A stretch of 64,000 nt of DNA, taken from Promethearchaeati archaeon SRVP18_Atabeyarchaeia-1. Lineage in GTDB: Archaea > Asgardarchaeota > Atabeyarchaeia > Atabeyarchaeales > Atabeyarchaeaceae. The stretch's first letter is position 1. Each line of letters starts with the position of its first letter. Shown here piece after piece: positions 1 to 64,000 of the stretch. Location of the stretch: the NCBI GenBank assembly GCA_037308085.1, contig CP147779.1:1824001-1888000 (forward strand), read 5' to 3'. Below the pieces are notes generated by a model. The model saw only the letters and a list, made by a program, of their open reading frames with translations, had not been told where the DNA came from and searched no databases. A program made the position numbers and the translations under genes.

Positions 1-40
1 AAACAAGGGGATCACGAAGAAGAAGACCGAGGAGGGATAG
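1..40 (+). CDS. 3' end of an upstream gene (probably the hydrogenase small subunit VhuG/MvhG), truncated by the window edge
   Basis: Open frame NKGITKKKTEEG* ends at TAG 38-40, directly before the hydrogenase large subunit. Identity is inferred from context only. Confidence 0.4.
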   Translation, partial: NKGITKKKTEEG

Positions 41-43
41 AAC

Positions 44-1366
44 ACGACCAGCACCGGCGAGAAGAAGATAGAGATCAAACCTGTCACCAGACTCGAAGGG
101 CACGGCAACATAACGATAGTGCTTGACAAATCCGGAAAGGTGAAGGATGCCCGCTTTGACACGACAAACGCCAGATTCTTTGAGAAGTTCCTTGAAGGAA
201 GAAGAGCTGAGGACGCACCAATAATCGCTCCGAGGATCTGTGGCATATGCCCCGAGCCACATCACCTCGCTTCGGTCAAAGCCGTTGAAGCTGCTTGGGA
301 CATAGATCCGCCCAGGCCAGCGAAGAAGCTGAGAGAGCTGCTAATCAATGGCAAGCAAATCGCGAGTCACGCCCTAAGCTTCTACGCACTCGCGGCGCCA
401 GATTTCGTTGTTGGACCTTTCGCTGACCCCGCCGTAAGAAATGTCGTGACTGTGATAAACAAGCTTCCCGATGTGGGCAAGAAAGCTTTGGAGCTAATGC
501 ACATCGGGCAGGAGCTATGCGGAATAGTGGGAGGGAAAGCGATACACCCGATCACGGCAATACCTGGAGGCATGTCGAAACCACTCGAGGAGGACAGAAG
601 AGACTATCTCATAAAGAGGATTAGTAGAGCACTAGATTTGTCCCAGTTCACGTTGGACCTGGCTAAGCAAATCATCTCAGACTACTGGGATGTGGTTAGT
701 AAGATAGCTGTCGTAGAAACATACTACGTTGGGCTAACGAACAACGGAGTCCACACCATATACGACGGCAACATTAGGGTAATGGGTCCCAACGGCAAAA
801 TTGAAACCGACTCTCCTCCAAAACAATACCTAAGTTTTCTGAGCGAACAGATTGTGACCCATAGCTACGTCACGCACGTATTCTACAAGCCGGCTGGGTA
901 CCCAGCAGGAATATGGAGAGCAGGGCCACTGCCCAGAATAAACGTCGTTGACAGGATGGCGACTCCACTCGCGCAGGCTGCACTCACAGAACTCAGGGAA
1001 AAGGTTGGAAGACCCTGCCACGCAACCTTTGCCTATCACTGGGCGAGAATGATAGAGCTTGTTGCTGCAGCTGAGAGAGCGAAGGAACTCCTTGAAGACA
1101 AGGAGATAGTCGACCCCGACGTGAAGAATGAGGTCGTAAGAACCAAGGAAGGAAACGGCGTGGGGGCAGTCGAGGCTCCGAGAGGAACTCTTATACACAA
1201 CTACTGGACAGACAGGGAAGGAATTATCACAAAAGCAAATTTAATTGTGGCAACGAATAACAACGCCGGGGCAATAGACAAGTCCCTGAAGGTAGCATCA
1301 AAACAGATATTCGAGGACAAGGCATATCTCACACTCAAACTTCCCAAACCAATGATACGTGACTAG
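44..1366 (+). CDS. vhuA: [NiFe] hydrogenase large subunit, group 3c VhuA/MvhA type, lacking the C-terminal DPCxxC segment
   Basis: In-frame N-terminal motif IEIKPVTRLEGHG lies upstream of the track start (119). L1 motif RICGIC, EAPRGTLIH and ANLIVATNN present. Ends KQIFEDK...PMIRD* with no L2 motif. Start placed at ACG 44 after GGAGGG 31-36. Confidence 0.85.
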   Translation, partial: TTSTGEKKIEIKPVTRLEGHGNITIVLDKSGKVKDARFDTTNARFFEKFLEGRRAEDAPIIAPRICGICPEPHHLASVKAVEAAWDIDPPRPAKKLRELLINGKQIASHALSFYALAAPDFVVGPFADPAVRNVVTVINKLPDVGKKALELMHIGQELCGIVGGKAIHPITAIPGGMSKPLEEDRRDYLIKRISRALDLSQFTLDLAKQIISDYWDVVSKIAVVETYYVGLTNNGVHTIYDGNIRVMGPNGKIETDSPPKQYLSFLSEQIVTHSYVTHVFYKPAGYPAGIWRAGPLPRINVVDRMATPLAQAALTELREKVGRPCHATFAYHWARMIELVAAAERAKELLEDKEIVDPDVKNEVVRTKEGNGVGAVEAPRGTLIHNYWTDREGIITKANLIVATNNNAGAIDKSLKVASKQIFEDKAYLTLKLPKPMIRD

Positions 1367-1550
1367 CGCTGACACGTTACCGAAGCATCTCAAGGACTAC
1401 CAGCAAACTAGGCATTTGCTGAGTATCGCTTGGCATGCCCGTGATCCGATGGAAAGACAATAGAAGCAGATTGGAAGACCTGAGATCACAATTTGCCAGC
1501 GGAATAGACGAACCCGCGGAAAAGGAAAGGGAGAGCTTCTCGAAAAAGGC

Positions 1551-2240
1551 TCAGCGATGGAGGATCTCTAGCATTCTAACCGCGTTCTCTCTCATGTTGG
1601 TGTCGTTGTTGAAGAATACATGGACTCTCTTCGGTTTCTTCGCGCGAATCTTGCCGGCGATTTCTTCTAGCTCCCTGTCGGAGTAGTTGTGTGAGTACCA
1701 AGAGCGTCGCCCGTGGATTCTCTCATAAACTGATCCGCTCGTGTTGTAGACCTCGAGCGGGAAGTCCGGGCTGTCGATGCTTACCCATGTGAGCCCAAGC
1801 TTTGTCGCCCAATCTATCCACCTTTCACTAAACCAATTGATATTCCTGACTTCCAGGGCGAATCTCTCGGCAAGCTTGGTCTTCTTTACGAATTCCTCAA
1901 GCTTTGGCGCGATGGAGGGCTTCATTGACGGCGGAATCTGAAACAAGTAGAAGTCTATATTCACATCCATAGGACTAAAGAGATCGGCGAATTTCTGCCA
2001 TGAAGAGAAACCCTTGTCGCTGAATTTGAATAGGTGAGTGATAAAACGGCTTGCTTTTATCGCCCATCGCAGCTTCGCACCCTTTGTCGCCCAGGACTTC
2101 ACTTGGCTTGGAAAAGGGAACCTATAGTAGCTCATGTTCAGCTCCACAGAATTCAAGCCGGAGTTCTCAATATACCAGTCGAGGTTGTTGCCACGATTCC
2201 AGGAATACATCCAGCCCGAGGTTCCCACGAATACCTTCAT
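1551..2240 (-). CDS. DUF72 family protein
   Basis: VGTSGWMY, SVELNMSYYRFP, LFQIPPS, LEVRN, YERIHGR and VFFNND are typical DUF72 motifs. Confidence 0.9.
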   Translation of the reverse strand: MKVFVGTSGWMYSWNRGNNLDWYIENSGLNSVELNMSYYRFPFPSQVKSWATKGAKLRWAIKASRFITHLFKFSDKGFSSWQKFADLFSPMDVNIDFYLFQIPPSMKPSIAPKLEEFVKKTKLAERFALEVRNINWFSERWIDWATKLGLTWVSIDSPDFPLEVYNTSGSVYERIHGRRSWYSHNYSDRELEEIAGKIRAKKPKRVHVFFNNDTNMRENAVRMLEILHR

Positions 2241-2517
2241 TGACAGGCGCCTCCCTTCCTGAACTATCTCTCCTTGGCTCGGCGCACGCTAATTAAAGTT
2301 CTCTTTGTGTGAGGATTGCTCAAAGCACAGGCCCCGTGCAGCCAAACATGTGGGAAGTCATGGTGAGGAAGAGGTGAAGAAGGAGAAGCTTAATCATCCA
2401 GCAACTCTGGCTTTGGGAGGGTCCGGAAGCACGTCGAGTACCTGCCCAGGAGAGATAGCAGGCGACCGATGCCTCACTCGGTCTTGTTCTCTGTTACCAA
2501 CAATGAATCATACAGAG

Positions 2518-3111
2518 CTAACCACCTGTGCCAACGGCGAGGCATAGCGACCCTAAGATCCCAGCGGGGACCAGCACATAGTACTCGTAGAGGGAAAAGA
2601 ACAGGGAGATTCCTAGGATTCCCCCGATGACGTACAGTATTCCGATGAAAAACCAAAGAGGGCGCCGGGAGCGACGCCTGCGCTGCGCGATGAAGAATCC
2701 GCCAATCGACAACATAACGACTCCCAAGATTGTATCGTCGAGAACGCTAAGAAATATGCCGGCGATTGTCGGCAAATAGAAGTATTGAGAGAAATAGACA
2801 TAGGTGTAGCCTGGAGCATACTGGATTCCGAGGGGCGCCAGACCATAGTCTATCATGCCCAAGATCGCAGCGGCTATGCCAAAAAGGGACCCGATTACTG
2901 CTGCAGAATCAAAAGTGAAATCGCGGTAATTGTCTATTGTGGCGACCACAGTCAGAGAGGATGCGACCAGGAGGATTGCGTAATTGATGACTCCGTACCG
3001 GGCGAAGTCCATGAAGCCCAATGTGACATAGCTCGCGGCGATCGAGACAATCGCGAAGCATGAAAGCAGTAGCTGACCGATTATGCCGATGCCAATCTCA
3101 ATATCAAACAT
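2518..3111 (-). CDS. Hypothetical multi-pass membrane protein
   Basis: 197 aa with about 5-6 hydrophobic segments and an Arg-rich loop. Confidence 0.7.
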   Translation of the reverse strand: MFDIEIGIGIIGQLLLSCFAIVSIAASYVTLGFMDFARYGVINYAILLVASSLTVVATIDNYRDFTFDSAAVIGSLFGIAAAILGMIDYGLAPLGIQYAPGYTYVYFSQYFYLPTIAGIFLSVLDDTILGVVMLSIGGFFIAQRRRRSRRPLWFFIGILYVIGGILGISLFFSLYEYYVLVPAGILGSLCLAVGTGG

Positions 3112-3492
3112 TCCCGATGTTGCCCCTCTGCTATTTTGGAACCGATCCTAAGAGTCGACCTGCAGACCCCTGTCTGCAAACTTCGCCAATCTCGTTGTAG
3201 ATGAAAACACCCACGTTATATAAATCTGACGCTCCTTGCCACGTCGATCTGAGTACGTTTTGTGCGTTGACCTTTCTAGGAGGCGATGTCTTATCCAGGT
3301 TCTTCGCAAAAGTTTAAGAGTCTGTTGAACCTCGGGGATAGCATCTCGCCCTGGGCTATACGAACTCTTCTTCTAGCTATTCAACGGATATGAGTCGGGC
3401 TCACAGAATAGAAAGCATCACAACAAGAAGACGATGACGCCAGTTCCATATTTCCATGCAAACAATGAAACCAAAGGAGCTTGTCGTGACCT

Positions 3493-4623
3493 GTGCGGAG
3501 ACCACCTGCAATTCAGACACTATCACAGATCGCGACGGGGGCCTCGATTATCTTCATTCCGAACCTCTCAGAAGACCTAGGCGCAGACAATACAATTGTT
3601 GGGGTCATCGGTGCTATTTATGCTCTAGCCCTTTTCGTCTCGTCTTATATCTTTGGAAGAGAGTCAGACGTTCACGATCGGAGGATATTCATCAAAATAG
3701 GTCTTGGGCTCTCGATCATCACATTTCTGTTGCAGGCGCTTTCAGATCCCATCTTTTTTGCTCCGCTTCTGATCCATCCGTGGTTGCTTGCGCTTATACG
3801 TTTCTTGACAGGCTTCACGGCAGGAATGGTGCCCGCAGCCTTGACGGCGTACGTTTACGACTCAAAGGGTCAAATGGGGAGATTCTCTGCGTACGGATCA
3901 CTAGGATCCGGGCTGGGATCGCTGCTGGCCGGTTTCATAGCAATATACTGGGGCATCTTTGTTCTCAGTTCACTCTGCTTTGCGGTCGCCTTCGCGATTT
4001 CACTCACTTTGCCAGGATCTAGTAATGTATCCTTGAAGGTCTCGTTCTTCCCGACCGCTCTCATGAAAAGAAACTGGTATGTATACGCATCATTCTTCCT
4101 AAGGAATTTCGGGGCCAATGCCATATGGGCTGTGTATCCTCTTTTCATAGCCCAACTGGGGGGTGACAAGTTCTGGACGGGGATAATTCTCACCACAAAC
4201 TGGCTGGCCCAGTTCGTAATCATGTCCGTTCTCGACCGGTTTAACAGCAGAAAGTTGCTCGGTGCCGGTCTACTACTATCTGCAGCTGCTTTCGTTGCAT
4301 TCACCTTCGCCCAGAACTTCTATCAGTTGATTCCCATGCAACTGCTACTTGCCTCTGCATGGTCAACTCTCTACGTCGGTGCGCTGGTCTTCCTAATCGA
4401 GCACAATGTCGAAAAAGCCACGTGTTCGGGTATACTCAACTCAACGTCAAATCTCTCCGTCGTGTTCGGAAGCTTGCTGGGAGGAATCGTCTCACAGTTC
4501 TTTGGTTATGTCACAACCATGTACACAGCGGCTGCCGTAACTCTCATAGGATACGTGCTCTTCAGAATCGGAGTCAGAAGTACCATTAGAGAAAGTCCTT
4601 CCGAAGGTGCTCGGAAACGCTAA
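3493..4623 (+). CDS. Major facilitator superfamily transporter
   Basis: About 12 hydrophobic segments, motif-A-like FGRESDVHDRR, and RFLTGF. Confidence 0.9.
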   Translation: MRRPPAIQTLSQIATGASIIFIPNLSEDLGADNTIVGVIGAIYALALFVSSYIFGRESDVHDRRIFIKIGLGLSIITFLLQALSDPIFFAPLLIHPWLLALIRFLTGFTAGMVPAALTAYVYDSKGQMGRFSAYGSLGSGLGSLLAGFIAIYWGIFVLSSLCFAVAFAISLTLPGSSNVSLKVSFFPTALMKRNWYVYASFFLRNFGANAIWAVYPLFIAQLGGDKFWTGIILTTNWLAQFVIMSVLDRFNSRKLLGAGLLLSAAAFVAFTFAQNFYQLIPMQLLLASAWSTLYVGALVFLIEHNVEKATCSGILNSTSNLSVVFGSLLGGIVSQFFGYVTTMYTAAAVTLIGYVLFRIGVRSTIRESPSEGARKR

Positions 4624-4786
4624 CTTGTAGCGGAAACCTTTGTGCTTTGAATGCATCACTCTAGCTATTTGGCCCTGTTCGGTAGGTCGGCTTGGAGTGC
4701 AATTTGCAGTGCAAGTCAACCTTTGAAGAAGTAATCATGAAAACCGTTGATGGTCATCAGATTTACAGGCATCCATGAAACCAAGG

Positions 4787-5911
4787 CTAGTGGATTCTGG
4801 ACAACTTGACTTTCTGCTCCATCTCGGCCTGAGTCTTGACTGGGACTACGTCCCTGACTTTCTCCAGAGTAATAGCTTCGCTCGGGCAGTTCGAGGCACA
4901 AACGCCGCAACCTATGCAGAGATCCTCCCTGAGCACTATCTTGTTGTCCGACAGGTCATCTGCATGTGGCCAATGGTGGTACCTTGCCTCCATCGGGCAG
5001 ATTTTCACGCATTCCTCGCACTTGGTGCAGAGGTCATCGTTGGTCCTTGGAAGAAAGTTAGCTTTTGTTATGGCGCCGTAATTTCTCTGTTCCTTCACTG
5101 ATTTGAGGAAGCCGCAGCAGCATGGGCAGCAGTTGCAGATGAAGGTTGACGTCTCTTGTGCATTCATGGTCTCATGGACCAATCCCGCCTTTTCAGCTTT
5201 CTTCATGATCTCGAGCAGTTCATCCCGCTCCACTTTTCGACCAACTCCCTGCGATAGAACGTGCATCGCCAGTACCCCCGTAGTGACGCAGAAGTTCTCA
5301 TCGGTTCTCTTGCATGGTTCTCCAGCGTGCTTTGCAGCGTTACGGCAACTGCATGGGACTACGGCGAACAAGGTGGCTTTCGCGAGATATTGCTTCATGA
5401 CCTCGTACGGGAGAACTTGGTGCTCCACGGCGACCGACTTGTTGAGATCAACTATCTTCTCAGTAGGATCCGCGGCGGGTATAACGCGGTATATCGGATA
5501 TTGACCTGCGCTTAACTCAAACGGATGCCCAGAGTGGAACAGTTCCTTAAATGCCTTTGCCGCCTTCTGCATTCTTTCTGGACTATCCCTATTGTGGGTG
5601 AAGTACACCTCGAAGAGTCCAGGTATGAAAGGCAGCAACGCGTAGCTGCTTCCTATCTTGATCATCTTGCCTTTGTAGACCATATCGTTCAGCATCTTCG
5701 TCAGCTTTTCTTTGGGCACGCGCGTCAATTCAGATATTCTCTCTGCTGGTAGGGGTTGGCTAGGCTTTTCGAAGACAGTCACAAGCTTCACTTCTTCCTG
5801 ATCGAAGATGCCACCTAGCATCTCGAATGTTGCTTTGAATTTTGGCAACTTGACTGCGGTTCCTCTGTTCATTATCTGGCGCAATCTCTCATAATCATCT
5901 TCATTTCCCAT
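4787..5911 (-). CDS. 4Fe-4S dicluster iron-sulfur protein with N-terminal HTH-like region
   Basis: CSCR, ICNCCPCCCG, CTKCEECVKICP and CIGCGVCASNCP. Confidence 0.85.
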   Translation of the reverse strand: MGNEDDYERLRQIMNRGTAVKLPKFKATFEMLGGIFDQEEVKLVTVFEKPSQPLPAERISELTRVPKEKLTKMLNDMVYKGKMIKIGSSYALLPFIPGLFEVYFTHNRDSPERMQKAAKAFKELFHSGHPFELSAGQYPIYRVIPAADPTEKIVDLNKSVAVEHQVLPYEVMKQYLAKATLFAVVPCSCRNAAKHAGEPCKRTDENFCVTTGVLAMHVLSQGVGRKVERDELLEIMKKAEKAGLVHETMNAQETSTFICNCCPCCCGFLKSVKEQRNYGAITKANFLPRTNDDLCTKCEECVKICPMEARYHHWPHADDLSDNKIVLREDLCIGCGVCASNCPSEAITLEKVRDVVPVKTQAEMEQKVKLSRIH

Positions 5912-6133
5912 GGAAGATTCTCCCCAAGAATTCTTTCAGTGGACTGCTATCACTGGATTACTCTTGCAATATAAGGATACTAGATTATGGACCGGCAACT
6001 TGCTTCCCTTGTCTTATACTGGGCTACCATGGGATCTCTTCCAGACACAGCCAGTAACAGGTTTAGGCTTCGTTAATGATATTAGGTGGGAACTCCTAGG
6101 GTTAGCAGAGCCTTAATTACTTGGGAGAGAAGA

Positions 6134-6346
6134 ATGGTCGCTGGATTAGAACCAGAAGAAGCCTTGCATTGCAAGGACTGTCCAAGATGGTACGGTGCAG
6201 AGGATGATGAAATTGGACCATGCTCTATAAAGCACGCTAGAGGAGACAAGAAGTACCTGACGCATGGGCATCATGAATGTGATGAACCAGAGCAGATGAA
6301 GTGGTTCGAGGAACAGAAGCGCAAGCACAAGAAGAAGGTTTCCTGA
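6134..6346 (+). CDS. Small Cys/His-rich putative metal-binding protein
   Basis: ATG 6134 after GGGAGAG. CKDC...C...HGHHEC motif and a basic tail. Confidence 0.6.
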   Translation: MVAGLEPEEALHCKDCPRWYGAEDDEIGPCSIKHARGDKKYLTHGHHECDEPEQMKWFEEQKRKHKKKVS

Positions 6347-6448
6347 GCAGCGACTTCAACAACCCCCGTCCTGGTGCGAGGCGGAAACTGCTCGCTTTCA
6401 AACTGTTCCGAAGATCATTGGAAGTAAACTCATGAGCCAATCAAGTCT

Positions 6449-7375
6449 TTGAAGCTGAGAATTGGAGTTGCCATAACTTTGGAGTTCTCTATTAGGACAT
6501 TCACGCTCGAAGATGTTGACTTCGCTGTGCGCGTATCGAGCAAGGAGAAGTGGGGGTACTCCAAGGAAGACTTTACGCTAATGTTTCTAATGGGGGTTGG
6601 AGATCACTATGTCGCGCAAGAGCAAGAGAGCGGAAGACGCGTTGGAATGCTATCAACCTATGTCTATGGAGGCAAACTCGCGTGGATCGGGAACGTAGTA
6701 GTCTCACAAGAGTCTAGGCATATGGGAGTCGCAACGATGCTCCTCAAACACGCATTAAGATCCTTGAGGAAGGGAGGAGTCAAGACCGTAAGACTCTACA
6801 GCTACATGAATGCAGAATCACTATATGAGAAGCTGGGATTCGCCCGCGAAGGGATTGTGGGTGTATTCTCAAAGGCTTCTAAGAGGAGGAAGATTGAAGC
6901 AGAGGAAGCCCTGCCACCGAGCCATGGTGATCTTCTGTCTCCAAATCAAATCGACCTACAACATCTTTACGAATACGACACCAATTGCTTCGGCTCAGAT
7001 CGCCAGAAAGTGCTCGCCGCCATGATCCGCACCGAGGGTATGGTATGCCTTGCAAAAGCTAGCGACAGAAATAGAAAGAGGATCATAGGTTACATCATGG
7101 CGTCTGCGGGAAAGAGAGAGAGCGAAGTAGGCCCCTTTGTCTGCGACCCAGAACGAAGAGACGCACTTGAAGAGCTCCTTAAAGCGGTCATAGACAGATT
7201 CGGGGAAAAACGGGTCACAGTGGCCGAACCTCTCGAAAACACAACAGGCACAGAGATCATGGAGAAACTCAGCTTTACCAAAACGATGGAGGTAGTAAAG
7301 ATGCGAAAGGGAAGAGACTTGTACAATGGAAGGCCAGAATGGATATTTGCTGTCGGAGGATTAGAGAAGGGATAG
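6449..7375 (+). CDS. Tandem GNAT family N-acetyltransferase
   Basis: WIGNVVVSQESRHMGVA (acetyl-CoA motif A) and LYEKLGF. Second GNAT-like domain with D..CFGSDR and VGPF. Confidence 0.85.
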   Translation: MKLRIGVAITLEFSIRTFTLEDVDFAVRVSSKEKWGYSKEDFTLMFLMGVGDHYVAQEQESGRRVGMLSTYVYGGKLAWIGNVVVSQESRHMGVATMLLKHALRSLRKGGVKTVRLYSYMNAESLYEKLGFAREGIVGVFSKASKRRKIEAEEALPPSHGDLLSPNQIDLQHLYEYDTNCFGSDRQKVLAAMIRTEGMVCLAKASDRNRKRIIGYIMASAGKRESEVGPFVCDPERRDALEELLKAVIDRFGEKRVTVAEPLENTTGTEIMEKLSFTKTMEVVKMRKGRDLYNGRPEWIFAVGGLEKG

Positions 7376-7443
7376 AGCGACAACCATTCTCAGTCCTATT
7401 GACGAAATCATGGTGATCCGACCAGCGAGAACCCTAGTGGGGA

Positions 7444-8400
7444 GTGTTCCTTGTGGACATCGTGGCACTTGGAGAATGCATGATCGAGTTTTTCTGCAAT
7501 GGATCAATTTCCGAGGCCAGGACTTTCGAAGCCTCGGCCGCGGGAGACACCTTAAACACGATAGTCGCAGCCTCACGCCTCGGGAGCAGGTGCGGATTCA
7601 TCACTAAAGTTGGAGGAGACGCGTTCGGAGATTTCCTGATCAATAGATGGAAATCAGAGAACATCGACACCTCTCATGCCGCTGTACGAACAGACGGGTT
7701 CAACGGAATATACTTCATATCCCTCCAGCCCAACGGACAGAGAGAATTCATATACTATAGGAAGGGAAGCGCTGCGTCCACCATCACGCCGCAGGACTTG
7801 GATCCTGCGTACATAGGATCGGCCAAGATTCTGCACACCAGCGGCATCTCCCAAGCAATATCCGAGACGTCCCTCGCGACAGTCGAGGAAGCGATCCACA
7901 TCGCTAGGAAACGCAACGTGAAGGTTTCATTCGATCCAAACTACCGACCTAAACTCTGGAGTAAGGAGAACGCCTTGAAGGCCTACGAAGCAATCCTTCC
8001 CCAAGTCGACATCGCGTTCCCAGATGAGACGTATGGCGCGCTCATCAATGAAGCGAAGCCGAGGGAGATACTCAAGTACTTCGCCAAATTCGAGATACCG
8101 ATAATTGCTCTAAAGCTGGGAGAGAAAGGCACGTTCGTGCAGGGACTAGAAAAGGAAGCGAAGAGCTGCGGGGTGTTGAACGTCGGCGTGAAGGATACAA
8201 CCGGGGCGGGAGATGCATTCAACGGCGGATTTCTTCACGCTGTCTGTGAGGGTCTTTCCTTGGAGGATGCAGCCATTCTCGGCACAATAACGGCTGGGCT
8301 CAAGGTTACGGGTAGAGGAGCCGTTGGATCTCTTCCACACAGAGGAGACGTATATCGACTTCTAAAAGCGGTGAAGTCTGGGAAGAAGCGCTTAGTTTAG
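7444..8400 (+). CDS. PfkB family sugar kinase (2-keto-3-deoxygluconate kinase-like)
   Basis: GECMIEF, AGDTLN, FDPNYRPKLW and the DTTGAGDAFNGGF PfkB signature. Confidence 0.9.
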   Translation: MFLVDIVALGECMIEFFCNGSISEARTFEASAAGDTLNTIVAASRLGSRCGFITKVGGDAFGDFLINRWKSENIDTSHAAVRTDGFNGIYFISLQPNGQREFIYYRKGSAASTITPQDLDPAYIGSAKILHTSGISQAISETSLATVEEAIHIARKRNVKVSFDPNYRPKLWSKENALKAYEAILPQVDIAFPDETYGALINEAKPREILKYFAKFEIPIIALKLGEKGTFVQGLEKEAKSCGVLNVGVKDTTGAGDAFNGGFLHAVCEGLSLEDAAILGTITAGLKVTGRGAVGSLPHRGDVYRLLKAVKSGKKRLV

Positions 8401-8531
8401 CGCTAATACTGGAGATAGATGTTTCAAATCCAATAATGCTAAAGTTTAGAAGCGATTGCATCAGATGTAAACCCTTATAAGCCCAAATTATTAATACTAC
8501 TAGAAAGATATGATAACTAGGTGAATAAGAA

Positions 8532-9239
8532 GTGAGCTACAATATCCCGCAAGTGAATATAAGTCCGAACGGTGAGCTAATCCCAAACCCAGGCGAAAAC
8601 TTGGTATCAACATACAGAGACGTTCACTACGACAAATGGGAAGGGGAAATCTACATAACTGACCTACGACTCGTCTGGATCGGGCTACAGCACAAAGGCG
8701 GTCTGCTCGGAAAACTTGCCAAGGCGGCGGTCGTCGCAGGAGTAGCAGTCGCAGCCGGCTATGCCGCGAGCAAGGTTTCAGCGAGAGTAGGCATTCCCTC
8801 AAGAATAGGTGGCTTGGGCGGCGGTGCGCTCGCAGGGTTGACGGTAGCGTCCTTGATGAGCAAGCACCCGGACGGCTCGCCAACGACAATATCCGTTCCC
8901 TACGAGGTTGTGTCCAGCATCCAGATCGGAAAGAACAAAAACGAGCTAATACTGGCTACTGAGGTGGGTGGATTTACATTCCGGTTTGAGAAGGGTGGCG
9001 CAGACACGGTTGCGACGGTAGTTAAGGCTCAGCACCTCAATGCGACTAAAAGGGTCCAAGCACAAGCACAAGCCCCGGCAGCACCATCTTATCAGCAACC
9101 TCCTCCCTATCAGCAACCTGCACCGGCATATGCGCAACCGGCGCCTCAACGTGGCCAAGCTTTCTACTGTCCTCACTGTGGGACACCCCTCGAACCCGGC
9201 GCAAGGTTCTGCCATAACTGTGGTGCAAGAATCGACTGA
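8532..9239 (+). CDS. PH-like (GRAM/GLUE-like) domain protein with Gly/Ala hydrophobic insert, Pro/Gln/Tyr-rich linker and C-terminal zinc ribbon
   Basis: GENLV...GEIYITDLRLVW GRAM-like pattern, a PPPY-containing repeat, and CPHCG...FCHNCG. Confidence 0.7.
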   Translation: MSYNIPQVNISPNGELIPNPGENLVSTYRDVHYDKWEGEIYITDLRLVWIGLQHKGGLLGKLAKAAVVAGVAVAAGYAASKVSARVGIPSRIGGLGGGALAGLTVASLMSKHPDGSPTTISVPYEVVSSIQIGKNKNELILATEVGGFTFRFEKGGADTVATVVKAQHLNATKRVQAQAQAPAAPSYQQPPPYQQPAPAYAQPAPQRGQAFYCPHCGTPLEPGARFCHNCGARID

Positions 9240-9341
9240 GATCGGCACCTTTGATGTAGGGCTGCTTTCATTCCAGCCCTCAACTTTTTGATTTCAGCCT
9301 ATGCCTTCTGCCCCTTCGGGAATCCTCTACGGTTCCGCTTG

Positions 9342-9800
9342 TCACTTGTGCCGACGCACTTCCTCTTGCAGTTTCCAGAACCTCTTTCTCAGACGTTTCT
9401 TGTGATCGATTAGGGACTTGACTTCATATTGCGTGCTAAATGGAGCTCCGCTCTGCCGGTTCTTCTCCCTTGGTTCCACGGGTTTCTCATCTAAGTCATC
9501 GTTTTCCGATGTCGTCTCCAAGTTCCCATCCGAATTGAATTCTCCTCCCTCATCAGCACCGTGGTCAACTTGACGAACCTCTTTCTTCAGTTCCCTTATC
9601 TTGACGGACAGTTCGCTCCTGACGCCCTTGAGTTTCCGGTATACTCTCCTCAGTTCCTTTTCCTTGTCTTTGCTGCTATCGACTGGAGACGGGTTGCCTA
9701 CTTCACGCGTCAAGCGGATCGACCTCGTGGTTGCGCATAATTCCCATGTTTCTACTAGACCCCGAAGAAGAAATAGATTACCCTTCCGTGGACACCGCAT
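9342..9800 (-). CDS. Hypothetical charged/coiled-coil protein (start uncertain)
   Basis: Basic helix, acidic linker, basic helix. No family recognised. Confidence 0.45.
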   Translation of the reverse strand: MRCPRKGNLFLLRGLVETWELCATTRSIRLTREVGNPSPVDSSKDKEKELRRVYRKLKGVRSELSVKIRELKKEVRQVDHGADEGGEFNSDGNLETTSENDDLDEKPVEPREKNRQSGAPFSTQYEVKSLIDHKKRLRKRFWKLQEEVRRHK

Positions 9801-9826
9801 GTGACTGGCGTTCTAACCTAGCTCCG

Positions 9827-10341
9827 CTATTTCCTCTGGTTGGCTGGCTCAAAGCATATTGATGAAAGGCACTCATCTTCGGTGCTTTCAACCAATCTGA
9901 GGGTCACTTTCATTCCCGTCATCCTACCTAGGGCTACTTCGAAGTAGCCTCTCGTGACTCTGCATAGCACTCCACCAATCTTGAGCCCACGCTTCTTGGC
10001 AACCTTTGCATAGATTAGCATTAGCAGTCTTTCGTTTCAAAAGATATCTGCTACTCCTGAGTGGATTCTTCCGCGCTATCGACAAGTCGCTCACAGCAGA
10101 ATCCATTCATGAAGCAGCGCCCTCTGCAGGGCGGAAAACCAGGGGAAAGCCTATCCAAGGTGCACTCGGAGTATAGCGCCTCATCATAGAATGGGCATTC
10201 CCCGGAGGCGGAGGTGTATTCCGAAAGGAGGGCTTCAACGCGGTCTTCAGAATGAAGGGGATTGAGAAGGTGGGAGTATTTCACTTCTTCTAGCATACGG
10301 GATGCCCCTCCAGCCTCTAGGGAAACCGCTGATGCATGCAA
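9827..10341 (-). pseudogene. Possible decayed gene (V4R/output-domain-like C-terminal part)
   Basis: Two short minus-strand ORFs can be joined across TAG 10051-53 and a 1-nt frameshift near 10022 (ISFETKDC/LMLIYAKV...LCRVTRGYFEVAL...EDECLSSI). Confidence 0.25.
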
Positions 10342-10521
10342 TAGTCACTCGCCTTCTAAGAACTGGGAGGGGGACCCCTCTAAAAGTGAATCAATCGGCG
10401 CTTTATCCGCGCTCAGTAGAAGCGGGCAACGTCATATGCCTTCATGATCCATGAAAGAACGCTAAAAAAAGGGAAACAGTGAAAGAAGGAAGGTAGTCCT
10501 GTCTCAGGACGCCTGTTGCCG

Positions 10522-11622
10522 CTAACTCTGACCCATCGCATCGGACAGCTTAGCTCTCCAAGATGCCAGCTTTTCCATTATCACTTCTTTTTCTCTTCGA
10601 TCCAGTGTTCTCTGAGGATAGCGAGCAAGTTCCCTGGCAGTGGAGGCTAAATCATAGATCGCTCCGAATTTGCGCGTCATTCCCATCACCCTGTCTCGGA
10701 CGTCCAGAATCGCCTTGGCCAATGCGCCTGCAGTCGAGTTAAGCGACTCCTCTATGGGATTGAAGACCTGCTCCGCAGACGAAGAGTAGATATGCGTGGC
10801 AGGCGGGGGTGGCGACCTGACGGGCGGAGGAGCGGGTGGAGGAGTTGGCGCTGCAACGGTGGAACGAGTTTCCTGTTCCATCGCAGGCGGGCGTTGTGGT
10901 ATTGGTGGTCCTCCTTTGGGCATTGAGGGCGCCTCTCTTGGTGCGCCAGATGGAGCTTCCCTCGGTTGAGCGGTGGAGACGACCTGCGCTCCTTGCAGTG
11001 TCTGCCTCGACCTCGACTCAACGTCTCTTATGCTCTCTATGGCGCTATCACTAGCTTCTCTTATGGAGGTCTTGAGCTCTTCGGATAGTCTTCTTGAAAG
11101 TTCTTCTAAAGATCTCATGGCTTCGAGCGCCTTCTGGCCTTCGGCACCCATTGCAGCAAAGTCCCCCGTGGCTGCTGCGGCGGGTGCGCGGCCTCCCGAT
11201 CCTCGCTCTACTGCCTGCGCCGCTGATTCATTGATAAGTTTCACCGTCTCCAATGCTTTGTAGCTCTCGTTTTTGACTTCACTAACCTGTTTGCTCAAGT
11301 CATCAAGCTCGGGCATCTTGAGAGAACCCACTCCCTGAGTGGCTTGATTCGAGGCATCTTCAAGTTTCTTCATGCTTTCCAGCGCGCGCTGACTCGTTTC
11401 CCTGAACGTTGTCAAGTGGTCTGCGGCTTCCTCCATCTTTATCACGGTATTCGTAAGAGGAACCACGATATTGTCGACTTGGGCGAAGAGCTTGTTAAGC
11501 CGAAGCCCGACATCCTCACCTAGCGCCTTGAGGAAAGTTATTATTTCATCAACTTCTTTCATCAATTCATTAACCTTAACGCCTATCTTTTTCTCAATTT
11601 CAGTCTCCACATTTTCCTCCAA
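10522..11622 (-). CDS. Coiled-coil protein with Pro-rich linker and C-terminal helical domain
   Basis: TTG 11622 after GGAGGTG. Long heptad region, PREAPS repeated twice, poly-Pro, and C-terminal ...RDRV...KLASWRAKL. Confidence 0.75.
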   Translation of the reverse strand: MEENVETEIEKKIGVKVNELMKEVDEIITFLKALGEDVGLRLNKLFAQVDNIVVPLTNTVIKMEEAADHLTTFRETSQRALESMKKLEDASNQATQGVGSLKMPELDDLSKQVSEVKNESYKALETVKLINESAAQAVERGSGGRAPAAAATGDFAAMGAEGQKALEAMRSLEELSRRLSEELKTSIREASDSAIESIRDVESRSRQTLQGAQVVSTAQPREAPSGAPREAPSMPKGGPPIPQRPPAMEQETRSTVAAPTPPPAPPPVRSPPPPATHIYSSSAEQVFNPIEESLNSTAGALAKAILDVRDRVMGMTRKFGAIYDLASTARELARYPQRTLDRREKEVIMEKLASWRAKLSDAMGQS

Positions 11623-11827
11623 CTCTGGAAGGCACCTCCGCTGTTCCCATCGCATCAAGAAGGGAAGTACTGTACTCCCCCCGGTAGTGGGCGAGAGAGA
11701 GGATACACCCTTAGCCGCTGCAATGGATTATATCGCTAAAGATCCTAATATATCCTGCACCGAAATCTGTTTTCAGATGCTTTCGACGTAACTAGTTTCC
11801 TGCGAAGATATAACATCTTTGCCGTTC

Positions 11828-11851
11828 TCAGCCCAGGGCGGAAGGGCTGAG
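11828..11851. terminator. GC-rich hairpin just downstream of the RHH gene
   Basis: Inverted repeat CTCAGCCC-N8-GGGCTGAG. Confidence 0.3.
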
Positions 11852-11868
11852 CAAGACCTCAGAGAGCA

Positions 11869-12144
11869 TCAGAGTCCCGCGTCCATGGTTCGCTTCAAGA
11901 GCCTCATGACATCGAGCGAACTCGCCTTCTCGTAGAACTCTTTCATGCGTGCGATGCAGAACTCCACCCCGTGTGACCTATTGCCGAAGGTCACTTGCTG
12001 AACCATGGAGTCAATCCAGTCGAGCAGACTCCTGTCTATTGACAAAGTTGTCGCGACTTTTCCGCCTGTCGGTCTACCACTTGATTTCTCACCCAGAGTC
12101 ACAGTGACCTCTGGAACTCTAGGAAGCTTAGGTCTTCTCCCCAT
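11869..12144 (-). CDS. Ribbon-helix-helix (CopG/Arc/MetJ) DNA-binding protein
   Basis: TTLSIDRSLLDWIDSMV...FGNRSHGVEFCI fits the RHH pattern. Basic N-terminus GRRPK. Confidence 0.75.
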   Translation of the reverse strand: MGRRPKLPRVPEVTVTLGEKSSGRPTGGKVATTLSIDRSLLDWIDSMVQQVTFGNRSHGVEFCIARMKEFYEKASSLDVMRLLKRTMDAGL

Positions 12145-12300
12145 GTCTCTTCACCTTCAGCGAATTCGAATCAACAGTCGCAATAGATGAAAGAAAATGG
12201 TCGGGACGTCAGTTACTCTGCTGAAGTTGATCAGGGAACGAGTATAAAACTCTTGGCATGCAAACCAAAATATCAGTTCATGGCCCTCACAATTCCACCA

Positions 12301-12520
12301 CAGGAAAGTCCGTGCCCTTTATGGCAGGACGGGTGGCAAGCTCAGATAGAGAAACAAGCACCTACCCAGGCGAAGGGTGCGACGCGCGATGAATTGTCGC
12401 CTGTGGAGATCATGGTCCTCACCCTAGCGCCCCTAGCGCAACCAAACATTATCCCGTGGGCTGAGGCAAGCTCGGCCCATGAATAAGAAGGCCAAAACCC
12501 TTCAGGGGGTTGGTAGCCAG
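12301..12520 (+). mobile_element. Degenerate non-autonomous IS200/IS605-derived element (copy E1) with an omega-RNA-like scaffold
   Basis: Left hairpin GTCCGTGCC-CTTTA-TGGCAGGAC. Internal CGCCTGTGGAGATC and AGGCAAGCTCGG are shared with E2/E3. Right hairpin CCAAAACCC-TTCA-GGGGGTTGG followed by TAGCCAG. Confidence 0.7.
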
Positions 12521-12707
12521 CGTTTCCAAGAGACGAGATGACTTGAAATCATCTGGTTCGAAGAACGGATTTCAAGCAGACAAATATCTTAAATAGGAAG
12601 TAACGGATAAATAGGACTCGACTTCTTGAATCTCGGAAATGTTTGGGGACTTCAGCTGAACTGAGAGATTTGGGAAGAGAACTGTAACCTTAGAAGAGGA
12701 GAGAAAC

Positions 12708-14615
12708 TTGGACAGATCAAACAAAGCTCTCTTAGCGTCAACGCTATTGGTCGTAGTAATGCTATCATCCTCAATGGCAGGCATCACCAACACCTCTGCT
12801 GTCGTCGGGGGCTGGAACAACCAGAATCTGCCAAGCGGCAACATGAGGCAGACACAATTGAACGTGAAGATCGTCTTCGTCGGGATCAAACAGCAATACG
12901 TGAACATCTCAGACGGATACTTCCAATGGAACCTTCCACCCTACCACATCCAGAGGGAAACAGATTACGGGACCAACTGGGGAGTAAATTACACTTTCAG
13001 CTACAGCTATGCATTCAACCAGAGTTTCGACACCTTGTTCTTTCTCTATCTGAGTACAATAGCGAAAATCGACCTTGTGAGACCCAATCCGTACACAGGT
13101 CTTGTGAACAACCGTTTCTATAACGCCAACGCTGTCGAAGACTATCTCTACGGGCATCCAGAAGGGTACGGCGGGATTCCTTCGACGGGGTACGTGCTAT
13201 TCTTGATGAATATTACCCGGCTCTTCGACTCCGACGGTCCTATCAACCAGCCACACTACTATAACTTGACCTACTCCGATGTCGATTCCAGTGTGAAGGT
13301 CACTGATGGCTGGTATGGGCGATGGATGACAAGCTGGGGAGGACACTACAGGCTTTACTTTGTTGACGTATCTGCAGGAGCAAGCCCAGGCAAGCTGCTA
13401 CCTAACTTGGCTTCGAGTTGGTTGAATCGCTATCACCCGCCCATCTGGAGCCTCAAGATGAACTTGGCCACAAAGAATGGGATAAACTTCCTTAACCAGT
13501 ATCTGGCCAGCTTCGTCTTCGGAGCGGCATATGGCCTGTTCTCAAGCGACTTTCTTTACCCTCCAAGAATAGCGCCAAGTATGCACTACAACATAACCAT
13601 ACTGATCTTCGACAACTGCACAAGTTACCAGACACTTCCAATCGAGAACCCCTATCCACCACCTCTATATCTTCCACCTTATGATGGTGACTTCGCCGTG
13701 ACTCAGTCAGTGATCCTAAGCGCCTTCCAAGCATTGGTACCTTACGCAACTTGGACCGTGAACGTTTCATATGTTCACTTGCTCGGACCCGGTGATCCAT
13801 CGCCTTACGGCACCCTATGGTCGGTGATAAGGAATGCCGAAAGGACGCAAAGCGCCTTTGGCAGCCCAGTTAAGTACGTCGACCGAGACCAGCTCTACAA
13901 CTATCTTCAGACGCACCTCAGCGAATTCATCAAACCAACGGCTGGGCAGCTCCTGATACCCGTGTTTGCGTTCGCATTCAAGGACAGCTACAACCTCGGA
14001 TACCAGTATGAGGGATACGAGTACGACAACTACTGGGGCTTCGGATATCCTGACGTTGTTCTCGTAAGCCACTCACTGACGGATCTGATAGGTGGCGGAG
14101 GAAGGATCCCATACGGCTTCACGCAAACCATAATACACGAGACGGGCCATGCCCTAGGGTTGGCTCATCCGTTCTGGTGGGATTGGGATGAAGACTTTGT
14201 GGCATCAGTCATGGCTTACTATCCATACGAGTACCAGTTTAGCCAGTTCGACAAGGATACGATACAGAGGGGCTTCGCAGACTACTACATAATCAGAGCA
14301 GAGTCGATGATGCAAAACGCAAGTCAACTCAAGGAATACAAGCCAATGAACTCGACGCTACTCAAACTATATAATGAGGCATACGGGAACTTGACTACGG
14401 CACTCTCATTCTATAGCAGCATGGATTACCACAATGCAATGTCCAGAGGAAAGACGTCACTTGACTTGTTCGCACTCTTCATAGTGGGGGCAGGACAACA
14501 GGCGCAGAAAGTGTCAGCTCCGCAGGATTCCACAATGATAATCATCATAGCTGCCGCAGGAGGCCTCATAGCTGGGATAGCTATCGGACTCTTCCTCAAG
14601 ACGAAGCGAAAATGA
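12708..14615 (+). CDS. Secreted, C-terminally anchored metzincin zinc metalloprotease
   Basis: Signal peptide, HETGHALGLAH (HExxHxxGxxH), Met-turn SVMAY, and C-terminal TM followed by KTKRK. Confidence 0.85.
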   Translation: MDRSNKALLASTLLVVVMLSSSMAGITNTSAVVGGWNNQNLPSGNMRQTQLNVKIVFVGIKQQYVNISDGYFQWNLPPYHIQRETDYGTNWGVNYTFSYSYAFNQSFDTLFFLYLSTIAKIDLVRPNPYTGLVNNRFYNANAVEDYLYGHPEGYGGIPSTGYVLFLMNITRLFDSDGPINQPHYYNLTYSDVDSSVKVTDGWYGRWMTSWGGHYRLYFVDVSAGASPGKLLPNLASSWLNRYHPPIWSLKMNLATKNGINFLNQYLASFVFGAAYGLFSSDFLYPPRIAPSMHYNITILIFDNCTSYQTLPIENPYPPPLYLPPYDGDFAVTQSVILSAFQALVPYATWTVNVSYVHLLGPGDPSPYGTLWSVIRNAERTQSAFGSPVKYVDRDQLYNYLQTHLSEFIKPTAGQLLIPVFAFAFKDSYNLGYQYEGYEYDNYWGFGYPDVVLVSHSLTDLIGGGGRIPYGFTQTIIHETGHALGLAHPFWWDWDEDFVASVMAYYPYEYQFSQFDKDTIQRGFADYYIIRAESMMQNASQLKEYKPMNSTLLKLYNEAYGNLTTALSFYSSMDYHNAMSRGKTSLDLFALFIVGAGQQAQKVSAPQDSTMIIIIAAAGGLIAGIAIGLFLKTKRK

Positions 14616-14798
14616 AAGCGGAAACGCAAGAGAAAACATAGCTGACGGTGACCGACTGTAAATTGTGGACCAAAATTCCACATCCCTTTTTCTTATTGCA
14701 AGACGAATCTTAGGCTTTCGTCACTAGGATCGCTTCACCGAGAAGATCACAACACTTTTATGCCAGCATGCCAGAACGAGATGTATTCATAGAAAGAG

Positions 14799-17210
14799 TT
14801 GAGGGCTTTGGAGAAGCAGCAGGCAGGCCTTTCAAATTCTGAGGCCGCAAAAAGGCTCGAAAAGTTTGGCCCAAACCGGATCCAGAGGCCACTCAAACTA
14901 AGCTTCATGGGCATAGCGGCTGAAGAAGTAACTGAGCCCATGATACTGCTTCTGCTAGCAGTGGCAGTCGTCTACACTATATATGACCTGTCGGATGCTC
15001 TAATAATCTATGCAATCATCATCGTTCTTGTTCTCGTGGAGATCGTCAACGAATATCGCGCGAAGAAGACAATTCAGTCTCTCATGCGCATAACTTCTCC
15101 CAAGGCAAGAACGCTCCGCCAAGGCAAAATAGTGTACGTTGCAACGGAAGAGGTTGTACCAGGCGACATTCTGATTTTGACTGCCGGCACACGAGTCGCC
15201 GCTGATAGCAAAGTCGTTCTATCTCTCAGCCTTGAACTCAACGAGTCACTCCTGACAGGCGAGTCATACTCTCGAGAGAAGAGAGCGGGAGATGAGATCT
15301 ACGCTGGGACCACAGTTTCTTCAGGCGAAGGCAAAGGGGAGGTGTTTGCTACTGGCGGCAATACTCGGATGGGTAAGATCGCATCCCTAGCGCAGGCTGT
15401 TAAACCACCGAGGACGCCCCTACAGGTAGCGATGCATAGCCTGGTCAAACCCCTAGCTTTCCTTGCCATATTCTTCAGTACCTTTATCCCCTTTCTCGGG
15501 ATCCTGCGTGGTCAAGATCCTCTAGCAATGGTACTGACTGGGCTTGCTCTTGCTTTTGCAGCCATCCCTGAAGAACTCCCAATAATCATCACGATAATCC
15601 TTGCCTTAGGATCATACCGTCTATCCCAGAAGCATTTCTTGGTTAAGAAGCTCAGAGCGGCTGAGGTCTTGGGAGATGCCACTGTAATCCTCACAGACAA
15701 GACGGGAACTATCACTGAGAACAGACTGCATATCGCCACCGTCTTTCCCAAGAACGAGGAGCGTAGAATAATAGATGCAGCGATAGGGGCGCTCGATGAA
15801 CTCTCTATGTCTCCCATCGATGATGCGGTATTATCCAAAGCAAAGGAGATGAAGATAAAGCCAAGCTTGGGTGCAATAATCCGGGAAAGGATCTTTGATG
15901 GGAACAGGAAGACGAAGACAATCTTGCGTGAATCAAAAAGGGGTCTCGAGATATACATGACGGGTGCGCCCGAAGAAGTTCTGAAGCTCTCAAGGGGCGG
16001 AGCAAGTAGGTTTGAGGAGGAGCTCGAAAAGCAAGCTGGTGAGGGCAGAAGGGTCATAGCCATAGCCCACAGATCCATCATGGCACCTGAAAGGGATTTG
16101 CCATTCACTGAATTGGAGAAGGACTTGGATCTTGATGGACTGGTCTCATTCGAAGATCCGCCGCGCAAAGGAGTGAAGGAGACGGTTGAGATTGCGAGGC
16201 AAGCTGGCATACGAACAATCGTCGTAACTGGGGACCATCCTCTCACCGCAACCTCTATTGCGAGAGAGGTCGGTATCCCATCAGAAAAGGTTCTAACCGG
16301 TGCCGAAATTGACGGTATGTCTGACGCGGCGCTGCGGAAAGCTGTCGAGAAGGTTTCAGTCTTCGCTAGAACAACCCCTGAGCACAAATTCCGCCTCGTC
16401 AATGCACTACACAAGAACAAGGAGGTCGTCGCGGTTACTGGAGACGGCGTGAACGATGCGATAGCCCTCAAGGGAGCAGACATCGGAATCGCGATGGGGG
16501 TAAAAGGAACGGATGCTGCAAAGGAAGCTGCTGACGCAGTGCTCGCAGACGACAATTTCGTAACGATCGGTCAGGGTATTTTTGAGGGACGCAAGTTCTT
16601 CGACAATCTGAGAAAGGGCGTCAAGTACTACCTATCCGTGAAAGTAGCTCTGATTCTACTCTTCCTATTCCCAGTCATACTCAACGTCCCGTTTCCTTTT
16701 GCACCGATTCAGATAGTTCTGCTTGAACTATTCATGGATCTGGCAGCTTCAGCCGGATTCGTGTCAGAGCCTGCAGAGAAGCTAATCTATACCCGCCCTC
16801 CAAGGGATCCAAAAGAGAAATTCATTAACGCGAGAATGCTAAGAGGAATCGCGGTCAGTGGCCTCAGCCTATTCGCTGCAGTGGCAATATGCTACTTCTA
16901 CGCAAGGCTGTGGTTGCACTTGCCAGACGTTGAGGTGCAGACGTTTGCCTTTACAGCTTGGATCATAGGTCATATCCTGCTGGCACTTGTTTCGCGGTCA
17001 GAGAAGGAGCCGATAGTGAAGCTAGGCATATTCTCTAATAAGGCAATGATTGTGTGGGCAGTCGCCGCCTTGTTCTTTCTGCTCTTGGTGGTTGGTGTGC
17101 CGCCAGTTAGTGTGTACTTCAGACTCTCTGCCATCACCATAACTCAGGCAGCGCTGATATTCGGAATATGCTTCGTATGCACATTCTGGCAGGAACTTGG
17201 GAAACTCTGA
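14799..17210 (+). CDS. Cation-transporting P-type ATPase (type II-like)
   Basis: LTGES, IPEELP, DKTGT, TGDH and GDGVND. Confidence 0.95.
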   Translation: MRALEKQQAGLSNSEAAKRLEKFGPNRIQRPLKLSFMGIAAEEVTEPMILLLLAVAVVYTIYDLSDALIIYAIIIVLVLVEIVNEYRAKKTIQSLMRITSPKARTLRQGKIVYVATEEVVPGDILILTAGTRVAADSKVVLSLSLELNESLLTGESYSREKRAGDEIYAGTTVSSGEGKGEVFATGGNTRMGKIASLAQAVKPPRTPLQVAMHSLVKPLAFLAIFFSTFIPFLGILRGQDPLAMVLTGLALAFAAIPEELPIIITIILALGSYRLSQKHFLVKKLRAAEVLGDATVILTDKTGTITENRLHIATVFPKNEERRIIDAAIGALDELSMSPIDDAVLSKAKEMKIKPSLGAIIRERIFDGNRKTKTILRESKRGLEIYMTGAPEEVLKLSRGGASRFEEELEKQAGEGRRVIAIAHRSIMAPERDLPFTELEKDLDLDGLVSFEDPPRKGVKETVEIARQAGIRTIVVTGDHPLTATSIAREVGIPSEKVLTGAEIDGMSDAALRKAVEKVSVFARTTPEHKFRLVNALHKNKEVVAVTGDGVNDAIALKGADIGIAMGVKGTDAAKEAADAVLADDNFVTIGQGIFEGRKFFDNLRKGVKYYLSVKVALILLFLFPVILNVPFPFAPIQIVLLELFMDLAASAGFVSEPAEKLIYTRPPRDPKEKFINARMLRGIAVSGLSLFAAVAICYFYARLWLHLPDVEVQTFAFTAWIIGHILLALVSRSEKEPIVKLGIFSNKAMIVWAVAALFFLLLVVGVPPVSVYFRLSAITITQAALIFGICFVCTFWQELGKL

Positions 17211-17282
17211 CCACAGCAAGGAATTGCGGATCTGGCGTAGGTACAGAATCTGTTCGCTGATTCTCGCTTGGGTGAAAGTGAC

Positions 17283-18029
17283 TCAGAGGAAGGGGAAGAA
17301 AAGGTACCACAGGAGAAATGCCGATAACAGCGGAATAGTGACATTGTCCATCCATGAAACACACAGAAGTTCCGTGGCAGCAACAGCCGATGAGACTGCC
17401 GCTCCAATCAGGAGCAGAGAGACAAGTGGTACTCGTAGAGGATATAGAAGGAAAGCAAACATGATTGCCACGAACGTCATCAGCACAACAGCAAGTGATC
17501 CCTCAGCACTCTTGGTCTTGCCACGCCAGACATGGAACTTGTGCTTGCCGAAAGGGCGACCTACGACTTCACCTGCACCATCCCCCCAAGAGACAGCCAA
17601 GATAGAAGCGACGAATATCGCAGGGTAGCCCATGAACAGTATGAAGACTAGGGCGTACGAAGCTAGGGCAAAAACCGCGGCAAGAAAGGTCTGCAGGCGG
17701 CTTCCGTCTTCTCTCGTGCCAGAGGACAGAGCAGCTTTGGCAAGGTTTACCCCGAAGATGGATGCACCCAGAATGCCGGCAGCGAAAATCCCTATGGTGA
17801 TTGCGGGTCCAGTCAAACTACTGTAGAAGGGGAGTGCCAAGGCAACTAGCGAACTCATGACGATGTGCGTAAACTTGCGCGGAATCCACTTCTTGTAGCC
17901 TCTACTCGCTAGTAGCCACGAGATCGCCAGTGAAAGGAATCCGACGCCGACGACAACAACAACCAGAAGAATGTCTAGGGTCGTCAGGTCTGAGAAGAGT
18001 AGACTCACCATTACCATCGTCGCCCACAA
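17283..18029 (-). CDS. Dolichol/phytol kinase family (CTP-dependent polyprenol kinase) membrane protein
   Basis: RKFTH, WGDGAGEVVGRPFGKHK, KSAEGS and MDN motifs. Confidence 0.8.
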   Translation of the reverse strand: MWATMVMVSLLFSDLTTLDILLVVVVVGVGFLSLAISWLLASRGYKKWIPRKFTHIVMSSLVALALPFYSSLTGPAITIGIFAAGILGASIFGVNLAKAALSSGTREDGSRLQTFLAAVFALASYALVFILFMGYPAIFVASILAVSWGDGAGEVVGRPFGKHKFHVWRGKTKSAEGSLAVVLMTFVAIMFAFLLYPLRVPLVSLLLIGAAVSSAVAATELLCVSWMDNVTIPLLSAFLLWYLFFPFL

Positions 18030-18932
18030 TTGCCCAAGCTAGAACTTGCAGGGCACTTCATTCTGCTTGCATGCCTCTCCCTGTGAAATATCCAGATACG
18101 CATATTTCCGCTTTTCTACTGACCCCACGGCTTCCCCCACCACTGTAAAGAGGCTCGCAGCCTGCGCTCCTCACTATATTCGTGAAGGAGAAACAGCATG
18201 TGACGCGTTGTGGACATAGTTGGTGTTCTTTCGATCAGGGACGAGGGAGCCAAAAGAGAGGATTAAAGAACCATGGAATAATTTTTGAGGCGATTACTGC
18301 TCCGCGGGCATTCACTCACTCGATCATCTAAGTCTGTCTTTTCAAGGAGGAGAAATCGGGGAACTGCAAGAATTATCGAAGGATTCCCAGCCTCTCGCTA
18401 CCAGAGTCAAGCCATTCGAGAATCGCGTTACCGGTCTAGACCCCTCGGAAAGAAGGTGATCTACCTCAAGATCAAGAAGAGTAAGGATCTGATGAGAGTG
18501 TATATACGGTCAAATGATTTCCTTGGGAGGGTTTTCGGAGAGCTTTTCGGTAGCCACCGTCCTAGTAGCCGGGTGCCTCACACAGCGCTGGCAATGAATA
18601 ACCTGGCATATGGGACTTTCAGCCATGCTTGGAAAGCGTTTGAGAAGGCTGAAACATTTCTTGAGCAAGCTATCCAAAGCATTTGCTTAGTTAACCAAGA
18701 CTCAAGTCGAGAATCTCTCTCTGGTCGAGAAATGCGCGCTAATACAGCGAGCTAGCGAATGAGCCTCGGCGAGGTCTTTTGGGTACAGAATTTTGCGATC
18801 TTTGTGCTGCGGTGCTGGGCTTTCATGCAAAAAGAGGGAAACCTATTTGAAAGGAAGTTGCGGATAGTTAAATGATGCTAATGAATTGATTGCGAACTTC
18901 ACATGAATAGGGTAAGGACGCTGATTCTATCA

Positions 18933-19541
18933 ATGGAGAATCTCAAGTACTCCTTCAAAGTCGTGGTGGCTGGTGACCCAGAAGTAGGCAAAACTTCTAT
19001 GGTACGCGTCTTCGCCACCGGTAAGTTCGAGAAGAACTACATTCCAACCCTTGGCGTCAACATTCTCTCCAAGAACCTCAATTTCAAGAATGTCGAGGTT
19101 GCGATGGCGATCTGGGATCTGGCGGGCCAAGGCTTCATGGACGAGGTTAGAGGTCAGTACTACAGTGGAGCAAGAGCAGCGATACTTGTCTATGACATCA
19201 CTAGAGCAGACACTTTCGCTCGAATTGTTGCTTGGAATGAGGAATGTAAGAAGTTCTCGCAAGGTATCCTAACCAAGATCATAGTCGGGAACAAATTGGA
19301 TTTAGATTCTGAGAGGGAAGTGGCAACTGGGGACGGAATAAGACTTGCAGAGGAAATAGGTGCTGGATTCGTCGAGACGTCCGCCAAGACTGGAGCCAAC
19401 ATTGAAGTCATGTTCACCGAGTGCGCAAAAAGCCTGCTGAAGAGCCAACTCATGTACCTTGAGAACAGAGTGTCTTTCCTGACCGCGAGAGATGGCATGT
19501 CACAGCCAGCCGCAATTGTGAAGAATGAATCGGGGAGGTAG
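18933..19541 (+). CDS. Rab-like small GTPase (Ras superfamily)
   Basis: G1 GDPEVGKT, G2 YIPTLG, G3 WDLAGQ, G4 NKLD, G5 ETSAK, plus YYSGA. No C-terminal prenylation Cys. Confidence 0.92.
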   Translation: MENLKYSFKVVVAGDPEVGKTSMVRVFATGKFEKNYIPTLGVNILSKNLNFKNVEVAMAIWDLAGQGFMDEVRGQYYSGARAAILVYDITRADTFARIVAWNEECKKFSQGILTKIIVGNKLDLDSEREVATGDGIRLAEEIGAGFVETSAKTGANIEVMFTECAKSLLKSQLMYLENRVSFLTARDGMSQPAAIVKNESGR

Positions 19542-19547
19542 CCCAAG

Positions 19548-20792
19548 ATGCAGGATATTGAGAAATTGAAGCAAGCCAAGAAGAAGGCAGAAGACACGCT
19601 GAAAGTTATCGAAGCCAAGAAGCTTAATGGAGAAATAAATCCAGCCGAATACGACGCTTGGAAAAGGGAATTCACGGGTCACGTCAAGAAACTGTCGGGG
19701 ATGCTGGAGCAGATGGGGATCAAAGATGAAGACCTGGGACAGGAGAGGCCCATCGATACGCGTTTCCAGATGTACCTAAAACCAGAAGTTCAAGGCATAA
19801 TGAAGAACCTTCTTGAGAATCCAGAGGAGGAAATTACTCCGACTTTCGACTGGACGCTTGGCGATCGCTATCCCGAGATTGAACGTATTTCTGGTCTTAA
19901 GCCAGAACAGGCGAAGCCTCTGGTTGAAGGGCTCTACGATGCTGGAGTTCTTCAAAGGGAGTTTGCAGATGTTTACATTAAGTGCCCGAAATGCAATTCC
20001 TTCGCGATTCGCCCAAGAGTCCAATGCCCTTCATGTGGGTCTCCAAAAGTGATCAGGGATGAGGTCATAGAACATTCGAAATGTGGTTATCTGGACTTCG
20101 CTGCGTCCTTCAAGGATAAGAGTGGATATGTCTGCCCCAAATGCAAGAAGCAACTGAAGAAGATGGGGGACGATTACAAGATGCCTGGCGAATGGTATAA
20201 GTGCAAGTCCTGCAACGAATTCTCCGAAACCATTACTCTGAGAGAGTCTTGCAGCGCTTGTGGAAATCTGTTTGACGAAGAGGAGGCTGTCCTCCACCAA
20301 GCCTATTCCTACAAGCTTTCCCCTAACGCTAGGGCAGAAGTCGAGAGCGCACTGATAGTAGTCACACCTGTCAAGGATAGTCTTGGGAAGCTTGGGCTTA
20401 CAATAGAGTCGCCGGCAATGCTGAGGGGTCTCTCGGGCGCAAGGCATCAATTCATGGCGGCAATAGTAGATTCGTCTTCTGCAGCGCTAGATAGAAGGCC
20501 GATCGTGATCGACGTAGCTTCTTCTGAATCAAAGGTCGACGTGAATCAGGTGCTAAGCTATTTCGCGAAGGCGTGCGATATCGATTCTGTCGCAAAGCTA
20601 CTGATAGGCGTGCCAGGTTTCAATGAAGATGCTAAGAAAGTCGCTGCAAGCTATGGAATATTAGCCGTCGAGGCAGGCGACAAGGAAAGGATTCCCTCAC
20701 TTCTTGTAAAATACGCTCAGTCACTCGCCAAGAGCAACCCTGAAGAAGTCAAGAAGGAAATCAGTACTCTAAAATCGGTTCTAGAGGCATAG
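19548..20792 (+). CDS. Multi-zinc-ribbon (TackOD1-like) protein with a C-terminal restriction-endonuclease-like fold
   Basis: CPKC, CPSCGS, IEHSKCG, CPKC, CKSC and CSAC. C-terminal GLSGARHQF...IDV...AKACDI...A..YGI. Starts 6 nt after the GTPase stop. Confidence 0.7.
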   Translation: MQDIEKLKQAKKKAEDTLKVIEAKKLNGEINPAEYDAWKREFTGHVKKLSGMLEQMGIKDEDLGQERPIDTRFQMYLKPEVQGIMKNLLENPEEEITPTFDWTLGDRYPEIERISGLKPEQAKPLVEGLYDAGVLQREFADVYIKCPKCNSFAIRPRVQCPSCGSPKVIRDEVIEHSKCGYLDFAASFKDKSGYVCPKCKKQLKKMGDDYKMPGEWYKCKSCNEFSETITLRESCSACGNLFDEEEAVLHQAYSYKLSPNARAEVESALIVVTPVKDSLGKLGLTIESPAMLRGLSGARHQFMAAIVDSSSAALDRRPIVIDVASSESKVDVNQVLSYFAKACDIDSVAKLLIGVPGFNEDAKKVAASYGILAVEAGDKERIPSLLVKYAQSLAKSNPEEVKKEISTLKSVLEA

Positions 20793-21070
20793 CATCTGAA
20801 TAGGCGGACAATTAAGCCGCCTCGTTGGGCGTGAAGCTACCCCAATCTTTTTCCTCCCATTTGGATTGCAGATGGCTTATCGGGCTGAGAATCGCCCGAT
20901 CCTAAGATTCGGAGGACTTCGATCTCGAAATAACGGTAACATACCAATGTTCAGACTCAAAGCAAATAAACCCGCGCGGCAATATCTAGTCGTGTCAGGA
21001 TTGAGCCATCAAGCTTTTCAAACTCATTCTGAGTATTATTGTGTAGGTCGATAACAGGAGGTCCAAGGCT

Positions 21071-21637
21071 TTGCAGCATCGTCGCGGCGCGTTTTATCAT
21101 GATGAAGAAGCTAGAAGAAAGTGGCAAGATCCTGAAGCAATTCTTACCGACATAGGAGTGAGACCTGGATCCACCTTTGTCGACGTAGGCTGTGGGGAAG
21201 GTTTCTTCGCCATCCCAGCCGCGAAAACCGTCGGCAGAAAGGGCAAGGTCTATGGAATAGACGTGTACAATGAGGCGGTAGAGCACCTAAAACAAAAGGC
21301 CGATAGAGAAGGCTTGGGCAACCTGTATCTTCACGTGGGGGCAGCCGAGGAGACTGTCATTTGCAAGGGATGTGCCGACATCGTATTCTTTGGAATCGAT
21401 CTTCACGATTTCAGAGATCCAGAAAGGGTCTTGGCCAACGCCAGAGTAATGCTAAAACCCACCGGAAGACTAGTAGACCTTGACTGGAAGAAAGAACTCA
21501 CGGGAGTAGGTCCTCCAATCGAGATCAGGTTTAGCGAAGAAGAAGCTCAAAGTCTAATAAAGAAAGCAGGCTTCACTGTGGAACGGGTAGAGAGCGTCGG
21601 ATCATTTCATTACATTATCGAGGCGAGACTGAGGTAG
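21071..21637 (+). CDS. Class I SAM-dependent methyltransferase
   Basis: VDVGCGEG, GIDV and LKPTGRL. Confidence 0.9.
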   Translation: MQHRRGAFYHDEEARRKWQDPEAILTDIGVRPGSTFVDVGCGEGFFAIPAAKTVGRKGKVYGIDVYNEAVEHLKQKADREGLGNLYLHVGAAEETVICKGCADIVFFGIDLHDFRDPERVLANARVMLKPTGRLVDLDWKKELTGVGPPIEIRFSEEEAQSLIKKAGFTVERVESVGSFHYIIEARLR

Positions 21638-21650
21638 CCCAGCATGCATC

Positions 21651-22793
21651 TCAGACCGTTATTGGGTATCTCCCATATTCCTGTGCTTTCTTGAACATTG
21701 TGTCGATATTCTGTGGAGGCACGTCGGGTTGGATGTTGTGTGCGCCAGCCAGTATGTAGCCGCCGCTTGGACCCAGATCGTGTATTCGCCTTCTGACTTC
21801 CTGTTCGACCTCATTTTCGGTTCCCTTGGGCAGGGTGTATTGTGTGTCGATTCCTCCATGGTAGCATACGCGCTTGTCGTATTTTTCGACTAGATGCCGT
21901 GAATCCATGTCTTTTGCTCTCGGTTGAACCGGGTTCAGGATGTCCACGCCGACGTCGGCAAGTTCCTCGATTATGGGCTCAACTGAGCCACAGCTGTGAA
22001 ACTGAATCTTGGCTTTCTTCGCAAACCTCTTAAGATGGGAGATAAGATCCCTCAGCCTAGGCTTGACTAGTTTTCTCCAGAGTGCAGGCGACATAAGAAG
22101 GCCGTCCTGATGGCCGTAGTCATCTGCGCAGAGGACGATAGTGGCGTAGTCTCCTACCTCGATCAGATAAGCTTCCCAGAAGCGCTTGTTGATCTCCAGA
22201 GTTCTATCCAGCAAGGCGCTGGCAAACTCGGGGTCCGCTATGATGTCGTAGTAGAACTTGTTGAAACCCCTAAGCCAGACCGCCAGCTCCAACACACCCC
22301 CCAGGAACGTATCTGCTGTGACCGCTAGGCCACTCTCAAGGAAAACTTTCGCGCGCTTTCCGATATTGCTGAATCTTTCCTCATGTGGCTCGGGAGCCAC
22401 GTATCTCTCTATGTCTTCAATTGACTTGGCGCTGTACAGAGGCGCCTTATCCTCGACCAATTCGTAGTAGTATCCTTGGTACTGCCTTTTCAACGTTAGA
22501 CCAAACTCGTTGACTATCCATCCTTCTCCCCTTTTCACCTCGTCTTCTCTGGGTGGATTGGGTCGGATATGCCTGATGTCCACGCCGAAGCGCTCAAGAA
22601 TCTTCTCGTCTACGTCAACGAGTCCCTGCATCACATCCCAGATCTTGGACTCAACCACCCTGAATCCGAGGTGCTTCAGCAGGTTATCGTAGGCGGCTTT
22701 AGTGATGCCGCTTATCACCCCTCCAAGGTCAACTGGAACCCTATCCGGCTCCTTCCTGTCAATTGATAGTAGAACCCTATCGATATGTTGCAT
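21651..22793 (-). CDS. Uroporphyrinogen decarboxylase family protein (MtaA/CmuA-like methylcobamide methyltransferase)
   Basis: PDRVPVDLGG, ADDYG, FHSCG, HGGIDTQ and GGYILAGAHNIQ. Directly follows a corrinoid protein gene. Confidence 0.85.
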   Translation of the reverse strand: MQHIDRVLLSIDRKEPDRVPVDLGGVISGITKAAYDNLLKHLGFRVVESKIWDVMQGLVDVDEKILERFGVDIRHIRPNPPREDEVKRGEGWIVNEFGLTLKRQYQGYYYELVEDKAPLYSAKSIEDIERYVAPEPHEERFSNIGKRAKVFLESGLAVTADTFLGGVLELAVWLRGFNKFYYDIIADPEFASALLDRTLEINKRFWEAYLIEVGDYATIVLCADDYGHQDGLLMSPALWRKLVKPRLRDLISHLKRFAKKAKIQFHSCGSVEPIIEELADVGVDILNPVQPRAKDMDSRHLVEKYDKRVCYHGGIDTQYTLPKGTENEVEQEVRRRIHDLGPSGGYILAGAHNIQPDVPPQNIDTMFKKAQEYGRYPITV

Positions 22794-22797
22794 AATC

Positions 22798-23454
22798 TCA
22801 TCTTCCGATCAGACTCTTGCACAGTCTCACCGCTTCAACCGCGTCTTTGCCATAGGCGTCCGCTCCCACTTCTTGCGCATATGCCTGGTCGACGGCGCCG
22901 CCTCCAATGATGATCTTGAGCTTACCCCTGAGTCCTCGCTTCTCGAGTTCTTGTATTACTGTCTTCATCTCGCCCCTCGTTGTTGATAGGAGCGCTGACA
23001 TGCAGAGTATACCCGCCTTCTCAGTAGCCGCGGATTCAGCGAACCTCTGAGGAGGCACATCAGTACCCAAGTCGATGACCATAAAACCTTCAGGTCTAAG
23101 CATCAGGGTGACTATGTTCTTGCCGAGATCATGTATGTCTCCTCTAACGGTTCCTATTACCACAGTGCCCTTGGCCTCTGATAGTTTGCCTTGCCTGAGG
23201 ATGGGGCTCAGAATATCCAGTACTTTCTGCCCAACCACTCCGGCAAACATTAGCTCTGGGAGGTAGTAGACCCCCTTCTCATACTTGCTCCCTATCACTC
23301 CAAAGGCTTCAGAAATGCTCTTCACCAATTGCCCGGCGGGGGCTCTCTGCTCCAAGCATCTCCCTGCAACTTCTAGGGATTCTAATTCATTTGCCATGTC
23401 GATGCTGCTGATCAGCGAATCCCTCAGTTTCTCGGCTATGCTGGCTCGACTCAT
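22798..23454 (-). CDS. Corrinoid (B12-binding) protein, MtaC/MttC-like
   Basis: GTVRGDIHDLGKNIV (DxHxxG), SALLSTT, IIGGGAV, and the YYLPEL cap domain. Confidence 0.92.
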   Translation of the reverse strand: MSRASIAEKLRDSLISSIDMANELESLEVAGRCLEQRAPAGQLVKSISEAFGVIGSKYEKGVYYLPELMFAGVVGQKVLDILSPILRQGKLSEAKGTVVIGTVRGDIHDLGKNIVTLMLRPEGFMVIDLGTDVPPQRFAESAATEKAGILCMSALLSTTRGEMKTVIQELEKRGLRGKLKIIIGGGAVDQAYAQEVGADAYGKDAVEAVRLCKSLIGR

Positions 23455-23645
23455 GTTTCCACCTCAAGACTTCAACAGTCAGAATAGTAGCTAGATCCAA
23501 TTAAGAGTTAACGGTGGTCTGAACCTAGGGCGCCGACAGGCCTGCGGCATCCCACCTTATCCTACGTAACTCTTTTTACTGTGCTTCGACACAGACTATC
23601 ATAGGCATACTGCATGAGCATTTTGAATCCTTTGGAGGGGAAAGG

Positions 23646-25712
23646 ATGAAGCGCGCAAGATTCTGCGCCCTGCTAACCGTATCACTCGTCATACTTTCAA
23701 TCACATCTCCATATGCATCTTTTACTCCTCTTACTCCAGCATCTGGTGCATCTACCTGGCAGATATACCCCGCTTGGGCAGCAGTTAACCTGCTGACACC
23801 AGGCGCGAACGTGGACAGACAGGCCTGGGCTTTGCTGATCGCAAACGCCTTCAGCCAATTCGGAATTTCCGCCACGAGGCAGATAGTTCCGTGGCCCACT
23901 GCATACAGCAGGATGTTGACTCCAGACCCATCAGTCGTCGGCAAAAGCTGGGCTGATGGCGGCTTCGACATCGGCTTCATAGGGTACGCCCTGACCCCTG
24001 ATACCGATCCATATTCATTCTTTCATCCCTACGACGGGCACGGGTTCTTCACCGGCGGGAACTACTACCTTTGGAATAACACTGAGAATGACCAGCTGCT
24101 AGAGAGTATTCGGAGTGAAATGAATTCGACGAAGAGGCTTGAGTACATCAGGCAATGGCAAGAACTGGCTTACGACGAGCTCCCCAGCATTACTCTCTTC
24201 TACACCAAGGATGTGGTCGCCTTCAAGCCGAGCTTTCAGTCAACGCCATTCTCAACATACTATTACCCGTTGTGGCCCAGTGTCGAGCAGTGGAACGACA
24301 CCTTGGGCTCGACGAATGTTACCGTCGCCCAGATAGGATCCTTTGGTCCTGGCGGCGGCGAAGGCCTTGTCCCATACCTTACCACGTCATACTACGACCT
24401 GACAGTGTATGGACCGATCTACGGTGAACTTGGTGGCTTAGGTATGCTCATGAGGAACACGTCGATGGCGATGGTACCCTACATGGCTTACGGCAACTAC
24501 ACTACTGCCGCCGGCGGCAAGAACTGGACCTTCTGGATAAGACCTGGCATCCACTTCCAGAACGGTGAGGAACTCGATGCGCGAGACTATGTCTACACAC
24601 TGAGGTATGAGATGACCCCCACCTCTGGATCAGCTGGCTCAGGAGTATACGCCTACATAACCAGCATCATCTGTGGTGCAGATTTCGGTGCGGGCATTGC
24701 AGCGGGCTACGGCAACCACAGCGTCTACTGGGCTGGCGAGGCTGGAACGCCAGGAGCGGCTCTGCCTTACAACAAGTATGAATTCCATTGCGACGAGCAA
24801 GCCGCGTGGGCTTTGACGACGGTAGATATTGGAGGCCTTGCGATCATGCCAGCATCAGTTCTTGTGAACGCTAGCACTTTCCCAGACTACAGCACTTGGA
24901 ACCCATCAAATGCACCTTTTATGCAGAGCACATCATTCAACACTGGAGCCTCAGGCACATACAGGTACTATGCCAAGAACGGGACATTCATGGCAGCGAG
25001 AAGTGGACCCTTCGGTGCTGGTCCATACCAGTGGGCCGACTACAACACAGGGACCGGTACAGCACACCTGACAAAGTTCGACGGCTACTTCCGCCGCGCC
25101 GCGCTGGAGTCTGAGGGCATCTACAGGTTCACGGACTACTACGTCGTGCACATCGGCAGTGTTACAGCTGCAATAGCAGCTCTACAGGCTGGCAGCGTTC
25201 AGGTACTTGACAGCCAATACCACGTGGAGGCCTCTTTGGATTCACTGAACCTAGCATGGGCTAGTTGGGTTTCCTTTGATAGCTATGGCGTACAGGAGAT
25301 GGGCTTCAACATGCGCCACCCGATTTGGGGCACAGGTTTGGGAACACCTCTTGGACAGTCGGACGCATCACAGGCAAAGGCAGCTGCTTACCATGTTAGA
25401 CATGCAATCGAGTACTTGATCCCGAAGGACCAGATAATCAAGAACATACTCCACAACTTCGGCAGCTACGGAATCACGACCCCTGTCACGAGAGGCAACC
25501 TGGGCTTCGACGCCAGTATTGTCCCTCGCAACTACACGTATCCGGTGGCCATGCTCTTGGCTAAGGCGGAGTTTGAGGCTGCAGGATACACATTTGTACC
25601 GCCGCCACAGCATGGGCCCTGGTACAACTATGGTCCGTTGATCGCTGTTGTTGGGCTGGCTGGAATCATAGTCGTAGGAGGGCTCTACGCCTTTAGACCC
25701 CGCAGGCGGTAG
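23646..25712 (+). CDS. Family 5 (OppA/DppA-like) solute-binding protein, circularly permuted, with C-terminal TM anchor (SBP1)
   Basis: Signal peptide, NWTFWIRPGIHFQNGEELDARD, GAGPY, MGFNMRHP, EAAGY, then TM and RPRRR. Confidence 0.85.
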   Translation: MKRARFCALLTVSLVILSITSPYASFTPLTPASGASTWQIYPAWAAVNLLTPGANVDRQAWALLIANAFSQFGISATRQIVPWPTAYSRMLTPDPSVVGKSWADGGFDIGFIGYALTPDTDPYSFFHPYDGHGFFTGGNYYLWNNTENDQLLESIRSEMNSTKRLEYIRQWQELAYDELPSITLFYTKDVVAFKPSFQSTPFSTYYYPLWPSVEQWNDTLGSTNVTVAQIGSFGPGGGEGLVPYLTTSYYDLTVYGPIYGELGGLGMLMRNTSMAMVPYMAYGNYTTAAGGKNWTFWIRPGIHFQNGEELDARDYVYTLRYEMTPTSGSAGSGVYAYITSIICGADFGAGIAAGYGNHSVYWAGEAGTPGAALPYNKYEFHCDEQAAWALTTVDIGGLAIMPASVLVNASTFPDYSTWNPSNAPFMQSTSFNTGASGTYRYYAKNGTFMAARSGPFGAGPYQWADYNTGTGTAHLTKFDGYFRRAALESEGIYRFTDYYVVHIGSVTAAIAALQAGSVQVLDSQYHVEASLDSLNLAWASWVSFDSYGVQEMGFNMRHPIWGTGLGTPLGQSDASQAKAAAYHVRHAIEYLIPKDQIIKNILHNFGSYGITTPVTRGNLGFDASIVPRNYTYPVAMLLAKAEFEAAGYTFVPPPQHGPWYNYGPLIAVVGLAGIIVVGGLYAFRPRRR

Positions 25713-25927
25713 GGAAGCCCGCCCTGAACGATGCTGGAACGCGCGAGGAGCTGCAGGAGCAGAAGATCTGAATTAGATCAGAGAATCGACAATCACAGGT
25801 CGGATCTCGGCTCATGAATTTATAAGCATCTGCAGAACACCATTTATCCGTGGAAGGGACAGCGACGTAGGGGGTCTGCAAGTTCCCCGTCCAGAATGTG
25901 GGAGCGGTTCAGGAAAAGGGGTTCAAA

Positions 25928-28381
25928 TTGAGAAGAGCTACGTATTCGCCGCCAAGGTTGGCTGCAGCTCTAACGCTCGTGGTGATTGCGTCCTCATTCT
26001 CTTTACCAGTATTCGCAGCAATGGCTGCGGCTCAGGGAACCGGAGCAACCGTAGATCCCGTAATAAGAATCTACCTCCTAGTTTCGCCAGGGGCCATGAG
26101 GCAGTCCACGGCACAGGTTATAGCGAACTGTCTGTCGGAACTTGGGATTCAAGCACAGGTGATCTCAGCTGACTGGGCAACTATCAATGGCAGAGCCTTC
26201 TCTCCGGCCCCCAGCATGATCGGGAAAACTTATGAGCAAGGAGGATTCGACGCTCTGCTCACAGACTGGCTCTACAATCCTGACCCTAATCCTTATCCCA
26301 TGTTTCACAGTAGCCAGATGCCTCCGACTGGGCAGAACTACTACCTCTGGAATAACACAATGGCGGACATGCTCGCGTATAACATGACAAGGGTTATTGA
26401 TCGCCCCACGCAGCTGCAATGCGCTGAGATGTGGCAGGAAGTAGCCTACGAGGAACTGCCCTCAATCGCAATATGCTATGACCATGGTGTAGTTGCATTT
26501 CGCCCGAACCTCAATTCGACGCCATTCGAAGCGTGTTACTATCCTAGGTGGCCGGGTGTTGAGCGCTGGAGCTTCACCTCATCTCCTATGACCAGCGTTA
26601 CCGTAGCCCAGCCTGGGGCGTGCCCGTATTGGGGGCTGACGCCGTACCATTCAAACTACTACAGTGACATGACTGGTTATGCCCCAATCTACGGCGAGCT
26701 TGGCGCCTACGGTCTGCTCATTAGGAGTCTGAACTCGACTTTGATGGAGCCTTACATGGCCTACGGGAACTACACGATGTCGCCTGATGGGAGAAACTGG
26801 ACTTTCTGGATACGACCTGGAATAAGGTTCCATAACGGCGAGGAACTTGATGCAAGAGACGTGGCGTACACCTACAGGTATGTCATGACTCCAAGCTGGA
26901 ATTCTGGCTGGTACTCCTACGTCAAGGGGATACTTGGAGCCAACAGTAGCGTGTATTGGGCAGGTGAATCAGGGACAGCGGGGGCAGGCATGCCGTACAA
27001 CAAGTTTGAGGTGCACTTTGACCTACCGCAGCCGTGGGCTTTCTTCCAGGCGGACATCGGAGGCGGGGCAATTCTTCCCGCGTCCGTAATTGTGAACTCG
27101 AGTAGTGGGATACCCGATCTCAGTGCCTGGAATCCGGACCCCGTAGGCACGGCTGGGTTTGTGTGGACATCCTTCGTCACTGGAAGCGCCGACACTTACT
27201 GGTACTATGCCAAAAACGGAACGCAGTACACGTCTTCGGGTCCGATGGGGGCGGGTCCATACAAGTGGAGCTCCTATGATCCAAACACGGAGACAGTGCA
27301 TCTCATCAAGTTCGATGGCTATTTCAATAAGGCCGTGCTGGAAGCTGGAGGAGCATTTGGAATAACCGACTACTACGTGAAGCACATCGCCGATGCCTAT
27401 TCAGCCATCTCATGCTTGACAAGCAACACGGTCCAAGTTCTCGATTCTAGCTATCACCTCGGAACATACGTAGCATCTTTAGATCCCGGCTGGAGCCGAA
27501 TAATCTCGTATCAAGGATACCAAGTGACAGAGCTGGGCTTCAACATGCGCCACCCAATCTTGGGCACAGGGCTGGGTACCCCCTTAGGTATAACCAATGC
27601 AAGTATGGCGGCTGAGGCAGCGAAGCACGTCAGACATGCACTTGAGTACTTAATCCCAAAGGACCAGATAATCTCGTCAATCCTAAACGGCTATGGCGAG
27701 CCTGGCCTTACGCCGCCTATTATGAGATCAATGCCAGGATTCAACTACGCCATTACCCCACGCAACGGTACATTGTCGAATGTCAAGGTCCTCGCTATGA
27801 ACGAGTTGGAGGCTGCGGGATACACGTTTATACAGGGACAAGGATATTGGCCGAATTATGATCTCCTTATTATTACGATATCTCTTGTCAGTATAACCTT
27901 CGCCTCGCTACTCCTCGGAGTGGGCCTAATACGAAGGAGAAGCAGGTTGAATGCCGACGTTCGAGGCCAAAGAGGAAACCCGCGCATTGAAACTCCAATA
28001 AGCCAGCCTGAAACGCTGGAACAGGGCGAACCGGAGAAACCAATTGAAACCTCGGTTCCACGACAAACTACAATGCCGTGCCCGCGTTGCGGAGCAATTT
28101 CCAGGGATCCTGCCGCGCAGTACTGCAAATACTGCGGGGCACTTCTGGGAGGCGGTTCAAGAGGGATGGAGATTCAGGCCAAGGGAAGAACATTCGCGCT
28201 AAAGGGCAGATGTATGGTTTGCAATCTTCCAATCGGGAAAAGTGATGAGGTTGTCTGGTGCCCCCGATGTGGAAACGCTGCGCACAGGACACACTTGCTC
28301 GAATGGTTGCACGTCAAAAGCTACTGTCCGGTCTGCCGCGCACCCATCAACCAAAGAGACCTTCTCTCTTCACGTGATTGA
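25928..28381 (+). CDS. Family 5 solute-binding domain + TM + cytoplasmic zinc ribbon + RING-like finger (SBP2, receptor-like)
   Basis: Paralogue of SBP1 up to ELEAAGY. Then TM LLIITISLVSITFASLLLGVGLI, RRRSR, CPRCG...CKYCG and CMVC-x12-CPRC-x4-H-x2-H-x3-W-x6-CPVC. Confidence 0.85.
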   Translation: MRRATYSPPRLAAALTLVVIASSFSLPVFAAMAAAQGTGATVDPVIRIYLLVSPGAMRQSTAQVIANCLSELGIQAQVISADWATINGRAFSPAPSMIGKTYEQGGFDALLTDWLYNPDPNPYPMFHSSQMPPTGQNYYLWNNTMADMLAYNMTRVIDRPTQLQCAEMWQEVAYEELPSIAICYDHGVVAFRPNLNSTPFEACYYPRWPGVERWSFTSSPMTSVTVAQPGACPYWGLTPYHSNYYSDMTGYAPIYGELGAYGLLIRSLNSTLMEPYMAYGNYTMSPDGRNWTFWIRPGIRFHNGEELDARDVAYTYRYVMTPSWNSGWYSYVKGILGANSSVYWAGESGTAGAGMPYNKFEVHFDLPQPWAFFQADIGGGAILPASVIVNSSSGIPDLSAWNPDPVGTAGFVWTSFVTGSADTYWYYAKNGTQYTSSGPMGAGPYKWSSYDPNTETVHLIKFDGYFNKAVLEAGGAFGITDYYVKHIADAYSAISCLTSNTVQVLDSSYHLGTYVASLDPGWSRIISYQGYQVTELGFNMRHPILGTGLGTPLGITNASMAAEAAKHVRHALEYLIPKDQIISSILNGYGEPGLTPPIMRSMPGFNYAITPRNGTLSNVKVLAMNELEAAGYTFIQGQGYWPNYDLLIITISLVSITFASLLLGVGLIRRRSRLNADVRGQRGNPRIETPISQPETLEQGEPEKPIETSVPRQTTMPCPRCGAISRDPAAQYCKYCGALLGGGSRGMEIQAKGRTFALKGRCMVCNLPIGKSDEVVWCPRCGNAAHRTHLLEWLHVKSYCPVCRAPINQRDLLSSRD

Positions 28382-28513
28382 GCAACAGCTAGGCAGCGTA
28401 ATCATTGAGAGACCTGCTTATTCTTCTCCCTCCAGGGACTTTCGACGTGTCCATGCCTGCGCAACTTGTCTGGGCCTCCATCGCTTCGAGAGAACATGCG
28501 TTGCGCCTTGTGC

Positions 28514-29500
28514 TCATGTAAGCACGCCTTGGCTGGGGCCGTTTTGACGCTTTTTGTGGCTTCTCTCTTTCCGGGGCGCGCCTTCACTGGGCTTACGTTG
28601 GCTTGGAAGCAATTGTCTCAGGCGGTCCCTTTGAACTAGCAGTTCGATTCTCTGCATTGCTCTTTCTACGTATTCCTGGTTGATGTCGATGCCTATGTAG
28701 TGTCTACCGGTGTTTCTCGCTGCAAGGCAAGTCGCACCTGCGCCGCAGAACGGATCCAAGACCACTTCTCCCTTGAAGGTGTAAAGCTGTATGCACCTGT
28801 AGGGCAGCTCGACAGGAAAAGGCGCCGGGTGCCCTACTTTCTCTGCAGACTCTGGCTGGAATTCCCATACGCTTTTGGTGTATTCGAGAAACTCCTCCTT
28901 TGATATTGTAGGTTCTCTTCCCTTGTCACTTCTCCCAAATTTGCCTTTAGAGAAGACTAGTATGTACTCGTGTGTGTCCCTTAGGGTTGGATTTGTGGGT
29001 GATAGCCAGCTTCCCCACGCGGTTGAGGCGCCAGCGCCTGCTCCCTTGTTCCATATGACTTCTCCTCTCATCAGGAAGCCGACTTCTGTCATGACGTCTA
29101 TCACGAACTTGTGGTACGGAATGTAGGGCTTCCTCCCAACGTTTGCGATGTTGATGCAGGCCCTGCCTCCATTGACGAGTACTCTGTTTGTCTCGGAGAA
29201 GACGCCTTTCAACAATCCTGAGTATTCCTCAAGGTTCAGGTCTTCGTCGTATTCCTTTCCCACATTGTAGGGAGGTGAGGTGACCATGAGGTGGACGCTG
29301 CTATCCGGGATACTGTTCATCTTTCTTGAATCGCTGCACAGAACTCTGTCCAGTACTTCGGGAGGAATAGGATTCTCAATTTCGGGTTCGCCCTCTGCTA
29401 CTTTTAGGTCTTGGTACAGCTTGCCCCGGTAGAATGGGGTGGAGTCGTGGCACTCCCTCTTCGAAACGCCGAACCTGCTAGTCTTGGTTCCCCTCACCAT
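28514..29500 (-). CDS. Site-specific DNA methyltransferase (N4-C/N6-A, beta class), orphan
   Basis: TSPPYN precedes HPAPFP and LDPFCGAG. No cognate endonuclease adjacent. Confidence 0.9.
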   Translation of the reverse strand: MVRGTKTSRFGVSKRECHDSTPFYRGKLYQDLKVAEGEPEIENPIPPEVLDRVLCSDSRKMNSIPDSSVHLMVTSPPYNVGKEYDEDLNLEEYSGLLKGVFSETNRVLVNGGRACINIANVGRKPYIPYHKFVIDVMTEVGFLMRGEVIWNKGAGAGASTAWGSWLSPTNPTLRDTHEYILVFSKGKFGRSDKGREPTISKEEFLEYTKSVWEFQPESAEKVGHPAPFPVELPYRCIQLYTFKGEVVLDPFCGAGATCLAARNTGRHYIGIDINQEYVERAMQRIELLVQRDRLRQLLPSQRKPSEGAPRKERSHKKRQNGPSQGVLT

Positions 29501-29787
29501 AAGGATCTTCCTCTCCACTCGTTGCCTAAGAACTCACTCTTCAATACCGATCAGATCAAGTTAGAATACAACACGTCTAAATGGTTATCTCTAGAGACTC
29601 TAGTGTAATATTCGTGAACAAGATTCGATCTAGCAAAAAGCAGAGCGTCTCGTGCCGCTCCTCTCAAAACGCCGGTCTCTGCTTGGATATCATGCTCTCG
29701 TTGATTTCCCGTAATGTCCGTCGTCCCACGTATTCTCCCCTTGCTTCAGCGAAGCCAGCTTCAGGTTAGATTATTACAGACGCGGGC

Positions 29788-30009
29788 CAGAAATCCCACG
29801 CCCTTTAGAGGTGGGGTGAGTGGGGGGTATGAATAGGGGAACGTGCATCTGTCTCTGCAATAGGCACGGTGCGTGCCGAATCTACGCCTGCGGAGATCGA
29901 AGCCGCTACTCCCGCGCCCCTGGGCGCGTCAACGGTGCCCCAAACGCGCCAAGGCAAGCTCGGTCCATGAGCCAGGAAGCCAACACGCCTTAGCGCGTTG
30001 GCAGCTCAC
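29788..30009 (+). mobile_element. Non-autonomous IS200/IS605-derived element (copy E2): left-end hairpin, omega-RNA-like scaffold, right end TCAC
   Basis: Left hairpin AAATCCCACGCCCTTTAGAGGTGGGG, internal ACGCCTGCGGAG, right end GAAG-CCAACACGC-CTTA-GCGCGTTGG-CAGCTCAC. Colinear with E3 and E1. Confidence 0.8.
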
Positions 30010-30029
30010 TACTCTAGGCAACTGTCACG
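29860..30029 (+). ncRNA. Putative TnpB omega-RNA/reRNA of E2 (scaffold to 30009, guide from flank TACTCTAGGCAACTGTCACG)
   Basis: Hairpins GGCACG-GTG-CGTGCC and CGCGCCC-CT-GGGCGCG plus the terminal hairpin. TATA-like TATGAATA at 29828-35. Boundaries approximate. Confidence 0.5.
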
Positions 30030-30093
30030 TGTCGCAGAAGCAATGTATTTATGGATGAAGCCGGATAGTTGTATTGCCGCAGTTACTTGTAGC

Positions 30094-32856
30094 ATGGGGG
30101 GAACGCAGTTAAAGCGCGGCGAGAAACGTTATGCGCTTCTATTTGTGGCAATGCTGATCTTCACTGGGCTCTCCTACCAATTCGCGCCCAGTACGTTGAA
30201 TACTTCTACTCCAAGCCAAGAGCACTCAAGAACCCCATACATATCTACGCCTTTCAGCATAACCCTGCTGGTACCTGGCGCAAACCCGCAGAGACAAGCT
30301 TGTGCGCAAATGGTCGCGGCCAACATGCGCAGCATTGGCATACAAGTGCAGACGGTCATTGCTTCATGGGCTCAGACCTACTCGAGGGTTCTGACGCCTG
30401 ATCAGTATGTGATTGGGAAGCCCTATGATCAGGGCGGTTTCGACATGGTATTTATTGGATATTCTCTGGGTCCCGATCCAGATCCATACACCTTGTACCA
30501 TAGCAGTCAATTCGCCCCGTATGGAGAGAACTACTACCTCTGGAACGACTCATACAACGATGCATTATGCTACAACATAACGCACACAGTCGACCCTACA
30601 CTGCGTCTTCAATACGTTCATCAATGGCAGGCATACGCCTACAACTGGACACCTAGCGTGGCAATCTACTACAACAAAGAGGTCGTAGCCTTCAAGCCAA
30701 GCTTCCAGTCAGCACCATTCCAGAATAACCACTATCCACAGTGGCCTGGCGTTGAGCAATGGAACGACACAGCGGGCTCAACCAACGTCAAGATTGCGCA
30801 GATAGGACCCTTTGGTCCTGGCGGTGGCCAGGGTCTTGTCCCATACCTTACCTCGTCATACTACGACTTGACGGCCTACGGACCCATCTTCGGTGAACTT
30901 GGCGGCTCTGGGCTGCTTACCAGGGATCAGTCAGGAGCAATGGTGCCCTACGTGGCTTACGGCAACTACACAGCTACCGCTGGCGGCAAGAACTGGACCT
31001 TTTGGATTCGTCCTGGAATCACGTTCCAGGATGGCACGCCACTTGATGGTAGGGACTTTGTCTATACGCTGAGATACGAGATGACTCCTGCCTCCGGATC
31101 GGCTGGAACAGGAGCGTACAACTACGTGTCTGGCATCATCTGTGGTTCCGATGTCAGCGCTGGTATAGCCGCGGGATATGGCAATAGAACTGTCTACTGG
31201 GCAGGTGAGCAGGGAACACCAGGAGCGGGGCTGCCGTTGAACTACTATGAGGTTCACGTCGACCAAGAAGCTGCTTGGGCTTACACGGAAAGTGACATCG
31301 GAGGTTCCTCAATCCTGCCGGCAGAAGCCTTGGTAAACAGCAGCGCAGGAGTCCCAAACTACAGCGCCTGGAATCCATCTAATGCGGCTGTCCTTCAAGG
31401 CACATCGTACAACACTGGAACGTCAGGAACTTATGTGTACTATGATAAAACAGGATCATTGATGCCGGCCAGATCTGGGCCTTTCGGTGCTGGTCCGTAC
31501 AAGTGGATTAGCTACGACACAGGCACGTTTACTTCGCATGAGCAGAAGTTCAGTGGCTACTTCAGACGCTCTGCCCTTGAGGCCGCGGGTGTCTACAGGT
31601 TCACGGACTACTACGTCGAGTACATCAGCAGCGCTACGGCTGCAATAGCTGCTCTGCAGTCTGGCAGTGTTCAGGTGCTCGACTCACAATACCACTTGGA
31701 GAACTTTTTGGGTTCACTCAATCCTTCGTGGTCTAGTCTGACTTCCTACGATGGGTACGGCGTACAGGAGATGGGTTTCAACTTGCGCCACCCGATCTGG
31801 GGGACTGGTCTGGGCACTCCTCTAGGTCAGTCTAATCCAGCGAGGGCAGCCGAAGCCGCTTGGCACGTTAGACGCGCAATAGAGTACCTAGTTCCGAAGG
31901 ACACCATAATCAAGCAGGTTCTCAATGGGTATGGCACATATGGTATCACAACCCCGATTACCCGGAAGACCCTCGGCTTTGACACGAGTATCGTTCCTCG
32001 CAACGAAACCGCACAGAGTGCAATCACTCTTGCTCAACAGGAGCTTGAGGCAGCGGGATATGTATTCCTTCAGCCACCGGGGACGATCTCAGACTTGGCT
32101 GCTGGCGCTTCAAGTGGCACTACGATTACTTTGACTTGGACGGCACCCGGCGCTCATGGCATGAGCGGAAACGTTTCGAGCTACGTTGTCAAATACTCCG
32201 AAAGTGGGGCCGTAACCCCCTCAAATTGGGGATCGGCAACAAACTTCACTCAATCGTGGAAGCCAGCCAAGAATGGAACCCTGGAAACGCGTACAATTTC
32301 TGGTCTTGACAACGCCACGAGATACTGGTTTGCAGTAGAAGCTTGCGACAACGCGACGCACTGCGGTGATGTTTCGAACAGCCCGATGGGTATAACTGCC
32401 GACGCTTTTCCGCCTGCCACAATAGCCGACCTCGCAGCGGGTAGTGCAACTGCTAACTCGATCACTTTAAGTTGGACTGCGCCTGGTGGGAATGGCACAC
32501 TAGGTAAAGCGGCCGGCTACGTAGTTAGGTATTCTACGAGCGGGCCCATAACCGTGGTCAACTGGGCATCCGCGAAGAACTATACTCAGTTTTGGGCACC
32601 TCTTCCCGCGGGCAGCATAGAGAGTCACGTGATAAATGGGCTAAACACAAGTACCCTGTACTGGTTTGCAGTCAGGGCGTACGACGGGGTTCCCAACATG
32701 GGCGGTGTCTCCAATAGTCCAAGCGAATCAACAACTAGCGGAGGAGGCGGGCAGCCTGGTGGAGCTCTTCCCATCGAAGTAATAGCTCTAGTCGGTATCG
32801 CAGGAGTGGCGGCAGCCACCGTGGCGGTGGCTATCGCGAAGATCCGCAAGAGATAG
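30094..32856 (+). CDS. Family 5 solute-binding protein with two fibronectin type III domains and C-terminal TM anchor (SBP3)
   Basis: Close paralogue of SBP1. Two repeats of (PPxT)IxDLAAG...ITLxWTAPG...YWFAV.A.D...VSNSP, then TM and KIRKR. The track start (29998) lies inside element E2. Confidence 0.85.
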   Translation: MGGTQLKRGEKRYALLFVAMLIFTGLSYQFAPSTLNTSTPSQEHSRTPYISTPFSITLLVPGANPQRQACAQMVAANMRSIGIQVQTVIASWAQTYSRVLTPDQYVIGKPYDQGGFDMVFIGYSLGPDPDPYTLYHSSQFAPYGENYYLWNDSYNDALCYNITHTVDPTLRLQYVHQWQAYAYNWTPSVAIYYNKEVVAFKPSFQSAPFQNNHYPQWPGVEQWNDTAGSTNVKIAQIGPFGPGGGQGLVPYLTSSYYDLTAYGPIFGELGGSGLLTRDQSGAMVPYVAYGNYTATAGGKNWTFWIRPGITFQDGTPLDGRDFVYTLRYEMTPASGSAGTGAYNYVSGIICGSDVSAGIAAGYGNRTVYWAGEQGTPGAGLPLNYYEVHVDQEAAWAYTESDIGGSSILPAEALVNSSAGVPNYSAWNPSNAAVLQGTSYNTGTSGTYVYYDKTGSLMPARSGPFGAGPYKWISYDTGTFTSHEQKFSGYFRRSALEAAGVYRFTDYYVEYISSATAAIAALQSGSVQVLDSQYHLENFLGSLNPSWSSLTSYDGYGVQEMGFNLRHPIWGTGLGTPLGQSNPARAAEAAWHVRRAIEYLVPKDTIIKQVLNGYGTYGITTPITRKTLGFDTSIVPRNETAQSAITLAQQELEAAGYVFLQPPGTISDLAAGASSGTTITLTWTAPGAHGMSGNVSSYVVKYSESGAVTPSNWGSATNFTQSWKPAKNGTLETRTISGLDNATRYWFAVEACDNATHCGDVSNSPMGITADAFPPATIADLAAGSATANSITLSWTAPGGNGTLGKAAGYVVRYSTSGPITVVNWASAKNYTQFWAPLPAGSIESHVINGLNTSTLYWFAVRAYDGVPNMGGVSNSPSESTTSGGGGQPGGALPIEVIALVGIAGVAAATVAVAIAKIRKR

Positions 32857-33176
32857 AGGTCTGAATAGGACACACTACACAGACCACAACCTCCTTTTTT
32901 CATGAATGCAGGTTGAAAGACCCGCGTAATAGACTTGGAGGCTCACAGGATCGGCGTGTTCATTGCAGACCAAGAAGTCCAGCCAAAAGAATGCGGTTCG
33001 ATGATTCCCCTTACACACAGAACTGCGGAAGGTCTATTTCGCATCTAAAAGAATCGCAGACGCCTCGAAGAACCATTACCGCTTCAATGGTACTTGGACA
33101 ATTGTTTATTTCGACCCGCCAAGCGATCCTCCTCGTGGCCTTCTGCAGAGGTTTCTCCTTCGGGAGATGAATTCAT

Positions 33177-33263
33177 ATGATTGCCAAAGTAGGCGTACTG
33201 GGAGCGGGGCTTGCGGTGCCAGTGCTGGTTCTTCTCGCCGCCGCAGTCACAAAGAAGCGTTAA
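33177..33263 (+). pseudogene. Orphan TM-anchor plus basic-tail fragment (relic of a surface-protein gene, or a 28-aa micropeptide)
   Basis: MIAKVGVLGAGLAVPVLVLLAAAVTKKR* resembles the C-termini of neighbouring surface proteins. Confidence 0.4.
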
Positions 33264-33410
33264 TACCAAACGCAGCTCTAATACTCACATAGTGATGTGC
33301 TACAGAATAACCCAAGCATATGAAATGCAACGCGCCGCAAGCTGGGCGCCGTTTACACAAATTATGGGCGGCTTCCGTTCTTCGTCGATCATATCCTCCT
33401 GAGGAGACAA

Positions 33411-33701
33411 TCACTTGAGCCCCCCAAGAAGCGTGTCAAACATCTGTTGAGTTCTTGTAGCTTTGATACAGCAATACTCGTCTCTCGAGCCCGCTCGAAC
33501 TGCAACTGGACAGCTTCTGCAAATGCATCCCTTCTCCTTTGCAATCTTTAGGCTTCTCACATTAACTCCGCAAAAGTTCTCCTGAACCTCACCCGTTCCT
33601 TTGTACGTTGGGCATCCAGGGCAGTCACACTTCAAGTCCTTTTCCCCGGGGGGATTCCACGGTTTCGCCTGACTAACCTTTTTCTTGTCTTTTTCAGACA
33701 T
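33411..33701 (-). CDS. DUF2769-like Cys-rich small protein
   Basis: CDCPGCPTY...FC...GCICRSCPV...YCC. Confidence 0.75.
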   Translation of the reverse strand: MSEKDKKKVSQAKPWNPPGEKDLKCDCPGCPTYKGTGEVQENFCGVNVRSLKIAKEKGCICRSCPVAVRAGSRDEYCCIKATRTQQMFDTLLGGLK

Positions 33702-34022
33702 GGGGTTCAAGTTCCCGCGTCACTCCCTCGAATTCATCAGTCGACCTCCGTTCACTGCTCTATCTAGTACTCTTCCCTATAAGTGTGCCCGAGGATCAAG
33801 AATGATGTCCACGGATGCAAGACTCAACGAAGAAGGCTGATGCCACCAAGATTACGCAGAAGCGATTAAGAGCCTGGCGAGCGGATCAACTGGGAAGTAC
33901 GAAGTTGACAAATATGGGAAGATGCCCTCATAGAAGGTACCGCAAGGAGACTGCCCTTTTCAGGGGGTGGAGGAATTGCGGAAACACTTTCATGGAGTTC
34001 CTAGGTTCGGCAGATAACATGA

Positions 34023-34125
34023 ATTGTGGATGCTTGGGACACCTCGAAGTGGTGTAGCCACTGCGGTGCCGTGGCTAAGCGCAGGCACTCCGCCAACTAC
34101 GCGCTCTTCAATTGCCCTCGTGGGC
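34023..34125 (+). pseudogene. tnpB/Cas12f-like zinc-finger relic
   Basis: Translates as IVDAWDTSKWCSHCGAVAKRRHSANYALFNCPRG (TSxxCSxCG...FxC). Nearby CTGCCCTTTTCAGGGGGTGG (~33951-70) resembles an IS605 end hairpin. Confidence 0.65.
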
Positions 34126-34147
34126 GACTATGCGATAGGGGTGCTGA

Positions 34148-35158
34148 ATGGTGACAGATTGGAGATCGTTACTCAAAGGTGATGCCATTGACTGGCTGCT
34201 GGATTATGATAATCCCTCAGTTCGGTGTTTCGCTTTGGCTGATATCCTGGAAAGACACAGCGATGATCCTGATGTGAGCGAGGCAAAAGCGGCAATTATG
34301 GGGACAGGAGCTGTGCGCGAGATTCTGGCAAAGCAGAAGAACGACGGATACTGGGGAACTGCTCAGAGCTTCTACACCGCCAAATACAAGGGAACCGTGT
34401 GGCAGCTTCTGGTCTTGGCGGAACTCGGAGCTGATGGCAAGGATGAAAGAATCAGAAAGGCATGTGAGTTTATTCTTGAGAACTCTCAGGATCGAGTAAG
34501 TTGGGGTTTCTCTCCGTGGCAAAGCGTGAAGACTGGAGGAGGAAGGTATGCTGGCGTCATACCATGCTTGACAGGCAACATGGTTTGGAGCCTAATCAGA
34601 CTCGGTTACATCGATGATCCTAGGATTCAAAGAGGGATCGAATGGATTGCCAAATACCAGCGCTTCGATGACGGGGTGAAGGAAGCGGCAAAAGGCTGGC
34701 CCTACGATAAGTTGGTAATGTGTTTCGGAAAGCATTCCTGCCATATGGGCGTCGTTAAGGCATTGAAGGCTTTGGCGGAGATCCCTGCCGACAAGAGATC
34801 CAAGGATTTGAAGAACACGATAGAAAAAGGAGCTGAATACATGCTCAAGCATCACATTTACAGGAAGAGCCACGATCTGAGTCAAAATTCCAAGCCTGGA
34901 TGGCTGCACTTCGGATTTCCCCTTATGTACCAGACCGATGCCCTTGAGATCCTAGACGTTCTAACCAAGCTCCGCTACAGGGATGATCGGATGCAAGAAG
35001 CAGTTGACCTTGTCGTCTCCAAGCAAGATGAACATGGAAGGTGGAAGCTCGAAAACACTTTCAATGGGAAGTTCCATGTGGATATTGAACAGAAGGGTGA
35101 ACCGTCGAAGTGGATCACTCTGCGCGCTCTAAGAGCGATCAAGAGATTCTATAGTTGA
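34148..35158 (+). CDS. Prenyltransferase/squalene oxidase repeat (alpha/alpha barrel) protein
   Basis: KQKNDGYW, YKGTVWQL, PCLTGN, QRFDDG, FGFPLMYQTD, KQDEHGRW and PSKWIT. Confidence 0.8.
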   Translation: MVTDWRSLLKGDAIDWLLDYDNPSVRCFALADILERHSDDPDVSEAKAAIMGTGAVREILAKQKNDGYWGTAQSFYTAKYKGTVWQLLVLAELGADGKDERIRKACEFILENSQDRVSWGFSPWQSVKTGGGRYAGVIPCLTGNMVWSLIRLGYIDDPRIQRGIEWIAKYQRFDDGVKEAAKGWPYDKLVMCFGKHSCHMGVVKALKALAEIPADKRSKDLKNTIEKGAEYMLKHHIYRKSHDLSQNSKPGWLHFGFPLMYQTDALEILDVLTKLRYRDDRMQEAVDLVVSKQDEHGRWKLENTFNGKFHVDIEQKGEPSKWITLRALRAIKRFYS

Positions 35159-35259
35159 ATGCGGGTGCCTAGTGGCATATGTTGGATCAGCGACAGCTGA
35201 AGCTTGAAGAAGGTAGCTTGCGGAGAAGGATCTTCGGAGAATAGTTGTCTGCGAGCGAT

Positions 35260-35943
35260 TTATCTTGAGAACTCGCCAATGTAGCCTTCTATGTATTTGC
35301 GCACTTTCTCTTTTCCTCTAATGACTCCGAAGTGTCCTTCGCAGAGTATGTCTGCGTTCAGGTCCCTCTCTTTCTTCAGGGAGTCAACGAAGTCCACTCT
35401 GCTTGAGCCGAACTCCTCAAACAGCGGTCCGTGGACATCTTGGGCGAAGATGACTCGCTCTCCTCCTATATCGACGAAGGGGCATACTCCGCCCGGTGTG
35501 TGTCCCGGTATGTGCATGATCTTTATATTGTGCTTGCCTATTGCGAATACATCCATTGGCTTGGTGAGTCTCACGTCGACTTTCACAGGCTCATAGGGAA
35601 CATTGTAGAGCGCCGCGCCAGTTTCTACTCCGCCTGCTTCGATCGTTCTGGTGTCAGGATCATGAGCATATACCTTGAATTTCAGCGCCCTCTTCAGGTT
35701 TGCCGAGTTGCCGATGTGGTCGATGTGACTATGAGTAATGATGTGGTGTGCAATGCGTTTAGGCTCAAAGCCGAGGCTTTGGATGTTTCTCAGAATCAGC
35801 TCAGGGTTCGTCAAGCCAGAATCAACCAGTACTAGTTGATCCTTTTCGGTGTCGATGAGGTACACCATGCAGTCACCACTGCTGGAGACGCCACTTCCAC
35901 CAACACAATAGACGTCATTGGTGACTTTAAATGCACCAACCAT
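35260..35943 (-). CDS. MBL-fold metallo-hydrolase
   Basis: THSHIDH, PGHTPG, QDVHGP and EGH. Confidence 0.9.
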   Translation of the reverse strand: MVGAFKVTNDVYCVGGSGVSSSGDCMVYLIDTEKDQLVLVDSGLTNPELILRNIQSLGFEPKRIAHHIITHSHIDHIGNSANLKRALKFKVYAHDPDTRTIEAGGVETGAALYNVPYEPVKVDVRLTKPMDVFAIGKHNIKIMHIPGHTPGGVCPFVDIGGERVIFAQDVHGPLFEEFGSSRVDFVDSLKKERDLNADILCEGHFGVIRGKEKVRKYIEGYIGEFSR

Positions 35944-36089
35944 CTTTCCCCACACCTCCGGCACTGCAATAACGGTGTTTGATTCTCCGCTCTTCTCATG
36001 TACACTTGGCACTTCTTAATTCTTTTGCTATTCTCTGATAGCTGGGTTGATCCGACAAAAACCCTTATTCCGCCAATTGCGCGATAGGC

Positions 36090-37106
36090 TTGCGAAACCA
36101 GAGAAACAAACACAACAGAAATGAAACCTTGACAAGCAAGTTAAGGAAGGGGAGTCCTCAGTACTTGGAGGTACGTAACTATTCGCCAGACATGATCCAC
36201 AAGTACTTCAGGTTTTACAATAGGGCAAGGGCTGACCGCCCCGACTATGAGGAAACCACTGTTGAGGCTATTCACGCCTTCTTCACTCCGCCGTACTACG
36301 ACCCAAAAGGGCACTTTTTGGCCATGGTTGACAACGAGATAGTTGCTGATGCTCTCGGTTCCCGAAACCTTTCGTACATGATCCTCCCTGAAGGCAAGAT
36401 TGGCTTTATTCTCAACGTTCTGCCTGGGTACAGAAGAAGAGGAATCGGTCGCCAACTGCTCGAAACCGCCATCGGCCGCTTTCTGAGCAGAGGCATGAAG
36501 ATGGCCGTTATTGATGATGTTCATGCGAAGTGCAAGGGCAGCATAGAATTCTATGAGAAACTTGGATTCAAGAAGGCAGGAAGCAGCTACTGGATGGAGC
36601 GAGATCTCTCAGATTTAGGCGAATCTGATTCACAGCGGCCGGAGCCCAGAGCGTACCGCATCAGATCCCTGACTGACCGCGACGAGCTAGAGGAATTCAG
36701 AATTACCGTGAATGAAGCGTTCTCAGACACACTTGGTTTCACGCCACTTAATAGGGAGCAATTCGAGAAGAGATATCTGGATAGACCAGTTTTCGATGTA
36801 AGTGGATTTCTCGTAGCCGTCCACAAGGAATCGAATAAGATAGTCGGCACAACAGCTAGCCTGATCGAAACTGACGACGCAAAGAAGGAGACCTTCGGTC
36901 ACATAAGAGCAGTCGGGGTGCTAATCCCTCACAGGAGAAAGGGACTTGCCAGGTCCTTGATGACGAGAAGCTTAAGCTGGCTAGCCTCGCACAATATGCC
37001 TGTGGCAAGGCTAGGAACGAACAACCAGCACGCATTCAGAATCTACCGCTCGCTAGGCTTCAAAGTGCTTCATGAATATGCCCGATTCGAGAAGGCATAC
37101 GCCTAG
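36090..37106 (+). CDS. Tandem GNAT acetyltransferase (MshD-like architecture; start uncertain)
   Basis: Two motif-A copies (VLPGYRRRGIG, VLIPHRRKGLA), plus FYEKLGF and IYRSLGF. Confidence 0.85.
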   Translation: MRNQRNKHNRNETLTSKLRKGSPQYLEVRNYSPDMIHKYFRFYNRARADRPDYEETTVEAIHAFFTPPYYDPKGHFLAMVDNEIVADALGSRNLSYMILPEGKIGFILNVLPGYRRRGIGRQLLETAIGRFLSRGMKMAVIDDVHAKCKGSIEFYEKLGFKKAGSSYWMERDLSDLGESDSQRPEPRAYRIRSLTDRDELEEFRITVNEAFSDTLGFTPLNREQFEKRYLDRPVFDVSGFLVAVHKESNKIVGTTASLIETDDAKKETFGHIRAVGVLIPHRRKGLARSLMTRSLSWLASHNMPVARLGTNNQHAFRIYRSLGFKVLHEYARFEKAYA

Positions 37107-37122
37107 TCGGGGCATGTACATC

Positions 37123-37902
37123 CTAAATCTGCTCCTTGATTGCGTTGACCATGGAGTTGAAAATCCTTTCTCCGAGTTTGCCATCCGCCTTAATCATCCT
37201 GCTTGACTTGAAGTGCTCGAGGCACTCACCATTGAGCCTTCGAAGTACACTGAATTTCTCGCCTCCGAACTCAATGAATCCTCCCAGTCCGGCGATTGCG
37301 GGCCATCTTCTGAGGGCCTCCATCGGGTCTCGTTTGGCCACTCTGTTCAGTTCACCCAATCTTTTCGCATCAATGATTCCTAGGTAGGCAGCCACAGAAT
37401 GCTCTGCGATGTATGCATGCTCTCCTGAGTATCCCAGCGGAATTCTTACTGCTTCCGGAACAAAGACATCGACTGGAACTCCAAGATGATCGGTGTACTT
37501 CCCGATCATCGCCAACAACCGGGTGTTTCCGCCATGACCATTCAGGATCACGACTTTCTTAGGTCTCTCTGAAAGTTGTTCCAGGTTGAACTGCATGAAC
37601 TTGAGCGTCTTGTCAGCGAATTCCTCGAAGGGAAGGTAACGCGGCGACCAGTACTTTGCTATGTCGCCCGTCATGTCCGTTGAGAAAGGGATGTGGGCGA
37701 GATAGCTTGCGCCTGAAACGTTGGCAACCTTCACGGCAATCGCCTTCGCAACTCTACTATCGATGTCTTTAGGCAGAGCAGGCCCATGCGCTTCATAGTC
37801 GTTCCCAATGCTGAAAAGCGCCACGCCAGCCTCAGACTCCCCAAAGGGGCCATAACCGCCAATCTCATCTAGGGTTACGCGAGAAGGATCTGTCAAGGTC
37901 AA
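37123..37902 (-). CDS. Creatininase family amidohydrolase (ArfB-like)
   Basis: EAHGPALPKDID, NGHGGN and EHA...EHS. Confidence 0.75.
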   Translation of the reverse strand: MTLTDPSRVTLDEIGGYGPFGESEAGVALFSIGNDYEAHGPALPKDIDSRVAKAIAVKVANVSGASYLAHIPFSTDMTGDIAKYWSPRYLPFEEFADKTLKFMQFNLEQLSERPKKVVILNGHGGNTRLLAMIGKYTDHLGVPVDVFVPEAVRIPLGYSGEHAYIAEHSVAAYLGIIDAKRLGELNRVAKRDPMEALRRWPAIAGLGGFIEFGGEKFSVLRRLNGECLEHFKSSRMIKADGKLGERIFNSMVNAIKEQI

Positions 37903-38053
37903 TCACCACAGCCAGTGTCTTCTAACTCTATTAGTCTACACGAGTAGATATAGGCGAGGGCAAAATAGAAAAGACTATATTTATGGGGAACGAGATATTC
38001 CCTCCATCACAGTGCAAAACTTGTCCGGTCTGAGCGGAGGAGGTGCGGGAATC

Positions 38054-38941
38054 ATGTTCCTCGATCATGCAATTGCTCTAGGCTTATCTGCTGGGGCGGT
38101 CTCTTTGGCAAAAGCCACTTTGAGCATGCCTTCTTCTGTGGAAGGCGCCCCGTTTGACTACATTGATCCCACATTGGGGATCTTGCTGGTCATGTTCTTT
38201 ATCATGGTTATTTTCATAGCAGCCGTGGCTTCCACTGGTTCAAGAGCACACCACCCCCCATCTCCGCGAACTGAGGCTGTTACCTTTGAGAGACAGACCC
38301 CCGTGGGGCCTCTAATCGAGGCGCTGAAAAGCACTGACTGGGAAACCAGGCGGGAAATGGTGTCAGCGCTGGGAAACATTGGTGACGAGCGGGCAGTCAC
38401 CCCCTTGACAGGAGTTCTGCTTCACGATGAGAATAACGAAGTCCGGCAGGAGGCTGCCAGTTGGCTGGGGCATCTGTGTAGCGAACAAGCGGTTCCCTTT
38501 CTACTGAAAGTAGTTAAGGATTACCTCGATGGTGCCGAGAAAGCGGTCAACGTGGTTATAGCCTCGGCTATAGCCCTTGGAGAAATCGGGAGCCAAGAGT
38601 CACTCGCCACACTGAGGAGACTGGCAACAGATCTAGGACAGAAAGGCATGGTAGAAGATCTGAGGAAGGTCAATCATGCGACCAAAGATATACAACTGGC
38701 TAACGACTTAACTCGCAAGAAGTGCATCGTGTGCAATCTCCCACTTGGGAAAGATGAGCAGCTAGTTCAGTGCCCCTTCTGCAAGAACGTTGCCCACAAG
38801 GACCACATGCTGGACTGGCTAAGCGGAAGGGACTATTGCCCTACATGCAGAACAAAGGTCAAGGGATCACAGTTGATCCCCATTCAATTTCAGTCGCTCG
38901 CCGCCGTGCCGAAGTCTCGCCCCGTAAAAAGGAAGCAATAG
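38054..38941 (+). CDS. TM + HEAT repeats + RING-like finger protein
   Basis: TM LGILLVMFFIMVIFIAAVA, HEAT_2-like repeats (ALGNIGDERAV, VRQEAASWLG, ALGEIG), then CIVC-x12-CPFC-x4-H-x2-H-x3-W-x6-CPTC. Confidence 0.85.
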   Translation: MFLDHAIALGLSAGAVSLAKATLSMPSSVEGAPFDYIDPTLGILLVMFFIMVIFIAAVASTGSRAHHPPSPRTEAVTFERQTPVGPLIEALKSTDWETRREMVSALGNIGDERAVTPLTGVLLHDENNEVRQEAASWLGHLCSEQAVPFLLKVVKDYLDGAEKAVNVVIASAIALGEIGSQESLATLRRLATDLGQKGMVEDLRKVNHATKDIQLANDLTRKKCIVCNLPLGKDEQLVQCPFCKNVAHKDHMLDWLSGRDYCPTCRTKVKGSQLIPIQFQSLAAVPKSRPVKRKQ

Positions 38942-39226
38942 TCTAGGGAGTAGATTGGAGCGGGGCTTTCAATTCCACACCCGAAGATGCAGGGTGACCT
39001 ATGCTGTCCTGAATCGTGTCGGGAATCCACGTGGATGAAATTGCGGAGAAACATTCTGTGAAGAGGCGGGAACTCGAGATCAGCGGCTGGAAAGAGCCCA
39101 CACCGTGTCAAATATCTCCTCGATCATCTTTGCTATCAATGGAGAGTTCATGTATACTTTGCCAACATGGACTTCATGCTTAATCCTGTGTGGTGCTTCG
39201 TGCGGCTGAAGCAGTATCTGATTATC

Positions 39227-39913
39227 CTAAGCATTCTTTCTCCTCGATCTGATAACCACGACTGGGATCACCACGGCGAGAAGACCGACCGCGAATGCGG
39301 CGCCCACCAATACAACCGTCCCTAGTGCCCCATAGTCAACAGACCATAGACTCGTGGACGTCATCATCAATGTCTCAGAATAGCTACCCGAAATCGAAGA
39401 CATTTCCGCAGACATTTCAACCAGAATGCCTGTCAGCTGATCCCAGTAAATGTCCTCTGAAACCGTATTGCCCTGAAAAGAGGCCCCCATACTAAGGAGG
39501 TTGCAGTTTCTCTCCGTTCCAGCGACAGCCACTGGTATAGTCTGATTGATCACGATGGGCGATCCTGGTGAAATGGGATCCCCCTGCGTCAGATTTGCCG
39601 GTATGAGAAAGAACATCAGCGTCAAGAAGCCGCTGTAGGAAGCCAAGTCTCCACTCAACTTCAGACTATATGCGACATGTCCCTGAGCGTCGTAGAAGGT
39701 TTCGGTAAGGTTGACGGTAGTCCCGCTTACTGTTGTGACGTCGACGCGCACCTTGACGCTTCCAGAAACCAACGAGACTGACTCTGAATATTCTGCCCAG
39801 TCCCCCGGCTTAACTCCGACGCCGTACACCGCGCCTTGCGCAGGAGTCGAAACGGCAGCGCCGACCAGAAGCGCCGAAAGGAGCACCAAACCATAGATCC
39901 TGCTCTTATTCAA
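39227..39913 (-). CDS. Secreted beta-rich surface protein with C-terminal TM anchor
   Basis: Signal peptide, GVKPGDWAEY, YWDQLTGILV, then TM and RSRRK. Confidence 0.8.
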   Translation of the reverse strand: MNKSRIYGLVLLSALLVGAAVSTPAQGAVYGVGVKPGDWAEYSESVSLVSGSVKVRVDVTTVSGTTVNLTETFYDAQGHVAYSLKLSGDLASYSGFLTLMFFLIPANLTQGDPISPGSPIVINQTIPVAVAGTERNCNLLSMGASFQGNTVSEDIYWDQLTGILVEMSAEMSSISGSYSETLMMTSTSLWSVDYGALGTVVLVGAAFAVGLLAVVIPVVVIRSRRKNA

Positions 39914-40318
39914 AAGGCTCTCCTCCTCCCTGGTTCTTAACTTTCCCTGTCACTCTCACGCGACGGGTTGGGTATTTAAGCCTATACGTATGGGTCGTCC
40001 GCTTGCTGGGACGATTCGGCGTGGAGAGAGGCTAGATTGGCGATCTGGAACGGGTTCTCTGAGTAGAGTTGGCTTGTCTCGTAGACTTGCACGCAGCAAC
40101 TGGTTCCAGGGATCCTATCACTCGAGAGGAGTTCGAGGGTGGCTGCTCAGATTCTAGGGTTGATCGCCGACATTGTCAACCTTGCATGCAATTGAGTTGC
40201 CGCAGGCTTGCAGCATGGCGTACTTGGTTTCAAGAAGAGGGAAGAATATAAATAGCATGAGATCTTGAGTTTTCCAGCTGATGAAAGCCGACCGACTTAT
40301 TGGAGGGTTTACTAGAGA

Positions 40319-40861
40319 ATGGTTAAGGATATGACTGAGGCAAACCTTCGCAGCGCTTATGGTGGCGAGAGCCAGGCGCACATGAGGTATAGCATATATG
40401 CTGACCGGGCGAAAGACAAGTTCCCCAACGTGTCTCGATTGTTCACTGCCGCAGCAGCTGCAGAGACGATACATGCGACCAATCACTATAAGAACATCAG
40501 GAGCAAAGGTTCGACCAGCGTTGTTTCAGGCGCCATCTTTGGAACAACGAACACCACAGAGGACCTCCAGGCGGGCATCGACGGGGAGTCCTTCGAAATT
40601 AATGAGATGTACCCAGTTTACATCACCGTAGCCAAATTCCAGGCAGAGAAGGGCGCCGAGACCAGCTTCAGTTGGGCTCTGGCTGCAGAAAAGAACCATC
40701 TTGCTCTCTACCAGAAAGCCAAGCAAGCAGTAGACAAGGGCAAGGATCCGACTCTGGGACCGGTTCAAGTATGCGGTAACTGCGGATACACTATAGAGGG
40801 AAACGCTCCAGCCAAGTGTCCTATCTGCGGCGCTTCGATGGAAAGATTCAAGGCTTACTAG
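40319..40861 (+). CDS. rbr: Rubrerythrin
   Basis: GESQA, ETIHA, GESFE, EKNH and the rubredoxin domain CGNCG...CPICG. Confidence 0.93.
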   Translation: MVKDMTEANLRSAYGGESQAHMRYSIYADRAKDKFPNVSRLFTAAAAAETIHATNHYKNIRSKGSTSVVSGAIFGTTNTTEDLQAGIDGESFEINEMYPVYITVAKFQAEKGAETSFSWALAAEKNHLALYQKAKQAVDKGKDPTLGPVQVCGNCGYTIEGNAPAKCPICGASMERFKAY

Positions 40862-41086
40862 TTGAAGGAGACACGGGAAGAAGGTCTATCTGTCAGGGAG
40901 TTCGTCCGGGGAACTCTCAACTCCCCTTATTCTTTTCAGGAGTTTTGCAGAACTGAGGCGAGCTTCGCCACGGGAAACGGTCTCGACGTCAACAATTGAT
41001 GAATTCTGGCATGAAGAATGCCCATGGTGCGCCAAGCTAGCGCCAATTATCGGCGAGGCCCTCGGCAAAGTCGGCGAATTCATGGC

Positions 41087-41662
41087 CTACCTCATGGCTG
41101 ATTGTACCAGACTCTTTGGCAGCTGATCCTCGAGCACCTTGTAGTCTAGCTTCTGGCTACATGATGGGCATAAGCCCCTCGTATGGATCCACACGAGGAA
41201 ATCGTCTCTGTGAGCGACAGTTCCGCAGTGAGGGCAGAAGACTATGGGATCGGTCTTTGTGATGCTCTCGTGGCAGACTGCGCATAGTAGTTCCTGGCTT
41301 ACCATTGACAGCCTCTTCGCCAGATCTAGGTCAGACTCCTCTTGAGAGGACGATGTCATCGCCCTTTGTGTTGCTTCGAGATTGGAGCCACAGTTGTGAC
41401 AGAAGCTTTGATCCTGCGATTTAAGGGTCGCGCCACAGTATGGGCAGAACCTCGTGCTGAAGCGGGTCACAGGCTGGGTCCTCCTCAAAGCGGGCGAGTT
41501 CGTCGCCACTCCTTCTCTCGATCGTGGTCTGCCATTCGTTGACACCGCTATCGAGACAACTAAGAGCGTAAAGAAGAGAATCGCTATCAAAGGACCAAGA
41601 ATGAGTACAGGAGCAAAGACAGCGAAATACATTCTTATGTCAGCCCTCCCTAAACCGAACAA
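41087..41662 (-). CDS. TM + zinc ribbon + RING-like finger protein
   Basis: N-terminal TM, FCPYCG...FCHNCG, then CAVC-x12-CPHC-x4-H-x2-D-x3-W-x6-CPSC. Confidence 0.82.
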   Translation of the reverse strand: MFGLGRADIRMYFAVFAPVLILGPLIAILFFTLLVVSIAVSTNGRPRSREGVATNSPALRRTQPVTRFSTRFCPYCGATLKSQDQSFCHNCGSNLEATQRAMTSSSQEESDLDLAKRLSMVSQELLCAVCHESITKTDPIVFCPHCGTVAHRDDFLVWIHTRGLCPSCSQKLDYKVLEDQLPKSLVQSAMR

Positions 41663-41838
41663 TCATATGACTAATCGATGTACTATTGATGCAAAGTCCA
41701 CTAATAAGATAATCGCTTGTGCAAACTGAAGGTACAGTTCTGCCCAGATTTCACGCCTATGGAACTTTCCCTGCCGGGTTGGGGTTGAGGCCCCAGACAA
41801 AAAACAGGAGGCAAGGGGCGGTGCAGGATCAGGTCTTC

Positions 41839-41958
41839 CTACTTCTTCTTGGGCTGCTTCTGCTTCTTACCTCTTCCCTGCATGTGCCTCATCTTGTTAT
41901 CAACTTTCTCGCCTTTCTGCTGCTTCACGACTTCTTGTTTCTCTTCCTCTTCTCCCAT
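41839..41958 (-). CDS. 39-aa highly charged small protein (not in the ORF track)
   Basis: MGEEEEKQEVVKQQKGEKVDNKMRHMQGRGKKQKQPKKK*. GGAGG lies 9 nt upstream of the ATG. Confidence 0.6.
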   Translation of the reverse strand: MGEEEEKQEVVKQQKGEKVDNKMRHMQGRGKKQKQPKKK

Positions 41959-42262
41959 TTCATTTCGCCTCCCTTGGCGGTTGTTCTGACCGTCGCTGGT
42001 AACAAGGTACTCTGTGTGACCTATAATAATGATCTCGGTTAGTCACAATACGCTCCTTAGCAAGCAATCGCATCGGGGTGAAACCCTCATGAAGCAGGAT
42101 ACGAGGGCTAGGCTAGGGGCGGTGTGACCGACCTCGGCAAGGTTCGTGGTACTGGGGGGTGTAGAATTGAGATAATCACAATTCAGTCTCTACCACTCTC
42201 GAGAGTTCGCATGAATTCTTATATAGGATGGCTATAATTCTGAGAGTAGGCGGTGTCGTAGT

Positions 42263-42982
42263 ATGGAAGCTGCAAATCCTACCGAATCGGCTCTGACAAT
42301 AAGTGAGGTCATCGGGCAAGTTCATTGTGGAAGGTGTCTGGTCCCAGTTCCACAGGAAGGAGAACTGATTTGGCCTCCGGAACAGATAGAGAAGCTTTTC
42401 GGTCTGTTGATGCAGGAACGCAGCATCGGGCAATTCATTTTCTGGAGTGTCGGTAGAGACAGAGTTGGGGACTACCATTTCTGCGACTTTTCCGGGGACG
42501 GCAATGAATGCCCGTGCGCGGTAGATCCAACATCAAGCATAGGAAGGCGAGACAACGTTGCAGTAGTAATTGACGGGAAGCGCCGTCTAGCCTCTCTCTA
42601 CGTTGGATTGGTGGGGCTGAACAAGGGATCAGTTCCCAGTCGAAGCCAGGAAACCGAAGATTTCTACCAGAGTAGAAAACTCTATCTGAATCTTCTTTCC
42701 GGAACGGGTTCGTCGCAAGAATGCTATGATTTTAGGTTCCTAACCGAATCCGAGGCATCTGCAAAAGATGAGAAAACCCTGTGGTTCAAGGTTGGGGGAG
42801 TATCATCCTTCACAAAGCCTGATGAGATAGGCAAGTGCCTAATTGAGAAGGGGCTGGGGAAGAACAAGTCTGCGGAAGAATGCCTTGTCAAACTTCAGCG
42901 CGTAATCGGTGAGAAGAGGTTACTACGCTGCGTCGTCGAGACAGACGAGGAAATAGGGAGAGTCTTCCTAATGTTCCTGTAG
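42263..42982 (+). CDS. Divergent stand-alone DUF262 (GmrS/ParB-like) domain protein
   Basis: PVPQEGELIW...QIEKLF...IGQFIFW, VIDGKRRLASL (canonical DGQQR) and KLYLNLL. Ends where the F.R.N motif is expected. Confidence 0.7.
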   Translation: MEAANPTESALTISEVIGQVHCGRCLVPVPQEGELIWPPEQIEKLFGLLMQERSIGQFIFWSVGRDRVGDYHFCDFSGDGNECPCAVDPTSSIGRRDNVAVVIDGKRRLASLYVGLVGLNKGSVPSRSQETEDFYQSRKLYLNLLSGTGSSQECYDFRFLTESEASAKDEKTLWFKVGGVSSFTKPDEIGKCLIEKGLGKNKSAEECLVKLQRVIGEKRLLRCVVETDEEIGRVFLMFL

Positions 42983-43009
42983 AGGCACTTACGCGAATCA
43001 GGGGTCTGC

Positions 43010-43654
43010 CTAGTCAAAGGTGAACGCTGAGGGGCAAAGCTTGTTCAGGTTGCAGCCTACGCAATTCGGTTTCTTTGCTGTGCATATGCTCCTGCCATGG
43101 GATATCAGGAGGTCGGTGATCCTCATCCACTTCTCACTAGGCACAAGATCCATCAGGTCCTTCTCTATCTTGTTGGGATCCTTTTTCTCCGTGAATCCGA
43201 GTCTCCGAGCGAGCCTGTAGACGTGGGTGTCCACCGCGATTCCGACGATGACGCCGTAGGCATTAGACAAGACAATGTTTGCCGTCTTTCGAGCTACTCC
43301 TGGGAGTTCAAGGATTTCCTCCATTGTTCTCGGCACTTCGCCGTCGAATTTTTCGATTAGCATTCGGCAACAGTTCTTTATGTTCTTCGCCTTGTTATGG
43401 TAGAAGCCTGTCGGCTTAATCTGCTTCTCCAGCTTTCTGAGATCTGCGTTCGCGTAGTCTTCTGGCGTCTGATACTTCTGGAAGAGCGTCGCGGTGACTT
43501 CATTCACCTTTTTGTCGGTGCACTGCGCTGAGAGTATGGTAGCCACCAGGATTTCCAGTGGATTCTTGAAGGTCAGCGCTGTCTTCGTGTCAGCATAATC
43601 TCTTTCAAGAAGGGAAATCACCTTCAACATTCTCGAATTCTGATCAAGATTCAT
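43010..43654 (-). CDS. nth: Endonuclease III
   Basis: LSAQCTD, LPGVARKTAN (HhH), VDTHV and C-x6-C-x2-C-x5-C. Confidence 0.96.
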   Translation of the reverse strand: MNLDQNSRMLKVISLLERDYADTKTALTFKNPLEILVATILSAQCTDKKVNEVTATLFQKYQTPEDYANADLRKLEKQIKPTGFYHNKAKNIKNCCRMLIEKFDGEVPRTMEEILELPGVARKTANIVLSNAYGVIVGIAVDTHVYRLARRLGFTEKKDPNKIEKDLMDLVPSEKWMRITDLLISHGRSICTAKKPNCVGCNLNKLCPSAFTFD

Positions 43655-43770
43655 GGTTCCTCGTCACCCACCGCCTTGGTTTCGATCGGCTGGACCACAT
43701 TACTCCACTTCTTATGGACCTGCATAAAGTTTTTACGCTTCTGCCTTCACTAATTCTGCTGGTGATCAAG

Positions 43771-43920
43771 ATGGATGTGAAGCTTCTAGTTAATGGAGAG
43801 GAGATAGAGCTGAACGAGTTCGTCAGAAAGGTACTTGCAGGTATGATTAGTGGCGCCGTGAATTCCCTGCGTGGGATAAAGAAGGACTGGAAAGAGATCC
43901 AGATTGCTGTAACAAGATAA
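43771..43920 (+). CDS. Small protein resembling the MobB C-terminal domain
   Basis: MDVKLLVNGEEIELNEFVRKVLAGMISGAVNSLRG, with GGTGA upstream. Confidence 0.65.
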   Translation: MDVKLLVNGEEIELNEFVRKVLAGMISGAVNSLRGIKKDWKEIQIAVTR

Positions 43921-44082
43921 GTAGTACCCTGATGCCTCTAGAAGCAGGGAGACGACACGATCGCACCTGTCTGCGGGGCATATGCTGCTAAGGGTCCAGG
44001 TTTTTTCTAGTCTTCGCTGTGGCCTGCGGTGCATTTGGTGTGAAGCACTTCATGAACGTTAGGACAAGGAGACCTCTGTTTT

Positions 44083-45419
44083 GAAGCGGGGGAGGAATTG
44101 CCCTCCCACAGATGGTGGTTTTTAAGGCGGCATCACCAGTACTCTTTTTGGTGCGCAAGGGATGAGGAGAGAGGTCGTCAAGTCACTTGAACTGAACCTT
44201 CTCCCACTAACCTCAGCGAAGCAGGGCGAGCTCTCCCACCTCTTCTCCGAGTACACAGGCGCCGCCAACGAAGCCCTCACCACACTCAAGACCCAGAGGC
44301 CACCCTCAGAGACGCGGCTCCACCACCTAACCTACAAGAGGATCCGCGAGAGATCCAAGCTTCCTGCTCAACTCGTCTGCGCAGCGCGGCTCGACGCCTG
44401 GGCGAAGCGCAGGCAAACCATCACCAGCTTCAGGCACCTACCCATATCCTACAACGTGCCTAGGAGCGGCTCCCTTAAACAAACGAGGCGAGGCAACCCC
44501 ATCCTCAGCCCAGCCTCGCTAAACAGGCGCATCGGCCTCCGCGTAGCCAGGGATGGCGCGTGGCGAAGACTCACCCAGATGCTCTCAGACGAATGGGCCT
44601 TCACCGAGTTCAAGCTGCTCAACACGCACGCAGCAAGGGTCACCCTCAAGCGGCGCTTCCAAGTCGCCGAGCCTGGGCCGGGCCAGGCAGTGCTGGGCGT
44701 CGATGTGGGAGTCGGCACACTCGCTGCCATAACCATCTTCGACGCCCACGGAGTGGGGCAGCAGCTCTACTTTGGGCGAGACGTGTGGCAGGTGAAGCGC
44801 GACCTAGGTATACGCCGCTCGAAGCTCCAAGCTCACGCCTCTGCGTGCTCCAGGAGGGCGCGGCGCGCCCTCCGCAACCTCAGGGGCTACGAGCGCAGCT
44901 TCGACAAGACGAGGTGCTACCAGGAGGCGCACAGGATCGTCACCCTCGCCAAGCACTACAATGCAACGATCGCCGTGGAGGACCTCGACGGGCTGCATAG
45001 GACGAGGCTGAGCCGACGGTCCAACCGCAAGGCGAAGCGCATGCCCTATTCGGGGCTCAGGCAGGCGATCCAGGCGGTGGCCTGGCAGGAGGGCATCGAG
45101 GTGAGCCTCGTCAACCCGCGGTACACATCCCAGACATGCTCCAAGTGCGGCGCCAAAGGCGTGAGAAGAGGAGCCACGTTTAGTTGAGGTTGCGGGTTCA
45201 CCGCTAACGCGGATAGGAACGCGTCGGTGAACATCGCCAAACTGCTCTGGGAGCGGACTCGGCGGCGCGCCTCGGGGCGCGAAGCCGTGCCCAGTTTTCC
45301 CGGAGTGGGGCTGAGGTCAACCAGCCCGCCCCGTGCCATGAATCTTGGCAAGATGAGGCTCGCAGCCAATGCTTGCCACCACGAGCACAAGCCGCCTATC
45401 TCAATAGGTGGTAGTTGAC
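44083..45419 (+). mobile_element. IS200/IS605-family element carrying tnpB only (IS1341-like)
   Basis: Left hairpin GGGAGG-AATTGC-CCTCCC (~44089-44107). Right end CAAG-CCGCCTAT-CTCA-ATAGGTGG-TAGT-TGAC. GC-richer than flanks, no tnpA. Left boundary approximate. Confidence 0.8.
44162..45418 (+). pseudogene. tnpB: RNA-guided endonuclease TnpB interrupted by an in-frame TGA at 45185-45187
   Basis: RuvC-I LGVDVG, RuvC-II IAVEDL and YTSQTCSKCG. After the TGA the same frame continues GCGFTANADRNASVNIA (RuvC-III). Confidence 0.88.
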
Positions 45420-45556
45420 TACTCGGCGTATGTGTCCGCAGGCTGGAATTCAGAAACTAGGAAGCTAGCACTAGTCTTTAATATTGGTTGTATAGCTCTA
45501 AAGACCGAACGACAGAATCAAAATGGATAAGATAAGTGAAAAAAGGTGTAAATGGA

Positions 45557-47638
45557 ATGTTCAATAGGACAAAGACGACAAGGGCGCTAGCGATGATTCT
45601 ACTCACAATGACCATAGTGACACCGATACTCATAGGGGTGACCGCAAGCTACTCAATCCATCAGGGAGTAATGACGCCATCAGGCTATCAACCCAGAGCC
45701 AGTCATGCGTCGCCAGTGTTGCTCACGTCGAAGTGGAACTACACGGCAGGTTCTCCTGTTGAGTGTTCCCCAGCCATAGCTGATGTCGATGGGGACGGAA
45801 AAATCGAGGTAATAGTGGGTTCCGATTATGGACTCGTTGCCGTGAACAGTTCGGGGAAGCGGGTGTACACATGCTATTCTGGAGCGGCAGATCCCTACTA
45901 TCCTGAATCACCCGGTATCGCAGACCTGTACGGAAATGGAAGACTCGAAGTGCTAAACGTAATCAGTGGCTATCTCTACTGTTACAACGGGACGGATGGA
46001 ACCGAATTGTGGTATGCCGGTTATGGGTACTTGCAAGGTTCTCCTGCGATAGGCGACCTCGATAGCGACGGGAGACTCGAGGTTGTAGTGGGCGATTACA
46101 ATGGATATGTCTACAGCTTCAACGGAACGAACGGCAACCAACTCTGGCAGTACCCAGCGGAGGGCAAGCTACTTTCCTCTCCCACGCTCGCAGACATTAC
46201 AGGAGACGGGAAGCTCGAGGTGCTCGTCCACAGTATGAATTCAGGTGGGTACGACAGTCTTCACTGCCTAAATGCGACCGCGAACGCGGACGGCTACGTC
46301 CACTCATTGTGGGACTTCAGCATGGGCCAGAAGTGGGATACTAGCGAATCCTCGCCGGCCGTTGCAGACATCGACAACGACGGACATATGGAGACAGTCG
46401 TAGGATCGATTGACAACGCAACGTACTGTATCAGCAGCACGGGCACTTTGAAGTGGAGCTACAAGACTGGAGACAATATTCACTCTTCTCCAACTATGGC
46501 AGACATTGATGGAGACGGCAAGCTGGAAATCCTAATCGGTTCAAACGACCATAGGCTCTATTGCCTGGACTCGACGGGCAAGCTCAAGTGGAGCTACACA
46601 ACTGGAGACCTCATTTACTCCTCTGCTGCTGTTGCGGACATCGATGGTGACAGAATGCTTGAAGTACTAGTGGGATCGCACGACCACTACCTCTACTGCC
46701 TCAATAGAACTGGAGGATTAGAGTGGCGCTTTGGAACAAGCGACTTCATCCTCTCTTCTCCTACCGTTGCCGACATCGATGGTGACTACAAGCTGGAGGT
46801 AGTGTTTGGGTCGTCGGACGGAAATGCCTACTGCCTGAGCGTTGCGTCTGCCCCAATTGTTCCAAGCGCTTACCCGTGGCCTTCAGTCGGCTACCGAGAA
46901 GACATACGGCATACGGGGTGCATTACTGACTCGGACAAGGATGGCTTGACGGATGGCTATGAGATCACAGTGGGCACTTATCCCCAGAATCCGGACACCG
47001 ATGGTGACGGATTCACAGACTACCAAGAGTTCTTGATATCAACAAACCCGTTCGCGAAGGAGTGGCAGAGCTATCCACCGGTTCCACTCATCCCTGGACC
47101 TGGGAATAATGCCACTATGCCCGGATCAGCCTTTGCGGAATACCACTTCACGATGAGCACAACAAATGCAACGGGGGTAGTAGTAACAAGTGGAAACCAA
47201 TTGCCACCCGGAGTAGTTGCGCCTCCAAGCGGAACGGCGGCGTTCCTGTACCTTCAAATCAGCGGCACCCAGGTGAATGGTACCACGGGTGCAGCCATCT
47301 ACCTCTACTACGATAGATCACTGGTTCGCTCCCTCGGCGTGGATGAGCTCGCGATGCAAATCCATAGATGGAACGCGACAACATTGCAGTGGGACGCTGT
47401 GCCAAGCAAGGTAACCATCATCAACAGCACACATGGATTAATTAGCGCCCGTCTGAACCACTTCAGCTACTTCGCAGTGTTCGGAACATCAACTGGTCCC
47501 TCAGGCAGCCCAATGGCACTACTCATAATCGCAGGCACAGCAGGCGCAGCAATCGTAGTAGTCCTAGCAATAGTGGTCGTCAAAAAGAGAAGCGTGGTAG
47601 TCCCGCGAAAGAGAAGTAAGACAAGAAAAACCAAATGA
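45557..47638 (+). CDS. Surface protein with FG-GAP/PQQ-like beta-propeller repeats, TSP3-like Ca-binding repeats and a C-terminal TM anchor
   Basis: About 7 repeats of SSP.(V/I)ADIDGDG.LE(V/I)..GS, DSDKDGLTDGYE / DTDGDGFTDYQE, NHFSYFAV, then TM and basic tail. Confidence 0.85.
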   Translation: MFNRTKTTRALAMILLTMTIVTPILIGVTASYSIHQGVMTPSGYQPRASHASPVLLTSKWNYTAGSPVECSPAIADVDGDGKIEVIVGSDYGLVAVNSSGKRVYTCYSGAADPYYPESPGIADLYGNGRLEVLNVISGYLYCYNGTDGTELWYAGYGYLQGSPAIGDLDSDGRLEVVVGDYNGYVYSFNGTNGNQLWQYPAEGKLLSSPTLADITGDGKLEVLVHSMNSGGYDSLHCLNATANADGYVHSLWDFSMGQKWDTSESSPAVADIDNDGHMETVVGSIDNATYCISSTGTLKWSYKTGDNIHSSPTMADIDGDGKLEILIGSNDHRLYCLDSTGKLKWSYTTGDLIYSSAAVADIDGDRMLEVLVGSHDHYLYCLNRTGGLEWRFGTSDFILSSPTVADIDGDYKLEVVFGSSDGNAYCLSVASAPIVPSAYPWPSVGYREDIRHTGCITDSDKDGLTDGYEITVGTYPQNPDTDGDGFTDYQEFLISTNPFAKEWQSYPPVPLIPGPGNNATMPGSAFAEYHFTMSTTNATGVVVTSGNQLPPGVVAPPSGTAAFLYLQISGTQVNGTTGAAIYLYYDRSLVRSLGVDELAMQIHRWNATTLQWDAVPSKVTIINSTHGLISARLNHFSYFAVFGTSTGPSGSPMALLIIAGTAGAAIVVVLAIVVVKKRSVVVPRKRSKTRKTK

Positions 47639-47660
47639 TCTTCACAAAAGAAGTGCGCAT

Positions 47661-47683
47661 AGGTGAAACCGTGGGTTTCACTT
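47661..47683. terminator. Hairpin between convergent genes
   Basis: GTGAAACC-GTG-GGTTTCAC. Confidence 0.35.
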
Positions 47684-47749
47684 GCCACTTTCCTATTTTT
47701 CCAGGTGCCAAGGCGATAGTCGGACTGAGCCGCCGTCGTGAACGACTGG

Positions 47750-48289
47750 TCACTGCGTAGGCAGCTCTTCGAACATCTCTTTCTTGGCTTTGCATATTGG
47801 GCAAACGTAGGGTGGTTCTTCCCGGTAGCATACATACCCGCACTGCTTGCAGTACCAGAGTCTCATTCCCGTCTTTGGCGCCTCCTTAGCGGTGGCTGCC
47901 GTCGCCTTCTTATCAGGTTTCTTCTTTGCAGCCGTTTCCGGCGTTACTCCGAAGGCTCTAGCCTGCTTCTCCTGTGGCCTTCGCTCTGGAACGGGTTGGA
48001 GGCTCTTTTTCTTCTCAAATATCTCCTTGCCCACGTAAAGCCCGCAGTAGCAAGCGCCGTATTCCTGTACATCTGGGTCGCGGTAGAAACACGGGCATAC
48101 AATATCCCTGTCAATCTCAAGGACTCCGGAGGCAAGCCTGCACGGGCATGATGGGTATCCGTAGCGCTCCTCGTTCTTCTTGAGCCCCTCAAAGAGGTCA
48201 TTTGTGAACTTCGCGTCGGGGTTGAGGTAGCAGCCATTTGTCTTCGCGTCGCTCTCGGCTCTTTGCCTGACCTTTTCAAGGGTGATCAT
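47750..48289 (-). CDS. Ferredoxin:thioredoxin/glutaredoxin reductase catalytic subunit fused to a rubredoxin-like domain
   Basis: SCPCR, VCPC and CYC FTR motifs. C-terminal CKQCGY...CPIC. Confidence 0.92.
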   Translation of the reverse strand: MITLEKVRQRAESDAKTNGCYLNPDAKFTNDLFEGLKKNEERYGYPSCPCRLASGVLEIDRDIVCPCFYRDPDVQEYGACYCGLYVGKEIFEKKKSLQPVPERRPQEKQARAFGVTPETAAKKKPDKKATAATAKEAPKTGMRLWYCKQCGYVCYREEPPYVCPICKAKKEMFEELPTQ

Positions 48290-48570
48290 ATATCTAATGC
48301 CTCCTTTATCTTGTCTTCGCGGTACCCTGTGATTATCTTCTTGTCGTCAACGATCACGGTTGGAAATCCTATGTTTCCTCCACGTTTTCTGATATCGTTC
48401 CTAATCTCCTCCTGGTCTTTGGGATCGCATAGATCGATATCAGCGTATTCGAATTCGATGTTTCTGTCCTTCAGAAGTTGCTTGGTCTTCTTGCACCAGA
48501 CACACGTGCTGAGCGCATAAACGGTGACTTTATGCTTGTTGTTTTTACCTGGAACTTTCGTTGTCTTCAT
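48286..48570 (-). CDS. Glutaredoxin (NrdH-like)
   Basis: ALSTCVWC and GFPT. Overlaps the FTR gene start by 4 nt. Confidence 0.92.
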   Translation of the reverse strand: MKTTKVPGKNNKHKVTVYALSTCVWCKKTKQLLKDRNIEFEYADIDLCDPKDQEEIRNDIRKRGGNIGFPTVIVDDKKIITGYREDKIKEALDI

Positions 48571-48734
48571 TCATCTCTCCTCGGAGGACGCTAGTATTGG
48601 AAGGGGATATAAAAGGGTTTGCGGATGGGGAGGAGAGTGCGGGGATTCTTTGCTCATGCCAGTAGTCTAGATTTCGGCTGGCGGGGGAAGAGCAAGGTCG
48701 GGGAGCGCTTCAGCTACGCTCCCGAAAACTCCAT

Positions 48735-49520
48735 TCACTCTCCTGTGAAGTTTGGCGCTCGTTTTTCGAGAAAGGCGCGTATGCCTTCCTCATAGTCGTG
48801 ACTATCGTACACTCTCCTTCTCAAGCCCTGGATGCGCTCAAAACCCTCGGGGGCGATCGGATGGGCACTGGACAGAATCTTGAATTGCTCCTTGATAACC
48901 GAAATTGCCAAGGGAGAGTGCGATGCAATTCTCTTCGCCAAGCCCATGGTAAACTCCATCAGCTTCGCAGATGGCACAAGGTGATTCAATACGCCGATGC
49001 GCTCAGCCTCCTCGGCCGTCACTGGATTCGCGGTGAAGAACATTTCCTTTGCCTCGTTTAATCCAAGCCTATTCATGAAGTGCAGAATGCCACTAACGTT
49101 GTATGGAAGACCGATTCTCGCGGGTGTGATTGCGAAGGAAGACGTTTCATCACCCACAACCATGTCACAGGTCATCACGAGGTCGCAAGCGCCTCCCCAA
49201 ACACCGCCATGAACCATAGCGATAACTGGGCCAGGGTACTCCTGAACTGCCCGCAAGACCTTCTCAATTGGATCAAAATAGCCCAAAGGGTCCCGCCGTG
49301 ATCTGGGCAATTCCGTTACGTCGATTCCAGAAGACCAGACGTTACTTCCGGCTGTTGCCTTCAAGATGGCTACTCGCATTCCCCGTCTCTGGAAATCCTG
49401 GAACGCGTCAACCAATTCCCTCATCAGTTCTGCACTGAGAGCATTCCTTTTCTCGGGATAATTCATCGTTATCAGGCCGATCTTATCTTTGATTTCTTCT
49501 TCAACTAGTGGCATGTTCAC
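48735..49520 (-). CDS. scpB: Methylmalonyl-CoA decarboxylase (crotonase fold)
   Basis: RDPLGYFDP, VWGGA, GLPYN and FERIQGLRRRVYDSHDYEEG follow E. coli ScpB closely (recalled, not searched). Confidence 0.85.
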   Translation of the reverse strand: MNMPLVEEEIKDKIGLITMNYPEKRNALSAELMRELVDAFQDFQRRGMRVAILKATAGSNVWSSGIDVTELPRSRRDPLGYFDPIEKVLRAVQEYPGPVIAMVHGGVWGGACDLVMTCDMVVGDETSSFAITPARIGLPYNVSGILHFMNRLGLNEAKEMFFTANPVTAEEAERIGVLNHLVPSAKLMEFTMGLAKRIASHSPLAISVIKEQFKILSSAHPIAPEGFERIQGLRRRVYDSHDYEEGIRAFLEKRAPNFTGE

Positions 49521-49706
49521 CGCCTCATGTTGTATTGGGGCAATCCTCCTTGCTTCAAAGCCCTTGAAGCCAAGACCGAATATTAAGGCATCTGCTAGAG
49601 ATTGACACGAGGCTGGTAGGCTGGAAAAAAGGGGGCTCGGCGCAAGCGACTCGTTAAAGCAGATTGAAGCCGCTTAGGATTCGCGCGAGTGGCGCCAGCC
49701 CAACCC

Positions 49707-50567
49707 CTATTTCATCTCCTCGAGCAAGGAGCTTATATCGGTTCCTTCAAGGGATGACCTAGCTAAGTTCACTCCCTTCACATGTGGAAGGTTCTCGTAG
49801 TATGTGGGTCGTTGCTCCTTGTAGAAGAGGCCTATCGGTATGTGGTCGCCCCACTCGAAGCACTTCTCTAGAGCCTTCTTCCTGTCTGTGAAATCATGGC
49901 CTTTGTCTTCGAGCTTGTACACTCTTTGGCGGTACCAGTCGTAGGTGTTGAGGTAGTTGAAGCTGACGCAGACTTGCAGAATATCAATGTAGCCGAAGCC
50001 CTTGTGCTTGATCGCCTGAACAATTAGGTTCTGTAGATGCCTTGTTTCTCCTACGTAGCCGCGTGCCACGAAGGTTGCGTTGCTGACCAGGGCGTGTGCC
50101 AGCGGGTTTATTGGTGGGACTAGTGCGCCGTAGGGTGTGGATTTGCTCTTGAATCCGACTGAGGTTGTCGCTGTCGTCTGTCCGGTGGTTAGCCCGAAGA
50201 CCATGTTGTCGTGTACAAGGAGTGTCATGTTTATGTTTCTCCTTATCGCATGGACAAAGTGATCCCAGCCCTCATCATAGCAGTCGCCGTCGCCAGAGAA
50301 CCCTATTACCTTCAGGTCTGGGTTGGCGAGAGTTATCCCAGTGGCAAGTGGAAGTACCCTGCCATGGATGCTGTGGAAACCGTTTATGTTTACGTAGTCG
50401 ATCATTTTGCCGTGGCAGCCAATTCCCGAAACTAGGCACAGCTTCTCTCTGTCCAGACCTGAGTCAACTATGGCACTCTTAACTGCAGTAAGAATGCCGA
50501 AGTTACCGCAACCGGGGCACCAAGTGCTCTTTCTTGGAGTTTGGAGATCTTTGAGCGTAGTTCCCAC
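49707..50567 (-). CDS. 2-oxoacid:ferredoxin oxidoreductase beta subunit
   Basis: WCPGCGN, SGIGC, GDGD and FGLTTGQ. Confidence 0.95.
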   Translation of the reverse strand: MGTTLKDLQTPRKSTWCPGCGNFGILTAVKSAIVDSGLDREKLCLVSGIGCHGKMIDYVNINGFHSIHGRVLPLATGITLANPDLKVIGFSGDGDCYDEGWDHFVHAIRRNINMTLLVHDNMVFGLTTGQTTATTSVGFKSKSTPYGALVPPINPLAHALVSNATFVARGYVGETRHLQNLIVQAIKHKGFGYIDILQVCVSFNYLNTYDWYRQRVYKLEDKGHDFTDRKKALEKCFEWGDHIPIGLFYKEQRPTYYENLPHVKGVNLARSSLEGTDISSLLEEMK

Positions 50568-50569
50568 TT

Positions 50570-52324
50570 CTAGAGCACCCCCTTAATTTTCTGTGCGAGA
50601 CTATCCGGGTTCCAAGGTCTCCCATCGTATTTCAGAATCTTGCTGTCAACATCTCTTAGAGTGTATTGGCGGATTAGGCCAGAAAGCTGCGAGGTGAAGC
50701 TGTTCTCCACGATTACCGTCTTCTTTGCATTCTTTAGCGTGTCTTCGAGCACTTTAATCGGGAAGGGATGCAGGTAGACTATCTGCCGGTAGTTTACCGA
50801 AATGCCCTCTTTACTCAGAATTCTCATTGCTTCTCTTATCGGACCCTTGGTTGAGCCCCATCCTATTATCGTTGCATCTGCGTCTTCTTGTCCGAATAGC
50901 CTTGTTGTTTCTATTTCCTTCTCGACAAGCTCTCTTTCGAGGTATTCGAGTTTCCTCATTCTCTTCTCCATCATCTTGACTGTGAGGTCAGGTCGCTCCG
51001 TGGTGTACCCAGATTCATCGTGTTCATCTGAATTCGTGCGGATGATGGCTCCCATGGTAGATGGAATTAGTCTTGGAGATACTCCTGTTTCGGTAATTCT
51101 ATGCCTCTTGTATTCCTCTGCCCCAGCGTACCTGTCTATTATATCGAGTTCGCCCCTCTCGATTCCTATGCGTTCCGGGTCAAAAGGGGTCACTGACATC
51201 TGGCTCTCGACGAGATACTTGTCGACGAGAAGAATGGCGGGTAGCTGATACTTTTCCGCCCAATTGAAGGCCATCATTGTTTCATAGAAGCATTCATCGA
51301 TGTCTCCGGGGGCGACGACAACTCTCGGGAACTCACCCTGCGACGCATGAAGAACGAACCTGAGGTCTCCTTGAGATGTGTAGGTAGGTAGCCCAGTGCT
51401 CGGTCCGTTTCTGATCCCCATAGCTATGACAACTGGCGTTTCGGTCATGCCTGTCATCCCTAAACCTTCAGTCATGAGGCAGAAGCCTCCACCAGAGGTT
51501 GAGGTCATCGCTCTCACTCCAGCGAACGATGCGCCGGCAGCCATGATCAAGGCAGCGATTTCGCCTTCAGGATGAAACACGATCATTTTGTAATTCCTCT
51601 CTTTCTCCGCCATGAAGGTAAGGAGGCCACTCACTGGGGTCATTGGGTAGGCCACGTAGAGCTTGCACCCAGCAGCTATAGCCGCCGTTCCTATCGACTC
51701 GTTTCCCGTCAGGAATATCTTTGTCTTTCCCGAGGATCTTGTCTTGCTGAGATGGCACCCAAAGTCGTCTGGGAAGTTCTGGTGTGCGTAGTCGTATCCC
51801 TTTCGAGCAGCAGCTATGCTTGTCGCCGCAGCCTTATCGCTGAAGGTGTCTCCCAGCACCTCTTCCAGCATGGCGAAGTCGTAGTCCACGATTTTCATGG
51901 CGGCCCCGAGGGCCACAGTGTTCCTAGATATTAGATCCTGCTTCAGATCCTCAGTGACGATCCTCTTCAGCGGAATAGGATAGAACTTCAAGTCACCTCT
52001 TCCCGCAGCCTGCTTTGGATCGGGCGTATCCTCTGGATCGTATATGATTCCGCCGCCTGAAGCCATCTCATCCTTGTGAAGCGCAATTGTCTCCGCATTC
52101 AGAGCAAGAAGCAGGTCAACAAGGTCAGCTTGGGAGTATACCTCATTCTCACGTATCCAAGCGACGTAGAAGTTGTGTCCTCCCCTGATTAGCGACTGGT
52201 AGTCGTTTGTGCCGAAAGCATGCATTCCTCCGCGCATGCAGGCCTTGGCGAAAAGATAGCCTGCACGGGTTATGCCTGCCCCAGCTTCTCCTCCTACCAT
52301 AACAGAGAGATCGTTGACTTTCAT
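50570..52324 (-). CDS. 2-oxoacid:ferredoxin oxidoreductase alpha subunit (gamma-alpha fusion)
   Basis: GGEAGAG, IRGGHN, AYPMTP, TSTSGGG and GPSTGLPT. Confidence 0.95.
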   Translation of the reverse strand: MKVNDLSVMVGGEAGAGITRAGYLFAKACMRGGMHAFGTNDYQSLIRGGHNFYVAWIRENEVYSQADLVDLLLALNAETIALHKDEMASGGGIIYDPEDTPDPKQAAGRGDLKFYPIPLKRIVTEDLKQDLISRNTVALGAAMKIVDYDFAMLEEVLGDTFSDKAAATSIAAARKGYDYAHQNFPDDFGCHLSKTRSSGKTKIFLTGNESIGTAAIAAGCKLYVAYPMTPVSGLLTFMAEKERNYKMIVFHPEGEIAALIMAAGASFAGVRAMTSTSGGGFCLMTEGLGMTGMTETPVVIAMGIRNGPSTGLPTYTSQGDLRFVLHASQGEFPRVVVAPGDIDECFYETMMAFNWAEKYQLPAILLVDKYLVESQMSVTPFDPERIGIERGELDIIDRYAGAEEYKRHRITETGVSPRLIPSTMGAIIRTNSDEHDESGYTTERPDLTVKMMEKRMRKLEYLERELVEKEIETTRLFGQEDADATIIGWGSTKGPIREAMRILSKEGISVNYRQIVYLHPFPIKVLEDTLKNAKKTVIVENSFTSQLSGLIRQYTLRDVDSKILKYDGRPWNPDSLAQKIKGVL

Positions 52325-52506
52325 GCAAATCTCACCAACCATAACCTACTCTTACTTCTGATTCTCTCTACCAAACCAGACCACCGATTCATTCGTCCCT
52401 CAGCCGCTCTTCCGTTCCTTATTGGTGTAGTGGAAGACTCGAGTCGAACATAAAAACTTGTCTTTCATTGCATCCAGCAGGCAATCATGAGAGGTAGTTG
52501 ACTCCA

Positions 52507-54780
52507 CTATTGCAGCTGTATCTCGTGTCTTTCTAGCCTTCCACTTGAGGCAGCCTTCTTTCCGTCCACATAGATGTTTAGTCCTTCCTCGTATCTCTCA
52601 GTGTTCTTGGCTGCCCAGGTTACCCCTATAACATGCCCCTGGTACCTCACTCTTTCTATGGAAAAGCTCCGAAGATTAAATGGAAGTGGATCGACTACGA
52701 GCAATTTCTGTTCCTCATCCATAGGTCTGATGCCGCAGACGTACTTTATTATCAAGTCGACAACCCAAGAGTGCTGGTAGTCGTCGACTCCTCTGTAGTC
52801 GCATGGACCGCCTGTTATTGGGTTGTAGTGCTCGTAGCAGTTGGGGCGGTTAACATCGTCATTGAAGAACATCATCCTGATGTACCTAGAAATGAAATCG
52901 GCTGCGGTTGCCCTCAAATCTCTGTCGCCAAGGTTCTCCCCGGCATGGACTAGCGCTTCAGCTATATGGCTATTCGTCATGGGCCACACGCGCCCATTCC
53001 ACGGGCACATCATTCGCTTTCCCTTCCATTCCGCGTCGGGGCTGAAGTATTCGTTATCCATGCTCAACGTCGCCACGGGGAACGGCGTCCAGAACTCCTT
53101 CTTGTTAAGCAAATGCTGCCTGATTGCTGGGAGGTGATCAGGCGAGGCGATGTCACAAATAAAGGGGTAGAATCCTATTGCAGCCTTCACCTTTGTTTTC
53201 CAGTGGTCGCTAGGTCTCACATCGTAGAACATATTGTCTTCCTTGTCCCACATAGTTGATCGAACGGACCCCCTACACGCCGCGGCACCATTCGCGAAAG
53301 TCTTAGCTTCATCATTCCTGCCCAGCTTGGCTGCTATGGAAGCTAGGGCGTTGTACAGCTCGTAGATATAGACTGTTGCGTCAACGCCCTCCAAGGGCTC
53401 CTGAAGAGGCTTGTCCTTGTCAGCCTCAGCATCTACGAAGAGATACCTTGGATTCATCTCTTGACCAGATTCGTATTGATCTATGATATCGTATAGGTAG
53501 TCCTCGTCCGAGTCTCTTTCGCTCTTGAAGTAGTTCAAGTACTTTCTAAGCGGCTCGTAGATCTGCTCTAGGAAGGATTTGTCCGGATGAACCTTGTCAA
53601 GTTCTCGCACTGCCCTACCCCAATTAGCGTGATAGAACGTGTTGTCCCTCACGTCGCTGAAGCCAACAATGCCAGGAAGAAAACCGTTGGGCTTCTGATG
53701 GCTAAAGAGATCCATTATGCATCCCCGTGCGAGAACTGGGTCAGACATCCACCTCGTCTCCAGCACGTGGCACTGAGCAGAATAGGAGATATGCTTCCTG
53801 AAAACCCTCAGTCCCTCATAGACGCAGGGATGCGTGTGATTCCCGTAACCACCCTCGACACTCATGAGATGTAGTCCATACCACCTATACCAGTAGTATT
53901 TCTCAAGGTACGGATCCGAACAGTGAAACTCTGGGACGAGTGAGAAGAAACTCCTCCAAGATTCCTCGCTCGAGTCTGGCTGCTTGGCTCCGACCTCTTT
54001 CTCGAGTCTGTTAACTGATTCGTCCTCCCTAGTGGCAAAAGAAGCACTGAAGCTAAAGGTGAGTATCCCCCCGGAATTCAGTTTAAGGGGGTAATGGAGT
54101 CCGATGTAAAGTAGTCCGTAGGGGTCAGTTCCAACTTGACGCTTGACTTCGTCTTTGAATAGACCGCCCCAGATCTTGTCAGCGAATGGGGTCAACTCCC
54201 ATCTTGGCTTGTTCTCAGAGCCTTGTGAGAGGTTCACGGTGAATGACGAGAAATCTTGCTTGGAACCGATAACCTGCACTATGTTGGGGTTCTTCCGTGC
54301 AATGGCGAGAAACCTCCTGCCAAGAGGCTTTGCGTCTAGGACAGTTGCGGAGGGATAGGCGACCCAAGCTACCAGATGCAGAAAACGTGGGGCTGGCGAC
54401 TCGGCTCCCTGTTCGCCGACCGCGATCTGCAGAGTGGATGTCAGAGCATTATTCGGCGTCACGGTCTTATGCTCGATGACCTCTATCCCCCTATCGGAGA
54501 AGAACCGCTGCCTAAAGTATGCAGGAGTCCAGAAAAGGCTTGACTGGTCATGCTGCAGCCTTATGGGTTTGAGATCCTCATCAAGTATGTTGACCGTAAA
54601 TACTGGTTCCACCTTGATGTCAAAGTAGTCGGCGTAGTCATAGAACCCAGGAACATCAAGATACTCAGGAAACGACGGCGCGTACACCAAGCCGACCCCA
54701 TTTCCTAGAAACCACTTGTCGCCTCTACGTGAAAGAAAGGAAAGCGGGTCAAAACCAACTGTCATAGTTGCCAACCCCAT
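52507..54780 (-). CDS. (alpha/alpha)6 glycoside hydrolase, GH63/MGH1/trehalase-like
   Basis: YWYRW, ESGQE, WNGRVWPMTN and EHYNP..G. Confidence 0.8.
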   Translation of the reverse strand: MGLATMTVGFDPLSFLSRRGDKWFLGNGVGLVYAPSFPEYLDVPGFYDYADYFDIKVEPVFTVNILDEDLKPIRLQHDQSSLFWTPAYFRQRFFSDRGIEVIEHKTVTPNNALTSTLQIAVGEQGAESPAPRFLHLVAWVAYPSATVLDAKPLGRRFLAIARKNPNIVQVIGSKQDFSSFTVNLSQGSENKPRWELTPFADKIWGGLFKDEVKRQVGTDPYGLLYIGLHYPLKLNSGGILTFSFSASFATREDESVNRLEKEVGAKQPDSSEESWRSFFSLVPEFHCSDPYLEKYYWYRWYGLHLMSVEGGYGNHTHPCVYEGLRVFRKHISYSAQCHVLETRWMSDPVLARGCIMDLFSHQKPNGFLPGIVGFSDVRDNTFYHANWGRAVRELDKVHPDKSFLEQIYEPLRKYLNYFKSERDSDEDYLYDIIDQYESGQEMNPRYLFVDAEADKDKPLQEPLEGVDATVYIYELYNALASIAAKLGRNDEAKTFANGAAACRGSVRSTMWDKEDNMFYDVRPSDHWKTKVKAAIGFYPFICDIASPDHLPAIRQHLLNKKEFWTPFPVATLSMDNEYFSPDAEWKGKRMMCPWNGRVWPMTNSHIAEALVHAGENLGDRDLRATAADFISRYIRMMFFNDDVNRPNCYEHYNPITGGPCDYRGVDDYQHSWVVDLIIKYVCGIRPMDEEQKLLVVDPLPFNLRSFSIERVRYQGHVIGVTWAAKNTERYEEGLNIYVDGKKAASSGRLERHEIQLQ

Positions 54781-54830
54781 TCCTGAAATAGCGTAGGCTC
54801 GCTACTGGAAATTCCCACGCTCTTCGGTTA

Positions 54831-55032
54831 GTGAGCTACCAACCCCTTTAAGGGCGTTGGCTTCCTGGTTCACGGACCAAGCTTGCCTTGGCGTGTCGGG
54901 CACCGTTGAGGTACCCAGGGCGCCGGGGTAGCGGCTTCGATCTCCGCAGGCGTAGATTCGGCACGCACCGTACCTACTGCCCAGGCAGAGGCATGTTCCT
55001 CTATTTAAACCCGCCATTCACACCCTAAAAGG
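54831..55032 (-). mobile_element. Non-autonomous IS200/IS605-derived element (copy E3) with a partly eroded left hairpin and an omega-RNA-like scaffold
   Basis: Reverse strand shares a ~44-nt identical block with E2. TTTAAATA TATA-like box at 55002-09. Right end GAAG-CCAACGCCC-TTAA-AGGGGTTGG-TAGCTCAC. Confidence 0.8.
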
Positions 55033-55227
55033 TCACGCTATATTAAGTCCGAGTAAAGCCAATTTGACACTAATAGAGCTAACTGATATGCAAAAATATT
55101 TATTTGCAGGACTAGTTTGTAGGCTACTTACCGATGGGCCGCAGAAGAATGGTGTGACCCGGGCGAGGAAGACGCTATTTGAAGATGAGTAGAAGGTGAT
55201 TAGTTGACTGAACCTAAAGGAGCTGCT

Positions 55228-56529
55228 ATGAAGGATAAGAAGGGCGGAGACGTAGCGATCCAATGGCATGGATTCTACCGGGGAAAAGTGGGTACTCAGA
55301 TCAAGGTTCCGATAACCTCACTTAACGATTTTTCGTACTGGTACACGCCGTACGTGGCTGATGTCTGTCGGGCGATCCAGGCAGACGACCACCGACAATA
55401 CGAGTTAACCAATAAGTCGAACTTGGTTGCCGTGGTCACCGATGGCACGCGGATCCTCGGGCTTGGGGACATTGGCCCCAAGGCAGGCATGCCAGTCATG
55501 GAAGGTAAAGCGCTGATCTTCAAGTACCTTGGAGACGTCGACGCTTTCCCAATATGCCTCGGCACAAAAGACGCGGATCATATAGTCCAGGCAGTGAAAT
55601 GGATAGCGCCAACCTTCGGAGGCATAAACTTGGAGGACATAGACTCGCCCAAGTGCTTCAAGGTCCTTAAAGAGCTAACCAGGCAGCTTGACATATTCGT
55701 CTGGCACGACGACCAGCAAGGAACTGCGACTGTGATCCTCGCGGGGCTCATTAACGCACTAAAAGTAGCGGGGAAGAAGATAGGTGAGATTCAGACCACG
55801 GTAATTGGCGCAGGTGCAGCTGGCATCCCAACAGCAAGACTCCTGATCGAAGCTGGGGCGAGGCGGGAAGATGTAATCATGGTCGACAGCAAGGGGATCC
55901 TCTATGATGGCAGACCAGATATGGACGACTGGAAAGCTGGGATCGCGCGGATAACTAACGGCGACCGAAAAACCGGGGAAATAGAGGAGGCTTTGGAAGG
56001 CTCTGACGTCGTCATAGCAATATCGAAGCCGGGCCCAGGCGTCGTAACGAAGGAGATGGTGAAGTCGATGGCTAGCAACTCGATAGTATTCGCACTGGCA
56101 AACCCAACGCCAGAGATACTTCCCACCGATGCCAAAGAGGCCGGAGCCAAAGTCGTGGCAACAGGCAGATCCGACTTCCCGAATCAAGTCAACAACAGCT
56201 TAGGGTTCCCCGCGATTTTGAGGGGCGCACTGGACGTCCACGCAAAGGCCATAAACACGGAAATGATGATAGAGGCTGCCACTGAGGTCGCGAAGTTCGC
56301 TGAAGAGAAGGGGATCAGCGAGGACTACATAGTTCCCCGGATGACGGAGCTCGAAATGTACCCAAGAGAAGCAGCGGCAATCGTGCGCGCAGCGATCAGA
56401 ACAGGGGCCGCGCGGGTAAAAGTCGATCCAAAGCAGGTGCAGGAAGACATGCTGAAAAGGATAATGGCCAACAAGAAGATCAACGAACTACTGATGAAAG
56501 AAGGCTTCATCAAACCATTCCCACGATAG
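55228..56529 (+). CDS. NAD(P)-dependent malic enzyme
   Basis: YTPYVA, VTDGTRILGLG, EGKA, NLEDI, HDDQQGT, GAGAAG and ATGRSDFPNQVNN. Confidence 0.95.
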   Translation: MKDKKGGDVAIQWHGFYRGKVGTQIKVPITSLNDFSYWYTPYVADVCRAIQADDHRQYELTNKSNLVAVVTDGTRILGLGDIGPKAGMPVMEGKALIFKYLGDVDAFPICLGTKDADHIVQAVKWIAPTFGGINLEDIDSPKCFKVLKELTRQLDIFVWHDDQQGTATVILAGLINALKVAGKKIGEIQTTVIGAGAAGIPTARLLIEAGARREDVIMVDSKGILYDGRPDMDDWKAGIARITNGDRKTGEIEEALEGSDVVIAISKPGPGVVTKEMVKSMASNSIVFALANPTPEILPTDAKEAGAKVVATGRSDFPNQVNNSLGFPAILRGALDVHAKAINTEMMIEAATEVAKFAEEKGISEDYIVPRMTELEMYPREAAAIVRAAIRTGAARVKVDPKQVQEDMLKRIMANKKINELLMKEGFIKPFPR

Positions 56530-56837
56530 CCACTGCATAGTGGCATTCATGTGGGCGCCGTCAGCATTCCTCTTATCTCTTCGACATTCCCGATATCGGC
56601 ACAACATTGTCAGTGCACTAGAGGTTGGTTCGGACACGAAATGAGAAGGATGAGGAGAAGCATTGAAAATGCAAATCGTTCTTCCTCAAGGTGATACTCT
56701 ATTCTCCCCCTTTTTCCGCTGCAGAATAGAAAGGCTTTTTTGTAGGAGATTTAGAACTATGACTGTGTTTCAAGCTCAAAAGGGGAATGTCTGGAGAAAT
56801 ACAGGTTGCAAGAAATAGCCTTGGAGAATGATGGGTT

Positions 56838-57884
56838 TTGAGAATACTCAAAATGGAGAAAGATGATCTAGACTGTTTTCTCATGGAGACTAGCTCGTTT
56901 GGTGAGCTCTGGGGCCCCACAAAGGAAAATGGAAGGTTCCTCTATGGAAAAATCGAGGATCGAAGCCGACTATACCTAGGCAACGAGATACCGATGATTC
57001 CTCCGAAGAAGCTTTTTCACCCACCGACTTTCGACATGTTTCGTTTCTCTGAGAAGGGCTTCGAGCCTAACTATGATTGGATTACGAACAGGGTTTTGTT
57101 CGGAATCCATCCGTGCGACATTCACGGGCTCTTGATCCTTGACAAGTTCTTTGGTGGGTACCCCGCAGCTGATCCATACTGGGCTAAGGCCAGAGAGAAG
57201 ACCGTCATTGTAGGTTACTCATGTATTCCGTGTGAGAGCTGCCTATGCAAGTCGACTAATACCGACATCGTTCATGAGGGCTTTGACTTATTCTTCACGG
57301 ATCTCAAGGACTACTACCTTGTTTGGGTGGGGTCGAGCATTGGAGACGACATGACGAGAGTCAGGCAAGACATATTCGATGAGAAGGTGGAAAAAGAGGA
57401 CATTAAGAAGTACTTCGAGTGGCGCAAAGAGAGGGACAGCTGCTTCGTGAAGGGCTTCGAATTCAAGAACCTGCCTGACATGATGGAGCTCAGCTATGGT
57501 AGCAACGTATGGGAAGGCTTTGGGGACAAATGCCTCTCGTGTGGGCAATGCACAATGGTTTGCCCAACGTGTAACTGCTATGACGCCTACGACCAGATAG
57601 ACTTGAGCCCCGAACTCAAGGGTACACGCCGTCGACAGTGGGACTCGTGTATGTTCTCCGACTATTCCCTCGTTGCGGGCGGGCACAACTTCAGAGGCAA
57701 GCGCTCAGAGCGCCTGAAGCTCTGGTACACGCACAAGTTAAGAGCATATGAGGCGGAATTCGGAAAGCCTGGGAGCCCGTCATGCGTGGGTTGCGGGCGA
57801 TGCATACAGACTTGTCCAGTTGACATAAACGTTTTGACTGTTTCTGATGCACTCTTGACAGGGGAGGTGCCAAAACAAAAATGA
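56838..57884 (+). CDS. hydB: Group 3b hydrogenase (sulfhydrogenase) beta subunit, Fe-S
   Basis: GIHPCD, CLSCGQCTMVCPTCNC, GGHNFR and CVGCGRCIQTCP. Confidence 0.92.
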   Translation: MRILKMEKDDLDCFLMETSSFGELWGPTKENGRFLYGKIEDRSRLYLGNEIPMIPPKKLFHPPTFDMFRFSEKGFEPNYDWITNRVLFGIHPCDIHGLLILDKFFGGYPAADPYWAKAREKTVIVGYSCIPCESCLCKSTNTDIVHEGFDLFFTDLKDYYLVWVGSSIGDDMTRVRQDIFDEKVEKEDIKKYFEWRKERDSCFVKGFEFKNLPDMMELSYGSNVWEGFGDKCLSCGQCTMVCPTCNCYDAYDQIDLSPELKGTRRRQWDSCMFSDYSLVAGGHNFRGKRSERLKLWYTHKLRAYEAEFGKPGSPSCVGCGRCIQTCPVDINVLTVSDALLTGEVPKQK

Positions 57885-58738
57885 ACCGAAGCATTGAGAC
57901 CAAAACCGAGAGCCCTTACATCTCCGAGCCTTGCAAGATACTTCGGAGGACTGACCTTGCGGAAGGAGTGAGGCTATTCCAGATCCGGCCAATCAACGAA
58001 AACTCTACGCTAGCCGTTAACTATAGCCCCGGTCAGTTTGTGATGGTCTCGGTTCCAGGCATAGGCGAAGCACCAATCTCGATCTCCTCAACTCCCACAC
58101 GCCCCGGTACACTGGATTTGGGAATTAGGAATGTCGGAAGGTTGACCGAGGCCGTGTTGCAGCTGAAGGAGAAAGATACGATGTTTGTCAGAGGACCATA
58201 TGGTAACAACTTCAACATCTCAGCAATGGAGGGCAAGGATCTCCTTATAGTTGCAGGGGGAATCGGAATGATTCCACTCCGTTCAGTGCTACTCTTTTCA
58301 CTCGACAACAGAGAATTGTTCAAACGCGTAATTTTCCTGTATGGCGCCCGGACACCAGATGAAAGGCTCTTCAAGGCTGACTTGGACGAACTGAAAGAGC
58401 GAGGCGATGTCGAGTGTCACTACTCCGTCGACCGAGATCCTACTGGAAAGTGGCCTGGGAAAGTAGGTGTAGTAACCACGTTGTTCGCGGACCTGCAGGA
58501 TATCAACCCTGACAGCACATCAGTCGTAATTTGCGGTCCGCCGGTGATGTATACCTATGTCATTAGGGAACTGCTGAAAATCAAGATACCCAAGAACCAG
58601 ATACAAATGACCCTCGAAAGGAGGATGAAGTGTGGGATAGGGAAGTGCGGTCACTGTGCGGTAGACGAACTCTACGTGTGCAGAGATGGCCCCGTGTTCA
58701 CCTACTGGGATGTCATGCACTCCAGGGAGCTGATATAG
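57881..58738 (+). CDS. hydG: Group 3b hydrogenase gamma subunit (FAD/NAD(P)-binding, 2Fe-2S)
   Basis: PGQFVM, RGPYGN, AGGIG, CGPPVM, ERRMKCGIGKCGHC and CRDGPVF. Confidence 0.92.
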   Translation: MNRSIETKTESPYISEPCKILRRTDLAEGVRLFQIRPINENSTLAVNYSPGQFVMVSVPGIGEAPISISSTPTRPGTLDLGIRNVGRLTEAVLQLKEKDTMFVRGPYGNNFNISAMEGKDLLIVAGGIGMIPLRSVLLFSLDNRELFKRVIFLYGARTPDERLFKADLDELKERGDVECHYSVDRDPTGKWPGKVGVVTTLFADLQDINPDSTSVVICGPPVMYTYVIRELLKIKIPKNQIQMTLERRMKCGIGKCGHCAVDELYVCRDGPVFTYWDVMHSRELI

Positions 58739-58753
58739 AAGGAGGAAATACTC

Positions 58754-59557
58754 ATGGTAAAGAAAGAGCAAAGCGCAAAACCCAAGGTGGGAATATACGA
58801 ACTCACAGGATGTTCAGGTGAGCAGCTCATCTTTCTTCACAGCGAGGAGCTTCTGCTTGACCTTGTCAAACTGATCGATCTTAAGGTCTGGGTCATGGCA
58901 TCCAGCGGACCAGAGATAGATGATGTGGATGTTGCCCTAATCGAGGGCTCATGTAGCACAGAGCAAGATGCAGAACGCCTGAAAGAAATAAGGAGCCGCG
59001 CCAAGAAACTCGTGGCCATGGGCGACTGCGCCTGCTACGGTTGCATCCAGGCGCAATCCGCGGCTGACGGACAGTACCTAGAGAGACTGAAGCAAGTCTA
59101 CGGAGACTCGCCCATAGTGAAGATTAGAAAGCCAGTCGAGGCACAGCCAGTCGATGCCATTGTCAAGGTTGACTACTACCTGCCGGGATGCCCAATTAAC
59201 GCGAGACAGACCTTCGCCTTGGTTACGAGACTCGTAAGAGGATTCCAGCCTGAAAACTCGAGGTTCCCAGTCTGCATGGAATGCAGATTCAAGGATAACG
59301 ATTGCATGCTATACAACGGCAAATTCTGCCTGGGCCCGATCACTCTGACGGGCTGCGGCGCGGTTTGCCCCTCAATGAACCTGCCCTGCGTGGGCTGCTT
59401 TGGGCTCAACGAGGACGGTAATCTGGCGGCAGAGGTCAAAAAGCTGGAAGAGAACGGATACAAGAAGGAGGACATCATCAGGAGAATAAGGGTCTTCGGA
59501 GGGGCGAAAACTGCTAAGACCATACAGACAATGCTACAGGAGGGAGCCAAGAAGTGA
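58754..59557 (+). CDS. hydD: Group 3b hydrogenase delta (small) subunit
   Basis: LTGCSGE, EGS, GDCA, PGCP, VCMEC and CLGPITLTGCGAVCP. Confidence 0.92.
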   Translation: MVKKEQSAKPKVGIYELTGCSGEQLIFLHSEELLLDLVKLIDLKVWVMASSGPEIDDVDVALIEGSCSTEQDAERLKEIRSRAKKLVAMGDCACYGCIQAQSAADGQYLERLKQVYGDSPIVKIRKPVEAQPVDAIVKVDYYLPGCPINARQTFALVTRLVRGFQPENSRFPVCMECRFKDNDCMLYNGKFCLGPITLTGCGAVCPSMNLPCVGCFGLNEDGNLAAEVKKLEENGYKKEDIIRRIRVFGGAKTAKTIQTMLQEGAKK

Positions 59558-60873
59558 AGAGATCAAACGGAAATATCGAGATCGAGTACCTACCCAGAAT
59601 AGAGGGACATGGAGCTATCACCGTTGAATTGGACGAGAGCGGCGGCGTTGGAAATGTCAAAGTAGATATACCGGAAGCCCCACGCCTTTTCGAGGCCTTG
59701 GTCAGAGGTAAGACCCCAGATGAGGACCTGAACATGGTTCCTAGGGTATGCGGCATATGTTCATTCAGCCACAAATACGCGGGAATCCGCGCCTTCGAGA
59801 AAGCCCTAGGTGTCACCCCTTCAGAAAAAGCCATCGCGCTTAGAACACTACTCCACCTGTCCGAAACACTGCAAAGCAATGTCCTCCACGTCTTCTTCCT
59901 CTCCCTCCCAGATCTACTCGGCTACCCTAACGCCATAGAGATGGCGAGCGACTACAAGGACGCCGTGCTGGGCGCCATGAAGATGAAGGGCTTCGCCAAC
60001 AAGATCATGGAGATAGGCTCAGGTCGATTCGTCCACGGCGAGAACCCCGTAATAGGAGGCTTTGGAAGATACCCCACGGACCAAGAGCTGGCTCCTCTGA
60101 AGAGTATCTCCCAGGAGCTAATCCCACAAGCCGAGAAAGCAGCAGAAATGATCGGCGAAATGGAAATACCGGTATTCCCGGAGCGGGATACGACATTCAT
60201 GTGCCTCAACCCGCCGACGGGCGAATATGGTCTCGTCGGCGACAACGTCCTTATCTCCGACGGGAAAGAAATCCCAGTAGAGAACTACAAGCAGCTGACC
60301 AACGAGCGAGTCGTGTCACACTCATTCGCAAAGCGCTCCCGGTACAATGGAAAACCATTCACCGTCGGCGCAATCGCCAGAATCAATCTGCTGGGTGACC
60401 GCCTACAAGGAGTCGCCAAGAAGTACTACGAAAAGTACTACAGCGGACGGTGGAAGAAGAACCCGATGTTCAACATCCATGCCCAAGCGCTCGAAATCCT
60501 ATGGACCCTACAGGCAGTCTACCCCATCGTGGATGCGATTGCGGAGGCAGAAGAACCAGAAGAGCCTATTGCCAAGAGGACTAAAGCGACCGGCAAGGGA
60601 TCAGGCGCCGTCGAAGCTCCAAGAGGCATACTATACCACCACTACGAAGTGGAGAACGGACTCATCAAGAACTCAGACATCATCACTCCAACAGCGCAGA
60701 ACCTGGACGACATAGAGGAATTCATCAAGGTCACAGCAGCGAACCTAATTAGCAGTGGAGACAACGACGACATACAAGCCAAACTTGAGATGGTGGCGAG
60801 AGCCTTCGACCCATGCGTCAGCTGCTCGGTGCACCTCGTAAGAAAGCGGAGTGAAAAGCATCATCAACGATGA
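59554..60873 (+). CDS. hydA: Group 3b [NiFe] hydrogenase alpha (large) subunit
   Basis: RIEGHG, L1 RVCGIC, EAPRG, and L2 DPCVSCSVH followed by a cleavable-type tail. Confidence 0.95.
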   Translation: MKRSNGNIEIEYLPRIEGHGAITVELDESGGVGNVKVDIPEAPRLFEALVRGKTPDEDLNMVPRVCGICSFSHKYAGIRAFEKALGVTPSEKAIALRTLLHLSETLQSNVLHVFFLSLPDLLGYPNAIEMASDYKDAVLGAMKMKGFANKIMEIGSGRFVHGENPVIGGFGRYPTDQELAPLKSISQELIPQAEKAAEMIGEMEIPVFPERDTTFMCLNPPTGEYGLVGDNVLISDGKEIPVENYKQLTNERVVSHSFAKRSRYNGKPFTVGAIARINLLGDRLQGVAKKYYEKYYSGRWKKNPMFNIHAQALEILWTLQAVYPIVDAIAEAEEPEEPIAKRTKATGKGSGAVEAPRGILYHHYEVENGLIKNSDIITPTAQNLDDIEEFIKVTAANLISSGDNDDIQAKLEMVARAFDPCVSCSVHLVRKRSEKHHQR

Positions 60874-60890
60874 TGAAACCATTCGTGAGA

Positions 60891-60938
60891 GAAGAAAAGT
60901 TGACGAATGACCCTCTGGGTCAAGTCAACGTTTTCTTT
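60891..60938 (+). terminator. Long hairpin 3' of the hydrogenase operon
   Basis: GAAAAG-TTGAC-GAA-TGACCC-TCT-GGGTCA-A-GTCAA-CG-TTTTC, followed by a pyrimidine run. Confidence 0.5.
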
Positions 60939-61227
60939 CCCATTCTTCCACATTATGCTTGAATGCCATAATTGGATCTATATTGAATAGAACTGTTCCT
61001 TTCTGTGGTGCCGACAGGCGGGGTGGGACATAAGTTGCCATACATACCTCTTCCTTCTCCAGTACTAGGCACATTTCTGTTGTTTGGTGGAATATTCCTG
61101 CTAATCCTTATGCTCGCATTTCGCAGTAGTTCTTTGGAGCATCTTCTTATCAACCTGGCAGCGATTGTCTTAGGAGTCCTGCAATCAGACTGAATTCCAT
61201 GGAGCTAGAGGAAGAAGGTGGACCGAC

Positions 61228-61929
61228 TTGAGAAATGCTATGATGGTTCCCCATTCAGAAGTTCCTCAGCTTGGTGAGACACGCGATGACAAACTTGCCC
61301 CTACTCTTGGTATCATTGTCCTTCTCATTCCCATCTTGTTTGGAATAATAGTGACCGTCATCGGGCTTGTGGGCTGGAGTCAGGGAGGGGATATCGGTTT
61401 CCAATTTGGTCTTTTGGTTATGATAGGTGCTCTGATTACTGTGTGCTCTCTCGGCGTGTTCGTTGGACCCATTCTCAGAATAAGGCGCACCCAGGAAAGA
61501 TACAGGCTTAACACAAGGCTTTACGAGGAGCAGAAGCCCCACATCAATGACCGGTACTGCGTATACTGCAACTACGATATCGGTATCTCCGGATCGAGAT
61601 TCTGCCCAAACTGCGGGGCGAGCCTAATAACGATAAGGGCAGGTACTGACATCGCCGCCATTCGAAGCAAGGTAGCAGTAAATGTGAGCCCGGTATCGGT
61701 CTCCGAGACCCTGGGAACCTGTCCAATCTGCAAATATGATATTCTGAGAAGCGACCCAGTTGCATCATGCCCCTACTGCGGGACCCTTGCTCACAGAGTT
61801 CACCTTCTGGAGTACTTGCATGTTAAGGGAGACTGTCCTTCCTGCGGAAAACGTTTGAGCGAAAAGGAAATCAAAGAGCACCTAGCAAGAGCGGAGACAC
61901 GAATAGGATCTAAGAAGAGAGTGGGTTGA
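61228..61929 (+). CDS. 2TM + zinc ribbon + RING-like finger protein
   Basis: Two TM segments, YCVYC...FCPNCG, then CPIC-x12-CPYC-x4-H-x2-H-x3-Y-x6-CPSC. Confidence 0.85.
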   Translation: MRNAMMVPHSEVPQLGETRDDKLAPTLGIIVLLIPILFGIIVTVIGLVGWSQGGDIGFQFGLLVMIGALITVCSLGVFVGPILRIRRTQERYRLNTRLYEEQKPHINDRYCVYCNYDIGISGSRFCPNCGASLITIRAGTDIAAIRSKVAVNVSPVSVSETLGTCPICKYDILRSDPVASCPYCGTLAHRVHLLEYLHVKGDCPSCGKRLSEKEIKEHLARAETRIGSKKRVG

Positions 61930-62171
61930 CATGACCCCGAAAACATCTAGCCCTCAATGATCTGGCCTGCGGAGCACACCCAGCGTTGTGGGACATTGTG
62001 ATCGGGCTTGACGCTCTGGTGATCCTCTCCTCCCAGATTTATGAGTTACATCCGAACAGTTCTAGACCCCTTGTTTTCTCGCGGCATGAGACCACTCTGC
62101 TTATATATTGCAGTTGTCGGGATCATTATTGGGGATTACTTTCAGTGTGGGCAGTGAGCAGAGGCGAGGGC

Positions 62172-62546
62172 ATGCCATCAAGGCTAGATTTCCTGGAGCC
62201 TGATGAAAGGAAAAGGGAAAAGTGGGGATGGGGTCAAAAAGGGGGCGGAAGAAGTCTTGCGGCCTTGCTTGGGCTGTTTCTCATTGTCGGTGGTACTGTG
62301 TGGATGGTACTCTACTTCTTGACCATGGGGAACGATGCCGTGAAACCGTGGTTCATCATCGCATATCTCGGGTCGTACCCTTTCACGTCGTACCCTGCGT
62401 TGCTACCGTTTTATCCTGTAATGGGTATCAGCATGATAGTTTTTGGCTCGCTCTTGGTTGTGGGAGCTTACCGCCTCTCGGTCCGAGGAATAATCACCGT
62501 GGCGTCAATCACGACAGTAGGATTTGTGTTCTTGTACTTTGCCTAG
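62172..62546 (+). CDS. Hypothetical membrane protein
   Basis: ATG 62172 after GAGGG. About 3 hydrophobic segments. Confidence 0.6.
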   Translation: MPSRLDFLEPDERKREKWGWGQKGGGRSLAALLGLFLIVGGTVWMVLYFLTMGNDAVKPWFIIAYLGSYPFTSYPALLPFYPVMGISMIVFGSLLVVGAYRLSVRGIITVASITTVGFVFLYFA

Positions 62547-62733
62547 GAGATCTCCCACGGCAGCTATATCAGAATCCCAGCAGTCATCACTAGTTATCCT
62601 ACGGCTTCTCCCAATCTCTTCCTTGCCGTTTGGAATCCGCCCCTCGCGGAGCCTTGGCGGGCTTGGTGCTTTGACTGGAAAGCGGTGCCGCAGAAATCCA
62701 TCAAAAACAGGCAAAGCTAGGTTTGAGCGCACT

Positions 62734-63096
62734 TCAAGTCACGGAACTAGGTGACATCATGGACTTATATGATTCAATGAAGCTCATCGCGAAACCCGTT
62801 GCGTTCTTCTCGGTGCCTCTGTGGACTCTACTTGGCCTTGTCCTTAGGTGGTGGTAGAACTCGTGCAGGACGACCAGCGGGTCCTTGAGCACCTCGCTGT
62901 TCAGAATGGATATTGTTCTATCTCTCGCCGTGTAGCAGCCCAGCACATTCTTCCGATGGCCTTTAGGTAACCCGACCTTGATCTCTGGTACGCTGACACC
63001 ATAGCACTTTGCGAGCTGCTCCAAGGCATCTTCTGGCTTGCCATTCAGTATCAGCAGGACCACCGAGGCTTTGAACTTGGTTTCATCCAGAGACAT
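62734..63096 (-). CDS. Small zincin-like (HExxH) protein
   Basis: LGCY...I, LHEFYHH and downstream E..A..FA. Confidence 0.7.
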   Translation of the reverse strand: MSLDETKFKASVVLLILNGKPEDALEQLAKCYGVSVPEIKVGLPKGHRKNVLGCYTARDRTISILNSEVLKDPLVVLHEFYHHLRTRPSRVHRGTEKNATGFAMSFIESYKSMMSPSSVT

Positions 63097-63301
63097 GGTA
63101 TGCTCCTTCACCAAATCGATATTAGTATCCTCAAAGCGTTGAGTCACTCTGACTAATTTGGTCCTCAGCTCACCCACTCTTAGAAATATGTTTATTAATC
63201 CTTTATCCTAACGTTTTGACAGATAAACTTGAAGTCTGACTGGAGTGGCAGGCGAAGATTCAGACAAAAGAACAGGTGAAGATTGGTGGTGAGATAGGGG
63301 A

Positions 63302-64000
63302 ATGGCGAAGATACAGTTAGTGGATGGCATTTACTGGGTAGGTGTAGTGGACTGGAATCTGAGAGATTTCCACGGATACACCACGAGCCGCGGAGCAACT
63401 TATAACTCTTACTTGATAGATGATGAAAAGAAGGTATTGGTCGACACGGTGAAGTACCCCTTCTTTAACGAGCTCATCGAGAAGGTGGGTGAATTCACAG
63501 AGCCTGAGAAACTCGACTATATTATCATCAACCACGTCGAACAGGATCATTCCAGCTCTTATCCAATGATCATGAATCTTGCCAAGAACGCTACTGTTGT
63601 GGCGACGCAGAGAGGAAAAGAAGGTCTAATCAAGCATTACGGAGAAGTACCGAACGAGATCAAGGTTGTCAAGACTGGTGACGAGATAAAGATCGGGAAG
63701 CGAACCCTCCGATTCATCGAAGTTCCAATGATTCACTGGCCCGACAGCATGATGACCTACGTGGTCGAGGACGAGGTTTTGCTGTCAAATGACGCGTTTG
63801 GTCAACACTACGCAACTTCCGGGCGCTTCGACGATGAGGTCGACGAACACATCTTGATGGAAGAGCTGGCGAAATACTTCGCGAATATACTGATGCCCAT
63901 AACTACTCTCATCGCTCGCAAGATCGATGAGATAACTCAGATGGGTATACCTCTGAAAATGATTGCTCCCAGCCACGGCTTGATCTGGCGCACGAACCCG
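63302..64000 (+). CDS. fprA: Flavodiiron protein FprA, truncated by the window end (not in the ORF track)
   Basis: MAKIQLVDGIYWVGVVDWNLRDFHGY, TYNSYL, NHVEQDHS, HWPDSM, SNDAFGQH and IAPSHG. Confidence 0.95.
   Translation, partial: MAKIQLVDGIYWVGVVDWNLRDFHGYTTSRGATYNSYLIDDEKKVLVDTVKYPFFNELIEKVGEFTEPEKLDYIIINHVEQDHSSSYPMIMNLAKNATVVATQRGKEGLIKHYGEVPNEIKVVKTGDEIKIGKRTLRFIEVPMIHWPDSMMTYVVEDEVLLSNDAFGQHYATSGRFDDEVDEHILMEELAKYFANILMPITTLIARKIDEITQMGIPLKMIAPSHGLIWRTNP

Follow-up and report, generated by a model that had tools for sequence, protein, structure and literature searches.

We found that a gene of the archaeon Ca. Atabeyarchaeum deiterrae encodes a protein that joins an extracellular solute-binding protein (SBP) domain, a single transmembrane (TM) helix, a zinc ribbon, and a RING finger; from its sequence, it is predicted to be a type-I membrane protein. 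The SBP-RING protein, as we call it here, is a good candidate for a ubiquitin ligase that works as a receptor in a non-eukaryotic cell. What is known so far of archaeal ubiquitylation comes from minimal operons that encode a single small RING protein, and few targets have been identified. The SBP-RING protein and its 28 paralogues suggest that one Asgard lineage diversified its RING ligases through fusion to substrate- or signal-recognition modules, which is the same strategy that lies behind hundreds of eukaryotic E3s.

Gene, reading frame, and architecture

The window, a stretch of 64,000 nucleotides, comes from the complete genome of this organism, which is closed and curated. The gene is a single intact open reading frame (ORF), for which two starts can be considered: GTG at 25898, which gives 827 amino acid residues, and TTG at 25928, which gives 817 residues and is the start in the database copy of the gene (P0004). 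Residue numbers throughout refer to the 827-residue reading. An initial annotation of this DNA had described the ORF as uninterrupted and had referred to the ubiquitin systems of Asgard archaea; the ORF was confirmed to be uninterrupted and the organism to be an Asgard archaeon. The features are listed in Table 1. No transporter, E2, or ubiquitin gene adjoins the gene, no ubiquitin, E1, or E2 gene was found in the neighbourhood of the window, and the Rfam and tRNA scans gave no match anywhere in the window.

Table 1. Features of the SBP-RING gene and of the neighbouring SBP genes (window coordinates)
Feature	Residues	Position	Strand	Basis
Whole gene, SBP-TM-zinc ribbon-RING protein		25898..28381	+	ORF reading; same architecture in P0012 and P0155
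Signal peptide-like N-terminus	~11-46	25928..26035	+	Basic n-region, hydrophobic core, AAA-QG
Predicted extracellular family-5 (cluster C) solute-binding domain, circularly permuted	47-655	26036..27862	+	Pfam, AF2, Foldseek
Permuted segment (C-terminal in canonical SBPs)	~67-209	26096..26524	+	phmmer, Pfam profile order
Single TM helix with RRRSR, positive-inside stop-transfer	L656-I678, 679-683	27863..27946	+	Sequence, hydropathy
Variable, probably disordered juxtamembrane linker	684-726	27947..28075	+	Orthologue divergence, tail model
C4 zinc ribbon	Ligands C728, C731, C743, C746	28076..28144	+	Pfam Zn_ribbon_3, DZR
RING-H2-like finger	769-817	28202..28348	+	Ligand pattern, profiles, AF2, Foldseek
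SBP1: permuted SBP with C-terminal TM anchor, without cytoplasmic tail		23646..25712	+	Paralogue
SBP3: permuted SBP, two FN3 domains, TM anchor, without RING		29998..32856	+	Paralogue

Integrity and conservation of the fusion

The gene is genuine and subject to selection. Two contigs from an independent study (X2 and X3) together span the junctions of the fusion, from the SBP domain through the TM helix, the linker, and the ribbon to the RING, covering positions 27615-28083 and 27948-28500 without breaks. The whole architecture is also kept in a continuous frame in two orthologues (P0012, 792 residues, and P0155, 800 residues; 60-67% identity), which fall in one clade (SH-aLRT 100). Among the orthologues, the ectodomains are 65-66% and the RINGs 59-65% identical; identity falls to 13-17% in the linker, which also contains a 17-residue indel. 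The fusion was thus recovered both in independent contigs and in related genomes. The possibility of a chimeric assembly, or of a pseudogene in decay in which an SBP gene runs into an unrelated downstream RING ORF, was therefore rejected as extremely improbable, given the unbroken contigs, the two diverged orthologues with the same frame, and the curated and closed genome. The sole weak point on this side is that the sequencing run that contains the whole stretch (X1) may be the source sample. No RNA run was listed among those that contain the stretch. The fusion was seen in a genus-level clade only: no SBP-RING fusion was found with this query in the sister genus (G002), in which the best SBP frame ends without a RING.

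The solute-binding ectodomain

The proposed signal peptide is supported by the sequence of the N-terminus and by a hydropathy peak at residues 21-39. In the ectodomain, the Pfam family SBP_bac_5 was matched at residues 284-647 (E 7e-41; score 140.9 bits, cut-off 32.4). The AF2 model of the ectodomain had a mean pLDDT of 92.5 and a pTM of 0.89, and in Foldseek it matched AppA, DppA, NikZ, and NikA with E values of 1e-13 to 1e-10. The TM-scores to these SBPs were just 0.4-0.5, which we attribute to the permutation, which defeats sequential alignment, and not to a difference in fold. The ectodomain is thus modelled as a complete two-lobed cluster C SBP fold.

The initial annotation had described a full OppA/DppA-like domain. 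Its completeness held; however, the order of its parts is not the standard one, since the domain is circularly permuted. Residues ~67-209 align with residues 372-503 of AppA (1xoc), the C-terminal part of that protein (phmmer), and residues 277-385 align with the N-terminal part of standard SBPs. In the same way, positions 291-361 of the SBP profile match the window at 26069-26305, upstream of profile positions 3-283 (Pfam).

Both neighbouring genes encode paralogous SBPs, as had been proposed, with 51% (SBP1) and 54% (SBP3) identity. SBP1 indeed stops right behind its TM helix, five residues past its end.

Membrane anchor, linker, and zinc ribbon

The TM helix and its stop-transfer sequence were found as they had been described. 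The ectodomain contains 11 N-x-S/T sequons and the tail contains none. The juxtamembrane linker, of about 45 residues, is probably disordered; the start of the tail AF2 model, on the linker side, has low pLDDT. The cytoplasmic zinc ribbon was located by Pfam at residues 727-749 with four cysteine ligands, which are at least 90% conserved in an alignment of 54 sequences (A1); its identity among the orthologues is 43-52%. Pfam and profile searches gave no specific functional match for the ribbon, just generic ribbon families and eL37.

The RING finger

The eight ligands of the finger (C772, C775, C788, C791, H796, H799, C810, and C813) have the spacing C-x2-C-x12-C-x2-C-x4-H-x2-H-x10-C-x2-C, which is compatible with a cross-brace. 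Across the 54 homologues of A1, each ligand is either invariant or conserved in at least 90% of the sequences. Canonical RING-H2 fingers (C3H2C3) have His as ligand 4 and Cys as ligand 6; here, the two are exchanged, with Cys in the fourth place and His in the sixth.

The Pfam scores, for a span of residues 771-814, were borderline. With the isolated tail, Prok-RING_1 gave 29.4 bits (cut-off 29.1) and zf-RING_2 gave 27.0 bits (cut-off 27.3); with the full-length protein, the scores were 22.8 and 23.2 bits, respectively, both under the cut-off. A profile of the tail matched eukaryotic RING-H2 E3s in the PDB with E values of 6e-9 to 1e-3, the best being RNF24 (E 6e-9); it also matched Arkadia, AMFR, HRD1, and RNF13 (E 0.015). 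In the AF2 tail model, the RING has pLDDT above 90. Its top Foldseek matches were RNF24, EL5, and RNF165, the last aligning with a TM-score by target of 0.82 and an rmsd of 1.1-1.2 Å (Foldseek/VIA-align), and all matches in Foldseek and VIA-align were RING/U-box folds (VIA-align Z 6-7.8). The tail is thus predicted to fold as a RING, and the ligand pattern and the models bear out the RING-like finger of the initial annotation.

On the putative E2 surface, the tail has V774, W803, P811, and R814, which follow ligands 1, 6, 7, and 8, respectively. Nearly all 54 homologues keep a hydrophobic residue at the first of these positions, Trp at the second, and Pro at the third. The linchpin Arg (R814) is replaced by His in both orthologues and varies among the paralogues. 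Co-folding of the RING (residues 50-113 of A1) with the E2 of the genome (A2) gave a score of 0.20, against a mark of 0.32, and we count this neither for nor against E2 recruitment.

The ubiquitin system of the genome and of Asgard archaea

The E1, E2, and ubiquitin genes that the ligase reading calls for were sought in the genome and found at 328-333 kb, in a locus that encodes UEV-Vps23, a JAB protease, an 83-residue RING protein, pro-ubiquitin, E2, and E1. The operon order is JAB-RING-Ub-E2-E1. The pro-ubiquitin has a GG-ND end, the E2 has the HPN motif and a catalytic Cys68, and the E1 is of the ThiF type. The SBP-RING gene lies 1.5 Mb from this operon.

The tail RING and the 83-residue operon RING are 46% identical over 56 residues (E 1e-20). 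The tail finger belongs to the same family as the operon RING, as a paralogue and not as the archaeal small RING finger protein (srfp) itself. Residues V774, W803, and R814 of the tail are counterparts of I30, W58, and R69 in the srfp E3 of Caldiarchaeum subterraneum, whose mutation impaired activity (PMC5654768). A Helarchaeial E1-E2-RING cascade has been reconstituted (bioRxiv 10.1101/2023.07.25.550441). Across the Asgard phylum, RING-(Ub)-E2 neighbourhoods are found repeatedly, and in every Asgard family covered by both searches, the RING and the E2 were either both found or both not found; the five of these families without this RING (f5, f6, f11, f16, and f19) are also without the E2.

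These results bear on whether the tail is catalytic. The protein could be an ordinary transport SBP that delivers peptides to OppBCDF, with a zinc-finger tail that recruits no E2 and instead acts as a scaffold for protein-protein contacts or close to the membrane (e.g., in clustering, anchoring, or recognition by other E3s). Such a role would suit the borderline Pfam scores, the linchpin position, which is not conserved, and the paralogues that carry the same ectodomain as plain TM-anchored SBPs; RING-like treble clefs without ligase function also exist, for example, among the structural matches GATOR2, IFT, and Slx1. However, the close paralogy to the operon E3, the conservation of three of the four E2-surface positions (V774, W803, and P811), and the co-occurrence of RING and E2 across the Asgard families argue against it, and we regard a non-catalytic tail as quite unlikely.

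RING paralogues and modularity

The genome encodes 29 RING paralogues, including the SBP-RING gene, the largest number among the 101 sampled Asgard genomes. For most of them, Prok-RING_1 ranks first or second among the Pfam matches, and several exceed the cut-off. Propeller, PPC, Ig-like, arrestin, and HEAT modules are found in other members of the set, and the same cassette, TM helix included, occurs behind FG-GAP propeller, PPC, CarboxypepD_reg, FN3, and DUF5122 ectodomains. The TM-zinc ribbon-RING cassette is a shuffled module, which in this lineage was joined once to an SBP that formerly ended at its TM anchor.

This modularity is relevant to a second alternative, in which the protein is an active E3 and not a sensor: the SBP domain would only position the ligase, or the RING would set the turnover of the protein in cis, and the activity would be constitutive and independent of ligand. 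Some ectodomains that precede the cassette (PPC, Ig-like, and FN3) have no known ligand-induced closure, and the disordered and variable linker argues against a rigid conformational relay. On the other hand, the SBP ectodomain is no less conserved than the RING and is modelled as a complete domain with two lobes, and cluster C SBPs are built for a change of shape and for docking on partners when loaded. We consider an E3 of this kind unlikely.

Transporter context

The genome contains one oppBCDF set, and its Opp/Dpp permease pair, at 2275207-2277213, is about 420 kb from the SBP-RING gene and adjoins another SBP paralogue. Five of the six SBP_5 genes, the SBP-RING gene among them, have no adjoining permease genes; orphan SBPs can share a transporter.

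A gene for a TM-HEAT-RING protein is located 17 nt downstream of the oppBCDF set. This adjacency is absent in the congeneric genome G001, in which the HEAT-RING orthologue is found elsewhere, near a weak OPT-like transporter match (E 4e-10) and two unknown genes; we therefore take it as a lead only. An ABC ATPase that adjoins the orthologue P0155 was considered as an Opp partner and rejected, as it is a DrrA-type exporter ATPase.

Proposed function

The best explanation, which we hold to be probable, is a membrane-anchored E3 with an SBP input, preferably coupled to the Opp/Dpp permease. A Sec-type signal peptide would place the permuted peptide/nickel-type SBP domain outside the cell, the TM helix and RRRSR would anchor the protein, and the linker would hold the ribbon and the RING in the cytoplasm. 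There, the RING would most likely recruit the single canonical E2 of the genome, charged with the operon ubiquitin, and the protein would therefore act as a membrane-anchored E3 ligase, of which the SBP domain would be the input.

In the mechanism that we prefer, the ligand-closed SBP domain would dock on the only Opp/Dpp-type permease of the cell, as free SBPs do, and the tethered RING would then lie beside the cytoplasmic face of the transporter; substrate availability would therefore be coupled to ubiquitylation. The targets may be the transporter, neighbouring membrane proteins, or the SBP-RING protein itself, and they may then be handled by UEV-Vps23/ESCRT or by the proteasome. Alternatively, in a pure receptor mode, ligand closure may alter oligomerization and hence RING activity.

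The initial annotation had proposed a ligand-sensing receptor with a ubiquitin-type output. Its structural premises stood; the E3 activity, the identity of the ligand, and the control of the inside from the outside are inference only. The data would be accounted for just as well by a role coupled to the transporter, or by constitutive activity, as by ligand-controlled ubiquitylation. We regard as tentative, and as less likely than not, the stricter reading of a ligand-gated receptor ubiquitin ligase, in which a nutrient (a peptide or another compound) bound outside would switch RING-dependent ubiquitylation inside the cell; the Opp transporter could be one such target, with ESCRT or the proteasome acting afterwards. 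If it were true, the gene would be one of a 29-gene toolkit of receptor-, arrestin-, and HEAT-type RING ligases, and substrate-specific, signal-responsive ubiquitylation of membrane proteins would have arisen in Asgard archaea, whether or not eukaryotes inherited it.

In weighing the best explanation, we counted in its favour the integrity and conservation of the gene, the RING features of the tail, the link to the ubiquitin operon, the E2-contact residues, the modularity of the cassette, the single oppBCDF set with its downstream HEAT-RING gene, and the SBP_5 genes without adjoining permeases. We counted against it the borderline Pfam RING scores, the identity of ligands 4 and 6, the linchpin variation, the gene context, the absence of the HEAT-RING adjacency in G001, and the genus-level spread. 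It also offers no account of how SBP closure would pass through a single TM helix and a disordered linker.

Of all the fusions, the one with the SBP lends itself best to testing: its ectodomain has a fold for which ligands can be screened and closure is well understood, and the closed genome also supplies the cognate E1, E2, and ubiquitin. A positive outcome would be the first prokaryotic case of outside-in ubiquitin signalling or of substrate-induced transporter ubiquitylation, and it would open to direct testing the question of how the down-regulation of receptors and transporters arose.

Comparison with known systems

The srfp E3s of archaeal ubiquitin operons belong to the same RING family and share the pattern C-x2-C...C-P-x-C...H-x2-H...W...C-P-x-C. 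They are soluble proteins of ~80-100 residues encoded beside Ub, E2, and E1, whereas the SBP-RING protein is an 827-residue membrane protein in which the RING is a C-terminal module, with an added zinc ribbon and an extracellular predicted ligand-binding domain.

The eukaryotic PA-TM-RING proteins (RNF13, RNF43/ZNRF3, and GRAIL/RNF128), and also RNF24, have the same topology, i.e., a signal peptide, an ectodomain, a single TM helix, and a cytoplasmic RING-H2. The likeness noted in the initial annotation was matched as a topology read from hydropathy and the positive-inside rule only. However, the ectodomain of the SBP-RING protein is SBP_bac_5 with no PA match in Pfam, its zinc ligand pattern is shifted, and it has the extra ribbon. 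The protein thus resembles the PA-TM-RING proteins in design but is no member of that family. Convergence by domain shuffling is more likely, because common descent of the whole architecture is without evidence.

With the family-5, or cluster C, SBPs of Opp/Dpp/Nik ABC importers (AppA 1xoc, DppA, and NikA), the protein shares SBP_bac_5 and the two-lobed fold. Unlike them, it is permuted, anchored by a C-terminal TM helix, not encoded with permeases, and extended by a cytoplasmic RING tail. Venus-flytrap sensors, such as bacterial SBP-fused or SBP-dependent sensor kinases, chemoreceptors, and the eukaryotic class C GPCRs and ionotropic glutamate receptors, follow the same logic, since in them a membrane protein that signals has taken over the periplasmic-binding-protein fold as its extracellular input; in contrast to these, the output of the SBP-RING protein would be a RING E3. 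We know of no SBP-RING combination, and the literature searched, of which the coverage was incomplete, held no description of Asgard transmembrane RING ligases or SBP-RING fusions.

The family Prok-RING_1 (PF14446) reportedly corresponds to the prokaryotic RING fingers described by Burroughs, Iyer and Aravind in 2011. The first half alone of this model (positions 5-32 of 54) aligns with the Asgard RING, and eukaryotic RING-H2 structures match the Asgard RING family no less well than Prok-RING_1 does.

The SBP-RING gene and its conservation

The SBP-RING gene is a single open frame of 827 codons starting at a GTG; the public copy of the protein starts ten codons downstream. The initial annotation had described one uninterrupted frame joining a signal peptide, a substrate-binding domain, a transmembrane (TM) helix, a zinc ribbon and a RING-like finger between paralogous SBP genes. 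This description is correct, because the frame, the Pfam domains, the hydropathy features and the flanking SBPs, each of which stops shortly past its own TM anchor, all match it (see the table).

The window covers positions 1824001-1888000 of a closed 2.81-Mb genome of an Asgard archaeon of wetland soil. The fusion, for which confirmation in reads and relatives had been proposed, was found in independent contigs and in relatives. Contigs from a second, independent sequencing study (over 27615-28083 and 27948-28500) span the SBP end, TM helix, linker, ribbon and RING. In the congeneric genome, a 792-residue orthologue with 60% identity over its full length keeps all zinc ligands, and a third orthologue (800 residues) was found in an unrelated Logan assembly. 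A contig of the sequencing run that holds the whole stretch also aligned, with gaps, at 27530-27673; a rearrangement there was rejected, as the match is to a paralogous neighbouring SBP gene.

On a quick SBP tree, the three fusion proteins formed a single clade (SH-aLRT 100), which fits an origin of the fusion in one event. Compared region by region with the two orthologues, the ectodomain shows 65-66% identity, the RING 59-65% and the ribbon 43-52%. The TM helix reaches 17-29%, and the juxtamembrane linker, which carries a 17-residue indel, 13-17%. By these values, the ectodomain and the RING are both under constraint, and the linker acts only as a tether.

Features of the SBP-RING gene and related loci (window positions, residues of the 827-residue reading, or positions on C1, the contig of the source genome)
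Feature	Location	Strand	Basis or remark
SBP-RING gene	25898 (GTG)-28381	+	public start 25928
Signal-like N-terminus	residues ~11-46		hydropathy and sequence
SBP_bac_5	residues 284-647		Pfam, E 7e-41
TM helix	L656-I678, then RRRSR		hydropathy and sequence
Zinc ribbon	residues 727-749		Pfam; in last 100 residues
RING finger	residues 771-814		Pfam; in last 100 residues
N-x-S/T sequons (11)	all within ectodomain		sequence
SBP-RING ectodomain	26036-27862		permuted SBP_5
Flanking SBP genes	23646-25712; 29998-32856		permuted SBP_5
Other SBP_5 genes	C1 1384437-1386350; 2272731-2274758; 2479923-2481764		permuted SBP_5
oppB-oppC-oppD-oppF	C1 2275207-2279335
The same with TM-HEAT-RING gene	C1 2275207-2280350
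Further RING genes in window	38012-38941; 61228-61929	+
Further RING gene in window	41087-41662	-
Arrestin_N-RING trio	C1 2026880-2031514
Divergent ribbon-RING gene	C1 2025882-2026811
Ubiquitin cluster	328-333 kb of source genome		UEV-Vps23, JAB protease, 83-aa RING, pro-ubiquitin, E2, E1
Operon ubiquitin	C1 331445-331699		ends ...TEGG-ND
GTPase and TackOD1 genes	18903-20792	+
Methyltransferase and corrinoid protein genes	21651-23454	-
N6/N4 DNA methylase gene	28514-29518	-

The ectodomain and its transporter context

The ectodomain model (pLDDT 92.5, pTM 0.89) matches AppA, DppA, NikZ/NikA and related cluster C binding proteins. In sequence alignments, residues ~67-209 match the last 130 residues of AppA, and the start of the canonical domain falls near residue 277. 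The domain, formerly called OppA/DppA-like, is a true family-5 SBP by Pfam and by its model, but it is circularly permuted and has no adjacent transporter genes. All six SBP_5 genes of the source genome have the permuted order, with the ~130 residues that are canonically C-terminal placed first. The permuted family reaches proteins of Bathyarchaeia and Njordarchaeia, which implies the same order there. A limited literature search found no prior description of this permutation.

The sole Opp/Dpp-type translocator of the source genome lies beside one SBP paralogue; the other five SBP genes, including the SBP-RING gene, have no permease genes alongside. A TM-HEAT-RING gene of the same RING family begins 17 nt after the oppBCDF operon. 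This adjacency is a lead and not evidence, because it is not kept in the congeneric genome, whose orthologue of the HEAT-RING gene has a weak OPT-like transporter match in its vicinity.

The RING tail and the ubiquitin system

Pfam scores of the isolated tail were at threshold (Prok-RING_1, 29.4 against a curated 29.1; zf-RING_2, 27.0 against 27.3), and they drop when the full protein is the query. The tail motif (C-x2-C-x12-C-P-x-C-x4-H-x2-H-L-L-x-W-x6-C-P-x-C) is present in 29 ORFs of the source genome and, at E 1e-3 or better, in about 1000 clusters of a 1.8-billion-protein library, nearly always C-terminally. A profile of 54 tail homologues matched eukaryotic RING-H2 E3 domains of solved structure, namely RNF24 (E 6e-9), Arkadia, RNF165, RNF126, EL5, RNF4, RNF38, AMFR/gp78, HRD1, ZNRF1, RLIM and RNF13. 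In the AlphaFold model built on the same alignment, pLDDT is above 90 for the RING and about 75 for the ribbon, and the connector is disordered. The finger noted as RING-like has a RING fold in this model: the leading Foldseek and VIA-align matches are all RING or U-box domains, and the rmsd to RNF165 bound to UbcH5b~Ub is 1.1-1.2 A.

In the alignment, zinc ligands 3 and 4 form a C-P-x-C knuckle, not C-x-H, and the sixth ligand is His, a peculiarity also reported for the small RING finger protein (srfp) of the Caldiarchaeum (C.) subterraneum ubiquitin operon (PMC5654768). The SBP-RING tail groups with the srfp family, yet is not the operon srfp itself. Operon RINGs of this family are proven E3s in C. 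subterraneum (PMC5654768) and in a Helarchaeon (bioRxiv 10.1101/2023.07.25.550441), and mutation of I30, W58 and R69 of the former impaired E3 activity (PMC5654768). The equivalents here are V774, W803 and R814. The Val/Ile, the Trp and the Pro of C-P-x-C are near-invariant throughout the family; the linchpin Arg is not, being His in both SBP-RING orthologues.

The E1, E2 and ubiquitin genes that the proposed ligase activity calls for were all found in one cluster. The E2 has the HPN motif and the catalytic Cys, and the 83-residue operon RING shares 46% identity with the tail RING (E 1e-20). The operon ubiquitin ends in GG-ND and is therefore a pro-ubiquitin whose C-terminus must be processed; the JAB protease, encoded 1.5 kb upstream, presumably does this. 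In many Asgard genomes, small members of the tail RING family adjoin an E2 gene. The five sampled Asgard families that lack the RING and were searched for E2 too have no E2 either; this ties the RING to E2 weakly, because related genomes are non-independent observations.

RING paralogues

The source genome has 29 RING-family copies, the highest number among 101 sampled Asgard genomes (next 17, 13 and 12; many have 1-3). Homology among paralogues often begins at the TM helix (query positions ~656-822), so that the mobile unit is TM-linker-ribbon-RING. In the source genome, the RING is preceded by FG-GAP propeller, PPC or CarboxypepD_reg (Ig-like) ectodomains, one ectodomain without an assigned family, three tandem arrestin-N modules, HEAT repeats or short TM stubs; among metagenomic relatives, FN3 and DUF5122 propeller ectodomains also occur in this position. 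Three further members lie within the window, and in each the RING is preceded by one or two predicted TM helices. Elsewhere, three tandem genes encode Arrestin_N (with a Spo0M-like part), zinc ribbon and RING, beside a fourth, divergent ribbon-RING gene.

Possible function

Beyond the established domain order and its conservation, the RING family membership and fold, and the cognate ubiquitin system in the genome, we consider it probable that the protein is a membrane E3 whose RING recruits the operon E2; a non-catalytic tail is the open rival to this reading. That SBP occupancy influences the output is a further and more tentative step, to which we give a little less than an even chance, and constitutive activity is an open rival here. 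Two routes from occupancy to output may be considered. In one, RINGs would cluster, driven by the ligand. In the other, the closed SBP would dock on OppBC. We prefer docking on OppBC, because it does not require a conformational change to be relayed through one helix and a flexible linker and is in line with the usual behaviour of SBPs. Such docking would resemble the substrate-induced transporter ubiquitylation of eukaryotes, a theme that the arrestin-RING paralogues of the source genome also fit.

The likeness to eukaryotic PA-TM-RING ligases proposed in the initial annotation holds for topology; the PA domain is absent, so that the protein is an analogue and not a member of that group. In a limited search of the searchable literature, neither an SBP-RING protein nor any archaeal RING ligase of receptor type was found described. 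The interest of the SBP-RING protein rests mainly on its direct testability and its place in a large E3 radiation specific to this Asgard lineage.

Neighbouring genes

A gap of 7 nt separates a gene for a Ras-family small GTPase (212 aa) from the next gene downstream, which encodes a TackOD1-domain protein that has zinc ribbons embedded in it; the two look like a GTPase/output-domain pair. The SBP cluster is directly preceded by genes for a URO-D/MtaA-like methyltransferase and for a B12-binding corrinoid protein. In the congeneric genome, a corrinoid-size gene abuts the SBP-RING orthologue, and the upstream flanking SBP gene is missing between them. The SBP-RING gene and the downstream SBP gene are separated by the DNA methylase gene, which is encoded on the other strand.

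Follow-up and report, generated by a model that had tools for sequence, protein, structure and literature searches.

Four genes dispersed over a 64,000-nucleotide stretch of an Atabeyarchaeia genome (contig CP147779.1; hereafter the window, numbered from its first letter) encode proteins that end in the same RING-like finger behind differing upstream modules, which raises the question of whether they form a membrane ubiquitin-ligase or signalling system, as a sequence-only reading of the locus had proposed. Our answer is that they probably belong to a family of 28 genes for RING-type ubiquitin-ligase (E3) adaptors, in which a cytoplasmic RING is joined to variable modules. The membrane-ligase reading of the window genes is supported by the RING fold, by a paralogue in a ubiquitin operon and by co-occurrence with E2; we infer ligase activity, together with zinc binding, E2 binding, substrates and a signalling role for the extracellular domains.

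The four window genes

Gene 1 (25898–28381, + strand) encodes 827 aa that, by translation and Pfam, comprise a signal/TM segment, an extracellular SBP_bac_5 domain (E=7.4e-41, aa 284–647), a TM helix, a zinc ribbon and the RING. Hydropathy predicts its TM helices at aa 21–39 and 657–675, with RRRSR directly after the second, and the predicted topology is receptor-like. The ribbon (28079–28135, + strand; C-x2-C-x11-C-x2-C) was recovered by regex, by Pfam DZR and Zn_ribbon_3 and in alignment A5; the RING (28211–28336, + strand) has ligands C, C, C, C, H, H, C, C, the aromatic Trp, and Arg after the last ligand, C8. Sister genome G003 carries a full-length orthologue (816 aa, 61% identity), so that the gene is intact in a sister species. 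Gene 2 (38012–38941, + strand; 309 aa) has a TM helix at aa 55–73, HEAT repeats at about aa 98–207 (HEAT_2, E=3.3e-20 in Pfam) and a RING at 38723–38848 (+ strand) with His at ligand 6, Trp as the aromatic and Arg after C8; its orthologue in G003 is 45% identical. Gene 3 (41087–41662, − strand; 191 aa) has a TM helix at aa 20–38, a zinc ribbon at aa 73–91 (window 41390–41446) and a RING at 41159–41284 (− strand) with Asp at ligand 6, Trp as the aromatic and Ser after C8. Gene 4 (61228–61929, + strand; 233 aa) has two TM helices (aa 29–47 and 61–79), the second directly followed by RIRRTQERYR, a zinc ribbon at aa 111–129 (window 61558–61614) and a RING at 61720–61845 (+ strand) with His at ligand 6, Tyr as the aromatic and Gly after C8.

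Most of what had been read from the letters alone about these architectures holds: hydropathy places at least one TM helix upstream of the finger in each protein, and Pfam confirms that the upstream modules differ (SBP_bac_5, TM and ribbon; TM and HEAT; TM and ribbon; two TM and ribbon). Two of the ORF starts need a minor correction, as the longest ORFs begin at 25898 and 38012 rather than at 25928 and 38054. Because Lys and Arg are enriched just after the last helix of the window proteins, the finger is predicted to be cytoplasmic.

Ligand pattern and fold of the shared finger

The strict pattern C-x2-C-x12-C-x2-C-x4-H-x2-[H/D]-x3-[W/Y]-x6-C-P-x-C has exactly four matches in a six-frame regex scan of the window, and neither it nor a loose form appeared in any of 200 codon shuffles of the window. 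Translations, regex and alignment A1 agree with the earlier claims that ligand spacing is identical, with zero indels, across the four RINGs, that the one copy with Asp at ligand 6 is that of 41087–41662, and that an aromatic occupies the E2-contact site (W, W, W and Y); this aromatic and the C-P-x-C of the family align with those of the RING-H2 E3s that it matches. All eight ligands keep their spacing in each of the 29 domains of the genome and in 146 of the best 150 metagenomic relatives. Ligand 6 is His in 23 genome copies, Asp in five and Glu in one, and the Cys that marks this position in PHD fingers (C4HC3) is absent from all 29 and from 156 metagenomic domains. Two hallmarks of RING-H2 fingers, a ligand-4 His and a ligand-6 Cys, are likewise missing: in alignment with RNF24, Arkadia and EL5, the H4 position holds a non-ligand residue and an extra Cys lies three residues upstream of C3. 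As had been claimed, the pattern is distinct from those of textbook RING-HC, RING-H2 and RINGv fingers, but it has a precedent in the srfp E3 of Caldiarchaeum subterraneum, which shows the same departure, with C3/H4 shifted and an extra Cys, ‘C3B’ (PMC5654768).

The shared domain is modelled as a RING finger of the archaeal ‘srfp’ type, with two predicted zinc sites in a cross-brace arrangement. Its AlphaFold model (pLDDT 89.8) has RING or U-box E3s as its top Foldseek matches (TMq 0.67–0.80) and exclusively U-box or RING proteins as its top VIA-align matches (Z 6–7.7), the predicted model superposing on these with an rmsd of 1–2.9 Å over 46–60 residues. The best match of the family profile is the RING-H2 domain of human RNF24 (E=1.5e-10); Arkadia, EL5, RNF126, RNF165, RNF13 and ZNRF3 are matched too. 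For gene 3, the ribbon-linker-RING segment is modelled as two confident modules on a floppy linker, with pLDDT 92–95 in the RING part; a rigid ribbon-RING unit, or a composite Zn-RING fold as in LNX1, is unsupported (linker pLDDT 48–60, pTM 0.48).

Among Pfam profiles, zf-RING_2 (PF13639, gathering threshold 27.3 bits) finds 27 sites in the genome, all within the family and 17 of them over the cut-off; in the window, genes 1 and 2 pass (29.6 and 27.3 bits), and genes 4 and 3 fall just below (25.6 and 24.9 bits). In 14 control prokaryote genomes, searches for zf-RING_2, UQ_con and ubiquitin gave no matches. The Prok-RING_1 profile (PF14446, threshold 29.1 bits) resembles the family in its first half, C-x2-C ... 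C-x2-C-x4-H, whereas its second half is never matched: nine scanned members score 29.1–39.6 bits, aligned only at about positions 3–33 of the profile's 54. Gene 3 reaches 39.6 bits, and genes 1, 2 and 4 remain below the cut-off at 20.7–22.8 bits.

It is very improbable that the domain, rather than being a RING, is a zinc finger of PHD-like or other fold that recognises a ligand (peptide, lipid or nucleic acid) and is unconnected with ubiquitin. Such a finger would account for the PHD-like spacing of ligands 1–5 (C-x2-C-x12-C-x2-C-x4-H), for the weak C1 and zinc-ribbon Pfam matches and for public annotation of relatives as ‘RNA-binding Zn-ribbon’ or ‘RpoP’; moreover, the RING and PHD folds are related, so that match ranking alone does not exclude PHD. 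However, RING E3s come first in both profile and fold searches, PHD entries lie far down the lists (KMT2D, E 0.0097 in the profile search; PHF7, Z 5.5 in VIA-align), and PHF7 is itself an E2-binding ligase. The second half, H-x2-H-x3-W-x6-C-P-x-C, is a RING-H2 signature, and the operon context and co-occurrence with E2 described below also speak for a RING. With profile, fold and genomic context all against it, we rejected PHD identity. The PHD or other non-RING fold that the sequence-only reading had named as counting against itself was thus not found by profile or predicted model, where RING and U-box matches rank on top.

A genome-wide family and its link to ubiquitin

The expectation of further copies holds, with 29 domains counted in 28 ORFs of this 2.81-Mb single-contig genome. 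Membrane tethering, true of the four window proteins, does not extend to the family, since TM helices occur in only 14 of the 28 members; Lys and Arg are enriched after the last helix in 12 of these 14. The 27 non-operon members (the four window genes and 23 others) range from 115 to 827 aa. Outside the window, extracellular PPC, β-propeller (FG-GAP) and CarboxypepD_reg modules are joined via a TM helix to the RING, and most members carry an extra zinc ribbon between the two. In three members, none of them in the window, the ribbon-RING module is combined with Arrestin_N/C domains in one protein, a fusion of narrow distribution (12 relatives found, some with arrestin only). In a domain tree of 60 columns, an Asp-ligand subgroup that includes gene 3 (support 86/87) and a Tyr/Phe subgroup that includes gene 4 (90/87) stand out over an unresolved backbone, from which duplication order is therefore not readable. 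The scale and modularity of the family (extracellular module-TM-RING, HEAT-RING and arrestin-RING) seem to be undescribed. Public annotations of relatives read ‘RNA-binding Zn-ribbon’, ‘RpoP’ or ‘hypothetical’; under such database names, surveys of eukaryotic signature proteins will miss the family's genes.

One member provides a genomic link to ubiquitin: an 83-aa paralogue at genome positions 330916–331167 lies between JAB and Ub-E2-E1, with a UEV-Vps23 gene adjoining the operon. Residence in an srfp-type operon with Ub, E1, E2 and JAB is found for this paralogue only and for none of the four window genes, whose neighbours are unrelated and include no ubiquitin genes. Also against the ligase reading, 28 candidate E3s would have to share one canonical E2 and one Ub gene in this genome, which is possible. 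In a set of 400 Asgard genomes, presence of the domain agrees with that of the UQ_con E2 in 394 (both present in 293, neither in 101), and all six discordant genomes are less than 80% complete; because this co-occurrence follows phylogeny, independent events number far fewer than 400. A domain equally common without ubiquitin machinery, the other outcome named in advance as adverse, was thus not what these genomes showed. The best RING match lies within ~1.2 kb of the best E2 match in at least 25 genomes. The related-locus search used a 9-row sub-alignment and one narrow peptide pattern, returned only close Asgard relatives and is uninformative on other phyla; evidence from outside the Asgard archaea comes from the 14 negative control genomes and the published Caldiarchaeum case. 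A complex prediction for E2 (alignment A4, with helix 1) and RING (alignment A2) gave no answer (score 0.09) and is neutral on binding.

Three positions expected to contact E2 are invariant in type in all 29 genome copies and kept in nearly all 156 metagenomic domains: Val or Ile before C2, the aromatic (Trp, Tyr or Phe) and Pro after C7. The first two are the equivalents of srfp I30 and W58. Caldiarchaeum srfp is needed for ubiquitylation in vitro, where I30Q, W58A and R69A mutants impair the reaction and the linchpin R69 is needed for efficient chain building (PMC5654768). A linchpin Arg or Lys directly follows C8 in only four of the 29 genome copies (three Arg, one Lys) and in 29 of the 156 metagenomic domains; the commonest residue there is Gly, often followed by Lys or Arg. 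With the linchpin missing from 25 of 29 copies, many of them may be ligases of low or regulated activity, or may lack catalysis altogether.

The last of these options can be widened to the whole family, with the RING fold serving as a zinc-stabilised interaction or oligomerisation module for the N-terminal parts and the operon copy as the only real E3; we consider this unlikely. It would fit the missing linchpin and the lack of a ubiquitin-gene neighbourhood around the window genes. The HEAT-RING members also resemble solenoid proteins with a C-terminal RING, and chains of GATOR2 (WDR24, WDR59), SEA and IFT-A are among the sequence and fold matches; such RINGs, in GATOR2 and IFT-A, act as structural glue and are not known to be ligases. 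Yet the three E2-contact positions would be needless in a pure scaffold, domain presence tracks E2 across Asgard genomes, and the best match, RNF24, has Asn directly after C8, as many active eukaryotic RINGs lack Arg there.

The family had also been taken as lineage-expanded. Expansion is evident, as Asgard families differ in copy number (1 to at least 16), but not as a single lineage-specific burst: the domain occurs throughout the Asgard archaea and has expanded repeatedly, in several families. This variation could reflect a fast-evolving conflict or immunity system like vertebrate TRIM proteins, with sensors for viruses or mobile elements and a RING that triggers ubiquitin-dependent restriction; as a proposal on biological role, it is not at odds with E3 chemistry. 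Consistent with it, genes 3 and 4 have no 1:1 orthologue in sister genomes, where the ribbon-RING part alone matches (35–45% identity), 24 of the 28 genes lie within 24% of the genome, partly as arrays, and window neighbours include genes for a type II methyltransferase and a nicking endonuclease as well as HEC-05/GmrSD-like and TnpB/Cas12f-like genes. We nevertheless regard an immune role as quite improbable: the four RING proteins match no PADLOC defence model beyond generic HEAT repeats, the solute-binding, PPC and propeller domains face outward rather than toward intracellular invaders, and the neighbourhood evidence comes from two loci only.

A possible network and its known counterparts

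As E3 adaptors, these proteins would use the cytoplasmic RING to dock the genome's single canonical E2, charged with the single ubiquitin, via the Val or Ile between C1 and C2, the central-helix aromatic and the Pro that always follows C7. The variable N-terminal module would select place or substrate, either across the TM helix (solute-binding domain, PPC, β-propeller, CarboxypepD_reg) or in the cytosol (HEAT repeats, arrestin domains). The membrane-tethered half of the family would then place ubiquitin on membrane or membrane-proximal proteins, and a plausible downstream route would lead to the UEV-Vps23/ESCRT reader, whose gene adjoins the ubiquitin operon. The family suggests a tagging network of eukaryote-like kind, in which many E3s serve one E2 and half of the E3s are membrane-tethered. 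More tentatively, Asgard archaea may possess a eukaryote-style ubiquitin hierarchy, with dozens of modular E3s under one E1 and one E2, in which single-pass receptor-like proteins and arrestin-RING fusions mark membrane proteins for UEV-Vps23/ESCRT.

In eukaryotes, the substrate specificity of ubiquitylation comes from RING E3s, which number in the hundreds and share few E2s, and archaeal ubiquitin systems in the literature that we located are compact operons that each encode one small RING protein. Our findings suggest that Asgard archaea already combine few E2s with many modular E3s, in a set that includes membrane-anchored, receptor-shaped and arrestin-fused candidate ligases sharing the operon RING. 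If the network reading is true, ubiquitin-dependent sorting or signalling at membranes and the transmembrane RING ligase design predate eukaryotes. Cytosolic fragments of 60–130 residues offer small expressible targets, with cognate E1, E2 and Ub in the same genome, that bear on when substrate-specific, membrane-linked ubiquitylation arose.

The closest known counterparts are the archaeal operon srfp E3s of Caldiarchaeum and Helarchaeia, which share the out-of-register C3/H4, the extra Cys, the hydrophobic residue between C1 and C2, the Trp and the C-P-x-C, and whose setting is reproduced here by the 83-aa paralogue in its JAB-RING-Ub-E2-E1 operon beside UEV-Vps23; the Helarchaeia operon RING E3 ubiquitylates UEV-Vps23 (bioRxiv 10.1101/2023.07.25.550441). 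In contrast to those systems, there are 28 genes per genome here rather than one, 27 members lie outside the operon and variously combine the RING with TM helices, with zinc ribbons and with domains of sensor or scaffold type, and most copies lack Arg after C8. Eukaryotic RING-H2 E3s are alike in sequence (E down to 1.5e-10), in predicted fold, in the second half, H-x2-[ligand 6]-x3-W-x6-C-P-x-C, and in the E2-contact positions, but their ligand-4 His is replaced here by a Cys upstream of C3, giving a C-x2-C knuckle and a Cys4 second site, and ligand 6 is His, Asp or Glu instead of Cys.

The eukaryotic PA-TM-RING proteins (RNF13, RNF128) and ZNRF3/RNF43, in which an extracellular or luminal binding domain is linked by a single TM helix to a cytosolic RING-H2-type finger, share this layout with gene 1 and with the members that carry PPC, propeller or CarboxypepD_reg domains, although the ectodomains here are SBP_bac_5, PPC and FG-GAP, with no PA domain, and most members add a zinc ribbon between TM helix and RING; we take the likeness as one of probable working principle rather than as evidence for common descent of the whole architecture. 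Eukaryotic alpha-arrestins (ART) recruit Rsp5/NEDD4 ligases to membrane cargo. The three arrestin-ribbon-RING members would unite cargo adaptor and candidate ligase within one chain, the RING being fused directly, whereas eukaryotic ARTs recruit a separate HECT ligase via PY motifs.

Identity of the zinc finger

The four RING-bearing ORFs of the window (gene 1, 25898–28381, +; gene 2, 38012–38941, +; gene 3, 41087–41662, −; gene 4, 61228–61929, +) translate cleanly, and a six-frame regular-expression scan finds exactly four window matches to the strict pattern C-x2-C-x12-C-x2-C-x4-H-x2-[H/D]-x3-[W/Y]-x6-C-x2-C, at 28211–28336 (+), 38723–38848 (+), 41159–41284 (−), and 61720–61845 (+), one in each gene in that order. 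Codon-shuffling the window 200 times produced neither this pattern nor a looser version of it. The four domains share 33–43% pairwise identity with zero indels between ligands; scan and alignment thus agree with the sequence-only reading, which had described four ORFs with identical, indel-free ligand spacing. The one copy that it reported with Asp at ligand 6 is that of gene 3, and in gene 4 the aromatic residue is Tyr. Pfam recovers the same upstream modules, SBP_bac_5 in gene 1 (E = 7e-41), HEAT repeats in gene 2 (E = 3e-20), and zinc ribbons in genes 1, 3, and 4, and hydropathy places TM helices ahead of the finger in all four proteins, as had been proposed. A Lys/Arg cluster (e.g. RRRSR, RIRRTQERYR) directly follows the last helix, which argues that the finger is cytoplasmic.

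Modelled with AlphaFold from the 29-row alignment, the domain of gene 1 has a mean pLDDT of 89.8. Its best Foldseek matches in the PDB are without exception RING or U-box domains of ubiquitin ligases (3lrq, RNF24, EL5, Rad18, RNF165, Ring1b/Bmi1, and RNF38; TMq 0.63–0.80). VIA-align, which is independent of Foldseek, returns a uniform list (Prp19 U-box, HRD1, Slx1, SEA/GATOR2, RNF146, TRAF6, and RNF4) at Z scores of 6–7.7, middling in absolute terms. Compared with sequences, the family profile matches RNF24 (1.5e-10), Arkadia (2e-8), and EL5 (3e-8). Pfam zf-RING_2 has 27 sites in the Atabeyarchaeia-1 genome; every one falls in the family, 17 exceed the curated threshold, and the 14 control prokaryotes have no site. 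Prok-RING_1 is matched through its first half only. From these fold, profile, and Pfam matches we conclude that the domain is a RING of the archaeal srfp type (small RING finger protein, the E3 of archaeal ubiquitin operons), not a new zinc-finger class. The PHD finger, against which the fold was to be checked, is judged very unlikely, with RING and U-box domains leading the Foldseek, VIA-align, and profile matches.

Aligned to RING-H2, the second Cys of the family's C-P-x-C corresponds to C3, H4 (the His two residues past C3) is missing, the first His aligns to H5, and the following His/Asp aligns to C6, whereas the Trp and the final C-P-x-C are in exact register. On this alignment, site 1 of a cross-brace would be Cys2-His-His/Asp and site 2 Cys4. 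The ligand set is therefore unlike that of classical RINGs, as first described, in its absent H4 and its His/Asp at C6, but it is shared with the srfp-type RING and defines no class apart.

Copies and architectures in the Atabeyarchaeia-1 genome

More copies had been predicted genome-wide, and a profile of the four window domains indeed retrieves 29 domains in 28 ORFs from the single 2.81 Mb contig, with exactly equal ligand spacing in all 29. Ligand 6 is His in 23 copies, Asp in five, and Glu in one; the aromatic residue is Trp in 25, Tyr in two, and Phe in two; Val (25) or Ile (4) precedes C2, and Pro follows C7 in every copy. The domain tree is poorly resolved, with the four window copies in separate subgroups, and these are therefore old paralogues rather than local duplicates. 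The Asp-ligand copies form one group (support 86/87) and the Tyr/Phe copies another (90/87), which argues for inherited states, not decay. Twenty-four of the 28 genes lie at genome 1.675–2.358 Mb, about 24% of the chromosome, and arrays of eight and four genes occupy genome 2154–2180 kb and 2025.9–2031.5 kb, respectively.

The architectures comprise SBP_bac_5–TM–ribbon–RING, PPC–TM–ribbon–RING, FG-GAP beta-propeller–TM–RING, CarboxypepD_reg–TM–ribbon–RING, TM–HEAT–RING (two proteins), HEAT–RING (one, 659 aa), Arrestin_N/C–ribbon–RING (three), double RING (one), small ribbon–RING (several), and stand-alone RING (two, 70 and 83 aa). TM helices are predicted in only 14 of the 28 proteins, and the description "membrane-tethered" thus holds for the four window proteins but for only half of the family. 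About 20 members have the zinc ribbon (C-x2-C-G...[F/Y]-C-x2-C-G), some 35–45 residues upstream of the RING. When the ribbon–RING module is modelled (pTM 0.48), ribbon (pLDDT 74–89) and RING (92–95) are confident and the linker (48–60) is low, suggesting that the ribbon is probably tethered flexibly.

Gene 1 is the middle one of three SBP_bac_5 paralogues in a row (23646–25712, 25898–28381, and 29998–32856) and the only one with a TM–ribbon–RING tail; the third has an additional fn3 domain, and no ABC permease or ATPase is found among the scanned neighbours of the trio. The best SBP match (688 aa) in Candidatus Atabeyarchaeum deiterrae Atabeyarchaeia-2 is without the tail. The HEAT–RING proteins (38012–38941 and, outside the window, loci L040 and L060) resemble eukaryotic solenoid-plus-C-terminal-RING proteins, and gene 2 matches Pfam Zf_2nd_IFT121 (E = 4e-4). 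Three tandem genes (loci L054, L056, and L059; genome 2026880–2031514, −) encode Arrestin_N/Arrestin_C(Spo0M)–ribbon–RING proteins of 433–464 aa; we found 12 relatives of these fusions, some arrestin-only, under the public names "RNA-binding Zn-ribbon" or "RpoP".

Ubiquitin genes and a putative E3 role

In the genome, a canonical E2 (UQ_con, 107 bits), ubiquitin, and an operon E1 are each encoded once, and so is a UEV-type E2 variant that is joined to a Vps23 core. The cluster at genome 328.5–333.3 kb reads UEV-Vps23 (−), JAB (+), coiled-coil protein (−), 83-aa RING (+), Ub (+), E2 (+), and E1 (+), and its RING (zf-RING_2, 29.6 bits) belongs to the family. The UEV-Vps23 gene (genome 328467–329315, −), encoding an inactive E2-like domain with the core of an ESCRT-I-like ubiquitin reader, lies divergently beside JAB–RING–Ub–E2–E1, an arrangement also reported from other Asgard classes. 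Ahead of its first ATG/GTG/TTG, the frame of the operon E2 (UQ_con; genome 331788–332255, +) is already open and encodes a conserved helix 1 (ILSQNEYWARL..., compared to MLSDEDFWARL... in orthologues), with ATT as the sole plausible start there; gene callers would shorten the protein by about 17 residues, losing part of the RING-binding face.

Co-occurrence with E2, a check set beforehand, was followed across 400 genomes of the phylum, in which relatives are non-independent and counts are not a statistic: 297 genomes have a match to the RING profile (E ≤ 1e-8) and 295 to UQ_con (E ≤ 1e-6). Tallies per family are nearly identical, and the same families are without both, one of them large (roughly 80 sampled genomes), which we guess may be the Thorarchaeia, reported to be without a ubiquitin system. 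Only six genomes are discordant, all 61–79% complete, and nowhere among the 400 was the RING common where E2 is absent. At least 25 genomes, drawn from seven families, have their best RING and best E2 hits no more than about 1.2 kb apart.

Predicted RING fold, operon paralogue, and E2 co-occurrence together uphold, with the corrections made here, the earlier reading of a modular RING ubiquitin ligase, and the best-supported view is that the family is a set of putative E3 adaptors served by one E2. The RING would recruit E2~Ub via three conserved contact positions; mutation of srfp I30 and W58, the counterparts of two of these, shows that they matter in Caldiarchaeum (PMC5654768). The variable module would give location or substrate. 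Receptor topology is predicted for gene 1 and for the members with PPC, propeller, or CarboxypepD_reg modules: the binding domain on the outer side, a single TM helix, and ribbon/RING on the inner. Ubiquitin-dependent membrane-protein handling would be an attractive downstream route, because the operon adjoins UEV-Vps23 and arrestin–RING fusions exist.

The main reservation concerns the Arg after C8 (R69 in srfp), which favours the closed form of E2~Ub: genes 1 and 2 have it, but an R/K equivalent is found in only 4 of the 29 copies, the commonest residue being Gly, often then Lys/Arg. Some copies may therefore be weak, regulated, or purely structural rather than ligases, in the last case like the RINGs at the C-termini of GATOR2 and IFT-A proteins; fold and sequence searches with the domain do return chains of IFT-A (WDR19), GATOR2 (WDR24, WDR59), and SEA.

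Distribution, turnover, and known systems

The number of copies per genome depends heavily on the Asgard family. It is one to three in some families, among them the largest one sampled, and in the smallest genomes, which have a single RING gene of about 83–98 aa; in several other families it ranges from 10 to 16 or more, 16 being the most that is scored per genome. Expansion is therefore recurrent, and the term "lineage-expanded" fits the 28 genes of this genome but not a trait peculiar to Atabeyarchaeia. Among 1.84 billion representative proteins, 687 clusters match the profile at E ≤ 1e-10; in the best 150 of these, exact spacing is kept in 146, the domain is C-terminal in 126, and at least one TM helix is present in 94. 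Three metagenomic proteins, P0005 (452 aa), P0013 (745 aa), and P0009 (755 aa), match the RING profile in 4–9 separate stretches and may be multi-RING or ribbon-rich.

Comparison within the genus recovers an intact orthologue over the full length of gene 1, at 61% identity, and one of gene 2 at 45%. Matches to genes 3 and 4 are confined to the ribbon–RING part, which indicates rapid turnover of N-terminal parts. Such turnover, together with the regional clustering of family genes and a few defence or mobile-element neighbours, has suggested a role in conflict or immunity, yet PADLOC gives no support for the RING proteins themselves. The neighbours lie near two of the window RING genes: a type II DNA methyltransferase (28514–29518, −; PADLOC E = 8e-127), a HEC-05/GmrSD_N-like protein (42263–42982, +; 6e-45), a type II nicking endonuclease (43010–43654, −; 2e-22), and a TnpB/Cas12f-like protein (44162–45187, +; 9e-24).

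Archaeal ubiquitin operons with a small RING E3 have been validated in vitro (PMC5654768; bioRxiv 10.1101/2023.07.25.550441), and a RING finger domain is already among the listed ESPs of Atabeyarchaeia (PMC11291895). None of the Asgard papers that we could search, an incomplete set, was found to describe RING families that are large and multi-domain, anchored in the membrane, or fused to arrestin; public names of relatives are "RNA-binding Zn-ribbon", "RpoP", and "hypothetical". The present window contributes srfp-type forms with a single TM pass and a receptor-like layout, a count of 28 paralogues to one E2, and a direct test of co-occurrence with E2. The ubiquitin cluster has the same layout as that of Helarchaeia, whose RING E3 ubiquitylates UEV-Vps23 (bioRxiv 10.1101/2023.07.25.550441). 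Compared to the eukaryotic arrangement of arrestin adaptor plus ligase, the Asgard arrestin–RING fusion would be a one-chain version.

Follow-up and report, generated by a model that had tools for sequence, protein, structure and literature searches.

A Probable Protein-Less Derivative of a tnpB Element with an Omega-RNA-Type Scaffold in an Atabeyarchaeia Genome

The genome of the Asgard archaeon Promethearchaeati archaeon SRVP18_Atabeyarchaeia-1 is a single contig of 2.81 Mb (49.6% G+C), and the stretch of DNA analysed here, called the window throughout, covers its positions 1,824,001-1,888,000 (64,000 nt). A first-pass annotation of the window had described one short segment, E2, as a minimal IS200/IS605 derivative that retains its ends together with a TATA-like box and the scaffold of an omega-RNA. 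An element of this kind raises the questions of how it arose, whether its scaffold still matters as RNA, and which nuclease could use it. Our preferred answer, to which we assign a probability of about 0.8, is that E2 is a palindrome-associated transposable element (PATE) that encodes no protein and derives by internal deletion from a tnpB-only (IS1341-type) IS200/IS605 element, and that it would behave according to the working model described below.

Boundaries and Parts of E2

Every feature in that description was found. The element itself was confirmed, but the bounds first given to it, 29788-30029, had to be revised to 29778-30009, as the earlier start lay 10 nt inside the left end and the earlier stop included 20 nt of flank. 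We placed the boundaries of E2 where similarity fades among 12 aligned copies; it begins right after TTAC (TTGC in two copies) and ceases right after GGTAGCTCAC. The parts of the element, in window coordinates, are as follows.

29774..29777, + strand: TTAC, insertion target and left cleavage site (C_L); presumed TnpB target-adjacent motif
29778..30009, + strand: E2, a 232-nt protein-less IS200/IS605 mini-element; full-length nhmmer match, E 2.5e-66
29791..29794, + strand: left guide tetranucleotide (G_L) at the foot of the left hairpin; AAAT in E2, AAAG in the family consensus
29795..29815, + strand: left subterminal hairpin, CCCAC-G-CCC / loop TTTA / GAGGTGGG, with one mismatch in E2; read from the sequence
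29828..29835, + strand: TATA-like box, TATGAATA in E2 (weakened), TTTAAATA in the family consensus
29857..29858, + strand: approximate internal-deletion junction, where left-end-derived sequence meets the tnpB 3' tail
29858..30009, + strand: omega-RNA-type scaffold, homologous to the last ~50 tnpB codons and the right end
29863-29877, + strand: scaffold helix 1
29884-29895, + strand: near-invariant scaffold block with ACGCCTGCGGAG
29976..29979, + strand: right guide tetranucleotide (G_R), GAAG, at the foot of the right hairpin
29980..30001, + strand: right subterminal hairpin, presumed TnpA site as DNA and last scaffold stem as RNA
30006..30009, + strand: TCAC, right cleavage site and final bases of E2
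30010..30029, + strand: 3' flank, the would-be guide of an omega-RNA made from E2

With its 232 nt, E2 is too short to code and contains neither a transposase nor a nuclease ORF. Both ends carry subterminal imperfect palindromes, each with one bulged base, and terminal inverted repeats are absent. The left hairpin shares its architecture with the right hairpin and with the left ends of full-length tnpB elements, and the pairs of the right hairpin co-vary across the family (AU:13, UA:12; CG:11, GC:11). The scaffold, which also contains nested long-range helices, is scored at 152 bits by its covariance model. The neighbours of E2 are a divergent N6/N4 DNA methyltransferase gene and the gene of a substrate-binding protein; E2 sits just upstream of the latter and points into it.

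The GAAG at the hairpin foot had been proposed to match a TCAC cleavage site under the pairing rule of IS608, and this proposal holds and extends to the left end. The family consensus pairs AAAG with TTAC on the left and GAAG with TCAC on the right, and IS608 pairs AAAG with TTAC and GAAT with TCAA (PMC5934647); the single T-to-G change relative to IS608 is matched by an A-to-C change, and both ends fit the IS608 guide/cleavage scheme. The IS608 of Helicobacter pylori is thus alike in its TTAC target, its left guide AAAG and the guide tetranucleotide at the foot of each subterminal hairpin, whereas it carries tnpA and tnpB, of which E2 has neither, and its hairpin sequences are unrelated. E2 itself looks like a slightly decayed copy. 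Its cleavage is probably impaired, because the G-to-T change in its left guide (AAAT) creates a mismatch to its own TTAC flank, and E2 is probably no longer excised efficiently.

Copies in the Genome and Their Origin

Searches with nhmmer and a covariance model recovered 13 protein-less copies of ~230 nt in the 2.81-Mb genome (E 1e-24 to 1e-45). A profile built from the copies matched 12 of full length, one more diverged but also of full length, and several fragments; the scaffold covariance model found the 13 protein-less copies and, in addition, one copy joined to a tnpB gene. Two of the copies, E1 and E3, share the window with E2.

12291..12521, + strand: E1, a diverged and decayed copy with flank TCAC, end CAGC and a degenerate TATA box; E 1.5e-50; 106 bits
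54831..55052, - strand: E3, with intact TATA box, scaffold and right end and a degenerate left end; E 3.9e-66; 162 bits

Both had been described as colinear with E2, and this was confirmed, the 13 copies lying in unrelated flanks and resembling one another far beyond chance. The likeness to E2 is incomplete in detail, as E1 ends in CAGC instead of TCAC and E3 has lost its left hairpin and AAAG guide from the first ~35 nt. We also confirmed that the terminal stems differ between E1, E2 and E3 yet remain paired. E1 is a long-branch copy, with a terminal branch length of 0.5 in the scaffold tree. Among the other copies, m1174 shares with E2 the AAAT in place of AAAG, m2548 ends in TCGC, and the right hairpin of m1684 is broken. 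Copies m1604 and m1560 are intact.

The tetranucleotide preceding the copies is TTAC in at least 10 of the 13 and TTGC in two, and 11 of the 13 end in TCAC. The flanks of the copies are unrelated on both sides, and there is no target-site duplication. Each of the 13 copies sits between genes: five face the start of a gene close by, another five are convergent with the neighbouring gene, and three are remote from any gene. The mean pairwise identity among the 11 close minis is 81%, and the family is old as judged by this value.

The minis carry a recognisable piece of a tnpB gene. Their positions 82-231 align colinearly with the right end and the final ~50 codons of the tnpB at genome positions 2527109-2528380 (422 codons), whose TAG stop codon is the TAG within GGTAGCTCAC; the "scaffold" is therefore the 3' coding end of tnpB. 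In agreement with this, translated searches match the minis as 45-58-residue pieces of the tnpB tail, and the mini scaffold is colinear with the tnpB-linked scaffolds of six genomes (G000, G001, G023, G031, G033 and G040). The statement that E2 has no coding remnant thus holds insofar as no ORF survives, and fails insofar as positions ~82-231 are homologous to the end of tnpB. There is no start codon, and in several copies the frame of the tail is interrupted by indels or stops.

The other part of the minis comes from a left end. Positions 3-74 match the left end preceding an N-terminal tnpB fragment in the same genome (1967960-1968487, 81% identity) and also that of the full-length element carried by G001, a genome of the same genus. 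Homology to the left ends of full-length elements reaches model position ~75-80 and homology to the tnpB tail begins at 82, placing the deletion junction near position 80 in all copies. In the scaffold tree, the minis form one clade (support 100/98) adjoining the scaffold of the genome's own tnpB. This single clade and the one shared junction indicate that the deletion happened once and that its product then spread as a mini, in line with the earlier proposal of a mobile family. The same-genus genome contains the tnpB element, and no minis were found there. In another Asgard genome, independent deletion derivatives likewise keep the left end together with the scaffold.

Full-length relatives have a TATA-like box at the same place in the left end, 24-52 nt upstream of the tnpB start codon. 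We infer that the box of the minis was inherited from the tnpB promoter of the parent, and promoter activity is predicted for it. The logic of a TATA box applies to this genome because it encodes TBP; two TBP genes were found, with a family that matched only archaeal genomes among the controls. A promoter benchmark on aragorn tRNA calls, in which a box with at least six of eight matches occurred in 10 of 22 upstream regions against a background of 12%, was too noisy.

The genome contains three Y1 TnpA genes, one of them at 1573364-1573714. The suggestion that an autonomous element with the same ends might be present was borne out for the right end, since an element encoding TnpA and TnpB at 1.573-1.575 Mb has a right hairpin and TCAC end (at 1.575 Mb) identical to the consensus form of the minis; its TnpA is a reasonable candidate for the enzyme that would mobilise them. 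No empty site turned up among the relatives, which are too diverged: flanking genes are only 66-81% identical in same-genus and same-family genomes, and the intergenic parts do not align. A search with TTAC plus the 16-nt guide of E2 gave one metagenome match, which we rejected as an empty site because its flanks are unrelated and a chance match to a 20-mer is expected at that collection size. A contig found via the neighbouring methyltransferase ends inside E2, as a repeat-induced break.

Scaffold, Nuclease and Guides

If the minis were inert, variation would be expected to accumulate evenly along them. We measured it as variant cells per column over the model positions in the 11 close minis.

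1-84, left end including the TnpA hairpin: 1.63 variant cells per column
85-135, core A: 0.41 variant cells per column
136-170, variable stretch: 2.03 variant cells per column
171-210, core B: 0.75 variant cells per column
211-231, right hairpin and end: 1.29 variant cells per column

Variant cells made up 5.1% of the scaffold core as compared with 15.3% elsewhere (Fisher p = 1e-16; column-wise Mann-Whitney p = 6e-10), a clear pattern with p-values that are overstated because the cells are not independent. The two conserved scaffold blocks, stated to lie more than 85 nt from either end, are about three times less variable than the other parts of the element, and no ORF runs over them. This uneven variation is the best argument that the scaffold may still matter in the minis. 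Homing predicts such conservation of the core through survivorship, since copies with a failed RNA would be lost after excision; the conservation does not thereby prove homing. The conservation of the scaffold also appears to outlast the mobility of single copies (E3 and E2 are examples); a role of the RNA or RNP beyond homing is one speculative reading of this.

To assess the scaffold as an RNA structure, we used an alignment of 26 sequences, comprising 12 minis and 14 tnpB-linked relatives; tnpB orthologues with 52-71% identity in G001, G023, G031, G033 and G040 carry alignable tails. The consensus is a nested structure of 36 pairs in eight helices. Over the 26 sequences, 91% of the cells are paired, as compared with 27-37% when the 3' partners are slid; changes on both sides occur in 20 of the 36 pairs (6-10 when slid), and the covariation score is 0.39 (0.06-0.13 when slid). 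None of 500 shuffles scored as high as the observed alignment (2/500 for further pair types). These values are subject to the caveat that the paired bases of the tnpB-linked rows also encode protein. Since helices 1, 3, 5 and 6 are internal, the covariation is not confined to the DNA end hairpin. Among the things on which the first-pass annotation had made its reading depend were covariation beyond the end hairpins and a cognate TnpB, and these two were found.

Among the 13 minis alone, 88.2% of the pairs form as compared with 87.0% in shuffles, and covariation is weak because the copies are closely related. Folded alone, E2 was not more stable than shuffled sequence (z = -0.6), so that the support for the structure comes from the comparison of sequences. 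The covariance model detected the scaffold family in 41 of the 151 Asgard genomes searched. Rfam, whose families include HgcC (RF00062) and other curated transposon-associated RNAs, gave no match in the window at gathering thresholds, and a single chance-level match around E2 (E 2.4).

The genome contains 46 matches to the TnpB zinc-ribbon domain. The single cognate TnpB, the product of the gene at 2527109-2528380, is a protein of 422 aa with matches to PF07282 and PF01385 and, at E 2e-9, to ISDra2 TnpB structures; the printed alignment to the best PDB match, 9yyg, puts its RuvC-type D/E/D motifs and its zinc ribbon in register. No other TnpB of the genome exceeds 29% identity to it. As compared with the G001 orthologue, the cognate gene is without its first ~7 codons, its start codon and the entire left end; it adjoins a truncated sugar-kinase gene, would need a TTG start and has no visible TATA box. 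Since neither its left end nor its promoter nor its native start remains, the gene cannot be relied on to yield a functional nuclease.

The copies had been proposed to act as a dispersed guide array, and the guides do not bear this out. Allowing up to two mismatches, the genome offers no further match beside TTAC to the 16-nt guide of any of the 13 copies, and the guide of E2 has no match in the viral collection. In the absence of a second genomic match, each guide would target solely its own empty site, which fits a selfish homing model better than a guide array.

Working Model, Alternatives and Known Systems

According to our working model, one deletion fused the left end of the parent, with its TnpA hairpin, AAAG guide and tnpB TATA box, to the last ~150 nt of tnpB and the right end, a tail that represents the scaffold part of the parent's TnpB omega-RNA. 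The resulting mini of ~230 nt spread to 13 sites by inserting after TTAC, presumably moved in trans by one of the three Y1 TnpA transposases. The retained box is predicted to start transcription ~23 nt downstream, at the 5' edge of the scaffold (~29857-29858), giving an RNA with the ~150-nt scaffold (29858-30009) and a 3' end that reads into the flank, which would act as the guide. If loaded with this RNA, the one cognate TnpB would cut the site (TTAC plus flank) that excision leaves empty, and recombination with another copy of the chromosome would then restore the element. This selfish homing would correspond to that shown for full IS605 elements, and the proposed active steps, namely transcription, loading in trans and cutting, are plausible and agree with ideas already published.

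One possible alternative is that the minis are inert relics, i.e., decaying PATEs that make no working RNA and are unused by TnpB, in which the scaffold was kept by an accident of the founding deletion. This reading, which we consider rather unlikely, accords with the age of the family (81% mean identity), with the damaged cleavage guides, hairpins or TATA boxes of many copies including E2, with the sole cognate tnpB being without left end and promoter, with the weak covariation among the minis alone and the unremarkable fold of E2 (z = -0.6), and with the same-genus genome in which the tnpB element occurs and no minis were found. Neutral decay, however, should be even, and the two scaffold blocks carry a third of the variation of the left end; moreover, 88% of the scaffold pairs still form in the minis, and independent deletion derivatives in the other Asgard genome have retained the same combination of left end and scaffold. 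A different possibility, which we consider highly improbable, is an effect at the level of the host, with the minis serving as mobile promoters or regulatory inserts, or as sources of RNAs unrelated to TnpB, for example RNAs titrating TnpA, as was once proposed for haloarchaeal PATE RNAs. E2, m15k, m2029, E3 and E1 do sit 47-190 nt upstream of a co-directional gene, over-expression of a PATE-derived RNA improved the growth of Halobacterium (PMC4615843), and the right-end loop bears a related UUCA/UUNA motif. Nevertheless, there is no overall orientation bias (5 into a gene start, 5 convergent, 3 far), the flanking genes are unrelated, and conservation is seen in the TnpB-type scaffold and not at the flank junction or in the promoter box. 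A role as a regulatory insert was rejected for lack of an orientation bias towards gene starts, and the contexts of the copies show no consistent regulatory layout.

We therefore prefer the reading of E2 as a PATE derived from a tnpB element. A further claim, that the 13 minis are under purifying selection as working, self-promoted guide-RNA genes depending on one 5'-truncated tnpB, goes beyond this reading and is put forward only tentatively, as something we rather doubt. If it were true, guides would outnumber nucleases 13 to 1 in a network within an Asgard archaeon, the PATEs living as parasites on the nuclease of their dying parent.

The kind of element is already described, and E2 is a clean but ordinary example of it. 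PATEs were defined in Haloquadratum walsbyi as protein-less IS605-type derivatives, some of which keep part of the tnpB C-terminal region (Dyall-Smith et al. 2011, PMC3119063), in a study that predates the discovery of omega-RNAs. Those elements, including HqIRS71, resemble the minis in their non-coding length, in having no inverted terminal repeats and no target duplication, in their near-terminal IS605-type palindromes and conserved short target oligonucleotide, and in arising by internal deletion of a tnpB (IS1341-type) element. They differ in their haloarchaeal host, whereas the minis reside in an Asgard archaeon and have a complete structured scaffold with covariation and a left-end TATA box directly before it.

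The guide of an omega-RNA is the flank just outside the element, and its scaffold lies at the 3' end of tnpB and the right end (PMC10055086, PMC10691335). PATEs often encode omega-RNAs that need TnpB action in trans (Meers et al. 2023, PMC10055086). The PATE-like elements of Geobacillus stearothermophilus in that study are likewise protein-less and share their ends with tnpB elements, and its homing model for IS605 TnpB is alike in that the TAM is the TnpA target site, the guide is the 3' flank and the target is the empty donor joint. That system is bacterial, and omega-RNA expression and the activities of TnpA and TnpB were measured in it, whereas the Atabeyarchaeia family is known from sequence alone; here, furthermore, one 5'-truncated nuclease gene stands against 13 minis (1:13). 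According to the summary given in a PNAS survey (PMC10691335), stand-alone omega-RNAs that have been mobilised reportedly function in trans alongside compatible effectors (Altae-Tran et al. 2021). The loci outlined there, without effector or transposase and occurring beside effector-bearing loci in one genome, are comparable to the minis, and were proposed to add targets without duplication of the whole system, which is the idea of a dispersed guide array; the guides here, by contrast, match solely their own flanks. As the concept is already published (PMC10055086, PMC10691335), current understanding is unchanged by E2.

What the family adds is a well-delimited Asgard PATE with a complete TnpB guide-RNA scaffold directly behind the promoter of its parent, an unusually skewed ratio of guide cassettes to nuclease genes (13:1), and measurable constraint on the RNA core in copies without any coding. 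Provided that its RNAs are produced and taken up by the nuclease, the family would be a natural test of whether non-autonomous elements use TnpB homing in trans, and of whether one compact archaeal TnpB is programmed by separately encoded RNAs.

RNA-seq revealed an RNA, VNG_R0052, expressed from a PATE with fused left and right ends in Halobacterium salinarum (Gomes-Filho et al. 2015, PMC4615843). The sotRNAs of that species, likewise archaeal, stem from the 3' end of IS1341-type tnpB genes and have a right-end stem-loop with a UUCA-type loop; they differ in showing no sequence or Rfam match to the minis and in having been detected by RNA-seq, the minis having been recognised in the genome sequence. 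We compared contigs from four wetland metatranscriptome runs with window positions 12000-31900. One very small run, uninformative as to expression, gave seven contigs, all within ORFs and none on E1 or E2, of which four were free of mismatches (12908-13081, 13526-13741, 15443-15692 and 30136-30288). The run records label related samples as wetland and soil metagenomes.

The sole cognate tnpB and its complementary relic

The putative nuclease gene of the E family is represented by a single cognate tnpB, whose TAG stop lies within the transposon's terminal GGTAGCTCAC. This gene is without the left end, the promoter and the first ~7 codons, and is joined head-to-head with an FGGY-type sugar-kinase gene that is represented by its C-terminal part. 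We found a second locus, in surroundings (1.947-1.972 Mb) rich in other tnpB and tnpA genes, where an E-type left end precedes a tnpB piece of the cognate family (81% identity), limited to its first ~145 codons. This relic is the complement of the left-end-less gene.

Genome 2527104-2528380 (210-1478 of locus L014), minus strand: sole cognate tnpB of the E family
Genome 1967960-1968487 (locus L068), minus strand: E-type left end and tnpB start

Within the window, a further tnpB, which matches PF07282 at 68 bits (45047-45235), shows no relationship to the nuclease of the E family, and a zinc-ribbon remnant occupies a 43-codon frame with one TGA.

Window 44126-45418, plus strand: tnpB of another family, 430-codon frame with one TGA interruption
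Window 34020-34139, plus strand: remnant of a TnpB zinc ribbon, a weak match below threshold (24 bits)

Damaged copies and internal-deletion derivatives

The left hairpin of E3 (window 54831-55052) has been lost, and the mini-element copy m2548 terminates in TCGC; from these sequences, the ends of both copies look dead. Despite this, their scaffolds scored 153-162 bits with the covariance model. In E1 and the copy m1684, the ends are dead and the scaffolds have decayed too.

Genome 2548431-2548660: mini-element copy m2548, terminus TCGC

Three loci in G040, a genome of another Asgard family, are independent internal-deletion derivatives of an orthologous element, each keeping the left end, scaffold and right end, with deletion junctions that differ among them. 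L084 gave no match with the TnpB query, L086 retains only a short C-terminal piece of TnpB, and L087 retains ~25 N-terminal and ~100 C-terminal tnpB codons.

Genes around E2 and metatranscriptome contigs

The region around E2 (window 25898-32856) contains predicted substrate-binding-protein genes; one of these, an ORF of 952 codons, carries repeated modules in its C-terminal part as well as a terminal membrane anchor. A related Logan contig (L081) carries more SBP_bac_5 genes past the methyltransferase gene. Contigs of a very small wetland metatranscriptome were identical to coding stretches at window 12908-13081, 13526-13741, 15443-15692 and 30136-30288, indicating that this organism or a near-identical strain was present in the sample. 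The last of these stretches lies inside the substrate-binding-protein gene directly downstream of E2.
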